DNA from: Psammoneis japonica | Lineage: Eukaryota | Assembly: GCA_008632985.1 (NCBI GenBank) | Contig: QPGO01000221.1 | Coordinates: forward strand, 1-64,000 | Reading direction: 5' to 3' | DNA length: 64,000 nucleotides | In this document: positions 1 to 64,000 of the stretch, piece by piece | Layout: the number at the start of each line of letters is the position of its first letter | How positions within the stretch are numbered: the first letter of the stretch is position 1 | The notes under the pieces: model-generated | Told to the model about the DNA's origin: nothing | Database searches by the model: none | The model's input: only the letters and a program-made list of their open reading frames with translations | Translations under genes and position numbers: made by a program

Positions 1-57
1 GCGCCAGCTTTGGGTTCTTTTGGCATTTGGTTGTCGCAGCGCAACAATGCTGAATGC

Positions 58-580
58 TCTTGACACGACTGTCGTGTGATTCGGGTGCTGTCGCTTGGCT
101 CCACAATTTTTTGGAGCCCCTCCCTCTTTGACCAAATTGAGAGATTCCTGTCGTGCAAACATCTTCAACACACTTGATCATGTGCATCCTGTTCACAGAT
201 GTTTGACTTCAACCATGTCATGCCACCCAGAACCTTGCCATTTTGTCGAGCTTTTGATGTCCTTGATTTCCGCTCGGGCTCATCTTCTCGAGATTCTGGG
301 CGAGCTTTGCAGAGTTCCGACAAGGTCTTGTGGCGTTCCTCATGCAGTCGCGGCCTCCTCTTGAAGTTCCAAGACACATTTGGCAACACAAGTGTGATGG
401 TCCGACTGCTCCTTGTGCAGTCGTTCCATTTTTTCATCCACGACATCCTCCACATCCTTGATTGGATGGTCGGGCGCGATTCATTTTCTGATTTCTTTGC
501 ACTTGAACGACAATTCAAAACGCTGAAGCTCCTCTTCTGCCAACTGAAGCTCACCCAAAACAGTCGCCACACCTTTGGAC
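58..580 (-). pseudogene. Inverted, TA-converted paralog of the upstream part of the SNF2/ATRX-like pseudogene (about 60570-61100)
   Basis: Translation KSNICEQDAHDQVC matches KSNIYEQDVYDQVC at about 60940-60988. Nucleotide similarity extends to about 61100 in reverse complement. Confidence 0.75.
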
Positions 581-1119
581 GCGCTCCAGGTCTGGGTGGG
601 ACCTCGCACTGCTGAGCTGTGACATCGACAGTTTTTTGAATCACATCGCATGTCGTGTGAGTGATTTTTTGACATTTTGTGTCATTTTGCGGTGCACTCA
701 TTGAGCGATCCGTCCAACAACTTTTGACATTTTTTGTTGCAGCGCGATTCTGTGATGTCTTGAGAATCGCGCAGGGCAGGTGCACTTGCAAAAACATCGA
801 GTGGCGAGAGGCACAATTGCACCACAAACTTGGCTGTTCATTTGATGTTGAAGATGAGCACATCCATCAATTAAATTCTGGTGCTGCGGAGCTTGCACGT
901 GGAATTCCACAGGCCCAATGTCACGCGCAGTCCCGCCTGGGGCTGGAGCGCGTCTTTGACCAGTCTGCGTCATTTTCATTTGGGCTGGCTGTGGTGCCTG
1001 CTGCAACAGTTTCAGGCAATGGGCACAAGACCACTTCGCTGCACAGTGTTGGACTGCAGCTTGCGAACATCAAGCCCCCATTCTTCATTGACGAGCTCGG
1101 CAACACCGGCGTGCCGCAA

Positions 1120-1400
1120 GCTCCAGCTGCCACAAAGAGAGCAGAACATTCTGCTTCCAGTGGAAGTGGTGGCAGCAAGGCGAGCACCACAGCCAAACAG
1201 ATGGATTTACGTGGCACATTGCAGCATGAAGAAGCAGCATGTCAGTGGGCACAAGTGAAGCAAACCTGGTCAAACTCGGCTTCCAGCCGAGCCAAAAGGC
1301 AACAGAGCCCAAAGACTGCAAAGAAAATGAAGAGCACCCCACGATTTGCGAAAAGTTGTGCTGGCCAGAGACCACAAACAATGGAATCTCCTGCGGAAGT
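1120..1400 (-). pseudogene. GPR1/FUN34/YaaH (SATP acetate transporter) family fragment, paralog of 60090-60500
   Basis: SSFSLQSLGSVAFWLGW and ICLAVVLALL match GSSFPLQSLGSIAFWLGW and ICSIVVLALL near 60210-60410. Frameshifted. Confidence 0.65.
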
Positions 1401-2189
1401 GCATGACCTTGCACACAGTGCACAAGTGTTTTTGACCCTGGTGTTTGAAGAGTGCACACAAAGAAGCCAGCCATTGTTGTCAGTGCACGCGTGCTGGAGT
1501 GTTCGCACCAGCAGCCGCCGCACTCGCCCCTGCAGGGATGGTGAGGGAGTCCAGCGACAAAGTTTGCACCCCCCCAGGAACGCAAGGGAAACAAGTGCAG
1601 CAGTTTGTTTCGCATGTTCAGCAGAACCACAGCGACAAAGTTTGCAGTCCCCCATGACATGGCACGCCCACCGCACCGGAGGGAGAATTTTTGATTTCGA
1701 AATTTTGTATTATCATTCAATGTCCCCGAATGTCATACTCTCGTCAGTACCGGGACAACATCGTACGCTTCTACGGAGTGGAACGGAATGTACCGGTATG
1801 CATTGCTGTACTGTACCTTTTATCAGTAGGCAAATCTCGTGGAGACAGCACGTCCAACTTTTCAGCATCCACCAGAAACCAGACAACATCTCTCCGCAGT
1901 TTATTAGTGTGGAAATGAAGATGGGATTATTTTATGCCAAGGACATGCTCATTCAAATGGATGTAGACGAACCGTAAGCTGGTGTCATGGAAACAATCTC
2001 GCCTGTAGTCACGGCCCGAGTCATATCCATTTTTGCCATTGATTTAAACTCGACAATGTCACCGCTTCCGTTGTCAGCACTTTTATGATAGGTGGCCTGC
2101 GTGGCCTGGACACAGGCGTCGAACAAGGCTGGAGTCGATTCGGTGTTTTGAAAGTCTGATTACGGGCTCTCATTTACCTGAATTTATAC

Positions 2190-3168
2190 ACCACCTTTTA
2201 CTATGAGCAGTGAGCAGTACCTTTTGTTCGGTACGGTCGCTCCGCTACGTCATTTATTCCGTCTAAGTGTTATCCAAGAGTTGCAAGCCTGTACCCGTCA
2301 TGATTATGGGAGCTCTCATGGGAAAGAAATATCCGCTCAAGAAATATATCAAGGTCGTCATGATTGTAGGTGGTGTGGCGCTCTTTATGGGAGGGTGAGT
2401 GTGTATAGTATGGAACAAACAAATACCTATCGTCGTCACGCCATTGTTGTTATAGCTGTCTTCTTACACAATCCTCGTTCCATCCATGTATCTTATTCTA
2501 CAATGGCAATTCCAAGTCGAGCAAGAATAGCAGTGCCGATGAAGATGTGGGTGGCGTATCGTCTCAAATGTTTGGTATTCTACTCTTGTTTATCAGTCTC
2601 TGCTATAACGGTGGCACGGGCGCGTACGAGGACAAGCTCATGAGCGTCCACTCGGTGGGACCCTTTGATTTAATGTACAATATTCAATTGGGCAAAACCA
2701 TCTTGGCGGGAGTATCGCTCCTTGTACTCAATCAAGTTCAAGTCCTTTTACAAATGTTTCAAGAAATGGGATTCTTATGGGTGGCACTCTGTTTGAGTGG
2801 TGCACTCGGACAAGTTATCATTTTTGTCACAATCGCCAAATTTGGGGCCCTTACGTGTTCCATAATTGGATTGGCACGCAAGGTTACGACACTGGTGGCG
2901 TCCATTTACTTTTATGGACATTCGCTGAATGGCATTCAATTTACCGGACTCGTCGTGAGTGTGTCTGCCATGGTTCTCAACTTTTTTGGAAAAAAGAGGG
3001 AGGTGGCGGAAATCATCAATAAGCACCACCGCCACCCGAGGATTAAGAAATGGAACAGCTTCTTCCGAATGAACCGAATACTATCATCCTCACGGTGATG
3101 ATGTCGAACTAGGACCGTTGGCCGAGAGTGGAAAAGAAAACTTGCACAATGCTTCTCTCGTAGCATAG
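2190..3168 (+). pseudogene. UDP-galactose transporter-related (SLC35B1/UAA family) 3' fragment, copy 1, TA-normal, with one intron
   Basis: [35 protein letters not shown] and FGALTCSIIGLARKVTTLVASIYFYGH are SLC35B1-type motifs. GTGAGT donor at 2395. The 5' end is missing and frameshifts are present. Confidence 0.85.
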
Positions 3169-3239
3169 TATACAGATAATAATGGTACTCTAAGCTAGAG
3201 TAATGGTTTGACTATATAGTTCGATACGTAGTATACTAA

Positions 3240-4542
3240 TAGGAACTGCAGGCTATTCACCATGGTTTGTGAATCTTTCTCTAGAGTCATCGACAAGAAC
3301 AGAAATATCACACGTGATTCGACTTGAAACGCTCATTCATGAGGAGCTTATGACACTACTCGTCGGTGCGTTGGCACCTGCGGTTGAGTTCCGCAAACTC
3401 TTCCGCAAACTGCTCCTCGGTGCGTTGGCGCTTCTCTTGGTGCCTACGGTTGAGTTCCGCAAGCAGTTCCGCAAGCTCTTCCGCAAACTGCTCGTCGTTG
3501 CGTTGGTGCTCCTGTTGGCGCCTGCGGATGAGTTCCGCAATCTCTTCCGCAAACTGCGCCTCTTCGCGTTGGCGCCTCTCTTGGTGCCTACGGTTGAGTT
3601 CCGCAATCTCTTCCGCAGACTGCTCCTCAGTGTGTTGGCGCCTCTCTTGGTGCCTACGGTTGAGTTCCGCAATCTCTTCCGCAAACTGCTTGTCGTTGCG
3701 TTGGTGCTCCTGTTGGCGCCTGCGGTTGAGTTCCGCAAACTCTTTCGCAGACTTTTCATGGTCCCGTTTAGATTTCTCGAAAGACATGACAGCCTGATTG
3801 TCTTGTTCTTGAGTGTACATCTTCGCAGAACGAGTTGGGGCTTGTCCGGCAGTCATCTTGGCGGCGGGACTGGACGTGGCAGAAGGAGTCTGCAGGGTCG
3901 GGCATTTGCTGTGCCTTTTGAGGAACTCTTCACGCTCCTCTTTTTGCGGGCGAATGAATTTCCAAAGTAATTCCAAAAGCTTGCCATTGGGTCCAGCGAA
4001 TCGCCCCACGAGGAACATCCTAAACGTTTTTCGATTTACAGACTTCGCAGCTGGGTCATGAATGACATGTTCTTGCCTCAACTTGTCCACCAAAGGCTGT
4101 AAATCATTTGGGTCTTGAACCACGTGAAAGCAATTGCCGCCTTGCATGAGGACTGGAGGAGAGTCCTTGGTGGTTTGCAGTTTCCAACCGTTGGCTTTGA
4201 AGCAAAAGTTTGGCTTGCCGCACAACTCAAACTTGCACTCGTTTTTGCTTGGCGCTTCGATTGCTCTATCCATGACGTCTGGGGTGAGGATCTTGAAGTT
4301 TCGGCAAAGATGCTCTCCCCGATCCTGGTTTGGCACGTCCTCGTCAGGAAAGATGGCGGTGAAAGAATGCTGTTCCACAAAAACAAACAATGCGACACGA
4401 GCAATGATGAGCAAAAGATGGACGCACTGGTGCGCGTAGAAAAGATGCTGAGTTCAACCATCTCACCTTTCCTTCCTCGGCAGCACTTGGTGATTCGGTT
4501 TCAACCACAGCACCAACAGAACGCGGCGAATCGTTGTTGAAC
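3240..4542 (-). pseudogene. Family-X gene copy 1, 3' part (separated from its 5' part at 10431-10756 by insertions)
   Basis: SFTAIFPDEDVPNQDRGE...VVQDPNDL is collinear with the intact copy at 33486-35120. Homology stops at 4542 and resumes at 5770-5777 and 10431. Confidence 0.85.
3360..3760 (-). repeat. Coding tandem repeat of about 60 bp units (coiled-coil EEQFAEEIAELNRRHQERRQ)
   Basis: About six copies of 'cggttgagttccgcaa.ctcttccgcaaactgc' are visible on the plus strand. Confidence 0.9.
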
Positions 4543-5769
4543 AGGCATCCTTGCGGTGCGTGTCTGATGTTTTCCAACCCACCAGTTCACACTTGTGCCA
4601 GTCCGGGAAACCGTCATGTTGATGCACGAAGTGGATTTCCGCATCGCTGTGAAACCTGCAGGCGGCGACGGCGGCGTTCACACCGGTTCCGCATCGCTTC
4701 CAGTCGCGGTGCCGCCACATGCCTGCAACTCTTTTTTTGTGGGAACCTCGTTTGCCTGTAAACCGTTGCTCAATCAGAGCTGTCATTGGACGTGCGACCG
4801 ATTCGTTTGGGTTGCCGGGGCCGTGAGTTTCGTCACAGTGAATGTCCGCGTGGCGTGCAAGTCGGAGCTGATCGCCTCGCATCATGGTCTGGCTGCAGCT
4901 GGTCCATGACACTGCCAAGTTCTTCCAAGCAGCAGATTGAATGACACAACTCAATGTCTTGTCCTCAGCAACACGAGACAGAGCATCCGCAGGCAGCTTG
5001 TCATGAGCTGATGCAAACGCAGTGAGCAAATTTTGGGTGCATCGCTCCTTGTGTGCCACCAGAGCGACGTCAACTGCCTCTGATCTCACAACGAATTTTG
5101 GATTGGGAGGTTTGTGCTCCTCCCAAGATGAGTGATGCTGCAGTGACCAAATGACACGCTTGGCCGACTTCGGCGTGACGTCTCGTTTCGACACTGCCTC
5201 CAAGAAGTGCCGGTCGACCTGGTCTCGCGTCAAGCAAGGCGGCCCCGACAGAGCCGGCGATTCATCCACCCACCTTTTGCACGCATTCCACTCAGTGACG
5301 TGGGTGCCATCCACCTTGGGTGGTGTGATGGTTTGGGCCAACAAGTCTCCTGTGGAGACCTGAGACGCCATCTTGGGTCTGTTCTGCTCATTGTGATGGC
5401 CTCGAGGGATCGTCTTTTGGGGTGCACCCACCCCACTGTCAAAAGAAAAGAGGTTTTTGAAATCAAACGCTCACTTGTGGCGTTCGACAAGTGGAGTCGT
5501 TTCGAATCATGTTGACATTCGAGTGGGAAGAAAGAACATTTCGACAAGTGGATTTTGTGTCTTGTCCTGTTCTGAAGGTTCTTATCTTCACTGACCACAG
5601 GCCCATCCGGGGTCCGGGAACCGGTTCCGGGGGTGGTTCCGGCGCCGGCCTCCTACGGGCAGGAACCACTGAGGACTCCCCCCGGTTAGCGCTGTCAACC
5701 CGTGACGTCAGGGGGAAGCGCGCCCCCCAATCAGCGGTGGTTGTTCCTGTCAACCGGTGTCGCGCGACC
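4543..5769 (-). mobile_element. Crypton-like tyrosine-recombinase transposon fragment, 3'-truncated
   Basis: ORF 4463-5431 has MMRGDQLR, GKRG, GMWRHRDWKRCGTG..A...RF and FPDW, typical of Crypton/Ndc10-type YR. The sequence is absent from the empty site at about 34891-34910. GC-rich palindromic end at about 5600-5769. Confidence 0.7.
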
Positions 5770-5777
5770 GGCTGCTC

Positions 5778-6144
5778 TGCAGCAGCGACTGTTGTGTGCA
5801 CATTTATGATTGCACATTATTTGCATGTCAATCGCACCACAGTCGTGGATGCGTACAAAGGACAGAACGATCACACAGAGTTGATCGGATGTCGAGAATT
5901 GCAAATACGATCGATTGACGATGTTGACATCTTGCGTGTCAATGGCAATCGCATCCGGACAATCTGTTGTCACGAACATGTTCTCCGAAAGGCCTTTTGT
6001 CTGTAGAAGCAGTGCAGAAGCTTTGGGCCATTGAGAACTCGTTCGGAGAAAACCAAAAATCACAGAGCAAAATTTAATCTCACAATTTCCACTTTTCGCA
6101 CACTGTTCTACTTTCGTTTACACTCGTTCTTCGAGCACAGTGCA
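5778..6144 (+). repeat. 5' LTR
   Basis: Direct repeat of 10063-10430. Starts TGCAGCA and ends CAGTGCA. Confidence 0.95.
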
Positions 6145-9100
6145 TTGTGTAGAACGAATCGCATCAGTTCTGCTGGAATCGATTTCCGAGCGGAAGAAGC
6201 TCAAGCCGAGCAGTGCCTCAAGATGGAACGCTGTTTTTCGTCTGCCAGACAAGAGGATTCGCTTTAATGCGGTCTGTTCCAAGCACCCAAGGATCAAGGG
6301 CTCTACAAGTGCACCGCATTGTCAAAAAATCTACACCGATTCATGGTTGCAGAGAATGCAAGTCCCGAGTCGATGTGGTCCGAGAAATGTGTCTGCCAAG
6401 CAAGGAGAGACTGTTGGAGAGTTTTTGGAGACCGAATTAACGAGCCTCGAGTCCAAGAGCAAGATGGAACCGTTGGAAAGTACCTCAAGAGTCTCATGTC
6501 TCATGTCTTTCCAAGAATTGCACTTCAGAATCAAAATCATTGTTTTCAAGACGATCTGAAGAAACCAGAGCTGCTTGACAGCAAGAAAGCCTCTGTCAGA
6601 CCCAAGAGGTCAATGATGAGAGTCCATGCGACCCTCAGATGGATTCTAAGTCGAATCTAGCGGGAAACCGAGCGCTGATTTGTCAGCTGTCACTCGCACC
6701 GCAAGGATGGCAGCATCAGTCTGCTGTCCAAAACAATCAACTGTTGCAACTCATCCTTGATGAACTGACCAAGTTTTGAGTCATCTAAAGGTCGTTCATG
6801 ACGTCCGTGACAAAAAAACATGTCAACTCAGGCTCTGATGGCGCAGTTGGTTCCAAAATAAAAAAGGTTCCAAATTTGGTTCCAAAAATGGTCTCCTGTG
6901 TGGTGCCAGAACAATCCAAAGTGAATGCAAGGTCTCATCTTTGAAAAAAGAACACCCACATCACGGATTGAAGCCATTCTAAAAATGAACTAGCAAAAGA
7001 GTGCAAGGGTGACTCTGAAAGAGACCCAAAAATGCGCCGTTCAAATGGCAATCGCACGCGGTCGCGTCGCGACAACGAAAATGCCGCTCGCAAAAAAAGA
7101 GATGAACGTCATGATTGATCAGGCGGTTCAAAAAATGCTCAAAGCGAGTTCCTTGAACAAAGAAAAAGAGCATGAGGGCAAAGAATCAGATTCTGATGCC
7201 CTCAGTGAAGAAAAACACCAATTTGATCGGATGATCCAGACTGAATCCGAAGAACAATTTTGGTCTGTTCACGAATTGTGTGCTTTGCTGGACATTAGGA
7301 AGCCTAGAAAAAAGGCAGAAATAATTCACACTAGTCCAGGAGTCATCATTTATATGAATACTTCCTTGGGAAAGGAGAGAAAAAAAAGCATCTACGTGTT
7401 CCTATCGACAACGGAACATCGTCAACCATAATTTTGCGCAAATTCGTGCGAAAGTTGAGAACACAAGAATCCGCCACCAAAAACTTGGGAAACCAAGGGT
7501 GAGCTCTTTACGACTGATAGTAAACACCGAATTCAGTTCTCACTATGCGAAATTTAAGGAATACTGATATTCAAACAGGATATGTTGAAAACACCAAATT
7601 TTCTTCAGGTTCAAATGATGTGATCATGGGACGCGACTTAATGTCCAGTCCTGCAAGTCATATTGGACTACGCAAATGAAGAAATCTAATGGGAAGAAGC
7701 AATTACCTTATGAAGAATGTTCATACACTCTTCGATGCCGATGTTTTCAAGCTGAAAACCGATCACATTGAAAAATATGACGCCGTGAATAGAGTTAATA
7801 ACGGAACCAATGGTCCTCGACTCACATTATCACGCCATCGATCTTAATCAAGTGACAACTACGGCGATGCATCTAACCCAAATGAACACAACCAACTCAA
7901 TCTTCTTCTTAAGAGGTTGAAATCGTTTTGGAAAGTTCCTCAGACGAATGTATGGGAAGCATCAGTGGATCTCATCGTGGAAAATCTGACGCGATTCCAC
8001 GACGCGTGAGAACCTTCTCCTATCATAGTCTTTGGAGGCGTCCAATCAAAAGGAGTTTGACCTATTATGAAAGATTGAAGTCTTAAGAATGAAATTACTC
8101 TGAATAAGTCGCTCTGAGACTCATTGTCTAAAGAAAACAGGTCGAGTTCGACCGTATCCGACACTCAGAAGCTTAGTAAAAGGTTCATACACGTAGTGTA
8201 TCCTTTACCCAATATTCAGGAAATACTATTGAAGCAAGAACGTTTCATATATGTAATCTATTTGATTCAAATATGGAATGCCACCATGTCAAATAAAAAA
8301 AGCACACGTCGTGCTCACACGAAAATCATGCCGTAGGGAGAAAATGAGTACTATAGACTTCCAATGAGAATCTATAGAGCCCCAGATATTTTTAAACAAC
8401 ACATGAGTGAACTCATAACAGGTTTGAAGTTGTCAGAACGACTGTATATGATCGTTTATACCTGACAAAAGGTGACTTCAAAATATCACCTGTACAAGTG
8501 ACAGCTTAATACGGCATTCAAACGACTAGAACAGTCGCTTAGAAGGTTAACAACAAAAGTCCTTCACTATTCAACTTGAAATAAACTATCAAGACTTCCA
8601 TACGTAACGATATGCAATCGATTACAAAGAAAATGGAGGCGATTCAAGCAATCGCAACACGAGAAAAACGTAAAGAACACTACGACATCTCGTTGTCATA
8701 CGTTACTATTATCGAGACATGTAGTCTCAACGATCTCCTGTACAATACTAGCCAAATTCACCTCAATAAAGGTCAAACGGCAAAAGTACAAGTACGGAAC
8801 GAAAAGTCTCCGAAAATATGGAGCGTATCAAATCAAAAACTATATTGTTATCATACACGTATTTCAATATTATACGTTACAACGGAAAAAAGAACTTCTG
8901 TCCATAGTGAAAACACTTAAAAAATTCCGAAATATACTGTTTGGCCAACAGATTTATACATACACGGATCATAAGACACAACGGACAAAGTCATACGTTG
9001 ACAACTTCAGTCCCGAATTAGAATACAACGAGGGCAAGGCGAACATCGTCGCGATAGACGCGATCAGCCGACTTACTATAGAAAATTGAATCCTACGACA

Positions 9101-10062
9101 ATGTTCTACCGTTAAAACGGGTTAAAGACATTCCCTCCAAATTGTCGGACGCGACATGTCATACGAACACTTTTCGTGGAGGCGAGCGAGATCGAAAAAT
9201 GCTCATGTCACAAGGATAAAATCGCCTTTTTAAAGGACGATTTAGGAAAAAACAGTGACAGATTGGCACACATTATACGCATCCACTTCACACTGGCAAA
9301 AGACAATCTCACAACACCCGTACGGTTGTATTGTACAATGCACGAGGCAAGACATTAAAATGTGCATCATGTCGACACACGAGATGTGCCAAAGATCTAG
9401 AAAAAGAAAAGAAAAATGGACATTTGTCCACTCAGTGCACGAAACCAGTGCCTTTGGAATGACAAAATGGCGCCAGCATGTCAGAAAGAAACGTCCAAAC
9501 AACGATTAAAATCCAACTGACAGATGGTTGAAGTGCAAAAAAAAAAAATCCACAATGGAACTCACAACCATCACAGGATTGATCATCAAGACGAAATGGT
9601 CACAATGTCTTTGACCATCGTTTGTTGTCACTTGTGAAACGTGGCAGTGCAGCAGAGCAACATGGCACACAAAGTGAGCCCGCCAAACTACATGAAATCC
9701 ACAAGCAAGTGAGTGAATGCCACAATTGAGAGCGTGCATTAAGTGCTGGGCACGATGCTGTGTGCAATCGATGTCAGGAAAAACACTTGCTCCAGGACAA
9801 CCCAGTCCTTGTGTTCATGTCAACAAGAACGTCAATGAGAACACTCGACGCAATGCTGTGTGCACACACATCAAGTGAGAAACAAACAATGTCACTCTCA
9901 AAAGACATTCGGAAATTGGAACAGCCCTGCATTGCCCATGCAAAACAACAACAGTCATTGCCAATGGCACAATGCAGTGAAAGTGGAGACATTGTTGACA
10001 CTGTCGATGTCCGTCGAATGATCCACTTGCAAATGACTCCAATGTGCAATTAGGGAGGCGAA

Positions 10063-10430
10063 TGCAGCATGCGACTGTCACACACATGTTTGTGATCATG
10101 TGTTGTTTGTGTGTCAATCGCGCCACAGTCGTGGATGCGTGCAAAGGACAGAACGATCACACAGAGTTGATCGGATGTCGAGAATTGCAAATGCGATCGA
10201 TTGACGATGTTGACATCTTGCGTGTCAGTGGCAATCGCATCCGGACAATCTGTTGTCACGAACACATTCTCCGAAAGGCCTTTTGTCTGTAGAAGCAGTG
10301 CAGAAGCTTTGGGCCATTGAGAGCTCGTTCGGAGAAAACCAAAAATCACAGAGCAAAATTTAATCTCACAATTTCCACTTTTCGCACACTGTTCTACTTT
10401 CGTTTGCACTCGTTCTTCGAGCACAGTGCA
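10063..10430 (+). repeat. 3' LTR
   Basis: Direct repeat of 5778-6144, preceded by a polypurine tract and followed by the TSD GCTC. Confidence 0.95.
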
Positions 10431-10756
10431 GCTCTACGCCAGCGAAATGAGGGGAAGCGAACTCATCCTTGGTGTCATTCGAACGCAGAGATGCAAGCTC
10501 GTCAGCGGTGTTGTTTGAACGCGGAGAGAAAAACACGCGCGCAAAATTTTCTGGGTTAAAAAATCTCACCTTTCTTTCCTCGGGTTCTGTTCGAACGCAG
10601 AGATGCAAGCTCGTCGGCGGTGTTGTTGGAACGCGGTGAGAACAACTCGTCGCCGGAAGAGTGCGGCGATCGCAATCCCTCCGAGTCGCTCCTGTCGTTG
10701 TCATTGTCGTTGGCTCCGCCAGCCACTGCGGAGAGAGCGCCTTTGGAGAAGTTCAT
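10431..10756 (-). pseudogene. Family-X gene copy 1, 5' part
   Basis: MNFSKGALSAVAGGANDNDNDRSDSEGLRSP matches the start of the 33486-35120 ORF. It contains an internal duplication of the ADELASLRSN segment. Confidence 0.85.
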
Positions 10757-10879
10757 CGTGAGAATGGCATCAATGCAATGTCAAATGCTCAATGCTGTTG
10801 AGTCGGGTTGAGTTGTGACGGTTGTGATGCGAGTGCTTTTGCGACGCGCTGCGATTTCAGATTCGAGTTGTGATTCACT

Positions 10880-11060
10880 CCGCAGAGCCTGCGTGGCTTG
10901 ATGTGCCACAGTGTTGGTTCTTCGCAGAAGTCTGGCATGTTTCCACCCAACGGATCTTTTTCGAATTTACAGCAGCGCGTGCGCGCGCATGCGCGTCTTT
11001 CAAATTCCGCGTCCCGCTAAAAACATCGCACGCGACGTCATCATTTCATCGGCCTGTCTG
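10880..11060 (-). promoter_or_regulatory. Family-X upstream module, copy 1 (TA-converted, E2F-like site altered)
   Basis: Homologous to 20770-20960, 35230-35402 and inverted 49700-49890. It lies upstream of the ATG at 10756. Confidence 0.6.
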
Positions 11061-11949
11061 CATGACATGTGGTGAATTGTGGACTTTGAAGCTTGTTGCT
11101 GTGCTGCCGGCAGTCTAATCACAGAAAGCCCTTCCAAATTCACTCAAATGTTAAGACCACCCTTGGCAGACTGGCCGTCAATCAAGATGAGTGCCCATTG
11201 ACAAATCACCCGATGACGGCAGTGCAGCAGAAGCACACGCAGGGCCCATGCAGCAGCAGACCTCTGCTCTGGTCAGGGGGCTGACAGCCACACTCACCAG
11301 AGTCAACGAATGAATGACAATGCTTCCTTCACCTCTGGCGGAAACCTTTTGAATCATGCATGAGGTCCCCATTCGCATGACCCCACTTTCTCTGCTCCAA
11401 ACCAGCTCACAATTTTCACAACGACAAAGTCGCAACACATCTTCTTTTTCAGCGCCTGGTGCGTGCACAGGGCACAACATTGTCAATCAAATGATGGTTT
11501 TTCTGGCTCATCGCCAACGAATGAACTTTGTCTCAAAGCGAGTTTTCCCCAACAAACCACCCAACTCACATTCATGGGAATGCAGCAACTGGCGACAAAA
11601 CACCTTGTGTCCCTCCTGGGTGATGCTTCTGCTGCCAGTCATCACTGACGTCGATCGCGTCTGCACGTGGCTGGATGTGAGAAACTGCTGGATGGCTGGT
11701 GTGCATGTTTGTGCGGCACATGCGCAGTTCCGCACTTGCCATGCCGCCGGCCTGTGCCGCACTGCCGACCAACCAAATGTCTCCTCCCAGGCAGATGGAC
11801 CGGCGACCAACCGCGCCGCGTGCAAACCTCCTCAAGACCGTCTGTCCGCACCCTCGGCCCATCTTTTTTCCACACCGGCCTCGGGCACAAAAATTGAGAA
11901 AAGCGCGGTCACCATGGTGCGGTTGTTGCTGTTGCGGCTGTTGCTCTCT

Positions 11950-13490
11950 CATCGGAACAAGCGGTTTGGCCCCTTGCTGTCGCTCCCATTCCTTCTCCAT
12001 CCTCCACTCAATGGATCTCACCCCACCCCCAACAAGCGCAACTGCTTCAACCTCGCATTCGTCAACTCCAGAGCCCCATGCATCGCCGTCAGATGTTCCA
12101 ATTGCTGCACAGACCACCATGGCGATGAAGGAGCCAGCACTTGTTGTCATCGAAATCTTTGACACCGACATTTGGATCGGTCGTCACCAAGGTGACTGTG
12201 ACCACAATGGAGACTGTGAATCTGGTTCACGCAGTTACAAACGTGACAGATCCTTCATGTTCTGACCTTGGTGCGTGGAACAGAGATTGTTGCTGTGACC
12301 CGTGCTGTGTTCCTCCACCAACCCCGCTTTGTCCACATCCGGAACTAAACTTCTTGTACAGTGATCCACCAAATGGTGAAAAGCAGGGGCTGTGCAGCGG
12401 AGACTGTGACAGGGACAACCAGCGAGAGCCTGGATTGGCATGCTTCACACGTGACAGCTTTGACCCGGATCCATGCTGGTCTGGACCAGGACAGTGGATC
12501 AAAGATTGCTGCCACAACGCGTCTGAAACACTGAACCCCAGTGCATCTGTGAGTGCGTCCGGCCCAACCGGCAGCCCGACGTCACCTCCAGCCACTGCAA
12601 ACCCCACAGGACAGCCGCCACAATGTCGCCACAGACTCAATCAAGGACGGCTCCTTGCGCTTTACTTCCAGTGCTCACTTTCTTTGCTCAGGACCTGCCA
12701 CGCAGATCATTCATCCTCCTCCCCTTCAAACGCTCCCTCCGACAACAGCAATTTTGACTGTGTCGTCGTTGCCACCCACAATGCAGCCTCCCACTTCAAG
12801 CCCAACCGAGGCAAACACCTTGTCACCGACGGCACACAACATCAGTGCACCCGACATTCAAGTTCTTTCGTTTGTCGCAGAACATGCGCTCTTGAGAAAT
12901 TGGTGTGGGATTGATGCAACCGAGACTGTGAGCCCGGGTTGCGCTGTTTCAAATGAGACGGTTTCGTGAAACGCACGTAATTTCTTTGCGCTGCGAATGC
13001 TCTGCATTGTGAGATTCATCTCATGTCGCTTCTTTGTTCAGCTCCAGGTTGCTCTGGCAATGGGGAAGAAGAACAAGGACTGTTGCTTTGATCCTTTGAC
13101 ACTGGTTCTGGCGCCGCCAATGGAACTAGCGCCACCCCTGATTCACCTTCGCCTTCGCCAACTCGCTGTCACATGTTCGCTCTGCCATTGACCAACATGG
13201 GGACAAAGGAGTTGACACTGGTTGCAATCAATGTCTTTGACATCGATGCTCGGCTCGGTCGTTGTCAAGGTGATTGTGACCGCAAACAAGACTGCAAACA
13301 TGTTCCAAGACTGGAGTCAGTGGGGCCCCAGCAATCAGTTGTCAGGAGTGCGTCATGAACGGGCAATTTGTTGGGCATTGAGCTCTGATGCGCATTGTCA
13401 AGAAAGACCGGTGTGCTTTGAGCGCGTGGGATTTCAAAAAGCACCTGGATGTGTCGTGGCCGTGGGTCAAGGGGGGCAGCTGCTGCACAT
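11950..13490 (+). pseudogene. Frustulin-like (acidic cysteine-rich domain) cell-wall protein remnant
   Basis: Repeated GRHQGDCD, GLCSGDCD and GRCQGDCD, plus GL.CF.RD and PGC.G.G..DCC motifs separated by Pro/Thr/Ser linkers. Many frameshifts. Confidence 0.8.
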
Positions 13491-14550
13491 CCGGTGGACG
13501 CAAGTTGCACGAATTGTGTGTTTTTGTTTGTGACTTTGTCGCTGCACACCACGACGCTGCGGCAGGACGCCCACCCCCATTTTGCCGGTGCTGTTTGCCA
13601 TTTTGGGACTCACCTCCATGGGCAGCACATTTTTTTCGTTGTGGTCGCTCCGTTGTGTCATCAATCCCAATCAACTGCTGGCCAAGAGTTGCAAGCCGGT
13701 GCACGGCATGATTGTGGGGGGCTCTCATGGGAAGAAACACCCGCTCAAGAAATGTGTCAATGTCATCATGATTGCAGGTGGTGTGGCGCTCTTTGTGGGA
13801 GGGTGAGTGTGTGTGGTGTGGAACAAACAACCACCTGTCGTCGGCTCCGTTTTGTTGTTGTTACAGATGTTTTCTAACACAACCCTCGTTTCAACCATGT
13901 GTCCATGTGTGCAGTGGAGACTCAAGTCGAGCAAAAAGAGCAGTGCCAATGAAGATGTTGGCGGCGTGTCATCTCAAATGTTTGGCATTCTGCTCTTGTT
14001 TGTCAGTCTCGGCTTTGACAGTGGCACGGGCGCGCATTGTACGAGGACAAGCTCATGAGCGTCCATTCAGTGGGACCCTTTGATTGAATGTACATTGTTC
14101 AATCGGGCAAAACCATCTTGGCGGGAGTGTCACTCCTTGCACTCAATCAAGTTCATGTCTTTTTGCAAATGTGTCAAGACATGTGATTCTTGTTGGGGGC
14201 ACTCGGTTTGAGTGGTGCACTCGGACAAGTTGTCATTTTTGTCACAATTGCCAAATTTGGGGCCCTTGCGTTGCGACACTGGTGGCGTGCATTTGCTTTT
14301 CTGGACATTCTCTGAATGGCATCCAATTTACCGGACTCGTCGTGAGTGCATCTGCCGTGGTTCTCAACTTTTTCGGAGAAAAAGGGAGGCGGTGGACATC
14401 AACCACAAGCAACACCGCACCTGAGGATTAAGAAATGGAACAGATTCTTCCGGATGAACCGAGTGCTGTCATCCTCACGGTGATGATGTCGAACTAGGAC
14501 CGCTTGCCGAGAGTGGAAAAGAAAACAAGCACAATGCTTCTCTCGTAGCG
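13490..14550 (+). pseudogene. SLC35B1-like fragment, copy 2, heavily TA-converted
   Basis: LAKSCKPV...GKKHPLKKCVNV, collinear with 2190-3168 and 18790-19870 including the intron. Confidence 0.85.
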
Positions 14551-14964
14551 TGGCACAGACAACAATGTGGTGCTTTGAGCCAGAGCAATGGTTTGACCAT
14601 AATTTGACATGCAGCACACTGGTGGGAACTGTGGGATGTTCATCATGGTTTGTGAATCGTTGTCTCTCTCTAGAGCAGAAACAACAAGAGAAGACATGGC
14701 ACTCACAGTCAGTGGAACTGGCGCTGGTGGCAAGAATCTGCCGAAGCAAAGGGTGCGTTGAACTCGTTCGACGTGAATTCAGACGACGGATGATTCGACT
14801 TGAAACGCTTGGGCGTGGGTGCATTCACCAGGAAATCAAGACACTGCTCATTGGCACGCTTGCGCTCGCGGAAGTGCTCATCCATGAGTTTTATCTCTTG
14901 GTCTTGTTTTCGTTCCTGAGTCTTCAACAACTCTCCAATCTCCTTGTGTGCTTCTGGAGTGAAC

Positions 14965-15352
14965 GTCCTTGCAAAACGAGAAGGGGCTTGTCTGGGAGTC
15001 ATGTGGCGGCGGGACTGTCTTGGTGACGGATGGCAGTTGGTTGCGTGAAGAGAGCGCCCGACTCATCACGAGCCACAACAGCCTGATTGCATTGTTCTTG
15101 AATGCACGTCTTCGCAGAACGAGCAGGAGCTTGTCCGGGAGTCATCATGGCGGCGGGACTGTCTTGGTGACGGATGGGAGTTGGTTGCGTGAAGAAAGCG
15201 CCCGACTCATCACGAGCCATGACAGCCTGATTGCACTGTTCTTGAATGCACGTCTTCGCAAAACGAGTGGGAGCTTGTCCGGGAGTCGTCATGGCGGCGG
15301 GACTGTCTTGGCAAAGGATGGGAGTTGGTTGCATGAAGAGAGCGCCCGACTT
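14965..15352 (-). repeat. About 123-bp (41 aa) tandem repeat, three copies
   Basis: ARDESGALFTQPTPIRHQDSPAAMMTPGQAP..AKTCIQEQCNQAV recurs, and 'ggcggcgggactgtcttgg' appears at about 15005, 15150 and 15293. Confidence 0.85.
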
Positions 15353-15632
15353 GTGACGGGCCTCTTCCTGAGGAGGCAAGCCACATCTGGCTTCCTTGGA
15401 TTCCTGCTCATTGAGTGACTTGAGCAACATTTCCTTCTCCTGTTGCTTTTTTTCGAGTTCTTTCTGCTTCCTTTTCTGGCAATGCCTGCGGTTTGCTTCG
15501 CTTTTCTTGAGCTTTCTCTCCTCCTCCTCCGCACTCTTCTTCTCCTCGGCTTCTTTCTTCTCTCGTTTCTTCTTGTCTTGATGCCTCTGCGCTATCTTGC
15601 GGTTTTGTTCCCTCTTCCTTTCCAACTTGGTT

Positions 15633-15657
15633 GCAGCAGCAGCAGCAGCAGCAGCAG
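15633..15657. repeat. (GCA)n microsatellite encoding poly-Ala on the minus strand
   Basis: gcagcagcagcagcagcagcagca seen directly. Confidence 0.9.
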
Positions 15658-17076
15658 TGGCGGTGGCGGCGGCGTTGCACACCGGCGGTTCATTGCCAAA
15701 GGCAGCCAATTGACGAGCTGTGGAGAGGATGGATGACTCCATTGCAGGGCGTGGCTCTATCATCTTCGCATGGACACCCTGCTGTCCATAAAAACAAACA
15801 ATCCGACACGAGCAATGATGAGCGAGAACAAAAGAGAGTGCGAGTGGAACAAGCAGGTGTTTTTCAAGTGTCGACCATCTTGCCTTTTTGCAATCTTCGT
15901 CCGCACCCCTTGGTGACATGATTTCCACTTCGGCACCATTGTTCGAACGCGGAGATGCAAGCTCGTCGGCGGGGTCGCAGTCACCGAGATCACAGCATAA
16001 ATCACCTCTCAAGAACACTCCTTTCACTGGATGCAGGCCATGACATTCACCGTTCAGGAAGGATTCTAGAAGTTGCTTGTCGTTGACATCATCGTCCGTG
16101 TCAAGAATGCGAAAAACGAACAGGACGTCATTCTCATTTAGATTCACGCTGGGTGCTAGCATGAACTTCACATTGCGGTCAATCAGTCTCTCGTTGCGAT
16201 GTGCCGGCAAGTCCTCCAAGTTTTCCAACGCAACCAGTGTTTTAATTCATCCTTGGTGTTCCTCCAATGTAGTTTTGGCATCACGCCATTCGATTCCCAT
16301 GTCTCCAAACGAGTGAGAACAAACGGAAGGTTCCTTGTTGTCCGTGCTGACAATCTCCGTGAGAGTGTTTTCAAGACGATGGGTTCCTGCAACCACAATC
16401 AAATCCAAAGAAGGCAATCGGTCTCCTTTCATGGGCCCTTCCAATGCTTTTACGTGACTTCCCACAAGATAAATGGAGCATTCGGCATCGACGTCCAACA
16501 AGCCTTTCACGATAGAGGAAACGAACAGTTTCGAGTTTTCAATCGTTTTCAATCGTCCTTCGGCTTCTCCAAACTGCAATGTGTCACTCTCGTCAAACAG
16601 CTCAGTGCGCTCTAGATTGTCGATCTTACGGACACGCTGCTGTCCCTCGCTTGCGGCTTGCGGGCGTCTTCTTTCCATCGTGATAACAGCGGCGGCGATG
16701 ATGTTTGCCGTTTTCTGAAAAACTGAAATCGGAAGAAAATGTGGCCGGAATAAACCAACGGTGTTATTGCGAACCCCGACGACGTCAGCCGAATTTATGA
16801 ACGGCACGGCACGAGCTCCGAACTCGCCATTGCTTTTTGTCCATCGACACTTTCAACTTTCACGTTCGTCATTCGTCACAAAAAAAGACACACCGCCATG
16901 GCGTCAAAGACGTAGTGCTCTACCACTCCGTAACTATACATAACGATCTGATACCCGACACTTGGTAGTATCATCAAGCACTTTTCGTTGTACTTATTCA
17001 CATTTTTCCCGTTCGAAATGAGTGGCCGTGGAAGGCAAAAAAGGCACTCTCTAACATATCGTCACGAAATCTTCGG

Positions 17077-17442
17077 ATGTCCGATGAAAAGCGTCGTTGG
17101 CAGGATGAGCCTGCGGCGACCGAAATACCTGGTTTTGAGTGCTGTAAGTGCAATGTCCCTTGTTCCTCCACACATCGAGTTTGTGCTGAGTGCTTGGCGC
17201 AAGCATGCACTGGTCTTGAGAAACACAAGAAGCTCACGTGTCCAAGGTGTGGCAGACTTTGCACCACGTGTTGGTGCAAGTCTCTTAAACACACGCCAGT
17301 AGACGGAAGAAGAGATACAAGAACGAAAGAATCTGAGCATAAAATGCTGCTTCCTAGCAAGAAGAAGGGCTTTATTCGACATTTAGGGATGGAAAGACAA
17401 TTTGAAGCTGGACTTGCAGACTGTTGCTATTCGAAAAGATAA
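17077..17442 (+). pseudogene. Cys-rich, possible zinc-finger fragment
   Basis: CxxC pairs (CCKC, CAEC, CPRC). Some Cys may be TA-conversion products. Followed by stops and a chimeric junction at about 17703. Confidence 0.3.
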
Positions 17443-17702
17443 ACCTTCTCTGAAGAGGGAGACGGTAATCAAAAGCTTCTTTTTAAGCTGGCAAAGCGTC
17501 TTCACTCGATTCTGATTAGAAACGACTCTAGCGCTGCACGGAGATGTGACCCGACAGCGCATCTACCGAGCGAACGCTTGCAGAGCTTGCAAAGTCAGAC
17601 GACAGTTTTCTATGGTTGTGCTCTGTCTCTCTTCTGGAAGAACAAGAAAAGAAGTAGAGAAAGAAAAGGGATTGGAATTGGAGGACAGCCGGCAATGGAA
17701 CC

Positions 17703-18168
17703 GTAAGTGTATATAGTATGGAACAAACAACTACCTATCGTCGTCACGCCGTTGTCGTTATAGCTGTTTTCTAACACAACCCTCGTTCCAACCATGTTTG
17801 TATTCTTTAGTGGAGACTCCAAGCCGAGCAAAAAGAGCAGTACCGACGAAGATATCGGTGGCGTATAGTCTCAAATGTTTGGTATTCTGCTCTTGTTTAT
17901 CAGTCTCTGCTTTGAGGGCGGCACGGGCGCGTACGAGGACAAGCTCATGAGCGTCCATTCGGTGGGACCCTTTGATTTAATGTACAATATTCAATTGGGC
18001 AAAACTATCTTGGCGGGAGTATCGCTCCTTGTACTCAATCAAGTTCACGTCTTTTTACAAATGTGTCAAGAAATGTGATTCTTATTGGGGGCACTCGGTT
18101 TGAGTGGTGCACTCGGACAAGTTTTTATTTTTGTCACAATCGCCAAATTTGGGCCCCTTAAGTGTTCC
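17703..18168 (+). pseudogene. SLC35B1-like fragment, copy 3 (intron plus middle exon part)
   Basis: MFGILLLFISLCFEGGTGAYEDKLMSVHSVGPFDLMYNIQLGK. Begins at the intron donor and ends in a fusion to frustulin sequence. Confidence 0.85.
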
Positions 18169-18790
18169 AACATCAGTGCACCCGATCTTCAAGTTCTTAC
18201 GTTTGTCGCAGAACAATGAGCCCGGGTTGCGCTGTTTCAAACGAGACGGTTTCGTGAAACGTACGTATTTTCTTTGCGCAACGAATGCTTTGTATTATAA
18301 GATTCGTCTCATATCGCTTCTTTGTTCAGTTCCAGGTTGCTCTGGTAATGGGGAAGAAGAACAAGGACTATTGCTTTGATCCTTTGACACTAGTTCTGGC
18401 GCCGCCAATGGAACTAGCGCCACCCCTAAAAAACGCAGCAGTTTCACCTTCGCCTTCGCCAACTCGCTGTCACATATTCGCTCTGCTATTAACCAACATG
18501 GGGATAAAGGAGTTGACACTGGTTGCAATCAATGTCTTTGACATCGATGCTCGGCTCGGTCGTTGTCAAGGTGATTGTGACCGCAAACGAGACTGCGAAC
18601 ATGTTCCAAGACTGGAGTCAGTAGGGCCCTAGCAATCAGTTGTCAGGAGTGCGTCATAAACGGGCAATGTATTGGGCATGGAGCATCGAATGCGCATTGT
18701 CAAGAAAGACTGGTGTGCTTTGAGCGCATAGGATTTCAAAAAGTACCTGGATGTGTCGTGGCCGTGGGTCAAGGGGGGTAGCTACTGCAC
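18169..18790 (+). pseudogene. Frustulin-like fragment, TA-normal paralog of about 12840-13490
   Basis: EPGLRCFKRDG, VPGCSGNG, KDYCFDP, LGRCQGDCD. Collinear with 12840-13490. Confidence 0.8.
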
Positions 18791-19870
18791 ATCGGGTGGA
18801 CGCAAGTTGCACGAATTATATGTTTTTGTTTGTGACTTTGTCGCTGTACACCACGACGCTGCGGCAGAACGCCCACCCCCATTTCACCGGCGCTGTTTGC
18901 TATTTTGGGACTCACCTCCATGGGCAGTACATTTTGTTTGGTACGGTCGCTCCGTTATGTCATCAACTATTGGCCAAGAGTTGCAAGCCGGTACACGGCA
19001 TGATTATGGGGGCTCTTATGGGAAGAAAAACCCGCTCAAGAAATATATCAATGTCGTCATGGTTGTTGGTGGTCTGGCGCTCTTTATGGGAGGGTGAGTG
19101 TGTATAGTATGGAACAAACAACTATCTATCGTCGTGATGTCGTTGTTGTTATAGCTGTCTTTTAACACAACCCTCGTTCCATCCATGTATTTATTCTACT
19201 ATGGCGATTCCAAGTCGAGCAAAAAGAGCAGTGCCGATGAAGATGTTGGCGGCGTATCGTCTTAAATGTTTGGTATTCTACTCTTGTTTATCAGTCTCGG
19301 CTTTGACGGTGGCACGGGCGCGTATTATACGAGGACAAGCTCATGAGCGTCCATTCGGTGGGACCCTTTGATTTATGGTACAATATCCAATTGGGCAAAA
19401 CCATCTTGGCGGGAGTATCACTCCTTGTACTCAATCAAGTTCACGTCCTTTTACAACTGTGTCAAGAAATGGGCTTTCTATTGGTGGAACTCGGTTTGAG
19501 AGGTGCACTCGGACAAGTTTTTATTTTTGTCACAATTGCCAAATTTGGGGCCCTTACGTGTTCCATAATTGATGGATTGGCACGCAAGGTTTCGACACTA
19601 GTGGCGTCCATTTACTTTTATGAACATGGGGTCCAATTTACCGGACTCGTCGTGAGTGTATTTGCCATGGTTCTCAACTTTTTTGGAAAAAAGAGGGAGG
19701 TGGCGGAAATCATCAATAAGCACCACCGCCACCCGAGGATTAAGAAATGGAACAGCTTCTTCCGAATGTACCGAATACTATCATCCTCACGGTGATGATG
19801 TCGAACTAGGACCGCTTGCCGAGAGTGGAAAAGAAAACTTGCACAATGCTTCTCTCGTAGCAAAGTATAG
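18790..19870 (+). pseudogene. SLC35B1-like fragment, copy 4, TA-normal
   Basis: LAKSCKPVHGMIMG, PLKKYINV, FGALTCSII..LARKVSTLVASIYFY. Same intron as the other copies. Frameshifts and stops. Confidence 0.85.
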
Positions 19871-19899
19871 ATAATAATGGTGCTCTTAGCTAGAGTAAA

Positions 19900-20755
19900 G
19901 GCTTGACTATAATTTGATATGTATTATACTAATAGGAACTGTGGGATTCAAGTTGACTGTCTGTGATTCTTGACGCAACAGATCTGCCTGCTGTACCAAA
20001 ATCAATGGTACTTCAAAGCCAGTGATCAACCTCGTACACTTGCTTTTTCAATTGACTGACTTTGCCGAAGTGGAGGTTGCGTTGAACTCACTCGACTTAT
20101 TTTCGGATGGGTGGTTCGACTTGAAACGCTCGTTGGGCGTTGGCATGATTCTCGCGTTCATCAGGAACTCAAGTAGCTGCTCCTCATCACGTTGGCAATT
20201 GCGGTTGTGTTCCTCAAGCGCTCGGCGAGACGAACACAACTGTTGCTCATGCTGTTGCATCACATGCCCATGCTGTTGCATCATTTGCTGATACCTTTTA
20301 AAAATGACGGTCGCCCTGTCATCCTCAAACTCTCGACGAGACGAATGCAACGCTTGCTGATGCTGGTACAAAGCTTGCCCATGCTTTTGCATCATGTGCC
20401 CATGCTGTTGCATCATTTGCTGATGCCTTTCAAAAATGACGGTCGCCCTGTCATTTTCCCGTTTCTTGCTCTTCAACAACTCTCCAATTTCCTTGTATGC
20501 TTCTGGAGTGAACATCCTTGCAAAGGGAGAAGGGGCTTGTCCGGGAGTCATCATGGCGGCGGGACTGTCTTGGTGACGGATGGGAGTTGGTTGCGTGAAG
20601 AGGGGGCTCGACTCATCCGTTGGAACGTCCTCGTCAGGAAAGATGGCGGTGAGAGAACACTGTCCATAAGAACAAACAATGCGACACGAGTGATGATGAG
20701 CGAGAAGATGGACGTACGCGCACAAAAGTCACTGGGTTAAAAAATCTCACCTTTG
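19900..20755 (-). pseudogene. Family-X copy 3, internally deleted, with a duplicated Gln/His-rich segment
   Basis: SLTAIFPDEDVP joins directly to QDSPAAMMTPGQAP. DRATVIF...QQMMQQHGH occurs twice. Confidence 0.7.
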
Positions 20756-20769
20756 CTTTTGACTCGATT

Positions 20770-20960
20770 TTTGATGCATTCCGTAGAACCTGCGTGACTT
20801 TATGTGCCACAAAGTGGATTCTCCGTAGAATCAGGCATTGTTTCTACACGCCCAACGGATCTTTTTCGAATTCGGCGCGTGCGCGCGTGCGCGCGTTTTT
20901 CAAATTCCTGTCCCGCCAAAAACATCTCACGCGATGTCATCATTTCATCGGCCTGTCTGT
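20770..20960 (-). promoter_or_regulatory. Family-X upstream module, copy 2
   Basis: ttcaaa (20899-20904) and tcccgccaaa (20911-20920), an alternating GC tract, and homology to three other copies. Confidence 0.6.
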
Positions 20961-21600
20961 GGTGCTGACTTGTCTTTTATGAATTTTGGAATTTGCCTTC
21001 TTTGCATGCAGCACATTCCACCACGAGAAGGCAGGCTTCACTCGGAACCACTGAGGCACGCAGCCAGCTCACAGGTGGACCCAGGCACTCCCCCACACCC
21101 CACACTCCAGCGCTGCTGCCACAAAACAGGGAGCAAGAGCACCCAGCTCTGCTGGTGTGAGCTCAGCGCAAATTGTTCCTCATCTTTGCTGGCACACAGC
21201 ACACCTTCTTGACTTCATCAGCACCTCATGTGGCAGCAGCAGTCTGGTCTGTTGCTGCATCACAAGACACATCTGATGCACCCAAGGCACCTCAAGCAAG
21301 AACACATCAAAAAGTGACCCACAGCACCAGCAACTTGCTGACAAGATCCCCAAAAGGGGTTGGTGTTGCAGCTGCTCAATGGAGCTTGTCAACCACATCA
21401 GCCCTTTGCAAATGTGCTGAAATGTCAAGCTGATTAAAAACAAACAATGAGCCACCCCCCCCTCTTGGCAGCCGAGTGAGAGTCATTGTTGGCTGCTGCT
21501 CCAAAAGGGGTGTTTGACAAGCTCCAGGCTGAAAAAAGTTGTCGGCTGCAACAAAGCTGACCAGTGCTGCTCAAAAAACAGGAGCAAGTGGCTCCCCATG
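20770..21600. repeat. Long inverted repeat arm, partner at about 49020-49910
   Basis: 'tcatcagcacctcatgtggcagcagc' (about 21215) reappears as 'gctgctgccacatgaggtgctgatga' (about 49379). The ORFs SSAPHVAAAVWS.. match on opposite strands. Confidence 0.9.
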
Positions 21601-24600
21601 TTGTGTGCACCACAACCCACCATTCCAAAAAAGGAGTGCTTCATGCAACCATGAGGGCAAGAGTGCTGAAAAAGACCTCACCACCAGACGCTTTGGCCAG
21701 TGCATGGTGTCTTGGCTTGGTTTTTCATTGGGCAATTCTTGCAACCTGGTGGCCAAGGAGGGCAACATTTCCCTGTTGCAAGAGTGGAGTGCACAATCAA
21801 TGTCCCTTGCCAAATGCCAACACCATGATCTGCTGCACTGGTGACTTGTTTAAAAGAGACTTGTGCTGCTCTCCATTTGGAGGAAAGCAAAAGGAGTGAA
21901 CATGTTTCAGAAATTTCCTCTTGTCATCTTGACTCTTGGGGCAGCAACACAAGGTGATGGGGGAGCAAGTGACCCGCGCAAAACTCTTCTTTTCTTTGTA
22001 AAAAATGCTGCTTTTTTTTTGTCTGGCCCCACAGCACAAAAGAAGCCAAACAGCTGACATGGCATGTCGAGTTTGCATTTGGGTGCCAAGGATTTGTGCA
22101 AGGAGGAGATGTCATTCTTTGAAGCATGTGCACCTGCAAAGGCCAGCTGTGCTGGCATCAGTTTGTGATTGACCTCTTGAGACAATGCCTGCATGTGGGC
22201 ACTTGCGCTGAATGTGCAAATGCCCCCCTCCATTGACTGCTCATTGGCTTGCCTTGTTTGCTTGTGGTGCACACTGTGCGCAAGTCTGCTGCGCCAGAAC
22301 AAGAGCAGGGGGTGCAGTGCTGGTCATGCTGGCAGAGTTTTGATGAGCCACAGAGTGGTGTGTGTCTGTCATCTGTGTGAAAAAATGAGATGGACTTGGC
22401 AAGAATCCTCTGCAAAAAAATGAGTGCCGGAGTGCTGACCAGTTGGCCACACACATTTGGCTTCATTGTCAATGTCTCTAACTGGCCACACCCTGCAGGG
22501 GAAGCCAGAAGCTGGTTGGCACCAGATGGGTGAGTGCACATGAGAAGAAATGCAGCACACCCAAATGCAGTGAGAGGGTCAAAATGTTGTGAGATGAAGT
22601 GACTGCAAAAACAATGAACACAAACCCAACTTGGCCAAGGAATGAAGCACACAAATGTTGTCCACAGTCACTTCAATCTTCTTGTCTCAACAGATCAGTG
22701 AGCGCTGCTTGGGTTGCTTGCCACAACATTGCTGGGCATTGTTGTGCTGCAGTTGGAGAGTGCAAAAGAGACAGAGTCTGTTTTGTTGATGGCGGCTCTG
22801 TTTTTTGGCCACAGTGATTGTTTTGCTTGCTGCACTCACTTGAAAGGCATTTTGAGAAGTGTTTCACAACACCACTCTGTTTGCTTTGGGTGTTCTGCAA
22901 GATTTTTGGGCATGTGTGTGTGGTGTGCATTTGAAGCATGGGAAACTTCAATGATGTGTGCAGGCCTCCTCAGGAACACACACAAACTCATGCTCCCTGT
23001 GGGCCACACAGATTGTGCGCCAGCAAAAGTCTGTCACCTGTCAAACTCATTCAGCGGTGACTCCACACAAGACTTCATCAGAGGCAGGTTTAATGAGCAG
23101 GGGATCAAATTGTTCCATTGGGTTTTGGTTCCTTAAATGAGGGGCCAAGTTCGTTTAAAATTTAACCAGCTTTCATCATTTTCACACCGCCCCTCATGTT
23201 TCCCGGAGGGCTTCCTTTCTGCATGTTCTCTGCATGGACTGCCCACACAAAATTCTTCTTCTCTTTTTAACTGATGCTCTTGTTTTGTGTGCAATGTGTC
23301 ACCTCTTTTTTTCCCATGGTGAAGCTGTCTTCCAATGATCACAAAAATTTCAACCTTCAGCCTTTGATTGTGTTGAAGTTCTGTTCAACCTGCAAGTTTG
23401 TTTGCTCTGAAATTTTTGTTTGCTCACTTGTGTCCTGCCCCGAAATTTTTGTTCAAATTTTTTTGTCATTTTGCCATGCAAACAACACATTCTCACCAGT
23501 GCCATCAGTCGCCGTTCCTCCCAATCTGGCTCCTCAAAGGCAAGGAGGGGCATCCACCACTCTCGTCCATCAAAGAAGCACTGCAACAGTGCAGCCCAGG
23601 ATTGGGAAGTAAAGTCACCAGATCAAGAACTGCGGGTCTTCATCCACTCAGATTTGTGCAATGCCACATTGCTTGGATGGCACCAGAGATGTCTCTGCCA
23701 TGCTGCCAGGGTTCATCCCATGGCCCCCTTCATTGTTGGGAGTGTGGCCGGATGTCCTGTTTTGTTCGGCAGCTCATCTGATGTTGCTGTCAGGGTTCAT
23801 CCCATGGCCCATGCCCCCCACTCCAATTGGGGGTGCAGCAATGTCAGTGGATGCTCCCTGCACTGACTTTGTCAGTTTGTGTCCCCAGCTCCCTCCTCAC
23901 TTTGCAAGCTGGAGAGTGTGCTGCCAAGGTTTGTCCCATGGCCCCTGCCTTTTGCAGGGGCGCAGCTTTTGGAGGCTGCCCCATTCTGGGTGTGGTCAAT
24001 TGTCATGACACCACCTCATGTGGCATTTGCAAAGGTGTCAATCTTGGTTTTGTTGACTCTGTTGACCAACACACAGGTTCTTCTCCTGCCACTTCCCCCC
24101 TGGTCTTTGGCAAATGTTCCACATGTTGAACCCGGCCCCCCCCTGACATTGCAGCAGCATCTTTGCCTCCTGTTGCTGCATCACCAGATGTGTTGTTGAC
24201 AAGCACTCCCTCAACTGATCCAAACTAACACAAATGAATGGAGTGGGCATGGCCTGTCACTTCCGGGCGATGTGGTGCCATCCCCTCCTGTCAACACTTG
24301 ACAGTCATCCACTGTCCCACGCTCTGTTCCCAGACAATGGAGAGGACTCAAGGACATCAGCATGGTCTGACTGAGTGGAGCCCAAACAATCCCATTGGAA
24401 GAGAGTTTTCACACTTTGCAAGCTTGGGCAGGCCAGCTGCGCTCATTGGACACACATCACTTGCGCTCACTTTGTGCTGCACAATCTAGACAGGGGTCAG
24501 GCATCTGTTTGTGCCAATGGGAAGCACTGTCATCACATGATGGCACACACTCAGACATGCACCGGGCCATTGCACAGCTCCATTGCAAGGGCACCATCCA

Positions 24601-25899
24601 ATTTGAAGTCTGTCCTCCAAACCAGAACCACCACAACAACTGCTTTCACATTGTCAATGAGGGCCACGCCATCCTTGATCCAATGGATTTCAAGGCCCTC
24701 TCCAAGAAAGCTGGCAAAACTCCTGCTGCCAGCTCTTCCTCCTCTTGCACTGTTTGCCAAATGCTTGGCATGTTCATGGACTGTGGCTCTGCACATCCAG
24801 TCAATGCACGGGAAGGAAGAATTTGCACAACAACGTGCCGATCGGTCATGTCTGGCCTGTCAATGAGATCCTGTCATGACATCTGGGTTTGTTGCTGTTT
24901 CCAAACACATCAAGCAAGTTGGCAATGTCCCTTGGTTTGCCCCCCCAGACAAGCTCTGTTTAACCACAATGACCCGTTGGACATCAACGCAAAGAAAGGC
25001 AACAAAATTGCTTGTGGTTGTTGTGTTCCTTCCCTGCGTTTGGCCAACACAAAACTCAGTGGGCTTTTGGATTGCCGCTTCAACAGCCACAACAGCCTTC
25101 AGACAACCAAAGCACCTGTTGTGTCTCTCTCTGAGGCAGCCTTCAGCAGCGCAGGTGAGCTGCAACAAACAGCTGCGACAGGATGCATGTGCAGCGAACA
25201 TGACCAACAGGTGGCATCCAGCCAAAGCCATTCACTCACCACACATTGACAAGGTCTGGTCCATTTTCAACTCATTGCCAGAGCCACGCAAATCTGTTGG
25301 CTTGGACCACACAAGAAGTGGTTCATTGACTGATGATTGCATCCCCGGCTTTGATGTTCTAAAGATGAAGTGCAACCTTGATCCATTTGGCCATTTGCTC
25401 TCATCAATCAATGTTGTTCTTGATGAGTTGGTTCAGATGCACTCGCTGTCCTTCCTTGCCACCATTTCCCTTTTTTGCGCACTTGGGGAGCTGCAGTTTC
25501 ACAGCCACACCATTTTGTGGCTGCCTGCACTGCATTGCACAAACCACATGTGTCACACATGCATTCCTGCATTTAGATGAATCTGACCAATGAGACGTGA
25601 ACAGAGATGGCGCATGTGGGAATGTGTGGCAACAGGCACATGCAGGGCAGGCATGTCAGCAGGCCGTCGTGGGGCCCAGCACTGGATGATTTGCAGCACA
25701 GTGTGTGAACAATGTCACTTTTAACAAACCAGTCAAAATGTGTGCTCCACAATGCCAAGCCTGAGGGAAGCAACAGCACTGCTCCAAAGCCCACAGCAAA
25801 ATGAGGTGAGAGATGTCAGAGCAATGCAAGTGGCAATTGTGGAGGACTTGCCAAGAACAGGGACAGGATGGGTTGGCCACAACACAGGATGATGCAAAT

Positions 25900-26930
25900 G
25901 GGAGAAGGTGGATCAGTTGTGACAGGTGGGGCTCTGGCCTTGTCCAGCACGGAAGATGACATGACCAGCAAGAAAAGAAGGAAGAAGTGATGCAACAAAC
26001 AAATTGACGACAGGGACAAGCTTGTTTTGGAGAACTGCTGCAAGAATGTGTTGTTCCAACAGCACAAATTCCTGAACAAAAAGGCCACAAAAAATTGCAG
26101 TGGCCGAGCATTTGACACTGTGCTCTCTGAGATCAACGTGCCCCAAGAAACAAGAGCTTGGTTCTGGAAATTGTCAAAGGACAAGGTGTGAAGGCAGATG
26201 ACAAGAAAGAGGAACAATGCATGTTGGGAACTGAAGAAAGAGTTCTTCTGCAAGTGCTGCATCAAAACTGATTGCAGAGGTTGTCGGACAATGGAGAACA
26301 ATGCCCACACATCATTGCTTTGTGTTGTGTGAGTGAGAAGGGTGCATTGACATGACAAGAGAAACGCGTGAGCAAATGCAAGTGCAGAGATGCCATTGCT
26401 GGATGACATGCTAAAGGGGAGAGATGACATGGATGCCCACAGCTGCTTCACCCTGCACTTCCTGCCAACAGTGGTGGGAAAGACAATGTGGAAGCACTGG
26501 CTCAAATCAAAACATTGCTTGAACAGGTGTTGGCATCTGTGAGCAACAAGGCATTCAGCCTGCTGGTGTTGGAGAACAATTGGTGCAAGTGGACGCACAT
26601 GCATGGCAAAACAAAGGAGGAGTTGAAGGTGGAAAAGAAGCAGCAAGAAGCAGGGCAATCAAATGAATCAAGCACAAAAGGGTCAACAGGGTCAGAGCAA
26701 GAAGGGACTGGACAGATGCAAAAAATTGGGAAGCGCGATTGGCCAAAAAAGATTGAGCAAAGACACAGACAAGTGCGACAAGGTTTGGCAGAGACAGTTC
26801 TGGGAGCAAGTGGATGGGACAGAAGAGACCCAAGATGACAACAGCAAACAGTTGGAAGCAGGAGATGAAGAAGAGGAGAACACCAAAGACACAGATTTGT
26901 GGGTGGCAGACACACCACAACAGGCAGCAG
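25900..26930 (+). pseudogene. Decayed unknown protein, probably a DNA-transposon accessory ORF
   Basis: Protein-like remnants across frames: VLFQQHKFL, WFWKLSKDKV.RQMTRKRNN, FLPTVVGKTMW, SVSNKAFSLLVLENNW, and an acidic tail. Family not established. Confidence 0.35.
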
Positions 26931-27354
26931 TTTAAATGTTCAGCAATGAATTGGAAAATTGAAAACAAATGGAATCAATGGAATGGGTGCATTGAAAATG
27001 AAGAGCAGGGAACACTGATGTGTTGGGAGAGAGCAAACAAAAAATTGAAGCAGTGGCGGGGTTGTCTGTGGTTGACCCACATTGTCAATGAAGGCACCAA
27101 ATTGAAAACTGAGCATGTGGGTGTTGCTTCGTTCATTGCGATGCAGCCAAGCCCCAAACAAAAAGCAAAGGTGGCCCAAATTGTTTGGTTGCCCCCCGGG
27201 TAAATTGTTCCCCACTCTGGTGTTTCTGCTGACACCACACACACACACACATGTGCCTGCAAATGCATGCAAAGATTGTTGCAAAGACAGGCAGCAGTCA
27301 TCTGCACATTTTCTTCCCACAGCCAAAAACAGAAATGCTCATTTTGCTCAGCAA

Positions 27355-27640
27355 CCCAGCAACCAGCAACCAACCACAATGGCCAATGGCATGTTTGCAC
27401 TCTTTTCCACTTTTTGTTTGTAATGTGCACCAGCTGTGGTGGAGAAAACAACAAAAAAGATGTGAGAAAGAGTCAAAATTGAATGTTCTCAACACAAACT
27501 CTCAATTTTCAATTTTTTTCAGCAGTCAGCAAACAACAACAATGGCCAGTGGTGTGTCTGCAATCTTTTCCACTTTTTCTTTCTGCTGTGCAATGGCTGT
27601 GTTGGAGAAACAACAAGAAAAGCAAAGTGGAGCCCAAAAA
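27355..27640 (+). repeat. Two-copy direct repeat of about 170 bp period
   Basis: 'acaatggccaatggcatgtttgcactcttttccactttttg' versus 'acaatggccagtggtgtgtctgcaatcttttccactttttc'. Confidence 0.7.
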
Positions 27641-29499
27641 CAGAAAACATTGTTGCACACAGGTGGTGTGCCACAATGCTGGCCATTGAGGAAGGAAGAG
27701 TGGTGTTGTGTGCTTTTTCAGCTCTCAACAGACAGACATCAATGAAAGCACCATCTGGCAGTGCCAGAGAAGATCTCAAGTGCAGCAACTTTCCTTGCAA
27801 TTGGACAAGAGATGGGCCTTGAGGAGGCACATGTGCTGGGAGCAGCCCCGCCATGGGAAATGAGACAGCCCCAGACCCAAACAAGAGAAAAAAAAACAAA
27901 AATTTTCATGTGATCCCAGTGCCCACAACACACACACAACATCTTCTGTGTTTTTGGCGCCAGACCCCATGCAGGAAAAAACAGACAGGTGGCGGGGGTG
28001 CAGAGATCTTTGACTGGCCAGACTCTGGTGGCAACCAATGATGCTGGACCTTTCCTTTGCTGTTGCTTCCACTTGCCTGCATGGACACCATGGTGCCCCA
28101 ACAAAGAGTGAAGGATTGCACCCTTGGCTGGCACTTTGTTGCCCACAAAAGCAAGCTGAGGGCTGGGGTTTGGCATGTGGTGCCAGCTGCAGAGCTGAGG
28201 TCCTCAGCCACTGGGGCCAAGTGGTGCCAACGCTGACGCCATTGATGTCGGCAACTTTTTCTGTGCTCCAGCATGCCGGCTGCACCAAGTCACTGACTGC
28301 TTTTTTGTTGTTGTCTCCTCTGCTCAGATGTGGTGGCAAATGGTGTTGTGGCAGCCTTGGCAGATTTGAGCAGTGGCAGTGGTGGTGGCCATGTTGCTGG
28401 TGGTCGAGGTGACGCTGTCAGCAGCAATGGGAAGAGGTGACACTGGAAGTGGCGATGTTGTCGGCAGAAGCAAAGATGAGATTTGAGGGCATGAGAACAA
28501 GAAGAGCACGTGCAACAAGAACTTCTCTCATGTTGTTGACTTCTTCAAGATGTGAGATGAATGACTTCACAAGCCAACTGATCAGGATTGTGTTTGATCC
28601 ACCTGGTTTTGTCTGACCACAAAACATCAGAACATGGCCACACTGTCAACACAGGAGCCCAACACTCTCCAGGTCTGTCACCCTGCAATTTTCAGGTTGC
28701 TCTACAAAGTTGGCCTCTGCATCACATCTCTCTCCTTTTTTCCCTCTGTCATTGTGGTTCTCAGATCTCACATCCATCTTGCATTCATTCATGAACAGAC
28801 TGTGTTCTGACACTGTTGCAACAGCTCCACATGAATCACTTTTGTGCAACACTGTGTTCTGAACATGCTTTGTCTTTGCAAGTGTCCAAGTGAGGACATT
28901 CTCCTCACAACCATCTCAACCAAAATCAGTGCACAAGCTCTGACACAAATTCACACGCATCTTCAAACACATCCCTGTGATCCAGGATTCTGTGAATGTT
29001 TGATTCCTGGTGCAACTGGTGGATCATCAGCAATTCTGGGGTGTCCTGTGAGAAAAATTGTGACCACAACTTTTTGAGATTTAAAATCTCTTAGGACAGA
29101 CCCTTGTTTTCCCTTCAATTTCTTTCTGTTTGTCAAAATTTTGACCTGCTCTGTTTGCTCTTGGTCTTGCAGAGCCTTGCAAACCTGACTCTGATCATGC
29201 AAAGCAATCTTCCCTGAACCTCTCCAGTTTTCTGGCATGATTTCCATTGCATTCCACACCAAATTTTTCATCTGAAAACTTCATTTCTCTCCAACAAAAC
29301 TTTGGTTTTGCCTTTTTGGCACCTGCCTTCCAAGTGTTCTCTCTGTCTCCCAACCCACCATGGCCGCTGACATCCTTGCTGCTGTTGAGCGTGGCAAAGC
29401 TTCTCCTGTCAAGCATTGTTGTCCCCACTTGAGAGTGCAGACTGATTTTGCTCTCAACTGGTCTGAGCTGGTCCTTTCTTGCTGTGATTCCAGCGGTGC

Positions 29500-32400
29500 T
29501 CTTGCTGACCATGTCTGTGGTCAGATCAACCAGCCCTGATGTTCTGCTGAGGCTGCATCATCCCGTTGCAATGCTCATTTCTTTCATCAATGATGCAAAC
29601 CCAGTCAAGTTCTTGTTGATCTTTTCCAACTCTGTTGGGGAAGTTGTCCCCATGTTGGGCACTCACCAACATTTCTGAGGACACTTCATGACTCTTGTGT
29701 GCATCACGCAGATGTTGTTGCACTCAACTTGCCTCAAGCCAAGATTCCTCCAGATGACATCAAAGGTCTGCTTCTTGCAGATGGCAGCCAAGATCCGGCG
29801 TCTCTTGAACACCTTTGCTTTGGCAACCCTGCCACTCAGAATGACCAACCAGCCATTGCTGCTCTTCTGATGGCATTCCTTGTCCCTCCAGGCTGCTCCC
29901 ACTTTGTGGAATTTGTTCCTGGTGGAAACTGTCCTGTGATGATGGCCAACTTTCCTGCACTTGACCTGTGGCAGAAAGGCATTGCTTGCATCCAGCAGCA
30001 CAATGCAGTGAAGGTGGAGCTCTTTTTGATCAAGCCACAGATGGTCTCCAAGCTCAACGTTTGCAACTTTTGTGACAATGATTTTCAGGTGGTTGCACCT
30101 TTCTTGGGCAACTGCCATCATGTTCAACAAACTGCCATCAAAAATGCTTGGGAAAGGATTGTTTGCTGTGAGCACAGGTCACATTCCATTTTAAAATGTC
30201 AGCCTGAAACATGTGCTGGACACCAGCCCTGGGTGTTTGTTGCTGCCATTTGTCAAGATTTGATGGTTTGGTCAGTTTGCCCAAGGAAGGATGTTGGACA
30301 CATGGCAAACATTCTCTCATTCCAAGTGAGCGGAAGCCAACCAACTCAACCACATGATCTCTTGCTTTGGAAGCAATTGACCAAGTCTCGCAAAACACAC
30401 TCTCAATTGATGCATCCAGGAGGGTGGCAGAGGAAATGACTCAACGCACAGACCTTGGAATGCACATGCATCCCATGAGTTCTTGAGACAATTGCAACTT
30501 CAAGGATGGCAAGGGCAGCTCAGCTGAACATCAGACTGCAAGGTTGGTGCAGGCACCTCCAGTTGGCAAGCAGCCCTGCAATCAAGACCATCCACTTGCT
30601 TGCAATGGCACTGACTGGAGAACTCAAATGAAGCAGAGCACACATGATGTGACAAAGCACCACCAGTTTTCTTGCCAAGCAAGAGCTGCACACACAGCAT
30701 TGGAGAAGTGGTGCCATCCAATTTTGCTGCTGTTCTTCACAACCTTGACACAATGCCTTGGGGCACAGATGAGTGCAACAGCATGTGCTCTCCACCGCAT
30801 TCCTTTGAGACATCAAAAGCCTTTGTTCTTGTCAGGAGGATGATCACAAAGATCACATTGTCAACACTGCTGTTGAAGTTGATGCTGCATGGAGCAAGAA
30901 CTGTCTTTGTCCTTGTCCCATTTAGAACATGACATTTGGCTTGAGGGGAACTGTGCACAATGTTGCTGGTGCATTGACTTGCCAAGCTGACACCCAAATG
31001 GAAGTGTTTGAGAAAGCACTTGCAGCAGGCAGCCCCAATGTCAGAAGAGTCTGTGTTCGTTTTGGCAGATGGAGCCATGGCAGAGATGATGGACAGGATG
31101 TTGGATGAAGATTCAATGAAACACGTGTGCCATTGCAGAAAATTGGTTGTTGTTGGAGCCCCCCTCATTGGAAGAACGACAACTTCAACAAAGCAATTCT
31201 TTCAAGTGAAGATTGTGTCTCATTCACTGGGGATCAATTCACAGGAAAAGATGGAGAGAGCGCAACTGAGAAGAGTCTGTCATTTCTTCTTGACTTTTTC
31301 AACCCTGCCATCCCGGAAATGTGTGTTGAAGCTGCTGCAGCAGCAGCTCCTGCTGCAGTGCACCCCTGGTTCATGACAGCTGCCTTTAGAGAGGAAGTGT
31401 TGGCAGCAAATGCTTGCAACTGGATGATTGAGCAAGCAAAAAAGCTCTCAAACAATGAATGAAATGCAGGTGCATTTTTTTGATTGCCTTCTTGTTGCAA
31501 GACATTTCAAGCATTCATTCAGAAACAACCTCTTGGATTGCTGCTTGAGTGCCCTTTGATTGAGTGTGCCATCACAGGCAGTGCAGCATGGAACTCTCTG
31601 CACAAGGATGTTGGGAGATCTCTTGAGAGATGCAACCATTTGTTGGTCTGACATGGAGAAAGCAGTTGTGAAGGAGAATCTTTTTGCAGTCAAGAGTGAG
31701 AAAGAAGAGCATGCAAAGCGAGACATGGCACAAAAGAAACATGTTTGGGGCACTCGGGAGAAAACAAGCAATGAATTGAAATGGGAGATCAACCCAAAAC
31801 AGAGGAGGCCACACAAGCTGGCATCTGGCAGGCAAATGAGAGACACACAAAGCACGCCACTGAGCACATCTTAGTCTCACAGAAGACATGCCATTTGAAG
31901 CAACAAATCTTTGTTGGATTGTCTTCTGATCAACAGGAAGCTTTTTTCATGCCAGGTCCATCAAGCAATGAACAAAATGACACGATCCTCACATCAACAA
32001 GAAATGGCAAGCCAAGGGATTTAAGACAACTTGATTCCCAAAAGATTGGACTGGGAAGATGGACCAAACATGTCATTGGATTCCATGTCCAGAGTCAACA
32101 TGAAGTTCTTTGGAAGGAAAAGGATGTTGGCATGGATGGGATTTTGTGTCAACCAGCCAAAATGTTGCTGACAAGATTGAGCAGCACTGGATCAGGAGGA
32201 CATCTACTGACATTGAAGAATTGAAGAAGAATGGGGCCAAAGAGGAGATCCTTGAAGAGTTCTTGATTGTCAAGCCTCATCTAAATCGAGGTCAAAAGCA
32301 AAAAGCTCAAGCAATCAAAGACTTGACACCAACAAAGCTGAAAAGGATAAACCAAAGCTGGTTGGTTAACAATTTAGTTCAGTTCAGGAAGCCCCTATTT

Positions 32401-32600
32401 CGTCGGCAGCCCGAAGTTCTTACGACTCTGAATGACAGTGTAAGGGAAGAAGCAGGGGATTCAAGCACGTCGAGTCACGTGAGAGGCGTGAGGCGACACT
32501 GGGTGACGAGTGTTATGTGCAGCAAGAGTGCCCTGCTCGCACGGATCCTTTCTGTCTATCTTCAAGTAAAGAAGTTGCTGTAGCTAAGACCATCTACAGC
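29500..32600 (+). mobile_element. Possible decayed transposase (MULE-like, tentative)
   Basis: Only weak hints: VFVLADGA, AWNSL, TCHWIPCPE (SWIM-like). Too mutated to be sure. Confidence 0.2.
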
Positions 32601-33485
32601 AGTTTTATTGTACTGTCCATATCAGAAATTGGACCCAAGAGTTTGACGCAGCTCTGTCTCGATGCAAGAGCAGAAGATGGCGGGCATCATGTTAGTCATT
32701 CCATCAACAGCTGACTGACTCGTGAGACAGCAGTGCCAGTGGTACGACGAGTGCTAGTAGCAATTTGAGGTGGTCCTTTGAGACCGTTTTGTTGATATCT
32801 TCAAAGATCATATTCCAAGTCGATGATGCACGGACTCATGGCAAGTGTGTTGGCTCGTCTCTACCGAGTCCTTGACCTTTTCACGACCACGAATCCTCGC
32901 CCTGTTCTCCGAGTAAGTCTCCTTGTCATTCTCGTCCGTATACCAGAGGGACGTGTGCTCGTCCGTTGTCATGCGTTCAACGGTTTCATCATTGACGGGA
33001 GATCCCCACGATTGAGGCCAATGTCGATTCTCTTGGGGTGCTCTAGAATGGCTTCATCCTGTGGAGTAACTCCAGTTTTGCGGGGACTTCCTACTTGCCG
33101 TTCCAAAACAAGGGATAGATTGTATTTAACGGGGGTCTGTCGCAACAATTCCATGGTGTCAACAGCGCATCTCTCAAGCTTCGCTACTGCTCTGCAAACG
33201 GGTTTCGCCATTGCATGATGCGCCTTACAAGGGGATCATCCAACGTGCGATGACGCTTTCCAGAAAGCTTCTTGCCACTTTTACTGTTCTTTGCATACTC
33301 GACCGTCTTTATCAATGCTAGCTAGAGATATCAAAGGATTTTCGTAAAATAAAGAGCTATTATTGCGCGTGACAGTATGATAGATCCGCTCGTCATCTAC
33401 CGTACGATATTCTTCGCCTTCCCCACAGTGAGATAAGACTTTCTACCGTTTCGTCTCTCGCCCCCCCAGGGCAACAAAAAGAAGA

Positions 33486-35120
33486 TTACTCGGCATCGTT
33501 GAGAGCGCCATTGAATATCTCCAAATGGTAGCCTCTCTTTGAGAGCTCTGTGCCATCGCTCGTCCGCACCATGTAAGAGTCATGCCCTGTCCTACGAACT
33601 ATCTCCACCACCTCATTCATTGCTTGTCCACGGGTTACACGATATTTGTCACCTGCGTTGAACATCTTTCGCGCATTGTTGCGGCTGCGGGAGCCACGGA
33701 CAGCTGTCGCAGGGACAGCATTTGGTGTGGCAGTAGTGGTGGCATTGTTGTGTCCGCGGGAGCCACGGACAGCTTGCATGGGTGCTACTTTCAAAGCTTC
33801 AATGGTTGCCTTGTATTCTTCCTTTCGCATCATGAGTTCTTCGTCACGTCGCTTTGCTTCTTCTTTTCGCATCTGGAGGTCTTCCTTTTTAAGCTTGACT
33901 CTTTCAGCAAGAATGGTAGCGATACGATCAAAGGAAGTCGTTACGTTGGCATTCGATCCCGATTGGTCCAACATGTGCTTTTGGAAGATTCTGGCAAGCT
34001 CTGGCGACGAACAGGCATCGTCAGAATTGCCCTGCAGGACAGCACCAAAAGGAGGACGAAATACAATGCTTGAGACAAATGGGATCTTTCCTCTTGGCAA
34101 TTTGAAGGAACGCGTAATACTCACCTCCGCTACGGTTTCCGGGGGCAGCCTTGGCAGACTACTCACAACAGCAGTTTCATCCTTGAAAGTGTCCTCGCCG
34201 GGGTTGATGGACTTGAGAGTAGGACGAGGTGAGGACTGGTTCTTGCTATACTTCTTGAGAAACTCTTCACGCTCCTCTTCTTGCAGGAGAATGAATTTTT
34301 CCCAAAGAAACCCCACAAGCTTGCCATTGGATGCAGCGACTTTCTTCGCGAGGTGAGCCACAAACTTTTTTCGATTTTTAGACTTCGCACGTCGGTCATG
34401 AAGGACATATTCTAGCCTCAACTTGTCAACAACAGGCCCCAAATCGTTTGGATCTTGAACCACTAGAAAGCGCTTGCCGACATCGTTTTCACATTTGTCG
34501 CCATGGAACATGAGGACCGGTGGAGAGTCCTTGGGAGTATGTAGTTTCCAACCGTTGGTTTTGAAGTAAAAGTCCTTGCCGTACAACTTGAACATTTTTT
34601 CGTTTTCGCTTAGCGCTTCGATTGCTTTATCCATGACGTCTTGGGTGAGGATCTTGAAGTTTCGGTAAAGATACTCTCCCCGATCCTGGTTTGGCACGTC
34701 CTCGTCAGGAAAGATGGCGGTGAAAGAACACTGTCCATAAAAACAAACAATGCGATACAAGTAATGATGAGCAAAAGATGGACGTACTGGTACGCGTAGA
34801 AAAGATACTGAGTTCAACCATCTCACCTTTCTTTCCTCGGTAGCACTTGGTGATTCGGTTTCAACCACAGCACCAACAGAACGCGGCGAATCGTTGTTGA
34901 ACGGCTGCTCTACGCCAGCGAAATGAGGGGAAGCGAACTCATCCTCGGTATTATTCGAACGCAGAGATGCAAGCTCGTCGGCGGTGTTGTTTGAACGCGG
35001 AGAGAAAAACTCGTCGCCGGAAGAATGCGGCGATCGCAATCCCTCCGAGTCGCTCCCGTCGTTGTTCTTATCGTTGGCTCCGCCAGTCACTGCGGAGAGA
35101 GCGCCTTTGGAGAAGTTCAT
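33486..35120 (-). CDS. Family-X protein, intact copy: acidic/Ser-Pro N-terminus, globular middle, coiled coil, C-terminal KOW/SH3-like domain. Two predicted introns (34731-34826 and 34032-34124)
   Basis: 544-codon ORF with normal Tyr content. GTGAGA...ACAG and GTGAGT...GCAG introns. C-terminus FNAGDKYRVTRGQAMNEVVEIV...YMVRTSDG. Confidence 0.8.
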   Translation of the reverse strand: MNFSKGALSAVTGGANDKNNDGSDSEGLRSPHSSGDEFFSPRSNNTADELASLRSNNTEDEFASPHFAGVEQPFNNDSPRSVGAVVETESPSATEERKVRWLNSVSFLRVPVRPSFAHHYLYRIVCFYGQCSFTAIFPDEDVPNQDRGEYLYRNFKILTQDVMDKAIEALSENEKMFKLYGKDFYFKTNGWKLHTPKDSPPVLMFHGDKCENDVGKRFLVVQDPNDLGPVVDKLRLEYVLHDRRAKSKNRKKFVAHLAKKVAASNGKLVGFLWEKFILLQEEEREEFLKKYSKNQSSPRPTLKSINPGEDTFKDETAVVSSLPRLPPETVAEVSITRSFKLPRGKIPFVSSIVFRPPFGAVLQGNSDDACSSPELARIFQKHMLDQSGSNANVTTSFDRIATILAERVKLKKEDLQMRKEEAKRRDEELMMRKEEYKATIEALKVAPMQAVRGSRGHNNATTTATPNAVPATAVRGSRSRNNARKMFNAGDKYRVTRGQAMNEVVEIVRRTGHDSYMVRTSDGTELSKRGYHLEIFNGALNDAE

Positions 35121-35229
35121 CCTGTTAATGATATCGATGCAACGTCAAATGTTGTCAATGCTGTTGAGTCGGGTTGAGTTGTGACGGTTGCGATGCGAAT
35201 GCTTTTGCGACGCGCTGCGATATTCGAGT

Positions 35230-35402
35230 TTCCGTAGAACCAACGTGACTTTATGTACCACAAAGTCGATTCTCCGTAGAATCAAGTAGTGTTTCTACTG
35301 TACACGCCCAACGGATCTTTTTCGATTTCGGCGCGTGCGCGCGTATGCGCGTCTTTCAAATTCCTGTCCCGCCAAAAACATCTCACGCGACGTCATCATT
35401 TC
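35230..35402 (-). promoter_or_regulatory. Family-X upstream module, copy 3
   Basis: ttcaaa (35355-35360) and tcccgccaaa (35367-35376). Homology to the other copies ends abruptly at about 35402. Confidence 0.6.
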
Positions 35403-35889
35403 GAAACCGAGGCGGATTTACCTTGGTGGCACCAGTAGTATTCCAATTCGGGAAGAGGTTGCTGGGCTGTATCCGATTGGGGTGCAATGAAGGGACTATG
35501 AAAAGCACGGTAAAGGAATGTGCCAAAGAAGCATAAGAGAGTTTCATGGGGAACAAGGATTTGACGAGCTGACAACTCAATCACGACGGACGACAAGCTC
35601 AAATTATACAGGCAGCTTATTTCGAAAACAGCTCACGCAAGATTCGGAGCAGTTACAGACAAGTACAAAGAGGACAATACAGGACATGATGCAAAAGGCT
35701 CGTCAGACGTTGCATTCCAACTGAATCTCAGAACGCAAGTCAAAAAGTCAAGCGTCGAGGTCACCAGTAACTTATAAACACGTCCAGTTCAATCATTCTC
35801 ATCTTTCTCGAAAAAGGTCCCTGCTCCAGATTGCAAGATCCACCTTGGTACGGTTTCGGTTACTTACTGTAAAGATTTTGCTCAAGTAA

Positions 35890-36690
35890 CTACCAACTCG
35901 TACCGGTACGCAGAGGGTCGTGAAAGCAATAACTACTGTGAAGCAAAAGTTTCTTCTTTGCCCAAGCCGGCTGTGTTGATTCCGCTGGGGGTTCCACTTC
36001 TGCTGGGTGCTCTGTCGTATGGGCGAGTCTCGTCTTCATCCAAGACGGTTGCGTTGATTCTACTGCAGGCTCAACCTCGGCCTGGTGGTGTTCAGAAGCA
36101 GGCGCAAGTTTCTTTTTCATCCAAGGCTGAGGCGGCGTTGACTCTTTTGGAGAATCCACATGCTGTGGACTACTACTACTACTAGGAGGAGGATTCCACT
36201 TGTGTGCAACGCCACGTGGTGATTCTGATTTGGCAGGAGAAGGACTATACCGCTTTTGTTCTTCTTCCCTCTGTTCTTCACCTGCATCCTGTTGCTTTTG
36301 TTTCCAAAACGAAGACACACTCGAGCGTTTGGAAGGAACAGTCGTCGGTGATACTGGCTCTTCTCCTGCAGCTTGTTGCTGAGGAGATTTCTTTTGCGAG
36401 TTCCACTTGTTGTCGGCAACACGAATACTTGCAACTGTTTCCGCGTTTCCCCCCGAATCCCGTTTTCTCCAAATATCAATGACACTGGAGCGTTTCGGTA
36501 CGGCTTGTTCGATTTCTTCTGCTTCTTCTGGAATGGACTGTTGCGTATCATCGTCACCGTGACTGTCTGGTATGGAATGGTGATCCGGTATCGAATCATT
36601 CATGGCCCTTATGCGATCCTGAATCGACAACGAAGTCCATTCCTTTCGACTGTAGCCCGAACGTTGCGAGGCGTCATCAGCGTCAGACAT
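35890..36690 (-). CDS. Hypothetical low-complexity protein with repeated Trp-basic motifs, possibly a 5' gene fragment
   Basis: 266-aa ORF in TA-normal DNA with natural composition and recurring motifs (IWRKR, FWKQK, PWMKKK, SWMKTR, AWAKKK). Confidence 0.55.
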   Translation of the reverse strand: MSDADDASQRSGYSRKEWTSLSIQDRIRAMNDSIPDHHSIPDSHGDDDTQQSIPEEAEEIEQAVPKRSSVIDIWRKRDSGGNAETVASIRVADNKWNSQKKSPQQQAAGEEPVSPTTVPSKRSSVSSFWKQKQQDAGEEQREEEQKRYSPSPAKSESPRGVAHKWNPPPSSSSSPQHVDSPKESTPPQPWMKKKLAPASEHHQAEVEPAVESTQPSWMKTRLAHTTEHPAEVEPPAESTQPAWAKKKLLLHSSYCFHDPLRTGTSW

Positions 36691-37233
36691 TATGTGGAAA
36701 AGAATAATAGCTAGCTTTCAAAATTAACAACGAAAAGTACGCCAGCTGCTGTTGTTGCTGTTGTTGCGTTTCGTGGGTATGCTTTTATTTGCCAGCAAGA
36801 ACAACAGGCAACGACGTCGTGATGCGGATGCATGCATGCGGGTGAAGAACGGCATGTTCCGTCTTTTCGGCGTGCACACGACGCATGTTCATTCTGTGAT
36901 AGCGATATTTTTTGTCTATATACAAGGGTGAAGTTAGTTAAATGCATTGTCAATGGTACCGTTAAGTTTGGTCGTGAATCGCCTAAGTATAAACAATACT
37001 TAGAGAATGGTCTTCTAAATATAATCATATGACAAAATCATTTAGAAAAATACATGTATATAGAGGCAAATTCAATTTCAACGGGCGTAATACTCACATT
37101 CATGCGTGACAAAATATATTCGAACGGTTGTCCAAACGTCATTGTACGTTTGTCTTTGAAAAATGGCGGGAAAAATCTGTTCATTGTCTGTGTCAAATTG
37201 ATCAACGGGTCATTGAGTATTTGTATCTTGGTA

Positions 37234-38940
37234 CTTCCTCCGGTAAGCGATAATTGTCCACGAGGAAACACCGGGTTATTCTTTTTGGGCCGTACATCAT
37301 GGTACTGCTTCTACATATTTTTTGTTCACGCGCGACTTCGCGCAACCACTAAAACCTTCTCTCTAGAGTAGAGTTCGCTCTATTGAATCGCTTCTTTTCG
37401 CCCGACTACTGTATAAAATACCAATTTGATGCAACAGTAGGATAATATAGATACTCTAGTACCGATTCTAAGTGTATGCTATCAATTCTCTAGAGATTTC
37501 ACCTTCCAAAACAGCACTGCCAGTGCCTGCTCCAAGTGCGCCTCGGCATCGAATAGCTCCCGATTCTGTTCTAGCTCCGCCATGGGATACACTTCAGTAT
37601 CCTTCCATGATTAGTCCACATTATTCACCAACATTGAAAGTTCATTCTCACTCAAGAAATCTGCCGGATTGCACCCATCCCGAATGACATCCGGCGTCGT
37701 GCACCGCAGGTTCTGTTCCACCGGATCCAGGTGCTCAGTCACCTCAACTCCGGTGGGATTCTGCGTCTCTTCCGAGTCAGAAACACACTGAAAAAACTTC
37801 CGAATTCCACAGTGAAGTGATTGCGAATCCATTTCGAAATCATCACTCCCATCACACTCAAAAACAGCGTTCACCACTTGACTGTGGCACACCAACGACC
37901 GGGAGATGGTCCCCTCGGGATGGCGATCATAAACGCGACGAAAGGATGCCCACAGCTGCCCCCCCCTGCAAATGTCGACCACCTTTTTCAAGCCCTTGGT
38001 CTGCAGTGACCCTCTTAGCCATTGCTGGAAAGAAATGCAGGTGGGGAGTTTGGCGGTTGCGGTGCAAGCTCCCAACCGCGTTGAGCGAATTCACCATCAA
38101 CACCGGCCACGAGAACCGAATCAACATGCGGTGTTGCATCATCCCACTGGAACAAAAGATGTGCTCGCTTTCCCCTTGTTGTTGTTTCCCCTCTGAGCAA
38201 CTGCTTCCATCTTTGCCAACAGAATGACATGGACACAATCCCACGCGGATTTCGTTCCGTCCCCGAATTCGATGGTGCAACCTCCAATTCTGAAAATAAT
38301 CCTCGCCTTTGTGACGCAACAAATTCTCTGGGATCTTTGGACAGTGGAATGTTCTGATAGCCCCACATGCACGGCGATACGAATCCTTCTTTGCCTTCAC
38401 CTTTCCACCGGCACGAGCACAATCGACCTTGTGCGTGTGCCCCCCTCTCTGAGAATCGTTTTCGGCACGAGCAAACGCCACTGTCACAAATCCCCAAGAC
38501 CTCATCAACAGCCAATGATGTTGGAGAGAGTCTACTTGGAAAAACATCCACACTGAGTCTGTTGTTGACTGTGTGCCGCACATTCACTCGGCCATCGGCA
38601 GCGTTGAAACCCGTGACGAAGCCTGTTCCACCTTCACTGCGGTGCTGTCGGTCGTCCCGTGCGGTGTTCCGGCGGCACCTGCACCAATGCACCAACTGAG
38701 TGGTGCTTGGACTAAGTGGAGGAGGGTCCATGATATAGGGTATCGTCGTTGTGCGAAGTAGTGGTTGACGGCACGAGCGATCATCGTCGCTGCAGCGCTT
38801 CCATGTGATGTGATGCTTTGACGTGGGTCGTGGATGCTTTTCCCTCCGAGCCATTTTGAGTAGAAGCAGCACTACGATGTACGGCCCAAAAAGAATAACA
38901 CGGTGTTTCCTCGTGGACAATTATCGCTTACCGGAGGAAG
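37234..38940 (-). mobile_element. Tc1/mariner (plant-mariner-like) DNA transposon, apparently internally deleted
   Basis: 81-bp TIRs at 37234-37314 and 38860-38940, starting CTTCCTCCGG. Left TSD TA, right CA. Transposase remnants QWDDATPH, QPPNSP, FFPAMAKRV and LHCGIRKFF. Confidence 0.9.
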
Positions 38941-39059
38941 CATGATAGAAGTAGGAAGCAAACGCAAAACACAAAACACCTCTACGCCCTATGGTGCTCT
39001 TTGGAGGAGCCGCAGTGGTAGACCCTAAGAAAAAGAATTCTTCTATAAAATTACCAAAT

Positions 39060-41056
39060 CATTTTTGGACGCTTATGCCAAGCTCAAACCTGTTCTCAAT
39101 CATCCCGGATGTTTTCAGTTTATATTGATAATTGGAGCTGAAGGCAGAAAACGGAGTCCTGAGGCTGCAGCAGTCGACGCACAGCCCAGTGAAAGTTCTG
39201 AAGTGAAGACTGAACGGGCTAGATCGCCCACAACCGCCAGACCCTCGACACCAGTGGCACTCCACAGCACCAATATCCCCGTGATTGACCTGTTTAGCGA
39301 TTCAGAGGGGAACATTATTACAGAACGAGCCATGTATTATGTATTCCCAAGACCGACAGGGAGTGTGGCGCAGATGCTAGTGACAGCGAATAGGAAGAAT
39401 GCGGGGTTTATTGGTGGGACAACGTGGCAGCGGAAACAGGGCGGACAGACAAGCTGAAAATCGGAGAAAAGGTTGTCGTTTTCAGCAAGTGCTTGAAAAC
39501 GCTTGACTATCTGGATACGGTGTTGCAGAATAAATGGGAATTCCGATGAAAGACTCACGGTGGCTGGCGGAATCGAGAAACAAGGAATACTTGAGAATCG
39601 ACGGTAAGTTGTTGTGCGACCGAAAGCTTCTGTTGCGCTACTGTGATTTGTCTAACGTTTTACTGTGGTTGTCTGGATGAAAAGGCGCCGTGGATGCAAC
39701 TGAACGTGGCACCCTTGCCGATTCCTTCAATGATTCCAATGATGTGATCAGCACCAGCAACGTTCTTCTCATCTAAATTGATGGACTCGACCCGTTTTTG
39801 TGTACCGTTTCATCACAGAAGGCTCCATTTAGGAGAAAATATACTCACGGTCGGTGAACAAAGGTTGTTTGGTGGCAAGGGGGGGCTGATCAGCATGACC
39901 CTGATAACTGCTAATCGAACGAGAACTGCATGTTCAATGGCAGAGCGATCTGTGGGTTTGTAGCGACGACTGCAACAAATGGCGAATGCTCTCTCTCTCT
40001 ATAAGATGCAGCGGGCATTGTTGCTTGAACCCGGTCAAGGTAAATTGTGAGTTTTGTTCTTTGTCTTGTTTATCCTTTTATCTGTTCTAAGACTACCTGT
40101 TTGTCGCTTTTGCTTGTGAAGGCGAGCTCCACTTGCGACGCGGAGGAGGAACCGCAAGCCTGGTATGCTACATTTTGCTAGAAACGTTGACAGCAAGGAA
40201 AATGGGGCAGAATCTGCGGATACGCCCGCTGTAATGACGGGCGAGAAGAAGAATTCGTTAGTGGAACGTGACGAGACTCTTAGCCGCCTACTTTCATTTG
40301 GTTGTGGCGGATGTGCGAACGAAAAACGACAGCGACCAATGATTGACAAGCGCTACTTTTACGATACACTCCTAGAAGATCGAGGTAACCAGAACGATGA
40401 TAGTAGCAAGCCAAGATCTATTCCAAACGTTTCTATGCCTGCCGCTACGACAACCGCTCTTGAACCGTCGAATGAATCTGGCGTCTACAGTGAAAGCTCA
40501 GACTTGGCAAACGTGACTGAAGAGACAATGTTTGAGGCAGATGACTCGCTCTCTGTTCAGCAAGTCGACTCCACTTCTAATAAATCCGGCCATGCCAAAA
40601 TCACAAATGTTTCCAAAGCGGAGTCGGATGGCTCTGGGAACGATTCATCTCGACCTTTGGGACCCCGCCTGCCATAAGACACTGACATGAAACAAGAAAA
40701 CGTGACGAGAGAGTCGGATGGCACAACTGCAGCCCCAGTGCTTCGTCAGATTCCCGGTGAAGTAACAACCTTCAAAATTGCAGACAGAAGTTTGAATAGG
40801 CTCTGCCGTACCACCAAGCGGCTCCGAGGAGTGCCTTATTGCAGTCCTCTCGTATTCGGACTCCGATTGAATGAAACAATGAATGACGGATGAAGCTGCG
40901 TGGACGGGACTCTGCTGTGTGGTGTTTTTTTGTCTTGTGATGCGCTTCTATTAATATATGGAAAACATAGTAGCACCGCCTTTGGGCAATCAATACTGTA
41001 ATACAAAGTGCCTTCAGATTCCATCCAAAAAAAAAATCAATGTACCGTCATTACTA
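39060..41056 (+). pseudogene. SNF2/ATRX-like helicase C-terminal fragment plus downstream block, duplicate of about 62735-64000
   Basis: DAYAKLKPVLNHPGC, GEKVVVFSKCLKTLDYL, and EYLRIDG followed by GTAAGT. 40110-41056 is near-identical to 63060-64000. Confidence 0.8.
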
Positions 41057-41489
41057 ACAGCTGCGTTGAACTAGATAAAGTTCACTTCCATCCTGTGAAG
41101 TATATCTTAGTCATACTAGTAGTTGGCTCGGCAACTTATCAATCGTCGCAAATAATGCGATCCAACTTCGGAGGGAGGAAGCGACCATACTTGCGCCTAG
41201 AGTAGAGACTGCTTCCAGGCAGCCTTAACTGCGCATCCAAGGAAACGACATCAGCGCATGACATGTACTCGACGATTTTGTAAGTCAACTAGCTAGTCTA
41301 CATGGCTCGTCTACTCTCTAGTAGAGAGCTTCTACTCTTTCTCTCTAGAGAGAGGATGGATCTACTATGTGAGGACGGGCATTTACGGATCCTCGAACAT
41401 TTTGAAAAACCTGGATGTGTCGCACTGTTCTCCAAAATGAGTTTCCAGCGATGGAGGTCGAACTTTGTCAGGTTGCGAGACCAGACTCT

Positions 41490-44400
41490 AGAGCAGACAT
41501 GACAGAATGCTTGGACAATGACCGTGGCCGGTTTTTAGTCTATGTCCGTGTCTAAAAATGACAAACCCACAGGTCAGTGTCGCGGCTGGAGTCTGTGACA
41601 CCCTCGCTGCTGGCTGGCACTTGGTTGTTTGTGGTCTTGCTTTTTTGATGGAGAAGACGAGGTGTGGCGAGTTGTTCTTGTTTGTGAGTTTGCCCGTTTC
41701 CACCATGTCATTTGTGAGCTGGGTCCAAGACTGGTGGGTTGAGAGAACCAGCCATTTGCCATTTGCTGTGGATTTCTTGTTTTCTTGTTCTTGCAGGCGG
41801 CAAGGGCTTTGACAAGGTTGGATTCGACAAGCTGTTGGCTGCTTGGACGTTTGTCAAAATGATTGGTGTGGTGGATCCACAAGAGGTCAAATTTGCTGAG
41901 TTGGATGGCACTGCTGCAATCATCAATTTTCAGAAAGTGCCGGCATCAAGATGTGAGCCACAGCCTCCATGTCAGCACTGCAAGCAGAAGCAGTTTGGCC
42001 AAACAACCCACAGCATTTTTCATCGCAATTTTCACAGAACTCTTGACAATTTGACCTCAATCTAGAAAAAGGCAGACAGGCAATTGTGGGAGAAGTTGCT
42101 GCTGCTTGAAGCTTGACTTTGCATTGCTGCAGCAAGAGCCATCATGAGCGATGGTCTCTGTCTGCAGAGATGGTGGCAATTTGCCATGCATGGGCTCTCA
42201 TTGTTTGCTCATGACAAAGATTTGCAATGTCATTTTTTGTTTTTGTTGCCTTCAATGCCATTGTGAGCATGTGCCCACTGAATGTCAGTGGAGAGGCTTG
42301 AATCATGTGCAGGTTGCAAAAGGGACCCTGGAGATGCCTTGGAATCAACCTTTTCTAAGATCCTTCAGTTTTTTTTGTTTGTCTCTGAATTTTTCCAGAT
42401 CTGATGCCAAGGCTGTTTGGGCCAGCTCAAAAGCTTTGATTTCTGGAATGTGGAAAGCCGCCACACTGTCAGCAGGTTTCATTGATTGGGTGAGTGGATG
42501 CACAATGTTTGGCTGAGCAACTGCCAATGGGGTTGTTGCAGCCCATCAAATGCCACTTGTCAGCATTTCCTGGAAAGTTTTGGCTTGTCTCTTGTGAGAT
42601 GAGAGAGTGCTTTTTTGGCAAATGACAGTGGTTTTTCCCTCTTCACACATGGGCCTGACCTCAACCTTTGAGTCATCAAATGCACAGCTCTTGCTGCCAT
42701 CTGACAGCTCCAACAAGAGTTTGATGAACAGAAAAGTGCTTGGGAGTGTTCTGAGATGGGTGAAAATAAAATGGCAAAGCACTGGTGGCACATCACATGG
42801 GCTCTTAAAGGAGACAAACTCAACAGCATGACTGCGCATGATGTGTGCTGAGATCAGCTGAGATCAGCAGCCCAAACTGTTTGAAGTGAGACCTTGTGTT
42901 GCAACAAGTCACAAACAAATGATTTGCCAGTGCGGCAATTGTCTCCACTGACATTGAAGCAACAGAAGCATTGCGCATTTTTTGATGCACCATCAGCTTG
43001 TTTTGGAGCCTTGCAGGCAACACAGTCATCCAGCCCCATTTGTTGGCAGCAACACCTGACTTTGGTGCAGCCAGTCCAGAGCAAGTCAATTGTGTGCAAG
43101 ACTTGGGTGACAAACCTGTGGCTCCATCCTCCTGATTCTCAGCTTTGATCACAGGCTGGCGGAGCATTGAGAGTTTGCATCTTCCCCACTCTGTGAAGTT
43201 TCTCTGTGTTGCCAAGGTGTGGACATTTGCTGTGGCCTTCTCACAAAATTGTGTGCCATGTTCACCTTGTCAGCCCAGCTGGACCAGGCCATCAATTCTT
43301 TCTGCTGCACCAAAGTGCTGAGTGTTCAACACAACTCTGCAAAACAAGGGAAACCTCCCATGAGCCTGAAGAAGGTCCAACTGCTTTAAACAATTTGAGC
43401 TTGTCATGACCTTTCTTTGTGGCAGATGAACTGCCCTCCTTTGCTCAGCTGATGGTGTTGAATGCTGTCATCCTCCTCATCATGGCTCCCTGGTGGCCAC
43501 CAAGAAGAACATCAAAGTTTCAAGGCATGATGAAATTGGCATTGTTGGCTGGGGCTTTTACAACAACACCAGGGCAACAAATCAGCCATGATGAACATGC
43601 CAATGTCCCACAGACATGCCAGAGCATGACCACAATCACTGACAGACATGACCAAAACCACGCATGCTTTCTCTCCTCTGGCTGCACATTCCCATGCCAA
43701 CCAAAAACCATCCACAATTTGCTTCTTGTTGAGAGTCTCCTTTCAACTCTGACTTGAACAATCAACCAGCATGAGTCTGCAGCAATTGATGCATTCTAGC
43801 CCCAGGTGGGATTCCGCATGACAATGGGCTCACAGAAAGCCATGTGTGAGCTCCACACAAGAATTTCACCTGCCCCACACCATTCTCAAGACATTTGAGG
43901 GGGGTCATTGCTGCTGCTTTTCTCAGCTTGAATTTGACCAAATGGCTTGTGACTTGCATGGCTTTTCTTGATTTCACTGTGCTTTGCTGCAGCAAAAACA
44001 TCAAGCCACAAGTCTGTGATGTGGAGGTGGTCCTTCTGTCAACTCTCATCTGTTTTGTGGTTGTTGTGTGTCAAAGGTCACACAAACATCAAATGTTTGA
44101 GGATGGGCCACTGCAGCATGTTGAAGAAATGTCCAGATTGCTGTCATCATTGTGCTTCAATCATGGTGTCTGATGTTCTTGCATTTTTGTGGGAAACAGG
44201 TGTGAACGCAAGTGACTCAGTGCTCAGAAACAAAACTGCAAACAACAAACAACCTCACTCAAATGCCGTGTTGGCAACTCTGGGACAAACATGGAGGTGA
44301 GTGGCAGATGGCAAGTGCTGGATGGTGGAGAGTGGAGGATGGCAGATGGTGGATGGTGGGTTTCTGATGGTGGGGGCTGGATGGTGGGTTTCTGATGGTG

Positions 44401-47400
44401 GGGGCTGGATGGTGAGTGGTGAGTGCTGGATGATGGAAGGTGGATGGCAGAGACTGGTGGGTGTGGGTGCTGGATGATGGACACTGGATGTGCTGGATGA
44501 TGCTGGGCACTGGATGGCAGATGTGCTGGGTGCTGGATGGTGGGTGGTGGTTTGTGGTTTGTGGATGTTGGATGGCAGATGACGGATGCTGGATGTTGGA
44601 TGGAGTTGTGGATGGCAGATGTTGGACGCTGGTCTCTGGATGATGGGTGCTGCTCCACAGACGGTGTGTGCTGGATGCTGACACTGGCTCCTGCTGCTGG
44701 AGGGTGGATGGCCGCTGCTGGAGGGTGCGCGGTGGATGGCACATGCCAAACTCTTGTTGGTTGATGCTTTGTGGTGGATGGCAAATGATGGATGCTGGAA
44801 GGTGGGTGGTGGATGGCACAGGATCATGGATGCTTGATGGTGGATGGCAAATGCTGGATGCTGGATGATGATGGGTGGCAGATCATGGTGTGTGGTGGAT
44901 GTCACATGGCAGGTGGCAAGTCATGGATGGCAGACATGCAAGATGTCAGATGATGGATGTGGGACATGGGCTGCAGACATCAGATCATGGATGGCGGGGT
45001 GTGGCAGATGGTGGGCAGATCACACTGGATGGCAGATGGTGGATGAATGATGGAGAATGGTTGACGATTGCTGGCAGACAGCAGCCAGTGGCTGGTGGAT
45101 GGAGGTTTCTGGATGCCAGGTGGTGTGTCATGGATGCTGGGTGCTGGATGTCTTGTGGAGCATGCTTGATGGCTGATGATGCCAATTGCTGGATGTCAGA
45201 CAGTGGGCGGCACATGGGGGAGGTGGTGGCCACTGCAGAAACAGGGGCATGCTGGGTGAGGGATCTCAGATTCCTTGTCCATGGTGGAATGCTGTGTGTG
45301 ACCTGACACCCTTGTAAACTGCCCAAGGAGAAAGATTGAGCAGCTCTCTTTTGGCCCACAATTTGATTGGGGCAATGTGCAGTGCCTGCAAAGTGACAAA
45401 AAGCAGCTGATTCAGCTTCAATTTGTTTGGCTGCTTGGTCTGATTTCACCCCTCTTTTTCTTCTCTGGCATGCCTTGGAGTCTGAGTGAAGGTCAACCTT
45501 GAAGCTGGTGTGCACTTCATTTTGAAACACACCTCAAGCCTTTACAACAACAGTGGAAAGAATCAGACCCATCATGCTCACGGCAATTGGGGCACAATTT
45601 GGGCTCACAAACTAATTTGAAGCCACCCTCCTGTGAAAAACCACCTGCCTCTGTGACCTCCACATTTGTCAAAACAAGCATGGCTTTCCCCTGTGAAAAA
45701 ATGTGCCAGTGTTGCAACTTGGACAACACAAGTGTCACAATCAACAAGTGCTTGGCAGAGAGTGGGCTGCAGTGTGATCTGCGTCTTGCAGACAAAAAAA
45801 AAGGAGAAAGAAAGTTGCCACAGTGCTGACAACTGACAAGCAAGTTGCCATGGAAAGCCACCAACAACACCCCTCCACACCCACTTGCATCAGCTTTTCA
45901 GAAGCACACTTGCACTTCCAAGCAACTCTGTTGTGCACTGCTGCACCTGCTGCAGCCCAAAGTGTGCATTGCAAGACTTTGCCCAAGGTTGCAAGCCAAC
46001 AATTGACAGTGTTGACAAACACCAAGCTCCAATTCTGAACTTTGTCAGTGCTGCTGGGTTGCCTCCAGTTCACTTGGTCCAGCCCAGTGGTGAGAAACCA
46101 ACAGGGCCAAGTCAAAATCTCTGAAAACATGCAGAAAACAACCTTGTTGCTCTGCCAGCTGTGATGCCTTGCTTTGCGGCTGCTCAGAGTCCCAGAGCTG
46201 TCACCCAATCTGTCTCACACAACAATGCTGTGGCTTCACAAGGGCTGGAGCCAACAAAACAACAAGAAAGAGCCCACCCTGCAATGCCAAAGCTGCTGAT
46301 GCTCTTCTTAAAAGCAAAGACAGCAGCCAAAACACATCATGACAAAGAAGGCAAACACAACTCATCATCATGGCTCACAATTTCTTCTCAGCTCTTCCTC
46401 TCAATCAGCTCATCAACATCAATGAGCTGATGCAGAACAGAAAAGGGGTTGCACCGCCACTGCAAGAGAGGCTGCAAGCCAATCAAAGCTGTTTCAAAAA
46501 GTCCTCAACAGAAAAAAAGGACTCTGTCATGGCTCTCATTGTGCTCAAAGACACCATGGTCAAGCTTTGTCTGACAAGCAATCATTTGTTGTCTTTGGGT
46601 GCACACCCACATTGATGATTGTGGCAGTGGCATGGTGTGCTCTCTGTGCACTGGTTGTCAGCTGCTGGTGCTCAGCCCACTGCACATCACCCTCAAATGA
46701 AAAACTGCTGTGCACACGAGGAAAATTGCGTGTTGGTCTCAGGACGCCTGTTTTTGCACCCCCAAGTTGCACCCCAAATTGCATCTCTTAGATTTGAACA
46801 GGACAGGTCCAGTGGCAGCTCTCTCTAGAGCCTGGACTCCAAGCCAAGCAGCGAGAGGACACCAGTGCACTGGCTGACAAGCAAGTCACGGGGATCAAAG
46901 CAGACCAGGAAGGGAGAGACAGGGTGCTGAAGATGGACCTGACACACATTGTTTGTTTGTTCGTTCGTTTGTTGTTCGTTCCCTTGCATGATGTTTTTAA
47001 TTGCAAAATTGCCCACCACAGACCCGATCTTCAGACTTGCATTTCTGGGTTCCCATTGATGACTGCCACATCGCACACCCCAGCCAGTTTTAGACAGCTG
47101 GATCTGGTGCTGTGGATCATTGTCCCCAGTGGATTCCATGACATGGCAACATTTGTTTGTGTGCAATTTGCTTCCGCACATGGGTCAATGGGCTGCAATG
47201 CGCTGTTGTGTGCTTTGATGTCATGAGCAGATCTAAGGTGGCACAGTGCAGCACTGGCAGCTGAGAGAGAGCTCTCTTCACAGTTGCACTCTGCTGGCAG
47301 TTGGCAGAGAGCAACTCTGATGGAGATCCAGGGAAAATGGTGCACAACCAAGGCACCATCACCAATGTGTTGCAGTCAAAACCATCTTCTGTTGATTGGC

Positions 47401-49700
47401 TGAAGACTGCCAAAATGTGGTCCACCCTCCTGTGGCGACACACAATGTTCCACTTGAAATTGTTGGCAGGCCCACAAAGCAATGCAGTGTTGCATTTTTT
47501 CGTGACGTGTCAACCCTTGATTCGTGGCTTTGGTGTGGCAAAGACTGGCATGAGGAGAGTGGCAGCTGGGGTCATTCCCATGTCTCGAGGTGCCTGCAAT
47601 TCATTGTCGACACAGGCTGCCACGTCTCTGGCATTTCCTGAAAGCTTCGAACTGTCCATTTTGCCCAGCAGAGAGCTTGGGACTTCCCGCACAGCAGAGC
47701 CGCTTGTCAACTGCACTCAAGGCATGCGCAGGAGTTGCGCGCAGCAGCTCAATGTCGGAAGACGACGGTCCGTGCCATTTTCGTGATTTGCACGACAAAT
47801 TGCCGCTCAACGCTGATGATGATGATGACACGTTTGCGATGTGCAATTGGTGCTCAATGACCACATCAACAATGCTCTCAAGAACATGCATGCATCAAGA
47901 AAGTCCCCCGGGCAAACTGTCAATTGTTCCACACTCGAATGCATCAAACGATGGCGACGTTTTGCTTTCAAACAGAGGCTTCTTTCATGACTGAACACAT
48001 TCTCAAACTTAATGAACTAAATGTCTGCAATGCCCAAACAGTGGAGGACACGTCATTGTTGTTGCTGTTGTTGCGACAATGCACCATCGTCATGTTGCCA
48101 ATTTTTGGCGATGATGCATGCAGCGCACACGAAGTTTCCAGTGCAAAAAAAAAATCAGAAAGTTGAGTTGTCTTGTCATCTCTGTGAGGTTCTGAGATTG
48201 CCTTGAAGTGCAACGCATTCTTCCTCTGGAGTTGAGCAAAGGTGCCTTTCCTGCCACACAGCCAAATGATCGCATCCCTTGCGATTTGTGGAAACATGAG
48301 CACCACGTGGTTGCAGCAGATCCACATTTGGAACAATCTCACACTGTGCTCCACAACTCAGAGCGTTTTTCCACGATGCCCAGTCACCGGCAATGGCACA
48401 AGCACAGCCAGAAACGGGCTCCATTGCATCAAACCAAGCTTCCAATGCTTCATGCTTCCCGCCATGTCTGGGTTCCGAAGAATCTCCATCACAGGTTGGA
48501 GTCACTTGAGCAGCACAGCACTCAAGAAATGGATCCCAAACAGAAACGACCCATCATTGCATTCCTCCCTGACCTGATCTGTCTCGTCCAAGCTCGCCAT
48601 GTGACTGCTGACACACTGCAGACACCAACTCTCTTTTCACAAAATGAAAGGCGCTTTGAGACACTTGATCAGTGTTTCATGGGAAGACATCCATTCGCTG
48701 CTGAACATGATCAAAATCCTCTGTCTGCAAGTGTTTGAAGCAAATGTGTCAAAGAAAATGAGCAAGACAATGAAACAAAAGCACAGCGCGGTTCGATCGC
48801 CACAGAGAGCTGGGGTGATGAGCAGCGAATCGGGGTGCCAACACAAATTTCTCTTTCCATCTTGCAATTGGCTGATTGCCTTCAAACCAGCACATGGCAT
48901 TGGCGCTGTTGAAAGGATTGGAGTTGGTCTGATGTTTCGCTTTGATTCTTAATTCTCATGGTGTGTGCTGTTTTGTGTGCGAGGAATGCGATGAGAGGGA
49001 GGTGCCAACTGTGAACTGGAGAACCACTGGCTCCTGCTTTTTTGGCAGTGCTGGCTGGCGTTGTTGCAGCCAACAACTCTTTTCAGCTTGGAGCTTGTCA
49101 AACACCCCTTTTGGAGCAGCCACCAATGACTCTCACTTGGCTGCCAAGGGCGGCTCTTGTCTTTGTTTGCTTTGAAAATCAGAAGCTTGACGCTGCGAGG
49201 GATTTGCAAAGGGCCGCTGTGGTTGACAAGCTGCTCCCAGGAGCAACTGCAATGCTGGCCCTTTCCTGGGATCTGTTCAGCAGGTTGCTGGCACTGTGGG
49301 TCACTTTGATCATGTGCTCTTGCTTGGGATGCCTTGGGTGCATCAGATGTGTCTTGCGATGCAACAAAAGACCAGACCGCTGCTGCCACATGAGGTGCTG
49401 ATGAAATCAAGAAGGTGCCATGTGCCGGGGGTTGGCTGTTGAGAGGTGCTCAGCAAACAACCTGCAAAGATGAGGAAACATTTGCCCTGAGCCCACAGCC
49501 GTGCTGGGGGTGCCCTTGCTTCCTGTTTTGCAGCAACGCTGGAGTGTGCTGGGGGGGAGCACCGCCCGTGGTGGCCACTGGCAAGCCATTGCGCACCTGA
49601 TTGGCTCACTTGTTGGAGCAATGCAAAATGGGTGAAGCCTTCTCGTGGTGAATGCAAAGAAGGCAAAGTCACAACAATTCACCACAGACGTCACACTGCA
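41490..49700. other. Second large TpA-depleted domain (CpG also depleted to about 47400)
   Basis: TA is almost absent except in YTAR. ORFs lack Tyr. Confidence 0.88.
44296..45250 (+). repeat. Strand-skewed (GGAT/GATG/TGG) low-complexity satellite-like tract
   Basis: Dense ggatg/tgg units, including an exact 28-bp duplication ggatggtgggtttctgatggtgggggct at 44351-44406. Confidence 0.9.
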
Positions 49701-49890
49701 CTGTAGACAGGCCGATGAAATGATGATGACGTCGCGTGCGATGTTTTTGGCGGGACAGGAATTTGAAAGACGCACGTACGCGCGCACGTGCTGCATTCGA
49801 AAAAGATCCGTTGGGCGTGTAGAAACATGGCTGATTCTACGGAGAATCAACTTTGTGGTACATAAAGTCACGTACCGGTAGGCTCTACGG
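49700..49890 (+). promoter_or_regulatory. Family-X upstream module, copy 4
   Basis: TTTGGCGGGA at 49746-49755 and TTTGAA at 49762-49767, upstream of the ATG at 49994. Confidence 0.6.
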
Positions 49891-49993
49891 AATGCATCAA
49901 AAACTCGAGTCGTCAATCAAAAGCATCCCATCGCCACCGTCACAACTCAACAGCATTGACAACATTTGACATTGTATTGACATCATTAGCAGG

Positions 49994-51071
49994 ATGAACT
50001 TCTTCAAGGGTGTTCTCAAGGGTATTCTCTCCGTAGTGACTGGCGGAGCCAACGACAAGAACAACGACGGGAGCGACTCGGAGGGATTGCGATCGCCGAA
50101 CAGTTTCGAGGATGAAACTGCTGTTGTGAGTACTCCGCCTGGGTTGCTTCCGGAAACCATAGCGGAGGTAAGTATCGCGCGTTCATTCAAATTGTCGAGG
50201 AACGATATTTGTCTCACGTGTTGTATTTCGTTCTCCTTTTGGTGCTGTGCTGTAGGGCTACTCTGACGATGCCTATTCGTCGCCAGAGTATGAAGGAATT
50301 TCCCGTCGGCAGGTGGAGCATGCCCTCCGGACAGCTCTGGAGAAACTCAAACAATCCGTAAAGGAAAACATCGAACTCTTGGAAACGAATGACATCTTAT
50401 CGGAAACGAATGCCAACTTATCGGAAACGAATGCCAACTTATCGATTTCCCTTGAACGAATCACTACCATGCAACAGGAAGAACATGAGATGCGAAAGGA
50501 TGAATTAAAGCGACAAGAAGAGCGACGTGATAAAGAAGAAGAGCGTAGAAGGGAAGCACACGAGCTTGAAATGGCAGAACGGAGGCTATTCATTGAGGCC
50601 ATGCAAGGAGGAACACCCATGGTGAAGGCTTCATCGGCTGTGCCAAGAACGCCCATGGCGGTCGCGTCGTTAGCTCCTGTCACTCCGGTTGCGACGTTGG
50701 TTCCTGTCACTACGGCTCGTTCAAGCACCAACCGCGCTGTCTCTTTTGAAGACCGTCTACGCGATGCAGCCGCACCTCATTCTGAGACAGGCGTCACTCT
50801 GATGACAGCGACTGGCGCTGATGACAACGCTACCACTACTGCCGCAGCAAAGCCAGCTGTCCGTGGCTCCCGCAGCCGCAACAATGTGCAAGAGTTCAAC
50901 GCTGGCGACAAGTATCGCATCACGAAGGGAAAAGCAAAAGACGAGGTGGTAGAGATAGTGTGCAAGAATGGGCGTGGCACGTACACTGTGCGGAAAAGCG
51001 ATGGCACAGAGCTCACGAAGAAAAGCTACCATCTGGAGCTCCTCCATGGCTCTATCAGCGATGCGGAGTAG
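49994..51071 (+). CDS. Family-X protein, intact spliced copy (exons 49994-50167 and 50256-51071, 329 aa): coiled coil plus C-terminal KOW/SH3-like domain
   Basis: Removing the 88-nt GTAAGT...GTAG intron joins ORF 49994 to ORF 50313 in frame. The N- and C-termini and 3' flank match 33486-35120. Confidence 0.85.
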
Positions 51072-51249
51072 ACCGTAGAAAAGCTTATCTCACGGTGGGG
51101 AAGGCGAAAAATATCGTAGATGACTAGCGGATCTATCATAGTGTCACGAAACAATAATAGCTATTCATTTTACGAAATTCATCTGTTATCTCTTTAGCTA
51201 GCGTTGATGAAGACGATCCAGCTAAAGAAAAACTAGACTCCCAACAACT

Positions 51250-52400
51250 ACTACTTCGTAGTAGCCTGTCGTTTGAAAACCACTACCGCAGCGGCTTCCA
51301 AGTGTCCATCGAGTGCGGGACGTACATTCACCAAGAGACTTGTCACTTCGGTGGGAATGCGTTTCAAGGGAATCATAACGTTGGGATTGGCAAAGCGATG
51401 GGATTCGCGCGAGCAAGCGTGCAGATACTGAGCCTTAGTGGCGCTCATCGATTCCGGTGTAAACTATCCACCGTTCCACGTCAATCCTTGATAGATTTTC
51501 TCTTGAGCTTTTGGACTAGTAGCCAAGTGCAATAATTTCCAGGTCTTTGCTTCGTCTCGTTACTTTGTCATCCGTTTCCACTGAGAGCAAAGGCTTGGTT
51601 GGCATATGGCTTGGGCTGCACCCTAGTGGGCGGCAAACTGCTTGTACAAACAAGTTTCAATACCCGAAACTTTGGCCACAATGGCATGGTACGCCGTTTG
51701 CATCATTTCGCTATTGATACGGAGCGATTCCACCACGCTGGTGCAAAAGAGTTCATCTTCCGGGTCCGACTGGTGTTCGGGATCTGTAATGCGCGTCTTT
51801 TGTCCCAACATGACAAAGTGGTTGAGATTCTTGCTGTATTGCGGAGCTCCACGAGAAATCCCTGGCGCAGCTTCAATGACCAACGGTAGGTATCGGGTGG
51901 CAGATGCAGGAGCCAATAGGTCCGTCTGTATAAAAATTACGAATTCGTTTCCATTAGGCCCGTTCTTCACAATACCTCCGACGCTGATGTTGCGATCTTC
52001 AACCTATTTTGAATAAGCCAACGAGAACTCGGCTGCTCCTGAAGGAAAATTCCCCTCCCGTCTTAGAATCTTCGCCATTTCGTGCGGATCTTGAATGACG
52101 TGACACGTGCGAGGCCTTTCCCGAGACCCGACATTCCAAGAAAAATAAAAGTCTCCAAAGCGACGTTTCATTTCGGGCCAAAACTCATAAACGGCAAATT
52201 GGGCAGAAGATTCTTGGGATTGATGTGTTGTGAATAGACTATTCTTGTTCTTGCCTCCCTTGACGGGACGGGCAATCTCCTTGCCACTGCTGTCATTACT
52301 GGATGACGCGGAAGTAGTAGTAGTAGCAGCCGGTCCTTTTGGCCCATGAGGAGTTTTCTTAGCACGAAACGAAACTCCAACTTTGTAGCCACCGTCACTT
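51250..52400 (-). pseudogene. Cytochrome P450 pseudogene
   Basis: DPHEMAKILRREGNFP, LHLATSPKAQEKIY and YLHACSRESHR (ExxR motif). Stops and deletions present, and no heme-Cys motif seen. Confidence 0.8.
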
Positions 52401-52719
52401 TGTTTTATGGGACAGCTGCTGCTTCGGTCCTCCTGATATTGCTCTTTGGGTTGCTGGTCCTCCCAGGGACATCCTAGAGTCAATCAGTATATTGGCTTAG
52501 CCGGGAGAGCAGTGGGGTCGGTGATGCCGTCTCTCTCTCTACTGCAATCGCTACGCTCAGCACCAGTAGGGAGAGGCGCCATGGCCTGACTTTCTACAGG
52601 TGTGGGACTGTTTGACAGAGTTATTGGGAAAGCAGTACCTTCCAGAGGTGGCACAAGTAACGCGTCGAATTGAGAAAATTTCTGGATTTGCGTGCTTTGT
52701 TGTGACAACAATCTCTGTC

Positions 52720-52823
52720 TCGCACTGCATCGACCCGTCATGACAGTGGCAGACAAGACCAGATTCACACGAACCGTCGTAGTCGCAATCACCTCGGTAT
52801 AATTCCCATCTTATTTCCAACAA
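52720..52823 (-). pseudogene. Single frustulin-like cysteine domain fragment upstream of the P450 remnant
   Basis: YRGDCDYDGSCESGLVC. Confidence 0.6.
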
Positions 52824-55800
52824 CTGCGGAGAGCAAACCTCTTCACTATGGTACCGTATTTCATGGTGTGCGGATGTTGGATGTTTTGATGTGTTTGATT
52901 TGTTTTATGGGTTCCGCCGACACCCCGTGAAAGAGGTGCATTATAGCCGTAGACCTAGTATGTTGACGTCACGCGTATATTTTGTACCACAACACTGTGT
53001 AAATCACCTCGTCCCGTGACGTCATCACTCTCCGAAATTTTTGCGCAACGAGCCGAAGGAGTTTTTGGTGGGCGACCATGATGAATACGCAACGATTCTG
53101 GCGGCAAACAGTAAGTTTATTCTCGACGGTACATTATAGAACTGCCATATTTTCTTTCCTTCATTGAACATGTAACTTTTATGGTGGAAAACTGTCAAAA
53201 ACATCTTGTTCACAGCTTGCAAACCTGGAGGACCCGTGCAAAATCCCCCTTGTCACAAGTCGAAGTTGCATCTAGATAGAAGTTCCAGTTGCCCGAAGTT
53301 CAATACTTCAATGGATTTGGACCATATTGATCTTTAGGAATTGTTCTGAAGAGAAGCGTCGTGAAATAACGGCGAGAGCATCCATTTTGATGCTTCCGAT
53401 CATGAGTCAGATGCCGGAACATGTGTTGTGAGGTGAGCACTCGAGGCCAAGCTTTATAACATTTTCTTTTGTTTTCCTCACAAAATCCTTTGTTTTCGAC
53501 TTCTTCATTGTTAGGGTGAAGCTTTCTAGCTTCTCGTTTCATAAAGAAAAAGAATCAGAAGAGTTCTGCTGGCCGAAGAGAGTGTTTTTCTCTCATTTTT
53601 TGGCACCTCAGAACCGCGAGTCATTCGAGGGCCGGTAGTTTCACATCAGCGGTTGTTGTTCTAAGAGACTCAGTCATTTTCGAGTTCGATATTGTGTCTT
53701 TGAGACTTTCAGGTCTTTAATAGAAAGCAACCGATCAAAAGGGCACCATCATCTCGCAGAAGTGGATCAGACTCGGATGTTTGCGTGGTGGCTGGAAAGC
53801 ACACCAGGACAGAGACGTCCATCGTCAAGGCCAGATAAGCTCCAAAGCATACTCTTTTAACACTCATTAGATTTATATCGAAATGCTCAAGCATAAATTG
53901 TAGAATTGGCCATACATTAGGTTGCATTTAGCTCTCCATCGAGCCCAGACCCAATCTGAAGAAATCGAAGCGCGCAACGAGTGTTGGGGCAACACCATCA
54001 TTAAGACAGCTCCCCACTGAGAAATCATAGTGCTTCAAATTGTCTTACTGGCTTATGTGATAGGTTCAAATGCTTTGGCAAGGTGTTGGTTCCCCTGCTG
54101 TATCGTAGGCGTAGCGAAACCTAGAGAGTGCGTTCCGTGACTCAAACCAAACGTTTGAGGACCCTCTCCTTGCAGCAGTTGTCACTGTTTTCTTAGATAA
54201 ACCAGCTTTAGAGCCCTATATGGCTAGCTTAGGTATGTGTTGCATCAATAATGGAATGCTTATGGTTACCATATCACTTAAAGAACTTCTTATATTAGTT
54301 TGGTCGGATGAGCCCGACCCGTCAAAAATCTCCATTCCAACAGCTTCCGGCATCTCAAGCACTTGAAAAACTTTGTTATTCATCCCAACCACCAATAATA
54401 ATTACTTTTGACCACGCATGGTAATAAAGGAGTTACCGGTGGCATGTACCTCTGCTGGTGAGGTCTTGGGTAGATTCGCACTCAGCGGCAACGACAACAC
54501 GCGAATGTGGGTGAGTCAGTGAAATGCAAAAAACATCGCTCAAATCGAAACTTTGAGGAGGAATCGCCACACAGTGTCCTTCTATTGGGAATAACAGAGA
54601 CTATTACACCCCGATTCCTCCTCAATTGTCAACATTGACGACCTCGGAACAGTACATTCATCATGGTCGGCGGCTTTTTTTTCCCACACAAAAAGCACGG
54701 AGAACGCGGATGACGGACAAGCAAAAATCAAAAATATTTAGTCGAATTATTCGAGCTATAATGCAACTCTCACGTAGAACTTTCACAGAGTGCCACGACG
54801 CTTTTGGGCCACGTCCGCGCGGCCATCGCTGTGATTTTCGACAAAACGCTCATAACCCATAAAATCAATTTTTCTTCATCGAAAAGTCGAAAACGCAAGC
54901 ACGCGACGCAACTCAAGTCGACCATGGGATCGGTTGCGGCGGCGGCAATATTTAACACCAAGTGTAAGAAACACCTGGATAGTATGTTAAAACCTCATTA
55001 TGATCATATGGTAAGGGTACTAAAGCAAGGCATCTTCATTTGATGCCTTTAATCGTCATCTGAACTTTTCACTCAATTTCTTTGTTTCTTCTGCATCCGA
55101 CACGACAGCAAATGTTTTGAAGGTGTGAAGTGGAATGCATTGTGCAGGTACCCATGACTTGGACGATATATTCGATAAAGATGACATAGAAAGGCACAAG
55201 CTCTTTCTTTGGCAGTGTTCTCCGTGTCAAAAACAAAAGCAAGCGCGGCAATCCTTGCTTGTCAAAATCATTTGCGACAATCAATCGACTCAATGTCTAC
55301 GTTAATCGTTCCAAAAGTTTCAATCAATGGCTCAAACGCCACCCTCTATGGATGTATGAGACGGTTCTGGATAGTTATCAGGTGTCAAAATTTTGTGCGA
55401 GTTCCTGAGGAGCCGCAAGCAGTTGGACCTCGGATCCTTTGAACACACCAGCTCCAACCAAATCGACTCGGAGCACGGCTTAAATTGTTCATATTGTCTG
55501 CAAAGAGGCGTTTTGAAGTGGTCAATCTTTCTAAGATCGGGATCAAACTGTAGAAAATGCTGCCAGTGATAGGTAAATGACGACAGCTGGCCGGAACCCA
55601 TTTGTCGGACACCATTTTCATCATTTTGCATACACCGAACGATGCATAGTTTGTTAATAATATAGATTGGACACTTTATAGAATAGCACAGGAAGCATCT
55701 GCTACGTAGGAGGATATCCAATATGAGCTATAGCAAAAGTCAACAAACACAATTAGTGACATTGAAGCCCGGAAGTGGGATTGATCCGGTTCTTGGTGTG

Positions 55801-56999
55801 CGCAGGCAGTTCTCTCTGCAAGGCTCCAAGTGCTGGAAATCATTACTGCAATGATGAGAATAGATTTATCAATGAGTAATCTGACAAAAGTGCAACAGAC
55901 TAGTGCTGTTAATGGCTAATTATGACTAGGAGCTACATGCCACGACCTCGAGGAGATGCAACATGCCACGGCAGATTGAACTGGCAGACCCCAGCATGCC
56001 GAGAAAACACTCGTATCGATATTTATTCTCTACTGGGCATAGTTACAGTTCGATCTTGAAGGTATGAGGGACTCGAAAAAGCCCCTTTGAGGGACAAACA
56101 AGGTGTACAACTGTGCTTTGCATCGATTTGGCTGCAGGTGCTAGATTCGCAGAAGTCTGAGTCCAGCTGCTTGCGTGTCCTCACGTCCTTGAATTGCTCT
56201 TTTGTTTCCTTTTCTTGCCCATAGTAGCTTCCTTTATTACATGAATGGGCTCTCTAATTCCTTCAACAACCCCTCCTCATGAATTTCTTGGCATTCTGAG
56301 TCGATCAGGCGGTTGCGACAGGACCAAGGCGACGGATGCACTTGTGGATGAGCTCTTGTTTTCAGCTCAGCATCACCTCCCATAACAGTCAGGATATTTT
56401 CTCCTTCATCTCGATCATAAATATCGACGAATGAATGTTCTCCTATGCCACACCTTCAATGTTGAACCTTGAGAACGTCGCCTGAAGTTGTCGGAAGCAG
56501 CGACATCGGGTGAAACAAGTGGGCGGCAGCAAAAGTCTTTTTTTCGCTCTGCAAGTGGCAAAAGTTGCAATGTTTTTAGATAGAACGATAGACATATAAG
56601 TTAATGATGAGATACAATCGAAACATTGCGAGTTTTGACCCAATAACACAAGCAGTAACGTTCTTACCGATGAACGGCGACTCACCATTTTCGTTCCGTA
56701 ACTTTTACGCATTTTTTGTACTGAAAATTGTGAGAGGCAGATCTGAATTTCGGCCCAAAAAATAGAAGGAAGGAGCGGCTTTTCAGTACTGCCGTAGAAT
56801 CTACGTGCAAGATGACGTCACAGTACAAAATGCCATTTCTACGCAGCGGTGGCCGCTCCGCGAGCGTCGTGGCCGTGCCGAACCAAATCCGCACCACGTC
56901 TGTCGTCCATCAGGTTCTCGAATTTTCCCGACCGCCCCAAACTCCCCACGGCCAGACGCTTGGTCGGTGCGTCAACACAAGCGCACGGTACACAGCACA

Positions 57000-59170
57000 C
57001 ACGGCAGTTGGAAGCGTCGTCCAAGTCATCGCTCGCTGAGAACAGCACTGCAGTGTTGTGGAGACTTGGCTCCGTTCATAAATTGAATGTCACTGGGATG
57101 ATGCTGTGTTGGTGGGAGCACTGCCACACGTCAAAGCGAAGTGTGCTGAGCGCACCCCACGTTGGTCTTTGTTTGTTGGCACCTCCCGAGTTTCTGGTTT
57201 TTTGTGCCTTTTAGATGGCTGGTGTGTTTGGAGCATTTTTCCCTGCCATTGAAGATCAGCCACAGGATGAAACAAGTTCTGGTGAGTGAGTGTGCTGTCT
57301 TTGATGCTGTTTCTCTCTTCCAGCACTGCTGTGTTTCTTGCCTTTTGTCCAGCTCATTCTCAGCAGCTTCTTGCAGAGGCAGAGCTTGGGTTGTGCACGC
57401 ACTGAGCTCATTGCTTGTTGTCTCTGAATCTCCATCTCATGTTCTGTGGTGAGCACATCCAGCATGCACTCTCTGTGCTGACTCTTGGGTGACGAGAAGG
57501 GCGTGTGGCTGCGACTGCTGCTCTGCGCAGCTGCTGCCACAACTGCTGCTGTGGCTGTTTTCACTTGCGACTCTTGTGGGGCAAAAACTGCTGTCGCTGC
57601 AGCTGCTGTTGTTGCAACCACTGTGGACAGGGATTCCTTTTTGGCGTTGACTCTCTTTCTTTGTTTTGTGAAGGCAACAATGCATGGCATGCTGGCACTG
57701 CAGCTCGCATGGCTGATGGCTGGTGTGGCAGGTTCCCAGCACTTTTGCCACGCCGCATGCTGCGAAGCTGACAAGGGAGGCGCTGCACTGCATGGTGTGC
57801 CAGCCAGCGGAGCTGCACAGCTTGTGTGGCTGCTGATGGCAGGTGTGCCAGTGCTTTTGCGGGTCGCCATGAACCTGACAATGTGTTGACAACGCATGGT
57901 GTGGCAGCACCGAATGGCTGGTGTGGCAGTGCTTTTGACTCCAACTTTCGTGCCAGTGTGGCAATGGTGCAACAATGGCGAGAGTTGTGTCTGTTGTTTT
58001 TACTCAGGGCATCTTTTTTTGGCATTTGATTTGGTGATGTGGCACTCCCACGGAGCGCTGCACTTTTCAGTCTGGCCAGTAAATTTTTCTGCGCAATTTC
58101 TACGTGCCACGTTAAATTCTACGTGGCCTTGGCACTTGCACAAAGCACCTCGCGATGCATCGCTCCCCGCTGATGCTCACCATGGCGCTGATGCATTGTC
58201 GTTTGTTGCACAGTGCTGAACAGGATTTGGTCAGCTCCCAAGCAACGGGGTTCACACAAAAGCGACAAATCACAGGAGTAAAATGTAACTGCTGAGGGAG
58301 AGAATCTTTGTTGAGTGTCAAAACTGAGCTGACTTTGCAGAAGCAGCGGCCATCAAATTTGCTGCACGCGGATCCCCACCTTTCCATCTTCATTGAGCGT
58401 GACAATGGAACAGGCTGCCAGGCACATTTCGCCATTCTTGTTGAAATGACATGATTCCACAATCATGCGATCGCCCAAGGCTCCCAAACAATTGTTTTCA
58501 AAAGGCTGGGAATCCAAAATGAAGCAGACAAGACAAATGGTTGAGCATTCTTGGAGAGCCAACAAGAGCGGATCGCCCAAGTGCAATCAGAAATCAGACG
58601 CGTCTTGGAAAAGCTTCCAGAAGGCACTCACCAAAAGCAGACATGAGCACAAATGAAATTTGTCAAAAAGCATGTTGCACTTCCCTTCCAACAACCAGTT
58701 CGACACTGAAAAGAACCTCTCGTGTGCTGCCTTTAAAAAGAACTCGGCACAAGAACATCCTGCAGGCAATGATTTGGTCGGTCTGGCATCCCTTGGAATG
58801 GACACACATGCTGTTGAAACCTTTGGCAGGACGTGGGAAAAGCACATGAAGGAGCATCTTATCCATCAATCCAGAACGAGCCCGAGTCTCAGTGCGCTCG
58901 GGTTGGTTGAGCGTCGTTTCCAGGCATTCCAAATCCAGATGCAACAAAGAGGAGTGTTGCATCAACTTGAAAGACTTCAACTTCACTCCTCTGTCCAACA
59001 TTGTTGACACATCAAAAGACAAGGCAAAACAAGGGGTAAGAGCTGACACCATGAGAGCGAAAGAAGTCAAAGGAACGACGAGTCACAAAACAAAGAACGA
59101 ACACACCACCAGACAATGTGATGACCACAAACGCATGTTGCCAGGGTGACAACTCGACTCACACTCTGTC
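57000..59170. other. TpA-depleted domain of unidentified decayed sequence
   Basis: TA is nearly absent between TA-normal flanks. Confidence 0.8.
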
Positions 59171-59868
59171 ACCCATTACTCATGCTTATGTTGTAATAAC
59201 AAAATGCTGCACATTGGAGTGCAAACCAAAAAAGAAGGTAAAATAAAAGAAACAAAGTCAAAGGATGACAAAAAAAACGAGTCATCACACCACTTCAGTC
59301 GACGACACATTTTGCAACACGCACGGCACTTGTCGAGACTGGGCCAACGCTTGCACATGACATGGACAAAGAACATGAATCTCATGCACAACTCACCCCA
59401 TAAAAAGACGCGACGACGACGGTGCAAACGACGCAACAGCGCCATGGTGTCTACGAGAAAAATGTGTAGAGGCTGGTACAAAAAATTGGTCTGTAAGTCG
59501 TTCTCCGCTTTTTGATTTTTGCTAACTGGCCAGATTAGCTCAGTAGGGCTACTGAAAAATGTAACGATCCGTGGGAGGTCTTTCTCTTCTTCTTCTTCCC
59601 GTACCAATTACAGACCTCCCAAGCCGGGAGTGGTGATGTGGTAGTGCGTGTGTGCATCGACGGATGGTAGGTGACGTCAAACATTTTTAATGAAAATACC
59701 GTGGTGCGGATTTGGCGCCCAAGGTTGTTTCGCTGTCATGTGTTGCTGACGAATCGAGGTGTTTGGATGAGTGCATCCTGATCGTACTGGAGCCGCCATG
59801 GGCATGCATGGTGGAGCCATGATCACTGTTGAGTGATGCCAATAAAGCGTGCATCGTTTGTGGCGATT

Positions 59869-60030
59869 TACCGCTTGTACGAGCAGCTAAACATGGTCAT
59901 ATCCTTGTGTTTTTGACGAAGCTGACAAGCTCCTGTTGAAGCAGTGGATTCACCGCTTGTACGAGCAGCTAAACATTATTTTCACATCCTTGTTGCCACC
60001 GAAGCTGACAAGATTCAGTTGAAGCAGTGG
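59869..60030 (+). repeat. Two-copy tandem duplication of about 82 bp
   Basis: 'accgcttgtacgagcagctaaacat...cgaagctgacaag...gttgaagcagtgg' occurs twice. Confidence 0.85.
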
Positions 60031-60089
60031 CGCTGCTAAAGCGTATGATTTGAAGATGGGAAGCTGGCACTACCAGATGAGCGCACTCT

Positions 60090-60500
60090 GTGGTACGAAG
60101 CATTTACTTGATGCCGAATGGGCTGAAGCGGAATTTGAAGAAATGGTGGTTAGTTTTGCAATCTTTGTTGGTGGTCTAGTGCAGCTTCTTCTGGCAATCT
60201 TTGAAATCATATAGGGCTCTTCATTTCCTTTACAGTCATTGGGTTCTATTGCTTTTTGGCTCGGCTGGGTTTTTGTGATTATGCAAAATGAAAGCTTGAA
60301 TCCGAATTCGGCAGCGTTTATTCAGTGGGGCGTATTGACGTGCTGCTTTTTCAGAATACGCCACGTAAAACTATCTGTTCGATTGTGGTGCTCGCCTTGT
60401 TGGCAATCACTTTCTTATTGCTGGACACCGCCACTTCTACGGGAAGCGATCATGTCAAGATGACAGCAGGGTATTTTGGTTTCTTCTGTACCCATTGCGC
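60090..60500 (+). pseudogene. GPR1/FUN34/YaaH (SATP) transporter fragment
   Basis: FAIFVGGLVQLLLAIFEII*GSSF, AFWLGW, ITFLLL and AGYFGFF. Stop and frameshifts. Confidence 0.75.
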
Positions 60501-60539
60501 CGTTCCGCCCGGCCCGAAACTATCGCAGCGGGCAATGGC

Positions 60540-63500
60540 CGATGCACATGAAAAAGACACAGACGAGTCAAAGGCGTTGGCCACTGCTTCGGTTGAGCTT
60601 CAGTCGGTAGAACAGGAGCTTCAACGTTGTGAATTGAGCGACATGCCCGGATTTTAAAACAAGAAGCGCCAAGAAATCAAAAAAGAAATCGCGCCTTACC
60701 ATCCAGTCGAGGACGTGGAGGATGTCGTAGATGAAGAAATGGAGCGACTGCACAAGGAGTGGTAGGACCATCATGCTCGTGTTGCGCGACTACATGAGGA
60801 ATGTGACAAGACCTTGTTGGAATTCTCCTGGGCTCGTACAGAAGACGAGCTCGAATGGAAAGCAAAGGCATCAAGAGTTGGACGAACGAGACACGGAACT
60901 CGGTCGGGAAAATGGCAAGGTTCCGGCCGGCATGAAACAACAGAAGTCGAACATCTATGAACAGGATGTGTACGATCAAGTGTGTTGAAGACCTTTGTAC
61001 GTTATAGAGGAATCTCTCGATGCGGTCAAAGCGGGAGGGGCTCCAAACCATTGGCGGAGCCAAGCGATGGCACCCGAATCACACGACAGTCGCGTCAAGA
61101 AGAAAGTTAAGATTGTAGTCCGAAACGAAAAGACACTGCTGATGCCGCCGGGAAGCAAAGATCGCAACGACATGGCGTCTCGGGAGTCGTCCGACGAGAC
61201 GAAATGTTGCTACATCCACAAGTTCGTAAGGCCGGAGAGTCAGTCGCAATGGTTGCGCATCCTCTAGGGCTGGCAGTTGGGGGAGCATGCGTAAGTTGCA
61301 ATGTCTGACAGTCCCGCTCCACCAATTGCGTCTAGTGGGAGTAGAAGTCTCCAGCACGTGTGAAGAAGCGCATCGAACCAGAGACATTCTCAGCCGGTAT
61401 AAAGTACACCACAATGATTGCATAAAATCTGCGAGGTTGGCTTACACTGAACATGGGATTTTCGACGGCGAGTCTAATTTATTCCCGACTCCACCCAATG
61501 GGAAGCGAATCGTTTCTGTTCACCTGGACTTAGCCAAGCAAATGAAGGAGGTAACAAACTTTGCATCGTACGCTGCACTGCTATATCCTGACGTTCTATT
61601 TTGCCTCACTCGAAAAGCAAGTAGATGGGATCAAATTCATGTGGAACACCGTTTGCTGTGACTTTTCTACAATGTCCGACAATGAATTAAATGAGGCAGA
61701 CGGGAATGAAACTTTGGGCGAAGAGGTTCATTCCAACCAATCGGTTGGCGGATGTATCCTTGCACACAGTATGCGACTTGGCAAGTCGCTCCAAGCGATT
61801 GTGTTGCTTCACACCTTACTTCATCACCCTTCTTTGACGGTGTCGGATACCCCTCTGACTCGTACCGCACTTCTCGTTGTCTCAACCAATACCGCACGTA
61901 TCACCCAATCGGGTCGGGTTCTTTCTTTGCTGCGCACGATCTCCGTTCTGACACACAGTCTTACTCTCGATCTTAGTTCTAGTTGGTTAACTGGGAGAGC
62001 GAATTACGAAAGTGGGTAGCGTCTCTCCGGCCCGACACCAACACTTCCAATCTGAATGACGTGAACAGGTCTTCTCGGGGCAAAACGTTCAAAGCTTGTA
62101 GCGACAGAGGTGACGTGCTTCTTGTGAGCAAACTCTGTCTGCTTTGAAACCTTTCTTGTCTGTGTTCTTCTCACGAATGTGATTATTCCATGCCAGGTGA
62201 CGAATACGCTCTATTTGGGAATAGTTCAGTCATCGGAAGAAGATGTCAAGGAGGGTAAGCTTTTGTGCAGCGTCGCATTGTAAAGCGTACAGGGGTAATT
62301 GATATACTCATGCTAACGATTCTGAATGCATCGGCGCCTCCAGCTCCAATCTCCTGGACCTGATTGTAAGCGATCAAGATGAAGAGCTGCATCGGCTCAC
62401 CGGGACGCCATTTCTGAACAACATACTTGAGTACTATCACATGGCCTCTTGGGTGCGCCCTGGCTGTTTGGGCAAGGAATCATCGGCCTTTGAAAATGAG
62501 TTTGCTAAGCCCATCAAGAAAGGAATGGCGTTTGATGCCACTGCGATCGCCAAACATAATCAAGAAAAGCAATCGAATGTATTGCACGACAAATTATCGC
62601 ACTTTGTGCACCGACGTGATAATTCCGCTCTGAAAAAAGCCCTTTCGTTCATGCAGCAAACTGTCATTCACGTCCGCCAAACATAACTGCAGACGATTCT
62701 CTTCCGGGCCTTGAACCGCTTCAAAAAGTCCAAACCCTTTTTGGACGCTTATGCCAAGCTCAAACCTGTTCTCAATCGTCCCGGATGTTTATTGATGCAT
62801 GGAGCTGAAGGCAGAAAAGAGAGTCCTACGGTGTGCAGCAGCCGTCGCACAACGCAGTGAAATTGCTGAAGTGAAGACTGAACGGGCCAGATGGCCCACA
62901 AATACCAGACCCTCGATAGTAGTGGTACTCCTACCAATATCCCCTTGATTGACCTACTCAGCGATTCAGAGGAGAACAGTATGTATATAAAATGAGCCAT
63001 GTATTCCTAAGACTGACAGGGCGTTTGGCGCAGATGCTAGTGACAGCGAAAAGGAAGAATGCTTGTGAAGGCGAGCTCCACTTGCGACGCGGAGGAGCCG
63101 CAAGCCTGGTATGCTACATTTTGCTAAAAACGTTGACAGCAAGGAAAATGGGGCAGAATCTGCGGATACGCCCGCTGTAATGTCGGGCGAGAAGAAGAAT
63201 TCGTTAGTGGAACGTGACGAGACTCTTAGCCGCCTACTTTCATTTGGTTGTGGCGGATATGCGAACGAAAAACGGCAGCGACCAATGATTGACAAGCGCT
63301 ACTTTTACGATACACTCCTAGAAGATCGAAGTAACCAGAACGATGATAGTAGCAAGCCAAGATCTATTCCAAACGTTTCTATGCCTGCCGCTACGACAAC
63401 CGCTCTTGAACCGTCGAATGAATCTGGCGTCGACAGTGAAAGCTCAGACTTGGCAAACGTGACTGAAGCGACAATGTTTGAGGCAGATGACTCGCTCTCT

Positions 63501-64000
63501 GTTCAGCAAGTCGACTCCACTTTTAATAAATCCGGCCATGCCAAATCACAAATGTTTCCAAAGCGGAATCGGATGGCTCTGGGTACGATTCGTCTCGACC
63601 TTCGGGACCCCGCCTACCATAAGACACTGACATGAAACAAGAAAACGTGACGAGAGAGTCGGATGGCACAACTGCAGCCCCAGTGCTTCGTCAGATTCCC
63701 GGTGAAGTAACAACCTCCAAAATTGCAGACAGAAGTTTGAATAGGCTCTGCCGTACCACCAAGCGGCTCCGAGGAGTGCCTTATTGCAGTCCTCTCGTAT
63801 TCGGACTCCGATTGAATGAAACAATGAATGACGGATGAAGCTGCGTGGACGGGACTCTGCTGTGTGGTGTTTTTTTGTCTTGTGACGCGCTTCTATTAAT
63901 ATACGGAAAACATAGTAGCACCGCCTTTGGGCAATCAATGCTGTAATACAAAGTGCCTTCAGATTCCATCAAAACAAATTCAATGTACCGACATTACTAA
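60540..64000 (+). pseudogene. SNF2-family (ATRX/RAD54L2-like) helicase pseudogene with downstream duplicated block
   Basis: DGIKFMWN, GGCILAHSMRLGKSLQAIVLLHT, ALLVV, RPGCLG..SAFENEFAKPIKKG and LHDKLSHFVHRRD. Frameshifts and deletions. Confidence 0.85.

Follow-up and report, generated by a model that had tools for sequence, protein, structure and literature searches.

Domain-restricted hypermutation of TpA to TpG and CpA in a diatom genome

About half of the 64,000-nucleotide stretch of Psammoneis japonica DNA analysed here (contig QPGO01000221.1; hereafter the window) consists of sharply edged blocks in which nearly every TA step has been turned into TG or CA. We are highly confident that this pattern reflects a real, polarised, TpA-specific hypermutation that acts in place and is restricted to domains. 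The best explanation as a whole, held with moderate confidence, is TpA hypermutation with adenine deamination as the proposed chemistry. An A:T to G:C drive at one dinucleotide in chosen domains opposes the usual GC-to-AT bias, and such a process has been reported once before, for one rhizarian alga, in a preprint of 2026.

Blocks depleted of TpA

The seven blocks listed in an earlier note on this DNA total 35,436 bp and contain 150 TA, against about 1,587 expected if TA were as dense as in the window's normal DNA (4.48% of dinucleotides), confirming that TA-poor, TG/CA-rich blocks alternate with normal DNA. In order, their TA observed/expected ratios (o/e) were 0.02, 0.16, 0.10, 0.04, 0.12, 0.04, and 0.09. 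The restriction to domains claimed in that note also held: TA o/e was 0.02 to 0.26 in ten blocks and 0.56 to 0.81 in the seven inter-block stretches, and TA density flipped within less than 100 bp at positions 1708, 7296, 37622, 38713, 41553, 49704, and 59177. All seven blocks were recovered, with edges sharper than described; the block given as 3350-7300 proved to be uneven, and a further block at 20250-20666 had been missed (Table 1). The longest runs without TA measured 1,518, 1,282, 1,100, and 1,084 bp; under the normal density, runs of such length have a probability of about e^-68 to e^-49. As a control, we used 70 metagenome loci (313 kb of diatom-like contigs) around relatives of the transporter gene described below. 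Their TA o/e was 0.49 to 0.99, TA-free runs did not exceed 411 bp, and every 1-kb window had an o/e of at least 0.2.

Table 1. Blocks and repeat copies in the window
Positions	Strand	Feature	Details
1..1707	.	TA-depleted block, cut by window start	2 TA vs about 76 expected; CpG o/e 0.68
2166..3319	+	Copy A of duplicated segment, in normal DNA, TA retained	54 TA in common with copy C
3358..7295	.	Uneven TA-depleted block	TA o/e 0.10 (3358-5582), 0.26 (5583-6646), 0.13 (6647-7295)
9399..16450	.	TA-depleted block, CpG near normal	TA o/e 0.09; CG o/e 0.81
12921..14879	+	Copy B, SLC35B1/UAA-transporter pseudogene fragment, saturated with changes of TA to TG or CA	Protein match 13484-14458
17695..20212	+	Copies D (17695-18210) and C (18209-20212), in normal DNA, TA retained	
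20250..20666	.	Small TA-depleted block, absent from the earlier list	4 TA; TA o/e 0.16
20979..32281	.	Largest block, TA and CpG both depleted	TA o/e 0.04; CpG o/e 0.16; TG and CA o/e 1.8
33298..35403	-	Normal-TA copy of repeat family R1 with 552-aa orphan ORF (33489-35144)	Unmutated reference for R1 pieces
37623..38712	.	Short TA-depleted block	TA o/e 0.10
41554..49703	.	TA-depleted block	TA o/e 0.04; CG o/e 0.24
56841..59176	.	TA-depleted block	TA o/e 0.09; CG o/e 0.61

Base composition within the blocks was that expected of transitions alone. The TA share of dinucleotides fell from the normal 4.48% to 0.27-0.48% and the TG+CA share rose from 14.3% to 19.4-22.9%, a gain matching the TA loss, so that the sum of the four pyrimidine-purine (YR) steps stayed constant (24.0-24.8% in blocks, 24.3% in normal DNA). 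TG and CA rose equally (o/e 1.5-1.8 vs 1.15 in normal DNA), and their balance held in most 1-kb bins. AA/TT was not lowered (o/e 1.22-1.26 in blocks vs 1.15), and GC content reached 0.511 in CpG-normal blocks compared with 0.465 in normal DNA, a gain of about 4.6 points. CpG was nearly lost (o/e 0.16 and 0.24) in only two blocks, 20979-32281 and 41554-49703. Since four or five blocks have lost TA and retained CpG at an o/e of 0.6 to 0.9, the TA process was faster or earlier than the loss of CpG. Judged from composition, the latter could be ordinary decay of 5-methylcytosine (5mC) or a second output of the TA process. Depletion of CpG, on which the earlier note had not remarked, was confined to TA-depleted blocks.

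The blocks differ in what they contain. Repeat family R1 is present in both states, with hypermutated pieces at 3845-4551 and 10574-11048; the first lies in the uneven block together with one copy of a high-copy unit of about 370 bp (5778-6144). Very high-copy repeat occupies 9.0-11.7 kb (summed contig depth of 8,000-26,700 vs about 60-120 nearby), and the remainder of that block (11.7-16.3 kb) is at about single-copy depth, as is block DNA at 21-29 kb in contigs from public run X1. The first 640 bp or so of the largest block have inverted homology to the end of block 41554-49703. The latter is depleted of CpG up to about 47.5 kb and closer to normal at 47.5-49.0 kb; at 43.7-45.7 kb it is TG-rich on the + strand, and minisatellites are present. 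Block 37623-38712 is flanked by 81-bp inverted repeats (37234-37314 and 38860-38940) that keep their own TA. The normal stretches hold recent duplicates with 97% and 92% identity. Because single-copy DNA was converted and duplicates were spared, repetition is neither necessary nor sufficient. Hypermutation "of repeats" or "reverse RIP" (repeat-induced point mutation), as first proposed, does not fit blocks that include about single-copy DNA, nor the sparing of three of four pseudogene copies and of several copies of another repeat family.

The proposal that the targets are TE-rich chromatin also found no support, as no transposon or viral domain was found inside the blocks. No Pfam family reached the cut-off inside any block in a search of 267 ORFs of at least 90 aa, and a six-frame reading of 20701-32702 likewise gave none. 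By ORF and six-frame profile search, no viral or transposon gene, reverse transcriptase included, was recognisable in the blocks. Searches with two long ORFs found neither relatives nor any match among viral contigs. Heavy mutation may be hiding an original foreign identity of the block DNA, and a host transporter pseudogene is among the converted DNA. TAA and TAG stops are almost absent from the blocks, which creates long false ORFs and can mislead gene prediction.

Polarity, specificity, and timing of the changes

The transporter pseudogene allowed copies in the two states to be compared site by site. The normal copy at 18217-19947 has 94 TA, at which the copy at 12929-14637 carries TG in 43 cases, CA in 34, TA in 11, and other dinucleotides in 6. 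Thus 77 of the 94 are TG or CA in copy B, as expected from the initial observation that paralogues differ mainly by TA versus TG/CA; the intron strings quoted for it were found where stated (TGTGTATAGTATGGAAC at 2400 and 19099, TGTGTGTGGTGTGGAAC at 13808). The changes in copy B at TA sites of copy C comprised 77 transitions and 6 transversions, and the gene fragment was converted together with its intron.

We polarised these differences with outgroups. For 17 of 21 informative codons (A and C agreeing, B differing), the majority of 120 diatom homologues has the A/C residue; of the remaining four, two favour copy B and two favour neither. By these results TA is the ancestral state and TG/CA the derived one, and the reversed polarity raised in the earlier note as a possible refutation was not borne out. 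Copy B has undergone codon changes such as Leu TTA to a TGA stop, Val GTA to GCA, and Tyr TAC to TGC.

Copies A, B, and C have about the same age, with transversion distances of 0.054 (A-B), 0.053 (A-C), and 0.046 (B-C). Lineage-specific transitions at TA numbered 45 in copy B (with 4 transversions), 1 in copy A, and 0 in copy C; the other lineage-specific classes were alike in B, A, and C (other transitions, 21/35/21; other transversions, 20/23/17). Hypermutation is therefore neither repeat induced nor an effect of age, because, of three copies of the same age, one is saturated and the other two have been left unchanged. Per strand, A had become G at 79 of 196 sites after T, compared with 20/318 after A, 23/283 after C, and 12/232 after G, which supports the proposed A:T to G:C transitions and confines them to TpA. 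Two further repeat pairs showed the same TpA-specific pattern.

Changes on the two strands were interleaved: the 43 TG and 34 CA changes fell into 34 runs (39.0 ± 4.3 expected; P = 0.15). Either strand was changed about equally at each type of site (ATAC, 7 to 7; ATAG, 8 to 7; ATAA, 6 to 11). Sites where TG in one mutated copy stood opposite CA in the other numbered 9 in a 367-bp pair and 12 in a pair of about 860 bp, compared with 2 and 0 in two pairs of normal DNA. These mismatched sites indicate that mutation took place in situ after duplication.

Survival of TA depended strongly on its flanks (chi-square = 148, P = 2 × 10−27). It was monotonic over the 10 NTAN contexts, from 0 for ATAT and 0.004 for ATAC to 0.28 for CTAA and 0.43 for TTAA. 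The order of sensitivity per flank was A > G > C > T, with RTAY the most sensitive, to the point of complete erasure, and TTAA the most resistant. The flank preference of ADAR does not match that of these blocks.

Contigs assembled from run X1, at a depth of about 60, matched the TA-free blocks with few differences: a piece of 1,503 nt at 11433-12935 had 4 and one of 659 nt at 22360-23018 had 2. X1 is possibly the same sample as the assembly, and the comparison thus tests the assembly process rather than a second biological source. Seven of the eight longest pieces were gapless; the eighth (27202-27812) had 3 gaps, and single-base indels elsewhere lay mostly at repeats. All 23 clean differences were transitions at TA or CG steps, with the window carrying TG/CA in 20. 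At 11 sites the window had TG/CA and X1 had TA, and the reverse case did not occur. Differences numbered 21 in 4,056 bp of block and 1 in 1,409 bp of normal DNA. The one-way differences suggest recent activity of the process.

Relation to known systems

The process had been put forward as undescribed, but the same regional TpA-to-TpG/CpA hypermutation has been reported in Bigelowiella natans (Mettrop et al., bioRxiv, 2026; 10.64898/2026.01.13.699255). According to that preprint, TpA hypermutation arose de novo in mutation-accumulation lines; 230 of 231 mutations in two regions were A>G or T>C, and the GC-biased mutations were all on TpA, at about 6 × 10−7 per site per generation (10.64898/2026.01.13.699255). 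One region was single copy and silent, and 124 TpA-depleted clusters were counted genome-wide. Integrated viral DNA was affected, with foreign DNA proposed as the target and an ADAT2 homologue as the candidate enzyme (10.64898/2026.01.13.699255).

The two cases as reported share A>G/T>C changes only, at TpA only, with both TpG and CpA as products; discrete regions beside normal DNA, with single-copy targets possible; and a long-term footprint of TpA depletion with gain of CpA+TpG. By this likeness, the process in the diatom is probably of the same kind. The hosts differ, a diatom (stramenopile) here and a chlorarachniophyte (rhizarian) there, and TA o/e is 0.02-0.10 in the diatom, near saturation, compared with a Rho of 0.45 in the active NCLDV region reported for B. 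natans. In the diatom blocks neither viral nor transposon genes can be detected, the converted DNA includes a host pseudogene, and two blocks have lost CpG along with TA. De novo occurrence was shown in some lines of B. natans (about 10−7 to 10−6 per site per generation), whereas here there is a hint only. The main text of the preprint does not mention flank, context, trinucleotide, or diatom. The diatom window is a second lineage with TpA hypermutation, and what is new relative to B. natans is the near-saturation, the strict flank order, edges of less than 100 bp, and CpG loss only inside TA-depleted blocks.

RIP in ascomycetes likewise ruins stretches of DNA by hypermutation, through transitions at a specific dinucleotide; it has sharp edges and is read out by a dinucleotide index. 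However, RIP turns CpA into TpA, raising TA and lowering GC, whereas here TA is destroyed and GC is higher; RIP requires duplication and mutates all copies, whereas here single-copy DNA was hit and copies A, C, and D kept their TA. We rejected fungal RIP on these grounds. Decay of 5-methyl-CpG likewise turns a palindromic YpR step into TpG/CpA in silent DNA, and its pattern is seen in 20979-32281 and from 41554 to about 47500 (CG o/e 0.16-0.24). It accounts for the loss of CpG only. The initial argument that neither process is the source of the TA loss thus stands, given that RIP raises TA and 5mC decay cannot remove it. APOBEC3 and ADAR in animals resemble the process as deaminase-type, context-dependent transition hypermutation against invading nucleic acids, but their substrates are single-stranded cDNA or double-stranded RNA and their footprints are strand asymmetric, whereas here both strands of chromosomal DNA are about equally changed. 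In the natural substrate of TadA and ADAT2-ADAT3, the edited A is preceded by U (A34 after U33), and evolved TadA, in adenine base editors, deaminates A in DNA. A natural DNA-editing role of the TadA/ADAT type in protists is offered as a hypothesis only.

Alternative explanations and proposed mechanism

One alternative, which we consider unlikely though worth keeping in view, is that the palindromic TpA is modified first on both strands, to N6-methyladenine (6mA) or to an oxidised or glucosylated thymine of the 5hmU/J type, and then deaminates or mispairs, in parallel with 5-methyl-CpG decay. TA and CG are the two self-complementary YR steps and both end as TG/CA, with CpG lost only within TA-depleted blocks. 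The symmetric dependence on both flanks is what would be expected of an enzyme reading a duplex palindrome, and the equal change of either strand at a given site and the placement of all clean X1 differences at TA or CG steps also agree. The signature alone fits direct deamination equally, however, and known eukaryotic 6mA sits at ApT, not TpA, while 5hmU at TpA is known from dinoflagellates and is not known from diatoms. Less probable by far is that the process once hit all DNA here and that the stretches with normal TA were inserted or duplicated later, with the edges as insertion junctions. The sharpness of the edges and the recent duplicates in normal stretches would fit, but copies A, B, and C are of the same age and yet have 1, 45, and 0 transitions at TA, and the one-way X1 differences suggest recent activity. 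A technical artefact, whether from modified bases being systematically miscalled in a long-read assembly or from polishing error, could produce clean differences that are all transitions at TA/CG steps with TG/CA mostly in the window. We hold it very unlikely, because the X1-derived contigs, at about 60× word depth, reproduce the TA-free sequence across blocks, mostly lacking TA at these sites; the pieces are nearly all gapless, and composition shows strict YR-step conservation and the flank rule. The read check suggested in the earlier note thus left its claim unrefuted.

Equally improbable is error-prone repair by a Pol-eta-like polymerase that misincorporates opposite T at WA motifs in these domains. 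A-to-G at TA belongs to the Pol-eta spectrum, but ApA was changed at background, like CpA and GpA, AA/TT was not depleted, and the loss of about 96% of TA far exceeds a repair by-product; the WA-motif mechanism once listed as a candidate is thereby disfavoured. We give still less weight to RNA editing fixed as DNA, in which retroelement transcripts hyper-edited A-to-I by an ADAR/ADAT-type enzyme would be reverse-transcribed and inserted. An ADAR-type preference for U 5' of the edited A, also noted in the Discussion of the B. natans preprint, speaks for it (10.64898/2026.01.13.699255). Against it, TG and CA are interleaved along one copy and balanced in most 1-kb bins, single-copy DNA and an intron-bearing gene fragment were converted, no reverse transcriptase was found in the blocks, and the B. 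natans mutations are reported to occur in resident DNA (10.64898/2026.01.13.699255). Reverse polarity, with TG/CA ancestral and the TA copies made by a RIP-like CpA-to-TpA process, deserves practically no credence: the three-copy paralogue tree alone cannot be rooted, but the outgroup codons refute it, TA o/e in normal DNA lies within the range of the metagenome control, and natural DNA is not expected to begin at a TA o/e of 0.04.

In the TpA hypermutation that we favour, a mutation process at the DNA level in the diatom nuclear genome has left hardly any 5'-TpA-3' in the blocks, turning it into TpG or CpA by an A-to-G transition on one strand or the other. It acted on resident DNA after duplication and in discrete domains, sparing equally old paralogues elsewhere, with susceptibility set by the two base pairs flanking TA. 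CpG in the two most altered blocks has also decayed to TG/CA, which would fit methylated silent DNA. As to chemistry, the TpA adenine may be deaminated to hypoxanthine (inosine) by an enzyme brought to chromatin that is silenced or foreign, and the hypoxanthine would then be copied as G. The mutational signature makes an adenine deaminase a tentative candidate for the agent. More doubtful is a broader conjecture, that a genome-defence enzyme of old origin is common to diatoms and chlorarachniophytes and still active. It would recognise the duplex TpA palindrome (RTAY best, TTAA worst), convert adenine on either strand to a base that pairs as G does, and be recruited to CpG-methylated silenced domains. 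If true, such an enzyme would be the first DNA adenine editor found in nature in a eukaryote, and would stand beside RIP and APOBEC as their A:T-directed counterpart.

That a diatom carries this footprint in saturated form implies that the process is not peculiar to one species, and places it in a group that is among the most abundant in the ocean phytoplankton. The window sets several constraints on it: RTAY is preferred to YTAR, both strands are changed in place, copy number does not matter, edges are sharp, and the TA loss is nested with CpG decay. A scan of TA o/e would be a cheap way of finding such domains in other protist genomes.

The differences from X1 also hint at ongoing action in this diatom, block edges included.

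Extent, edges, and content of the TA-depleted blocks

Across the window, TA occurs 1,414 times, versus 4,263 expected from base composition, and in 500-bp windows its observed/expected ratio (o/e) was 0.00 to 0.15 over long stretches, versus 0.4 to 0.95 elsewhere. The longest runs without TA measured 1,518, 1,282, 1,100, and 1,084 bp. The seven TA-poor blocks delineated in the earlier note are real, holding 150 TA in 35,436 bp compared with about 1,587 expected if TA were as dense there as in the normal parts; as refinements, the block at 3350 to 7300 is uneven, and CpG is also gone from two of the blocks (o/e, 0.16 and 0.24). Edges are switch-like at 1708, 7296, 37622, 38713, 41553, 49704, and 59177, where TA steps spaced hundreds of bases apart give way, in less than 100 bp, to one about every ten bases. 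CpG loss is nested in TA loss, with no stretch lacking CpG yet keeping TA.

We looked at how the four pyrimidine-purine (YR) steps were distributed. In normal DNA, TA made up 4.48%, CG 5.53%, TG 7.31%, and CA 6.94% (sum, 24.26%), versus 0.48%, 4.90%, 9.86%, and 9.54% in blocks that kept CpG (sum, 24.78%) and 0.27%, 0.87%, 11.76%, and 11.14% in blocks that lost it (sum, 24.04%). The sum is nearly constant, and YR steps were therefore re-sorted into TG and CA, with none lost. Furthermore, GC content was 0.511 in the CpG-normal blocks versus 0.465 in normal DNA, a gain close to that expected if each TA had gained one G or C. The composition of the blocks matches the outcome expected of transitions alone.

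A Pfam scan of 267 stop-to-stop open reading frames (ORFs) of at least 90 aa found no family above the cut-off in any block; matches below the cut-off were UAA in copy B (described below), a CAF1A acidic stretch, and an apolipoprotein-like repeat. Reading 20701-32702 in six frames with stops as X returned 0 Pfam families, and Rfam and tRNA scans of the window gave no match. TA is part of two of the three stop codons, so long ORFs in blocks need caution. The 415-aa ORF at 15002-16246(-) had one match among 1.84 billion representatives, to a Lys/Glu-rich stretch only. The 552-aa ORF of R1, a repeat family with a TA-normal copy, had no Pfam family above the cut-off and no homologue among the candidates scored in the protein search, and neither of these two ORFs had a relative in viral contigs.

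Polarity and placement of the change in duplicated DNA

Four fragments, copies A to D, were spread by segmental duplication and encode part of an SLC35B1/UAA nucleotide-sugar transporter, the C-terminal half only, with flanks. All four are pseudogene fragments, because they bear stops or differ at positions where 120 diatom homologues do not vary. Their best relatives were proteins with 83 to 85% identity, and the organism-labelled relatives were all from diatoms, at 62 to 81% identity (Seminavis, Cylindrotheca, Chaetoceros, Nitzschia, Skeletonema, Fistulifera, Thalassiosira, Pseudo-nitzschia, and others); we regard the window as nuclear DNA of a diatom. In 70 metagenome loci (313 kb) near transporter relatives, TA o/e was 0.49 to 0.99, with no TA-depleted block and no TA-free run longer than 411 bp; these loci are gene dense and serve as a background control, not as evidence that the process is missing from other diatoms.

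Features of the window and the contigs of run X1 matched to it
Feature	Coordinates	Setting	Remarks
Copy A	2166-3319	normal DNA	transporter pseudogene fragment with flanks
Copy B	12921-14879	inside block	transporter pseudogene fragment with flanks
Copy D	17695-18210	normal DNA	transporter pseudogene fragment with flanks
Copy C	18209-20212	normal DNA	transporter pseudogene fragment with flanks
R1	33298-35403(-)	TA normal	pieces at 3845-4551, 10428-11048, 20620-20959, 49664-51221
R1 ORF	33489-35144(-)
Very high-copy repeat	9001-11668		X1 depth 8,000-26,700 versus ~60 for single contigs
~370-bp unit of the high-copy repeat	5778-6144; 10063-10430	both converted	the 367-bp pair
Inverted pair	20750-21605; 49010-49922	both converted
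Duplicate pair	40111-41057; 63060-64000	normal DNA	97% identical
X1 contig, 640 nt	10789-11428		3 differences
X1 contig, 1,503 nt	11433-12935		4 differences
X1 contig, 510 nt	13443-13952		3 differences
X1 contig, 659 nt	22360-23018		2 differences
Tandem repeats	3387-3753	TA-depleted block	66-78 bp, ~4 copies
Tandem array	14952-15351	TA-depleted block	144 bp x 2.8 copies, within the 415-aa ORF
Strongly strand-biased stretch	43700-45700		TG 166 versus CA 81 and TG 157 versus CA 86 per kb; GC skew 0.27; 28-35-bp minisatellites of TGGTGGATGG type
RT_RNaseH fragment	8580-9086	TA normal	retrotransposon RNase H, 27.3 bits; AT-rich (GC 0.36-0.38)
Gpr1/Fun34/YaaH fragment	60292-60654	TA-normal DNA
SNF2 helicase domain fragments	61555-62016; 62303-62683	TA-normal DNA
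81-bp inverted repeats	37234-37314; 38860-38940	arms keep own TA	95% identical; flank short block 37623-38712

Of the 94 TA sites of copy C, 43 read TG in copy B, 34 read CA, 11 read TA, and 6 differ otherwise; 54 TA are common to copies A and C. The 17-mers quoted in the earlier note were found, the TA form at 2400 and 19099 and the TG form at 13808. We used the 120 diatom homologues as an outgroup because paralogues alone cannot root the change. Among 21 codons at which A and C agree with each other against B, the outgroup majority matched A/C in 17, B in 2, and neither in 2; TA is therefore ancestral. For instance, a Leu codon TTA (120/120 homologues) became a TGA stop in copy B, a Val codon GTA (114/120) became GCA, and a Tyr codon TAC (103/120) became TGC. 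The direction proposed earlier, from TA to TG/CA, was thus correct, and the reverse direction, with TG/CA ancestral, fails on these outgroup codons (17/21).

Transversion distances over 1,056 shared columns were similar (A-B, 0.054; A-C, 0.053; B-C, 0.046), so copies A, B, and C are equally old. Lineage-specific transitions at TA numbered 45 in B, 1 in A, and 0 in C; other lineage-specific transitions numbered 21, 35, and 21, and other transversions 20, 23, and 17, respectively. Copy B was converted where it is located, and the equally old copies A and C were spared: position decides, not age or repetition.

We also compared depth in X1, a public sequencing run. Summed contig depth was about 8,000 to 26,700 at 9.0 to 11.7 kb and about 50 to 340 across 11.7 to 16.3 kb and 21 to 29 kb, where single contigs had about 60; blocks therefore hold very-high-copy and about single-copy DNA alike. 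Metagenome contigs gave 0 exact matches to a 32-nt word from the high-copy repeat. R1 copies are present in both states: at 22 TA of the normal sequence 34243-34902, the copy at 3906-4542 has CA at 10, TG at 7, and TA at 2, and of the 13 TA in 34942-35402, 4 are CA and 3 are TG in the copy at 10577-11047. At least one transposon remnant in the window, the RT_RNaseH fragment, is likewise unconverted. The repeat-driven "reverse RIP" suggested previously does not hold, in that the process is not repeat induced in the RIP sense: DNA at about single-copy depth was hit, and duplicates (A, C, and an R1 copy) were spared.

Where both members of a pair were converted, TG in one faced CA in the other at 9 sites in the 367-bp pair and at 12 sites in the inverted pair, versus 2 such sites between A and C and 0 in the duplicate pair, both in normal DNA. 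The simplest origin of such a site is an ancestral TA (or CG) altered once per copy. At a short run in the 367-bp pair, one copy carries TG-TG-TG-CA-CA and its partner CA-CA-CA-CA-TG, the pattern that two independent resolutions of a single ancestral (TA)n would leave. These pairs show that conversion took place in situ, after duplication. The start of the converted part falls on one shared homologous junction in the two members of the inverted pair; this position may be inherited or set by the sequence. A self-comparison in purine/pyrimidine code, chosen to see past transitions, yielded nothing beyond the blastn pairs (decoy maximum, 259, exceeded by known pairs only).

Sequence context, candidate chemistry, and a precedent

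Counted per strand, A-to-G changes affected 79/196 A after T, 20/318 after A, 23/283 after C, and 12/232 after G. The two R1 pairs gave 17/46 and 7/22 at TpA, with other contexts at 2 to 9%. The error-prone Pol-eta process at WA, one of the candidates in the earlier note, is disfavored because ApA changed only at background. TG and CA outcomes were interleaved along copy B (34 runs versus 39.0 ± 4.3 when shuffled) and did not cluster significantly by strand there (P = 0.15). TG and CA counts were even in most 1-kb block bins, the exceptions being 43.7 to 45.7 kb, which carries minisatellites, and 57 to 58 kb.

Survival of TA by flanking bases was evaluated from the residual TA in blocks (130 in 34.0 kb) versus normal DNA (1,246 in 27.8 kb), normalized for length, and differed across the ten NTAN contexts (chi-square = 148, 9 d.f., P = 2 × 10−27). 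It was 0 for ATAT, 0.004 for ATAC, 0.027 for ATAG, 0.041 for GTAC, 0.049 for ATAA, 0.059 for CTAC, 0.150 for CTAG, 0.151 for GTAA, 0.276 for CTAA, and 0.431 for TTAA. Survival thus climbs monotonically in the order A < G < C < T for the base 5' of TA on each strand and at either flank, with RTAY hit most readily and TTAA least. Strand use at a given site was about equal, on small numbers (ATAC, 7 to 7; ATAG, 8 to 7; ATAA, 6 to 11). We infer that susceptibility, as set by the flanks, belongs to the duplex site and not to a single strand.

The change from TA to TG/CA in the window is real and polarized, specific to TpA, present on both strands, made in place, restricted to domains, and subject to a flank rule. 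An enzyme drawn to silenced or foreign chromatin would turn the A of TpA into a base that pairs as G does. Adenine deamination to hypoxanthine would be the most economical chemistry for this step, a tentative choice that we hold at somewhat under even odds. Its main rival, a TpA-specific base modification followed by decay, as 5mC decays, seems rather unlikely. The accompanying loss of CpG is most simply a slower decay of 5mC in the same silent domains, but a single deaminase may instead act on A and C alike.

The process had been put forward as undescribed, but TpA hypermutation has already been reported for Bigelowiella natans in a preprint (Mettrop et al., bioRxiv 10.64898/2026.01.13.699255). 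According to that preprint, 231 of 302 nuclear mutations in 15 mutation-accumulation lines fell in two regions, an integrated giant virus (186 kb, single copy, silent) and a virophage, and 230 of these 231 were A>G or T>C. The GC-biased mutations were all at TpA, at about 6 × 10−7 per site per generation and in some lines only; genome-wide, 124 clusters are TpA poor and CpA+TpG rich, and the agent proposed is an ADAT2-like protein (10.64898/2026.01.13.699255). The words diatom, flank, context, and trinucleotide do not occur in its main text. Our literature search found no other report of TpA-directed hypermutation and none in diatoms. The process has therefore been described once, very recently, in another supergroup and with a proposed agent; we take the diatom window to be a second case of this kind, one that adds mechanistic constraints.

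Differences between run X1 and the assembly

Of the sampled words of 12001-22000, 68% were present in X1. We compared X1 contigs at a word depth of about 60 with the blocks, and the differences were few (see table), so the TA-free state is present in reads. An assembly artifact, with reads showing TA, had been named as an outcome that would overturn the proposal; for the bulk of sites the reads do not show it, although X1 may share a sample with the assembly and so checks the assembly process, not a second biological source.

Among 40 listed of 419 differences, 23 (10825-21049) were clean, meaning that one contig bears all the depth, and all 23 were transitions at YR steps. X1 had TA where the window has TG/CA at 11 sites and CG where the window has TG/CA at 9; one pair of rows was a CA/TG swap, and one site was the reverse (CG in the window, CA in X1). 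The window thus carried TG/CA in 20 of the 23 clean differences listed. Block contigs had 21 of the listed differences over 4,056 bp, and normal contigs had 1 over 1,409 bp.

Read most simply, these differences place the source of the window further along the same conversion route than the source of X1. Activity would then be recent, and greatest along the soft edge between 15.9 and 16.6 kb. A strain or time-point difference, as opposed to recent mutation, could also account for the differences, as could a technical effect; leftover long-read errors are disfavored because no indels were seen in those block and normal contigs.

Elsewhere in the window, the 81-bp inverted repeats and the short block that they flank may together be a foldback or terminal-inverted-repeat element.

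Follow-up and report, generated by a model that had tools for sequence, protein, structure and literature searches.

The LTR pair of a Gypsy-like retrotransposon in Psammoneis japonica suggests TpA-specific hypermutation of integrated DNA

How did the two LTRs of one retrotransposon, located in the 64-kb stretch of Psammoneis japonica DNA analysed here (the window), come to read TG in one copy and CA in the other at the same sites, and on which form of the element did the changes arise? An important property of an LTR pair is that it serves as a built-in control: the copies are identical at the start, so each difference between them post-dates integration. The initial annotation of this DNA had proposed that the discordant sites were formerly TA rather than CG, that the process acts on chromosomal DNA and not on the RNA intermediate, and that it runs far above background.

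LTR1, the 5' LTR (5778..6144, + strand, 367 nt), has TG...CA ends and contains 8 TA (TA o/e 0.28, CG o/e 1.16), and LTR2, the 3' LTR (10063..10430, +, 368 nt), contains 3 TA (TA o/e 0.12, CG o/e 1.10). Between them lies a degenerate internal region (6145..10062, +) with abundant stops and frameshifts. A purine-rich tract read directly from the sequence, the putative polypurine tract (10052..10062, +), abuts LTR2 upstream and sets the orientation of the element to +. Because the 4-bp target-site duplication GCTC is found on both flanks (5774..5777 on the left, 10431..10434 on the right, both unstranded), whereas the paralogous empty site (34903..34914, +), in which the flanks of the element are contiguous, has one GCTC (34907-34910), the LTR pair is the product of a single insertion. 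The joined, empty-site form is also present in one contig from the sequencing run. Its homologies mark the element as a degenerate Ty3/Gypsy-like retrotransposon. Alignments to distant Gypsy polyproteins cover RT (8121-8564), RNase H (8603-9086) and, from 9985, a C-terminal piece; over the stretch ~9100-9985, the same comparison gave no detectable match, integrase included. RT_RNaseH was the sole Pfam match among 30 pieces of the element (E 4e-6). Proteins found by homology to the RNase H piece were all remote Gypsy members (44-51% identity, with 37-40% of the query covered), which are too distant to polarise codon changes. No tRNA primer-binding site was recognised downstream of 6144 on reading the sequence, and Rfam gave no match.

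The dinucleotide strings quoted for both LTRs in the initial annotation are present in the sequence where it had placed them, and 341 of 367 positions are the same in the two LTRs. Alignment and classing of the differences, the check proposed there, gave 26 substitutions, all of them transitions (0 transversions), and one extra T in LTR2 at 10070; under purine/pyrimidine recoding, the LTRs are 100% identical over 360 nt. Eighteen of these substitutions pair up as nine adjacent dinucleotides that read TG in one LTR but CA in its partner; LTR1 has five TG and four CA, and both outcomes occur in each LTR. Eight of the nine dinucleotides, together with two of five TA/TG sites, fall in a 33-nt patch near the LTR's 5' end (5793..5825, +; LTR2 counterpart 10079-10111). 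The ninth is isolated (5979..5980, +; LTR2 counterpart 10265-10266) and has, within 5-8 nt on either side, CpGs that both LTRs have kept. At the remaining eight substitutions, LTR1 always has A where LTR2 has G; they comprise five TA/TG (5806, 5819, 5855, 5907, 6120), two AA/AG (5942, 6037) and one CA/CG (5836). Outside the patch, there are 10 differences in 334 nt, i.e., the LTRs are 97% identical. The substitutions form 13 adjacencies, a number that was never reached when 26 substitutions were placed at random over 367 positions 100,000 times. The probability that 26 of 26 substitutions are transitions is about 9e-6 at a transition share of 580/906, which is the sum over 13 other paralog alignments of the window that overlap and are not independent.

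The fates of CpG and TA in the LTRs differ: of 22 CpG positions, 21 persist in both copies and one is changed, whereas five of the eight visible TA sites are discordant and three are shared and intact. This comparison favors TA over CG as the ancestral state, as the initial annotation had argued. As a historical ratio, the pair records at least 23 conversions among 34 visible TA site-copies versus 3 other changes among about 666 base-copies; TA rewriting would outpace ordinary substitution by approximately two orders of magnitude, in line with the proposal of a process far above background. One-sided conversions are unevenly distributed, with 0 sites in LTR1 only and 5 in LTR2 only, in addition to 9 double hits. 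A homogeneous independent-hit model does not fit these numbers, and, therefore, a hot patch must be assumed whichever ancestor, TA or CG, is considered.

The family is highly repeated, with a summed contig depth of about 8,000-29,000 on the element versus about 60 on unique flanks. Other family copies were compared using the contigs listed, which represent a family with more than 100 copies and are possibly chimeric. Three of these contigs have TG or CA in other combinations, and the two TA/TG sites of the patch read CA in other copies, so that all three states (TA, TG and CA) are seen at the same position. Among the same contigs, CG is found once, at the second discordant site in one other copy, and TA is found at none of the seven discordant sites that are visible in other copies. 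Further LTR copies were found neither in the rest of the 64-kb window nor in pattern scans of a metagenome collection and a viral collection (0 in these scans). We strongly infer that the nine TG/CA sites were formerly TA, not CG.

The LTR pair is a local instance of a window-wide mosaic. The whole window has a TA o/e of 0.33 and TG/CA o/e of 1.43-1.45; a 1-kb profile with segmentation delimits eight TA-poor segments, 35.5 kb in total, with TA o/e of 0.02-0.12 and mean TG/CA o/e of 1.34-1.83. The block to the left of the element (3401..5800, unstranded) is TA-poor and CpG-normal (TA o/e 0.12, CG o/e 0.91). Another TA-poor block (9401..16600, unstranded; TA o/e 0.10, CG o/e 0.82) takes in the right edge of the element and LTR2, continues into the flank, and holds a converted paralog, B, described below. 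Two TA-poor blocks (20101-32200 and 41601-49700) are also depleted of CpG (CG o/e 0.23-0.24), and a purine/pyrimidine-recoded self-search of the window found no paralogs of these CpG-poor blocks. Among the 96 ORFs of the window, Pfam matches were limited to a UAA transporter, a sub-threshold CAF1A and a sub-threshold SNF2.

Five paralog pairs, each with one copy in a TA-poor block, were compared. There are 144 TA sites in the normal copies, and 114 of these are TG or CA in the TA-poor copies (60 TG and 54 CA); in the reverse direction, 3 of 469 TG/CA sites read TA. For CpG, 46 of 211 sites appear as TG or CA in the TA-poor copies versus 14 of 469 in reverse; this loss, together with the CG o/e of the two CpG-poor blocks, indicates that a CG > TG/CA route exists in this DNA. 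Paralog B, a UAA-type nucleotide-sugar transporter gene with retained introns (12921..14665, +), was aligned with paralogs A and C. In this alignment, 42 of the 53 TA sites common to A and C are now TG or CA in B, whereas 0 of 114 TG/CA sites read TA in B; in addition, the frame open in A and C is interrupted in B by in-frame stops and a deletion. Since paralogs A, C and D are untouched and only B is converted, the process is not triggered by duplication. Strand-coordinated conversion received no significant support from a runs test (P 0.064 for B alone; P 0.16 over the five pairs). The conversion of a paralog that keeps its introns and the presence of both TG and CA in each LTR argue that the process acts on chromosomal DNA rather than on an RNA intermediate, in agreement with the initial annotation.

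The explanation that we favor, with a probability of roughly 0.75, is that one Ty3/Gypsy-like element inserted in a block under regional TpA-specific A:T > G:C hypermutation, with separate hits in each LTR. The insertion would have occurred at a GCTC target within a hypermutating chromosomal block, and integrated double-stranded DNA would be the target, with each LTR struck separately. A change of the top-strand A would turn TA into TG, and a change of the bottom-strand A would turn it into CA. If both LTRs were struck on opposite strands, the result would be TG versus CA (nine sites), and if LTR2 alone was struck, TA versus TG (five sites); same-strand double hits would leave no visible difference. 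The CpGs in the LTRs would be spared, and change per TA site would exceed the background by approximately two orders of magnitude. As to the chemistry, a DNA-acting deaminase might convert adenine to hypoxanthine, following the hypothesis put forward in the preprint on Bigelowiella natans discussed below, which names an ADAT2-like deaminase as a candidate. The LTR control points to TA rewriting on integrated double-stranded DNA, on both strands, with neighboring CpGs ignored.

TG/CA is the classical product of CpG decay through 5-methylcytosine, which yields TG or CA on either strand and is the default reading of a TG/CA discordance. Applied to this locus, it would mean that the nine sites were CpGs in a methylated, CpG-dense 5' patch, where deamination on either strand produced TG versus CA. 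CpG loss is indeed seen in the window, both in the two CpG-poor blocks and in the 46 of 211 changed CpG sites of the paralogs, and another family copy among the contigs listed has CG at the second site. However, this loss is confined to other blocks, whereas in the LTRs methylation-type decay is not evident: with 21 CpGs intact and one changed, a CpG origin would have to place 16 of 16 hits within 33 nt and next to none elsewhere. The LTR CG o/e is 1.10-1.16, the flanks are CpG-normal, and the pair 5979-80 sits 5-8 nt from CpGs that are intact in both LTRs. Five TA/TG sites and the sites with the three states TA, TG and CA are left unexplained by a CpG origin, which we consider unlikely.

The abundance of the family raises another alternative, namely, that ectopic gene conversion or recombination with a differently converted family copy overwrote one of the LTRs or its 5' patch. 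The high contig depth of the family, the other TG/CA combinations in copies among the contigs listed, and the position of eight of the nine sites within one 33-nt tract are all compatible with such an event. Conversely, both LTRs have the same target-site duplication and are 97% identical outside the patch, the pair 5979-80 and single differences fall outside the tract, and overwriting merely relocates the same TpA process to another copy; we regard it as rather improbable. A further alternative is editing of the intermediate before integration, ADAR-like on RNA or deaminase-driven on single-stranded cDNA, in which each LTR would be fixed from a strand edited in its own way. In retroviruses, minus-strand cDNA deamination between two plus-strand syntheses can in principle make the LTRs differ at integration, and such deamination could give unequal LTRs in this element as well; APOBEC3 and ADAR also leave deaminase-type transition clusters in retroelement copies. 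These enzymes act on RNA or single-stranded cDNA prior to integration and are strand-asymmetric, yet TG and CA outcomes occur in each LTR, and the intron-bearing host paralog and non-element flanks show the same conversion; the window process thus appears to be post-integrational, acts on both strands and extends to non-retrotransposed DNA, and editing of the intermediate is very improbable. The least credible alternative is an assembly or base-calling artefact at modified bases, in which miscalls on the two strands of a modified palindromic dinucleotide could look like TG/CA; no record gives the library type of the runs. Unique TA-poor sequence is, however, matched almost exactly by k-mer contigs of a sequencing run from which the assembly itself may have been built (640 nt with 3 other letters and 568 nt with 2), and in the preprint the same changes were seen de novo in Illumina data.

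In the literature, the only description of TA-specific hypermutation that we found is a preprint on Bigelowiella natans, which reports that integrated viral DNA undergoes de novo hypermutation of TpA to TpG/CpA (bioRxiv 10.64898/2026.01.13.699255); a literature search on methylation in B. natans yielded nothing of use. In that preprint, 231 of 302 de novo mutations fell in two integrated viral regions, 230 of the 231 were A > G or T > C, all 230 on TpA, and the de novo rate was about 1000 times background; in addition, 124 clusters of 1-kb windows were depleted of TpA and showed enrichment of CpA+TpG, Rho was 0.45 for a giant-virus region, and the Discussion cites a preference of ADAR for 5' U (10.64898/2026.01.13.699255). 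The window process would match that of B. natans by signature only: both show strand-dependent change of TpA to TpG or CpA at the DNA level, regional in extent, with TpA-depleted, CpA+TpG-rich clusters and a rate far above background. In the window, A:T > G:C change at TpA giving TG or CA by strand is found both in the five paralog pairs (114/144) and in the LTR pair (five TA/TG sites and nine TG/CA sites of presumed TA ancestry). The targets differ, being viral DNA there and an LTR retrotransposon, non-viral flanks, an intron-bearing host paralog and unannotated DNA here; depletion is deeper here (TA o/e 0.02-0.12 versus Rho 0.45); and two blocks here are also CpG-poor, whereas the preprint text does not mention CpG, LTRs or retrotransposons. 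Integrated viral DNA was not found as a target in the window, where 0 viral Pfam families were detected among the 96 ORFs, although heavy mutation could hide such matches.

Fungal RIP (repeat-induced point mutation) is a C > T process at CpA/TpG in duplicated DNA, which produces TpA. The likeness is in regional, near-saturating, both-strand transitions at one dinucleotide, with degradation of repeats and duplicated genes. The direction and the base are opposite: TA is lost here (114/144), versus 3/469 in the RIP direction, and duplication, to judge from the untouched paralogs A, C and D, is not the trigger. The 3/469 count and the TA o/e of 0.02-0.12 in the affected blocks rule against RIP.

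The process itself is already in print, and the new elements here are the LTR pair, the converted intron-bearing host paralog and the two CpG-poor blocks. These observations provide independent corroboration of the 2026 preprint and widen the scope to retrotransposons and host paralogs; the analysis of all LTR pairs genome-wide would be a route to dating the process and estimating its rate. The block structure, the spared core of the element and the CpG-poor blocks offer handles on targeting, a question that the preprint leaves open. More tentatively, and with a doubtful chance of being correct, the edited unit may be the chromosomal block and not the foreign element as such: host paralogs and flanks would be converted, a new retrotransposon would be entered from both edges for ~1-1.5 kb with a 2.1-kb core spared, and the same or coupled machinery would erase CpG in some blocks, as expected of a deaminase that is guided by heterochromatin and active on both A and C. 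If so, TA and CG, both self-complementary pyrimidine-purine steps, would end as TG/CA in some blocks, in a non-fungal analogue of RIP with the opposite direction at TpA. The core of the element (7301..9400, +) is TA-normal, with TA o/e of 0.75 and CG o/e of 1.27, and the edges on either side of it are TA-poor.

The two long terminal repeats (LTRs) of the retrotransposon at 5778-10430 (LTR1, 5778-6144; LTR2, 10063-10430) match at 341 of 367 aligned positions, with a single 1-nt indel between them. Each of the 26 substitutions is a transition; recoded as purine/pyrimidine, the two repeats show 100% identity across 360 nt. If transitions are taken to be as frequent as in the window's other paralog alignments, 26/26 has a probability of ~9e-6. 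Eighteen of the substitutions fall in nine adjacent dinucleotides at which TG of one LTR is aligned with CA of the other (eight in a 33-nt patch, 5793-5825, and one at 5979-80); in 100,000 random placements of 26 substitutions, the observed number of adjacencies was never reached. At the remaining eight substitutions, LTR1 has A and LTR2 has G (TA/TG five times, AA/AG twice and CA/CG once); 21 CpGs and three TAs are common to both LTRs. The strings quoted in the initial annotation are present in the sequence as stated, and the alignment and classification of differences that it proposed as a check (26 transitions, nine TG/CA pairs, five TA/TG) confirmed its observation. Its interpretation, i.e., that a TATATA-rich ancestor was hit independently in each LTR, is supported. 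The changes arose after integration, on both strands inside each LTR. A process that makes TA is unable to turn identical LTRs into TG versus CA; thus, the LTR pair alone fixes the direction of change.

The element is a single old, degenerate Ty3/Gypsy-like insertion in the + orientation, as follows from the direct repeats of ~367 nt (TG at the start and CA at the end of both copies), the GCTC tetranucleotides on either side (5774-5777 and 10431-10434), the empty site, a purine tract adjoining LTR2 on its upstream side, and a broken RT/RNase H interior. The empty site is a paralogous stretch at 34.9 kb, in which the two flanks are joined with a single GCTC (34907-34910); this joined form is also present in one contig from a public sequencing run. 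The internal 3.9 kb contains many stops and frameshifts. A Pfam RT_RNaseH match lies in 8580-9086 (E 4e-6), and distant Gypsy polyproteins align with RT (8121-8564), RNase H (8603-9086) and a C-terminal piece from 9985, with no alignment to them where integrase is expected (~9100-9985). Copies of the family are numerous (the element has a summed contig depth of ~8,000-29,000, versus ~60 for unique flanking contigs) and vary chiefly by transitions, with 162-205 places per transition type versus 12-37 per transversion type. Adjoining the element on its left, a second insertion of ~1.2 kb (4543-5770, relative to the paralogous site 34902/34903) is TA-free, GC-rich and moderately repeated (depth ~1,000-2,000 versus ~60); its minus strand has an open frame of 335 aa without a Pfam match, and neither terminal repeats nor a target duplication were recognised.

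One of several paralogous duplications inside the window concerns a UAA-type nucleotide-sugar transporter gene, present four times with introns that align throughout. Three of the copies, A (2210-3282), C (18209-19975) and the broken fragment D (17695-18178), lie in TA-normal DNA; copy B (12921-14665), in which the frame open in A and C has in-frame stops and a deletion, lies in TA-poor DNA. At 53 sites that are TA in both A and C, B reads TG at 25, CA at 17, TA at 8 and other dinucleotides at 3; B is the only copy that has lost its TAs (42/53). Conversely, B reads TA at 0 of 114 sites with TG or CA in both A and C, and it retains 30 of their 38 common CpGs. In five paralog pairs within the window, each with one member in a TA-poor block, the TA-poor member reads TG (60) or CA (54) at 114 of 144 TA sites, but TA at only 3 of 469 TG/CA sites; CpG loss was milder yet asymmetric (46/211 sites versus 14/469 in the reverse direction). 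The introns retained in B show that, as had been claimed, the process acts on chromosomal DNA and not on the RNA intermediate. Since D is broken yet TA-normal, while B is broken and converted, conversion is decided by location, not by pseudogene status or duplication.

We estimate the probability that TA was ancestral at most of the nine discordant LTR sites at about 0.8. TG/CA pairs could also derive from CG, and CG does occur once, at the second discordant site, among three contigs of other family copies in the matches listed. However, this CG could come from TA via two hits, because TG/CA to CG occurs at 14/469 sites. The same three contigs, which may be chimeric, show further TG/CA combinations at seven of the nine sites and, at the two patch sites that are TA/TG in the LTR pair, CA; the occurrence of TA, TG and CA at one patch site fits a TA ancestor. 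Both LTRs have kept 21 of the 22 CpG positions unchanged, whereas they disagree at 5 of the 8 TA sites that are visible. A CG ancestor would require hits at 16/16 positions inside the 33-nt patch and ~3/46 outside; the TA model requires 18/20 and 5/14, respectively. On either side of the isolated pair at 5979-80, both LTRs have intact CpGs at a distance of 5-8 nt, and the block flanking the element is of the TA-poor, CpG-normal type. As indirect evidence, the intact CpGs, the hit distribution, the isolated pair and the block type favour TA over CG. A simple model does not fit, since at no site is LTR1 converted while LTR2 remains TA; the intensity of conversion must therefore differ along each LTR and from one LTR to the other. 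LTR2 is wholly within TA-poor DNA, and LTR1 lies at a block edge.

Of 34 TA site-copies in the LTR pair, at least 23 are visibly converted, versus 3 other changes in ~666 base-copies. With saturation allowed for, TA change exceeds other change by roughly two orders of magnitude, in line with the claim of a process far faster than background. An assembly artefact is an unlikely source of TA-poor sequence: contigs of the public run match the unique TA-poor sequence 10789-12000, differing at 3 of 640 nt and at 2 of the 568 nt compared. This agreement is support and not independent proof, as the assembly could itself have been made from that run.

The composition of the window (observed/expected ratios of 0.33 for TA, 1.45 for TG, 1.43 for CA and 0.71 for CG) is a mosaic, not a uniform bias. 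Segmentation yielded eight TA-poor segments totalling 35.5 of 64 kb (TA ratio 0.02-0.12), separated by segments at 0.55-0.81 and a 700-nt stretch (5801-6500) at 0.28. Two TA-poor blocks, 20101-32200 and 41601-49700, are also CpG-poor (CG ratio 0.23 and 0.24, respectively), whereas the others retain CpG (0.57-0.91). These two blocks have a TA ratio of 0.04-0.05, TG/CA ratios of ~1.8 and unchanged GC content, and consist of complex, not low-complexity, sequence; their ORFs have no Pfam match, and no paralogs were found within the window, purine/pyrimidine recoding included. The very unequal ratio of TA loss to CpG loss between blocks argues for two processes with common targets, not one enzyme.

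The TA changes are TA-specific and restricted to blocks. They probably result from A>G change at TpA in repeated rounds, with either strand of double-stranded DNA as the target, for which adenine deamination to hypoxanthine would be the simplest chemistry. In the five pairs, strand runs of conversions were not significant (P 0.16; the longest run, 11, is in B) and no flanking-base preference was obvious. The element sits in a TA-poor, CpG-normal block; its edges are TA-poor (0-5 TA per 250 nt), and its core (7301-9400) is normal (up to 23 per 250 nt, ratio 0.75). The spared core together with the converted host-like flanks suggests that the target is a chromosomal domain, not the element itself. 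RT and RNase H, both in the TA-normal core, are still recognisable, and the integrase region (9100-9985) is no longer so.

The process itself is already published as of 2026: in a full-text search, the sole description of TA-specific hypermutation found was a preprint on Bigelowiella natans (bioRxiv 10.64898/2026.01.13.699255). According to its available text, two integrated viral regions hold 231 of 302 nuclear point mutations in mutation-accumulation lines, 230 of these 231 being A>G or T>C, every one on TpA, at rates of ~6e-7 versus 3.5e-10 elsewhere; 124 clusters of 1-kb windows in the genome show TpA depletion together with CpA+TpG enrichment. Its authors suggest that an ADAT2-like adenine deaminase works on DNA and defends against foreign sequences. 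The excess there is ~three orders of magnitude and measured, compared to roughly two for our LTR pair. The terms CpG, LTR and retrotransposon do not occur in the available preprint text; the present analysis adds the LTR-pair demonstration, a converted host paralog, a gradient within an element, and blocks poor in both TA and CG.

Tandem arrays at 14952-15351 and 3387-3753 are built of units of 144 nt (2.8 copies, 90% matches) and of 66/78 nt, and related pieces recur at 20456-20617. An open frame in TA-normal DNA (61555-62016) has a sub-threshold SNF2-related match (E 2.5e-5; 24.0 bits versus a cut-off of 24.9). A 0.95-kb duplication (40111-41057 versus 63060-64000; 97% identity), both copies of which are TA-normal, has an ordinary spectrum of 13 transitions and 7 transversions, with three TA/TG differences.

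Follow-up and report, generated by a model that had tools for sequence, protein, structure and literature searches.

One-way loss of TA dinucleotides in a transporter pseudogene and in kilobase-scale blocks of a diatom-like genome, with likeness to the TpA-restricted hypermutation of Bigelowiella natans

To our knowledge, before 2026 cytosine deamination of the RIP type was the only well-known wholesale self-mutation of chosen parts of a eukaryotic genome. A second case was reported for Bigelowiella natans, in which integrated NCLDV and virophage DNA undergoes TpA-restricted hypermutation (Mettrop et al., bioRxiv 10.64898/2026.01.13.699255). As given in the main text of that preprint, two integrated viral regions took up 231 of the 302 new nuclear mutations; almost every mutation there was A to G or T to C, and all of these were at TpA. 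The mutation rate, raised about 1000-fold, was measured across generations in mutation-accumulation lines, and an ADAT2-like adenine deaminase was proposed, not proven. A full-text literature search, which found this preprint, brought up no account of TpA-specific hypermutation from a diatom.

The DNA analysed here is a 64-kb stretch of a diatom-like genome, called the window below, in which a self-comparison revealed four fragments of one gene, copies A, B, C and D (Table 1). As far as the sequences can be compared, they point firmly to a one-way, motif-specific change of TA to TG or CA in copy B and the 6.75-kb block surrounding it, with copies A, C and D keeping the older TA. Judging from the main text of the preprint, in both systems only TpA is changed to TpG or CpA, by A to G or T to C and in kilobase-scale regions, and the long-term trace is a depletion of TpA with a gain of CpA and TpG, which in B. 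natans is seen in clustered 1-kb windows. In our material, 77 of 93 TA of copy C are TG or CA in copy B, and the gain of CpA and TpG lies in discrete kilobase-scale regions. RIP in ascomycetes is similar in its dense, regional, dinucleotide-specific transitions, which wreck duplicated or selfish DNA and skew the dinucleotide indices. However, its direction and base are the opposite, as RIP turns CpA into TpA by cytosine deamination and the change seen here runs from TpA to CpA or TpG. RIP also mutates both members of a pair, whereas here only copy B of the two sisters was converted (copy C: 94 TA, TA/AT 0.76). Neither a derived TpA nor mutation of both copies was found. Moreover, GC content is higher in the depleted blocks, whereas it falls under RIP.

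Table 1. Positions of the gene fragments, peptide strings and TA-depleted blocks in the window.
Feature	Position	Strand	Description
Copy A	2211-3282	+	unconverted SLC35B1-like fragment, second exon still open
Copy B, SLC35B1-like part	13619-14665 (flagged stretch 13580-14400)	+	dead pseudogene, TA nearly erased
Copy B, composite repeat	12929-14637	+	frustulin-like fragment, then SLC35B1-like fragment
Copy C	18217-19947 (SLC35B1-like part 18921-19941)	+	unconverted sister of B
Copy D	17695-18169	+	short unconverted SLC35B1-like fragment
Partner of 58-577	60569-61100	+	unconverted; 69.6% identity; contains YEQDVYD
KKYPLKKYI	2324-2350		copy A
GAYEDKL	2619-2639		copy A
SIYFYGH	2901-2921		copy A
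KKHPLKKCV	13732-13758		copy B
CICFSGH	14288-14308		copy B
YEQDVYD	60956-60976	+	
CEQDAHD	177-197	-	
KDYC	18363-18374		copy C
KDCC	13075-13086		copy B
TA-depleted block	1-1600		2 TA in 1.6 kb; contains 58-577 (minus strand), the converted partner of 60569-61100
TA-depleted block	4000-7000		29 TA; partly converted towards 7000
TA-depleted block	9750-16500		contains copy B; 38 TA and 369 CG in 6.75 kb
TA-depleted block	20900-32050		largest; 29 TA and 110 CG in 11.2 kb
TA-depleted block	41800-49650		19 TA and 112 CG in 7.9 kb; CG depleted too up to about 47400
TA-depleted block	57000-58950		11 TA

The second exon of copy A matched the Pfam family UAA (PF08449, E 7.6e-14), which places the gene in that family. 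At E <= 0.001, 504 relatives of copy A were retrieved, the best of which were 82-84% identical; UDP-galactose transporter B1 or SLC35B1 is the name of many of them. A protein of Pseudo-nitzschia multiseries, 77% identical, was the only match named by organism, and for this reason the window is taken as diatom-like. Owing to stops, frameshifts or truncation, all four fragments are dead. Compared with copy A, the frame of copy B is broken by two TGA stops, an insertion of 5 bases and a deletion of 31 bases; copy B retains the intron, which is TA-converted as well. Copies C and D contain frameshifts or stops, and copy A is cut short on its 5' side and carries a TAA in its first exon. This TAA (2267-2275) stands against CAA in B and C and Gln in the orthologues, and the 5' edge of copy A carries several further private changes; copy A, though in other respects the best preserved of the four, has therefore undergone a decay of its own and does not represent an unaltered ancestor.

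Copies B and C share a longer duplication (12929-14637 and 18217-19947) with an identity of 85.6%, and besides the TA-type sites they are separated by 110 ordinary differences and by indels. The copies are mosaics: in the overlap with copy D, the site patterns joined B with D at 10 sites, B with C at 7 and A with B at 2, so any argument from a tree leans on few polarised characters. A nucleotide-level outgroup was sought in metagenome contigs with a 20-base pattern conserved in all four copies, and none was found; the scan returned three loci, all of them unrelated GC-rich DNA with only 21-22 bases in common.

The flagged stretch in copy B contains 5 TA against 49.9 expected from base composition, and the lowest count among 2000 shuffles of this stretch was 34. 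Copy B has CA or TG at 77 sites that are TA in C, at 52 that are TA in A and at 21 that are TA in D, and no reversed site was seen in any of the three comparisons. The 93 aligned TA of copy C are represented in copy B by TG (43), CA (34), TA (11) and other dinucleotides (5), never by CG, and the 11 TA remaining in copy B are all TA in copy C too. CA (94%) and TG (89%) were otherwise stable between C and B. Both strands were thus affected within one block, and the TG and CA outcomes formed 34 runs along copy B against 39.0 +/- 4.3 expected, i.e., no significant coordination by strand (P = 0.145). The dinucleotide indices of copies A, C and D are ordinary (TA/AT 0.74-0.94, (CA+TG)/(AC+GT) 0.97-1.16) and those of copy B abnormal (0.11-0.12 and about 1.5, respectively).

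The direction of the change was analysed with 120 SLC35B1 relatives aligned with the two exons of copy A, the codons of copy B being assigned through the DNA alignment. Twelve residue-altering codons differ between A and B by TA-type changes only. At eight of these the majority of the orthologues have the residue of the TA state, at three the picture is unclear, and at one they have the residue of copy B; this exception is a change private to copy A, as C and D agree with B. Six columns are Tyr in at least 90% of the relatives. Copy A has Tyr in all six, copies C and D likewise have Tyr at the conserved columns, and in copy B the six read His, Cys, Tyr, Tyr, Cys and Ser. Conserved Tyr was accordingly replaced by His or Cys three times in copy B, and the reverse was seen zero times: Cys or His occupies seven columns in at least 90% of the relatives, and Tyr was absent from all seven in every copy. 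These results bear out the sequence-only reading of this locus, which had proposed from the tyrosines that TAY became CAY or TGY in copy B; His or Cys in the orthologues would have spoken for the opposite direction, and at these six columns at least 90% of them have Tyr. All the peptide strings that it quoted are present (Table 1), and three of its examples need correction, among them YEQDVYD (see below). From SIYFYGH to CICFSGH the first Tyr was lost by TA to TG, as claimed, and the changes of S to C and of the second Y to S are transversions. The supposed loss of Tyr from GAY to GAH did not occur, since GAH sits in the 5-base insertion shared by B and C, and the Tyr codon proper, TAC, is still intact in copy B at 14040.

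Independently of the orthologues, copy B shares derived states with its unconverted relatives. Polarised by the orthologues, CAC and GGC at copy A positions 2294 and 2297 and GGC at 2601 (Cys to Gly) are common to B and C, and a TGA stop at 2769 and GGG at 2781 (Val to Gly) are common to B and D. The 5-base insertion is also common to B and C and reads TATTA in C and CATTG in B. Copy B is therefore nested among the copies and is not an outgroup to them. In the depleted block neighbouring copy B, 12 of the 15 listed differences are CA or TG in the window and TA in high-depth contigs of other copies. The orthologues, the shared derived states, the composition and the other genomic copies support TA as the older state and CA or TG as derived in copy B.

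With TA ancestral by these four lines, ordinary RIP acting from CA to TA on the other copies is not supported, as the sequence-only reading had also argued. It is extremely unlikely that a RIP-like mutation of C to T in CpA struck copies A, C and D while copy B was left in its original state. Several features do lean that way, namely the TAA of copy A at a position where B and C have CAA, the indices of copy D (TA/AT 0.94, (CA+TG)/(AC+GT) 0.97), which are near the thresholds used for Neurospora, and the CA or TG to TA changes private to A (7) and to C (6). Nevertheless, private changes this few are in keeping with ordinary mutation of C to T, copies A, C and D remain rich in CA and TG, and the TA O/E of copy B (about 0.1) is abnormal for any genome. 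The codon counts (8 against 1), the Tyr read by A, C and D at the conserved Tyr columns and the derived states that B shares with C and D also stand against it.

In both B and C the SLC35B1-like part is preceded at its 5' side by a fragment which we take to be frustulin-like. The full HMMER search with this fragment gave 22 weak multi-repeat matches (E 9e-7 to 8e-4), and a word search of longer proteins with the same piece gave no match. Seven of the 22 matches were re-aligned, to copy C only, and the D-Y-C motif was found in 13 of the 13 repeats covering it, in six of the seven relatives. Copy C reads KDYC and copy B KDCC, so the direction proposed for this pair from the sequence alone agrees with the Tyr kept by the relatives. 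For the frame with YEQDVYD (60731-60985) the word search of longer proteins gave no homologue, which is weak evidence, and the frame hits a stop five codons later in both copies, so that it may well not be protein; this example adds nothing to the question of direction. Aligned with 58-577 on the minus strand, 60569-61100 showed seven TA-type sites and none reversed. Downstream of this stretch, a block of normal TA content carries a fragment of an SNF2-related helicase (61555-62019; PF00176, 24.0 bits against a cut-off of 24.9).

The loss of TA extends far beyond copy B. A map in steps of 250 bases showed six sharp-edged TA-depleted blocks that together make up 32.3 kb of the 64 kb and contain about 4 TA per kb against 45 elsewhere (128 TA in 32,305 bp of depleted blocks, 1219 in 27,107 bp of the remaining blocks). 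More than 90% of TA is gone from them, across exons, intron and unannotated DNA alike, and the O/E of CA+TG is 1.3-2.1 inside and 1.0-1.4 outside. Every pair of a normal and a depleted sequence showed the asymmetry towards TA loss in the depleted partner. Summed over five such pairs (C-B, 34243-3906, 34942-10577, 49664-10661 and 60569-58), 116 TA-type sites stand against 4 reversed, with 17 against 2 for 3906-4542 compared with 34243-34902. As an internal control without TA bias, 40111-41057 and 63060-64000, both in normal blocks and 97.3% identical, have 20 differences, of which the TA-type ones are two in one direction and one in the other.

CpG was lost as well, and more so from the converted copies than from their partners (16 vs 9, 15 vs 7, 11 vs 3 and 16 vs 4, the last for the pair with 58-577), which suggests that the depleted blocks may be silenced and methylated. 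Within 20900-32050 the O/E values are 0.02-0.10 for TA, 0.09-0.22 for CG and 1.7-2.0 for CA+TG. In this block and in 41800-47400, TA and CG are both near absent (CG O/E 0.05-0.22, CA+TG O/E up to 1.7-2.1). The decay of 5-methylcytosine at CpG also ends in TG or CA and acts in the same blocks, chiefly these two. However, it cannot remove TA, and blocks such as 9750-16500 lost their TA with CG O/E still at 0.66-1.26. Copies B and C are equally duplicated and only B, which lies in a block, is converted; the trigger is therefore position or chromatin state and not duplication as such.

None of the 129 ORFs of at least 90 aa in the depleted blocks was above the Pfam cut-offs, and no virus or transposon protein could be recognised among them. 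For 56 ORFs of at least 150 aa in the window, the only Pfam matches were to UAA, to RT_RNaseH over a short length and, below threshold, to CAF1A and SNF2. Those converted sequences that can be identified are fragments of host-gene pseudogenes. Short tandem or direct repeat arrays are present at 14952-15362 (units 83-89% identical) and 3370-3757 (82-86%), with similar units at 20470-20617 and 3782-3887. The segment 44001-45000 has zero TA and a GC skew of 0.456, and internal direct repeats lie at 44302-44603 and 44573-44874 (68.6% identical).

The TA-free sequence was compared with the public run X1, which is probably the assembly's own sample, so that it does not count as independent support; its library type is not on record. 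In this run 68% of the sampled words of copy B were present, the k-mer depth over the bins of copy B (12674-14674) was about 58-95, and the X1 contigs listed carry TA-free B sequence with 2-4 differing letters per piece. Hence a sequencing artefact behind the TA-free sequence is unlikely. In its most specific form, in which a modified base at TA was misread in sequencing or polishing and the real genome has TA, we regard such an artefact as highly unlikely, even though the library type of the assembly, like that of X1, is not on record and nanopore data are known for block-wise, motif-specific miscalls at modified bases. The contigs, built from exact 31-letter words, match the TA-free copy B almost letter for letter at the depth given above. 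A given TA turned into CA or into TG, in no case into both or into CG, and the choice follows the flanking bases as in a mutation that happens once only. Furthermore, the 110 ordinary differences and the indels between B and C make copy B an old, separate copy, and partly converted zones exist, e.g., at 3250-4000, 5750-7000, 16000-16750 and 20000-20900.

In 1-1334 and 5337-10672 the summed k-mer depth in X1 is 7,000-33,600 against about 60 in single-copy parts, i.e., that of very high-copy repeat families, so parts of the depleted blocks are repeats. A direct repeat of about 360 bp lies at about 5785-6144 and 10071-10430 and is 96.6% identical over its 328-bp BLAST core (5817-6144 and 10103-10430). 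The 4-kb stretch between its two members carries an RT_RNaseH remnant (8580-9089), and the middle of the unit (7300-9400) is normal in TA content with depleted flanks. In contigs of X1, position 6057 is continued by 10404, and 10078 leads back to 5809; elsewhere in the genome the unit is therefore LTR-like or tandem. The member at 10071-10430 differs from that at 5785-6144 by eight A to G changes on the plus strand, five of them at TAY.

These repeats and the retained intron also bear on whether the change took place in RNA. In that case, long transcripts would have been hyper-edited by an ADAR- or ADAT-like enzyme, reverse-transcribed and inserted, and the blocks would be retro-copies, which we consider very unlikely. 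Both ADAR and the mRNA editing of fungi typically have a strong U in front of the A that is edited (bioRxiv 10.64898/2026.01.13.699255). Remnants of a reverse transcriptase do lie nearby, at 8580-9089. However, copy B kept its intron and the intron is converted, so a processed RNA intermediate is not supported; conversion reached both strands of a single block, with 34 CA and 43 TG in copy B; and the blocks are mosaics of different repeats, 1.6-11 kb long with sharp edges. The eight A to G differences between direct repeats 96.6% identical in one stretch fit a change after insertion. ADAR prefers a G after the edited A, whereas the base at that place here is a pyrimidine, with TAC and TAT ahead of TAG and TAA.

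The sequence context of the change was obtained from six copy pairs pooled, with the trinucleotide rates folded onto one strand. The rate of A to G was 0.396 after T and 0.050-0.065 after A, C or G. By trinucleotide it was 0.546 for TAC, 0.466 for TAT, 0.246 for TAG and 0.193 for TAA, with all others at 0.016-0.083, so that an A after T became G about twice as often when a pyrimidine came next. Likewise, RTAR went to CA 21 times and to TG 6 times, and YTAY to TG 25 times and to CA 10 times (Fisher p = 2.6e-4). The flank bias and the trinucleotide rates together indicate that the unit of change is TAY to TGY, or RTA to RCA on the other strand. The same order of loss is seen in the blocks: RTAY sites were lost first and YTAR sites are the last survivors. 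Normal blocks contain 45 TA per kb, of which 16% are YTAR and 30% RTAY; partly converted zones contain 14.2 per kb (29% and 17%), and strongly converted blocks 2.9 per kb (64% and 4%). Compared with normal sequence, the blocks have a TGY/TGR ratio of 1.16 vs 0.96 and an RCA/YCA ratio of 1.29 vs 1.06, each with p of about 8e-4.

Since TA is its own reverse complement, these sequences are equally compatible with A and with T as the attacked base. The direction and the regional targeting could thus be the same with other chemistry, the thymine of R-T-A being modified (e.g., to 5-hydroxymethyluracil by a JBP/TET-like enzyme) and mispairing with G, or T at WA being miscopied in repair patches by an error-prone polymerase such as Pol eta. 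In dinoflagellates 5hmU prefers TpA, and WA is the hot spot of Pol eta. With a palindromic TA, RTA to RCA fits the data as well as TAY to TGY, and the CpG loss in the same blocks would yield G:T mismatches that start patch repair. We nevertheless hold this chemistry to be rather unlikely. For Pol eta, A to G at AA (0.065) was no higher than at CA (0.053) or GA (0.050), so the WA hot spot was not seen, and a TA loss of 97% would be hard to achieve through polymerase error.

The explanation that we consider probable is a one-way, regional hypermutation of TA to TG or CA of the Bigelowiella type, and with less confidence we attribute it to adenine deamination in DNA. The process would be of the same kind as the TpA-restricted hypermutation of B. 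natans, run almost to completion. Adenine may be deaminated to hypoxanthine in DNA, possibly by a TadA/ADAT2-like deaminase recruited to silenced repeats, and inosine would be read as G at the next replication. TadA edits the U-A-C of the tRNA anticodon loop, and the resemblance of the TAY motif to this U-A-C favours adenine deamination. ADAR and TadA/ADAT enzymes likewise turn A into I, which is read as G, with U or T before the A, and the U-A-C of TadA matches the top trinucleotide, TAC. However, these enzymes act on RNA, whereas the change described here is in genomic DNA, on both strands and with introns included, and the following G preferred by ADAR was not found.

A more specific form of adenine deamination is held tentatively. 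It would be a diatom 'inverse RIP' at the DNA level, in which a deaminase derived from TadA/ADAT2 acts at silenced and methylated blocks and converts TAY to TGY on either strand until TA has almost vanished, homologous to the Bigelowiella system and part of an old SAR-wide defence module. If so, the enzyme would have left its footprint in the flank rule for TAY and in the resistance of the YTAR class, and a comparison of diatom and Bigelowiella lineages would allow its gene to be found.

As far as the main text of the Bigelowiella preprint allows comparison, the two systems differ in several respects. The host here is a diatom-like stramenopile and there a rhizarian, and the visible targets here are host-gene pseudogene fragments and unannotated repeats without recognisable viral genes. 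The depletion here is near complete, with TA O/E of 0.02-0.1 against a Rho of 0.45 in their NCLDV region, and it is accompanied by parallel CpG loss. TAY is preferred over TAR here, and the words trinucleotide, flanking and diatom do not occur in their main text. The rate was measured experimentally there, whereas the window holds a fossil trace alone. Relative to that main text, the lineage, the near-complete loss of TA, the host-derived pseudogene targets, the parallel CpG loss and the flank rule stand out.

Some practical consequences follow. Gene and repeat finders will misread such blocks, where the stops TAA and TAG disappear, codons for Tyr, Ile and Met are altered and spurious long ORFs arise. 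The converted and unconverted copies are natural 'before' and 'after' versions for study, and any candidate enzyme must reproduce the finer motif, with TAY changed and YTAR resistant. Builders of base editors would also take an interest in a natural adenine deaminase that acts on DNA at a defined motif. For the biology of the group, the same signature in a diatom-like genome means that such mutation may be common among the major marine algae.
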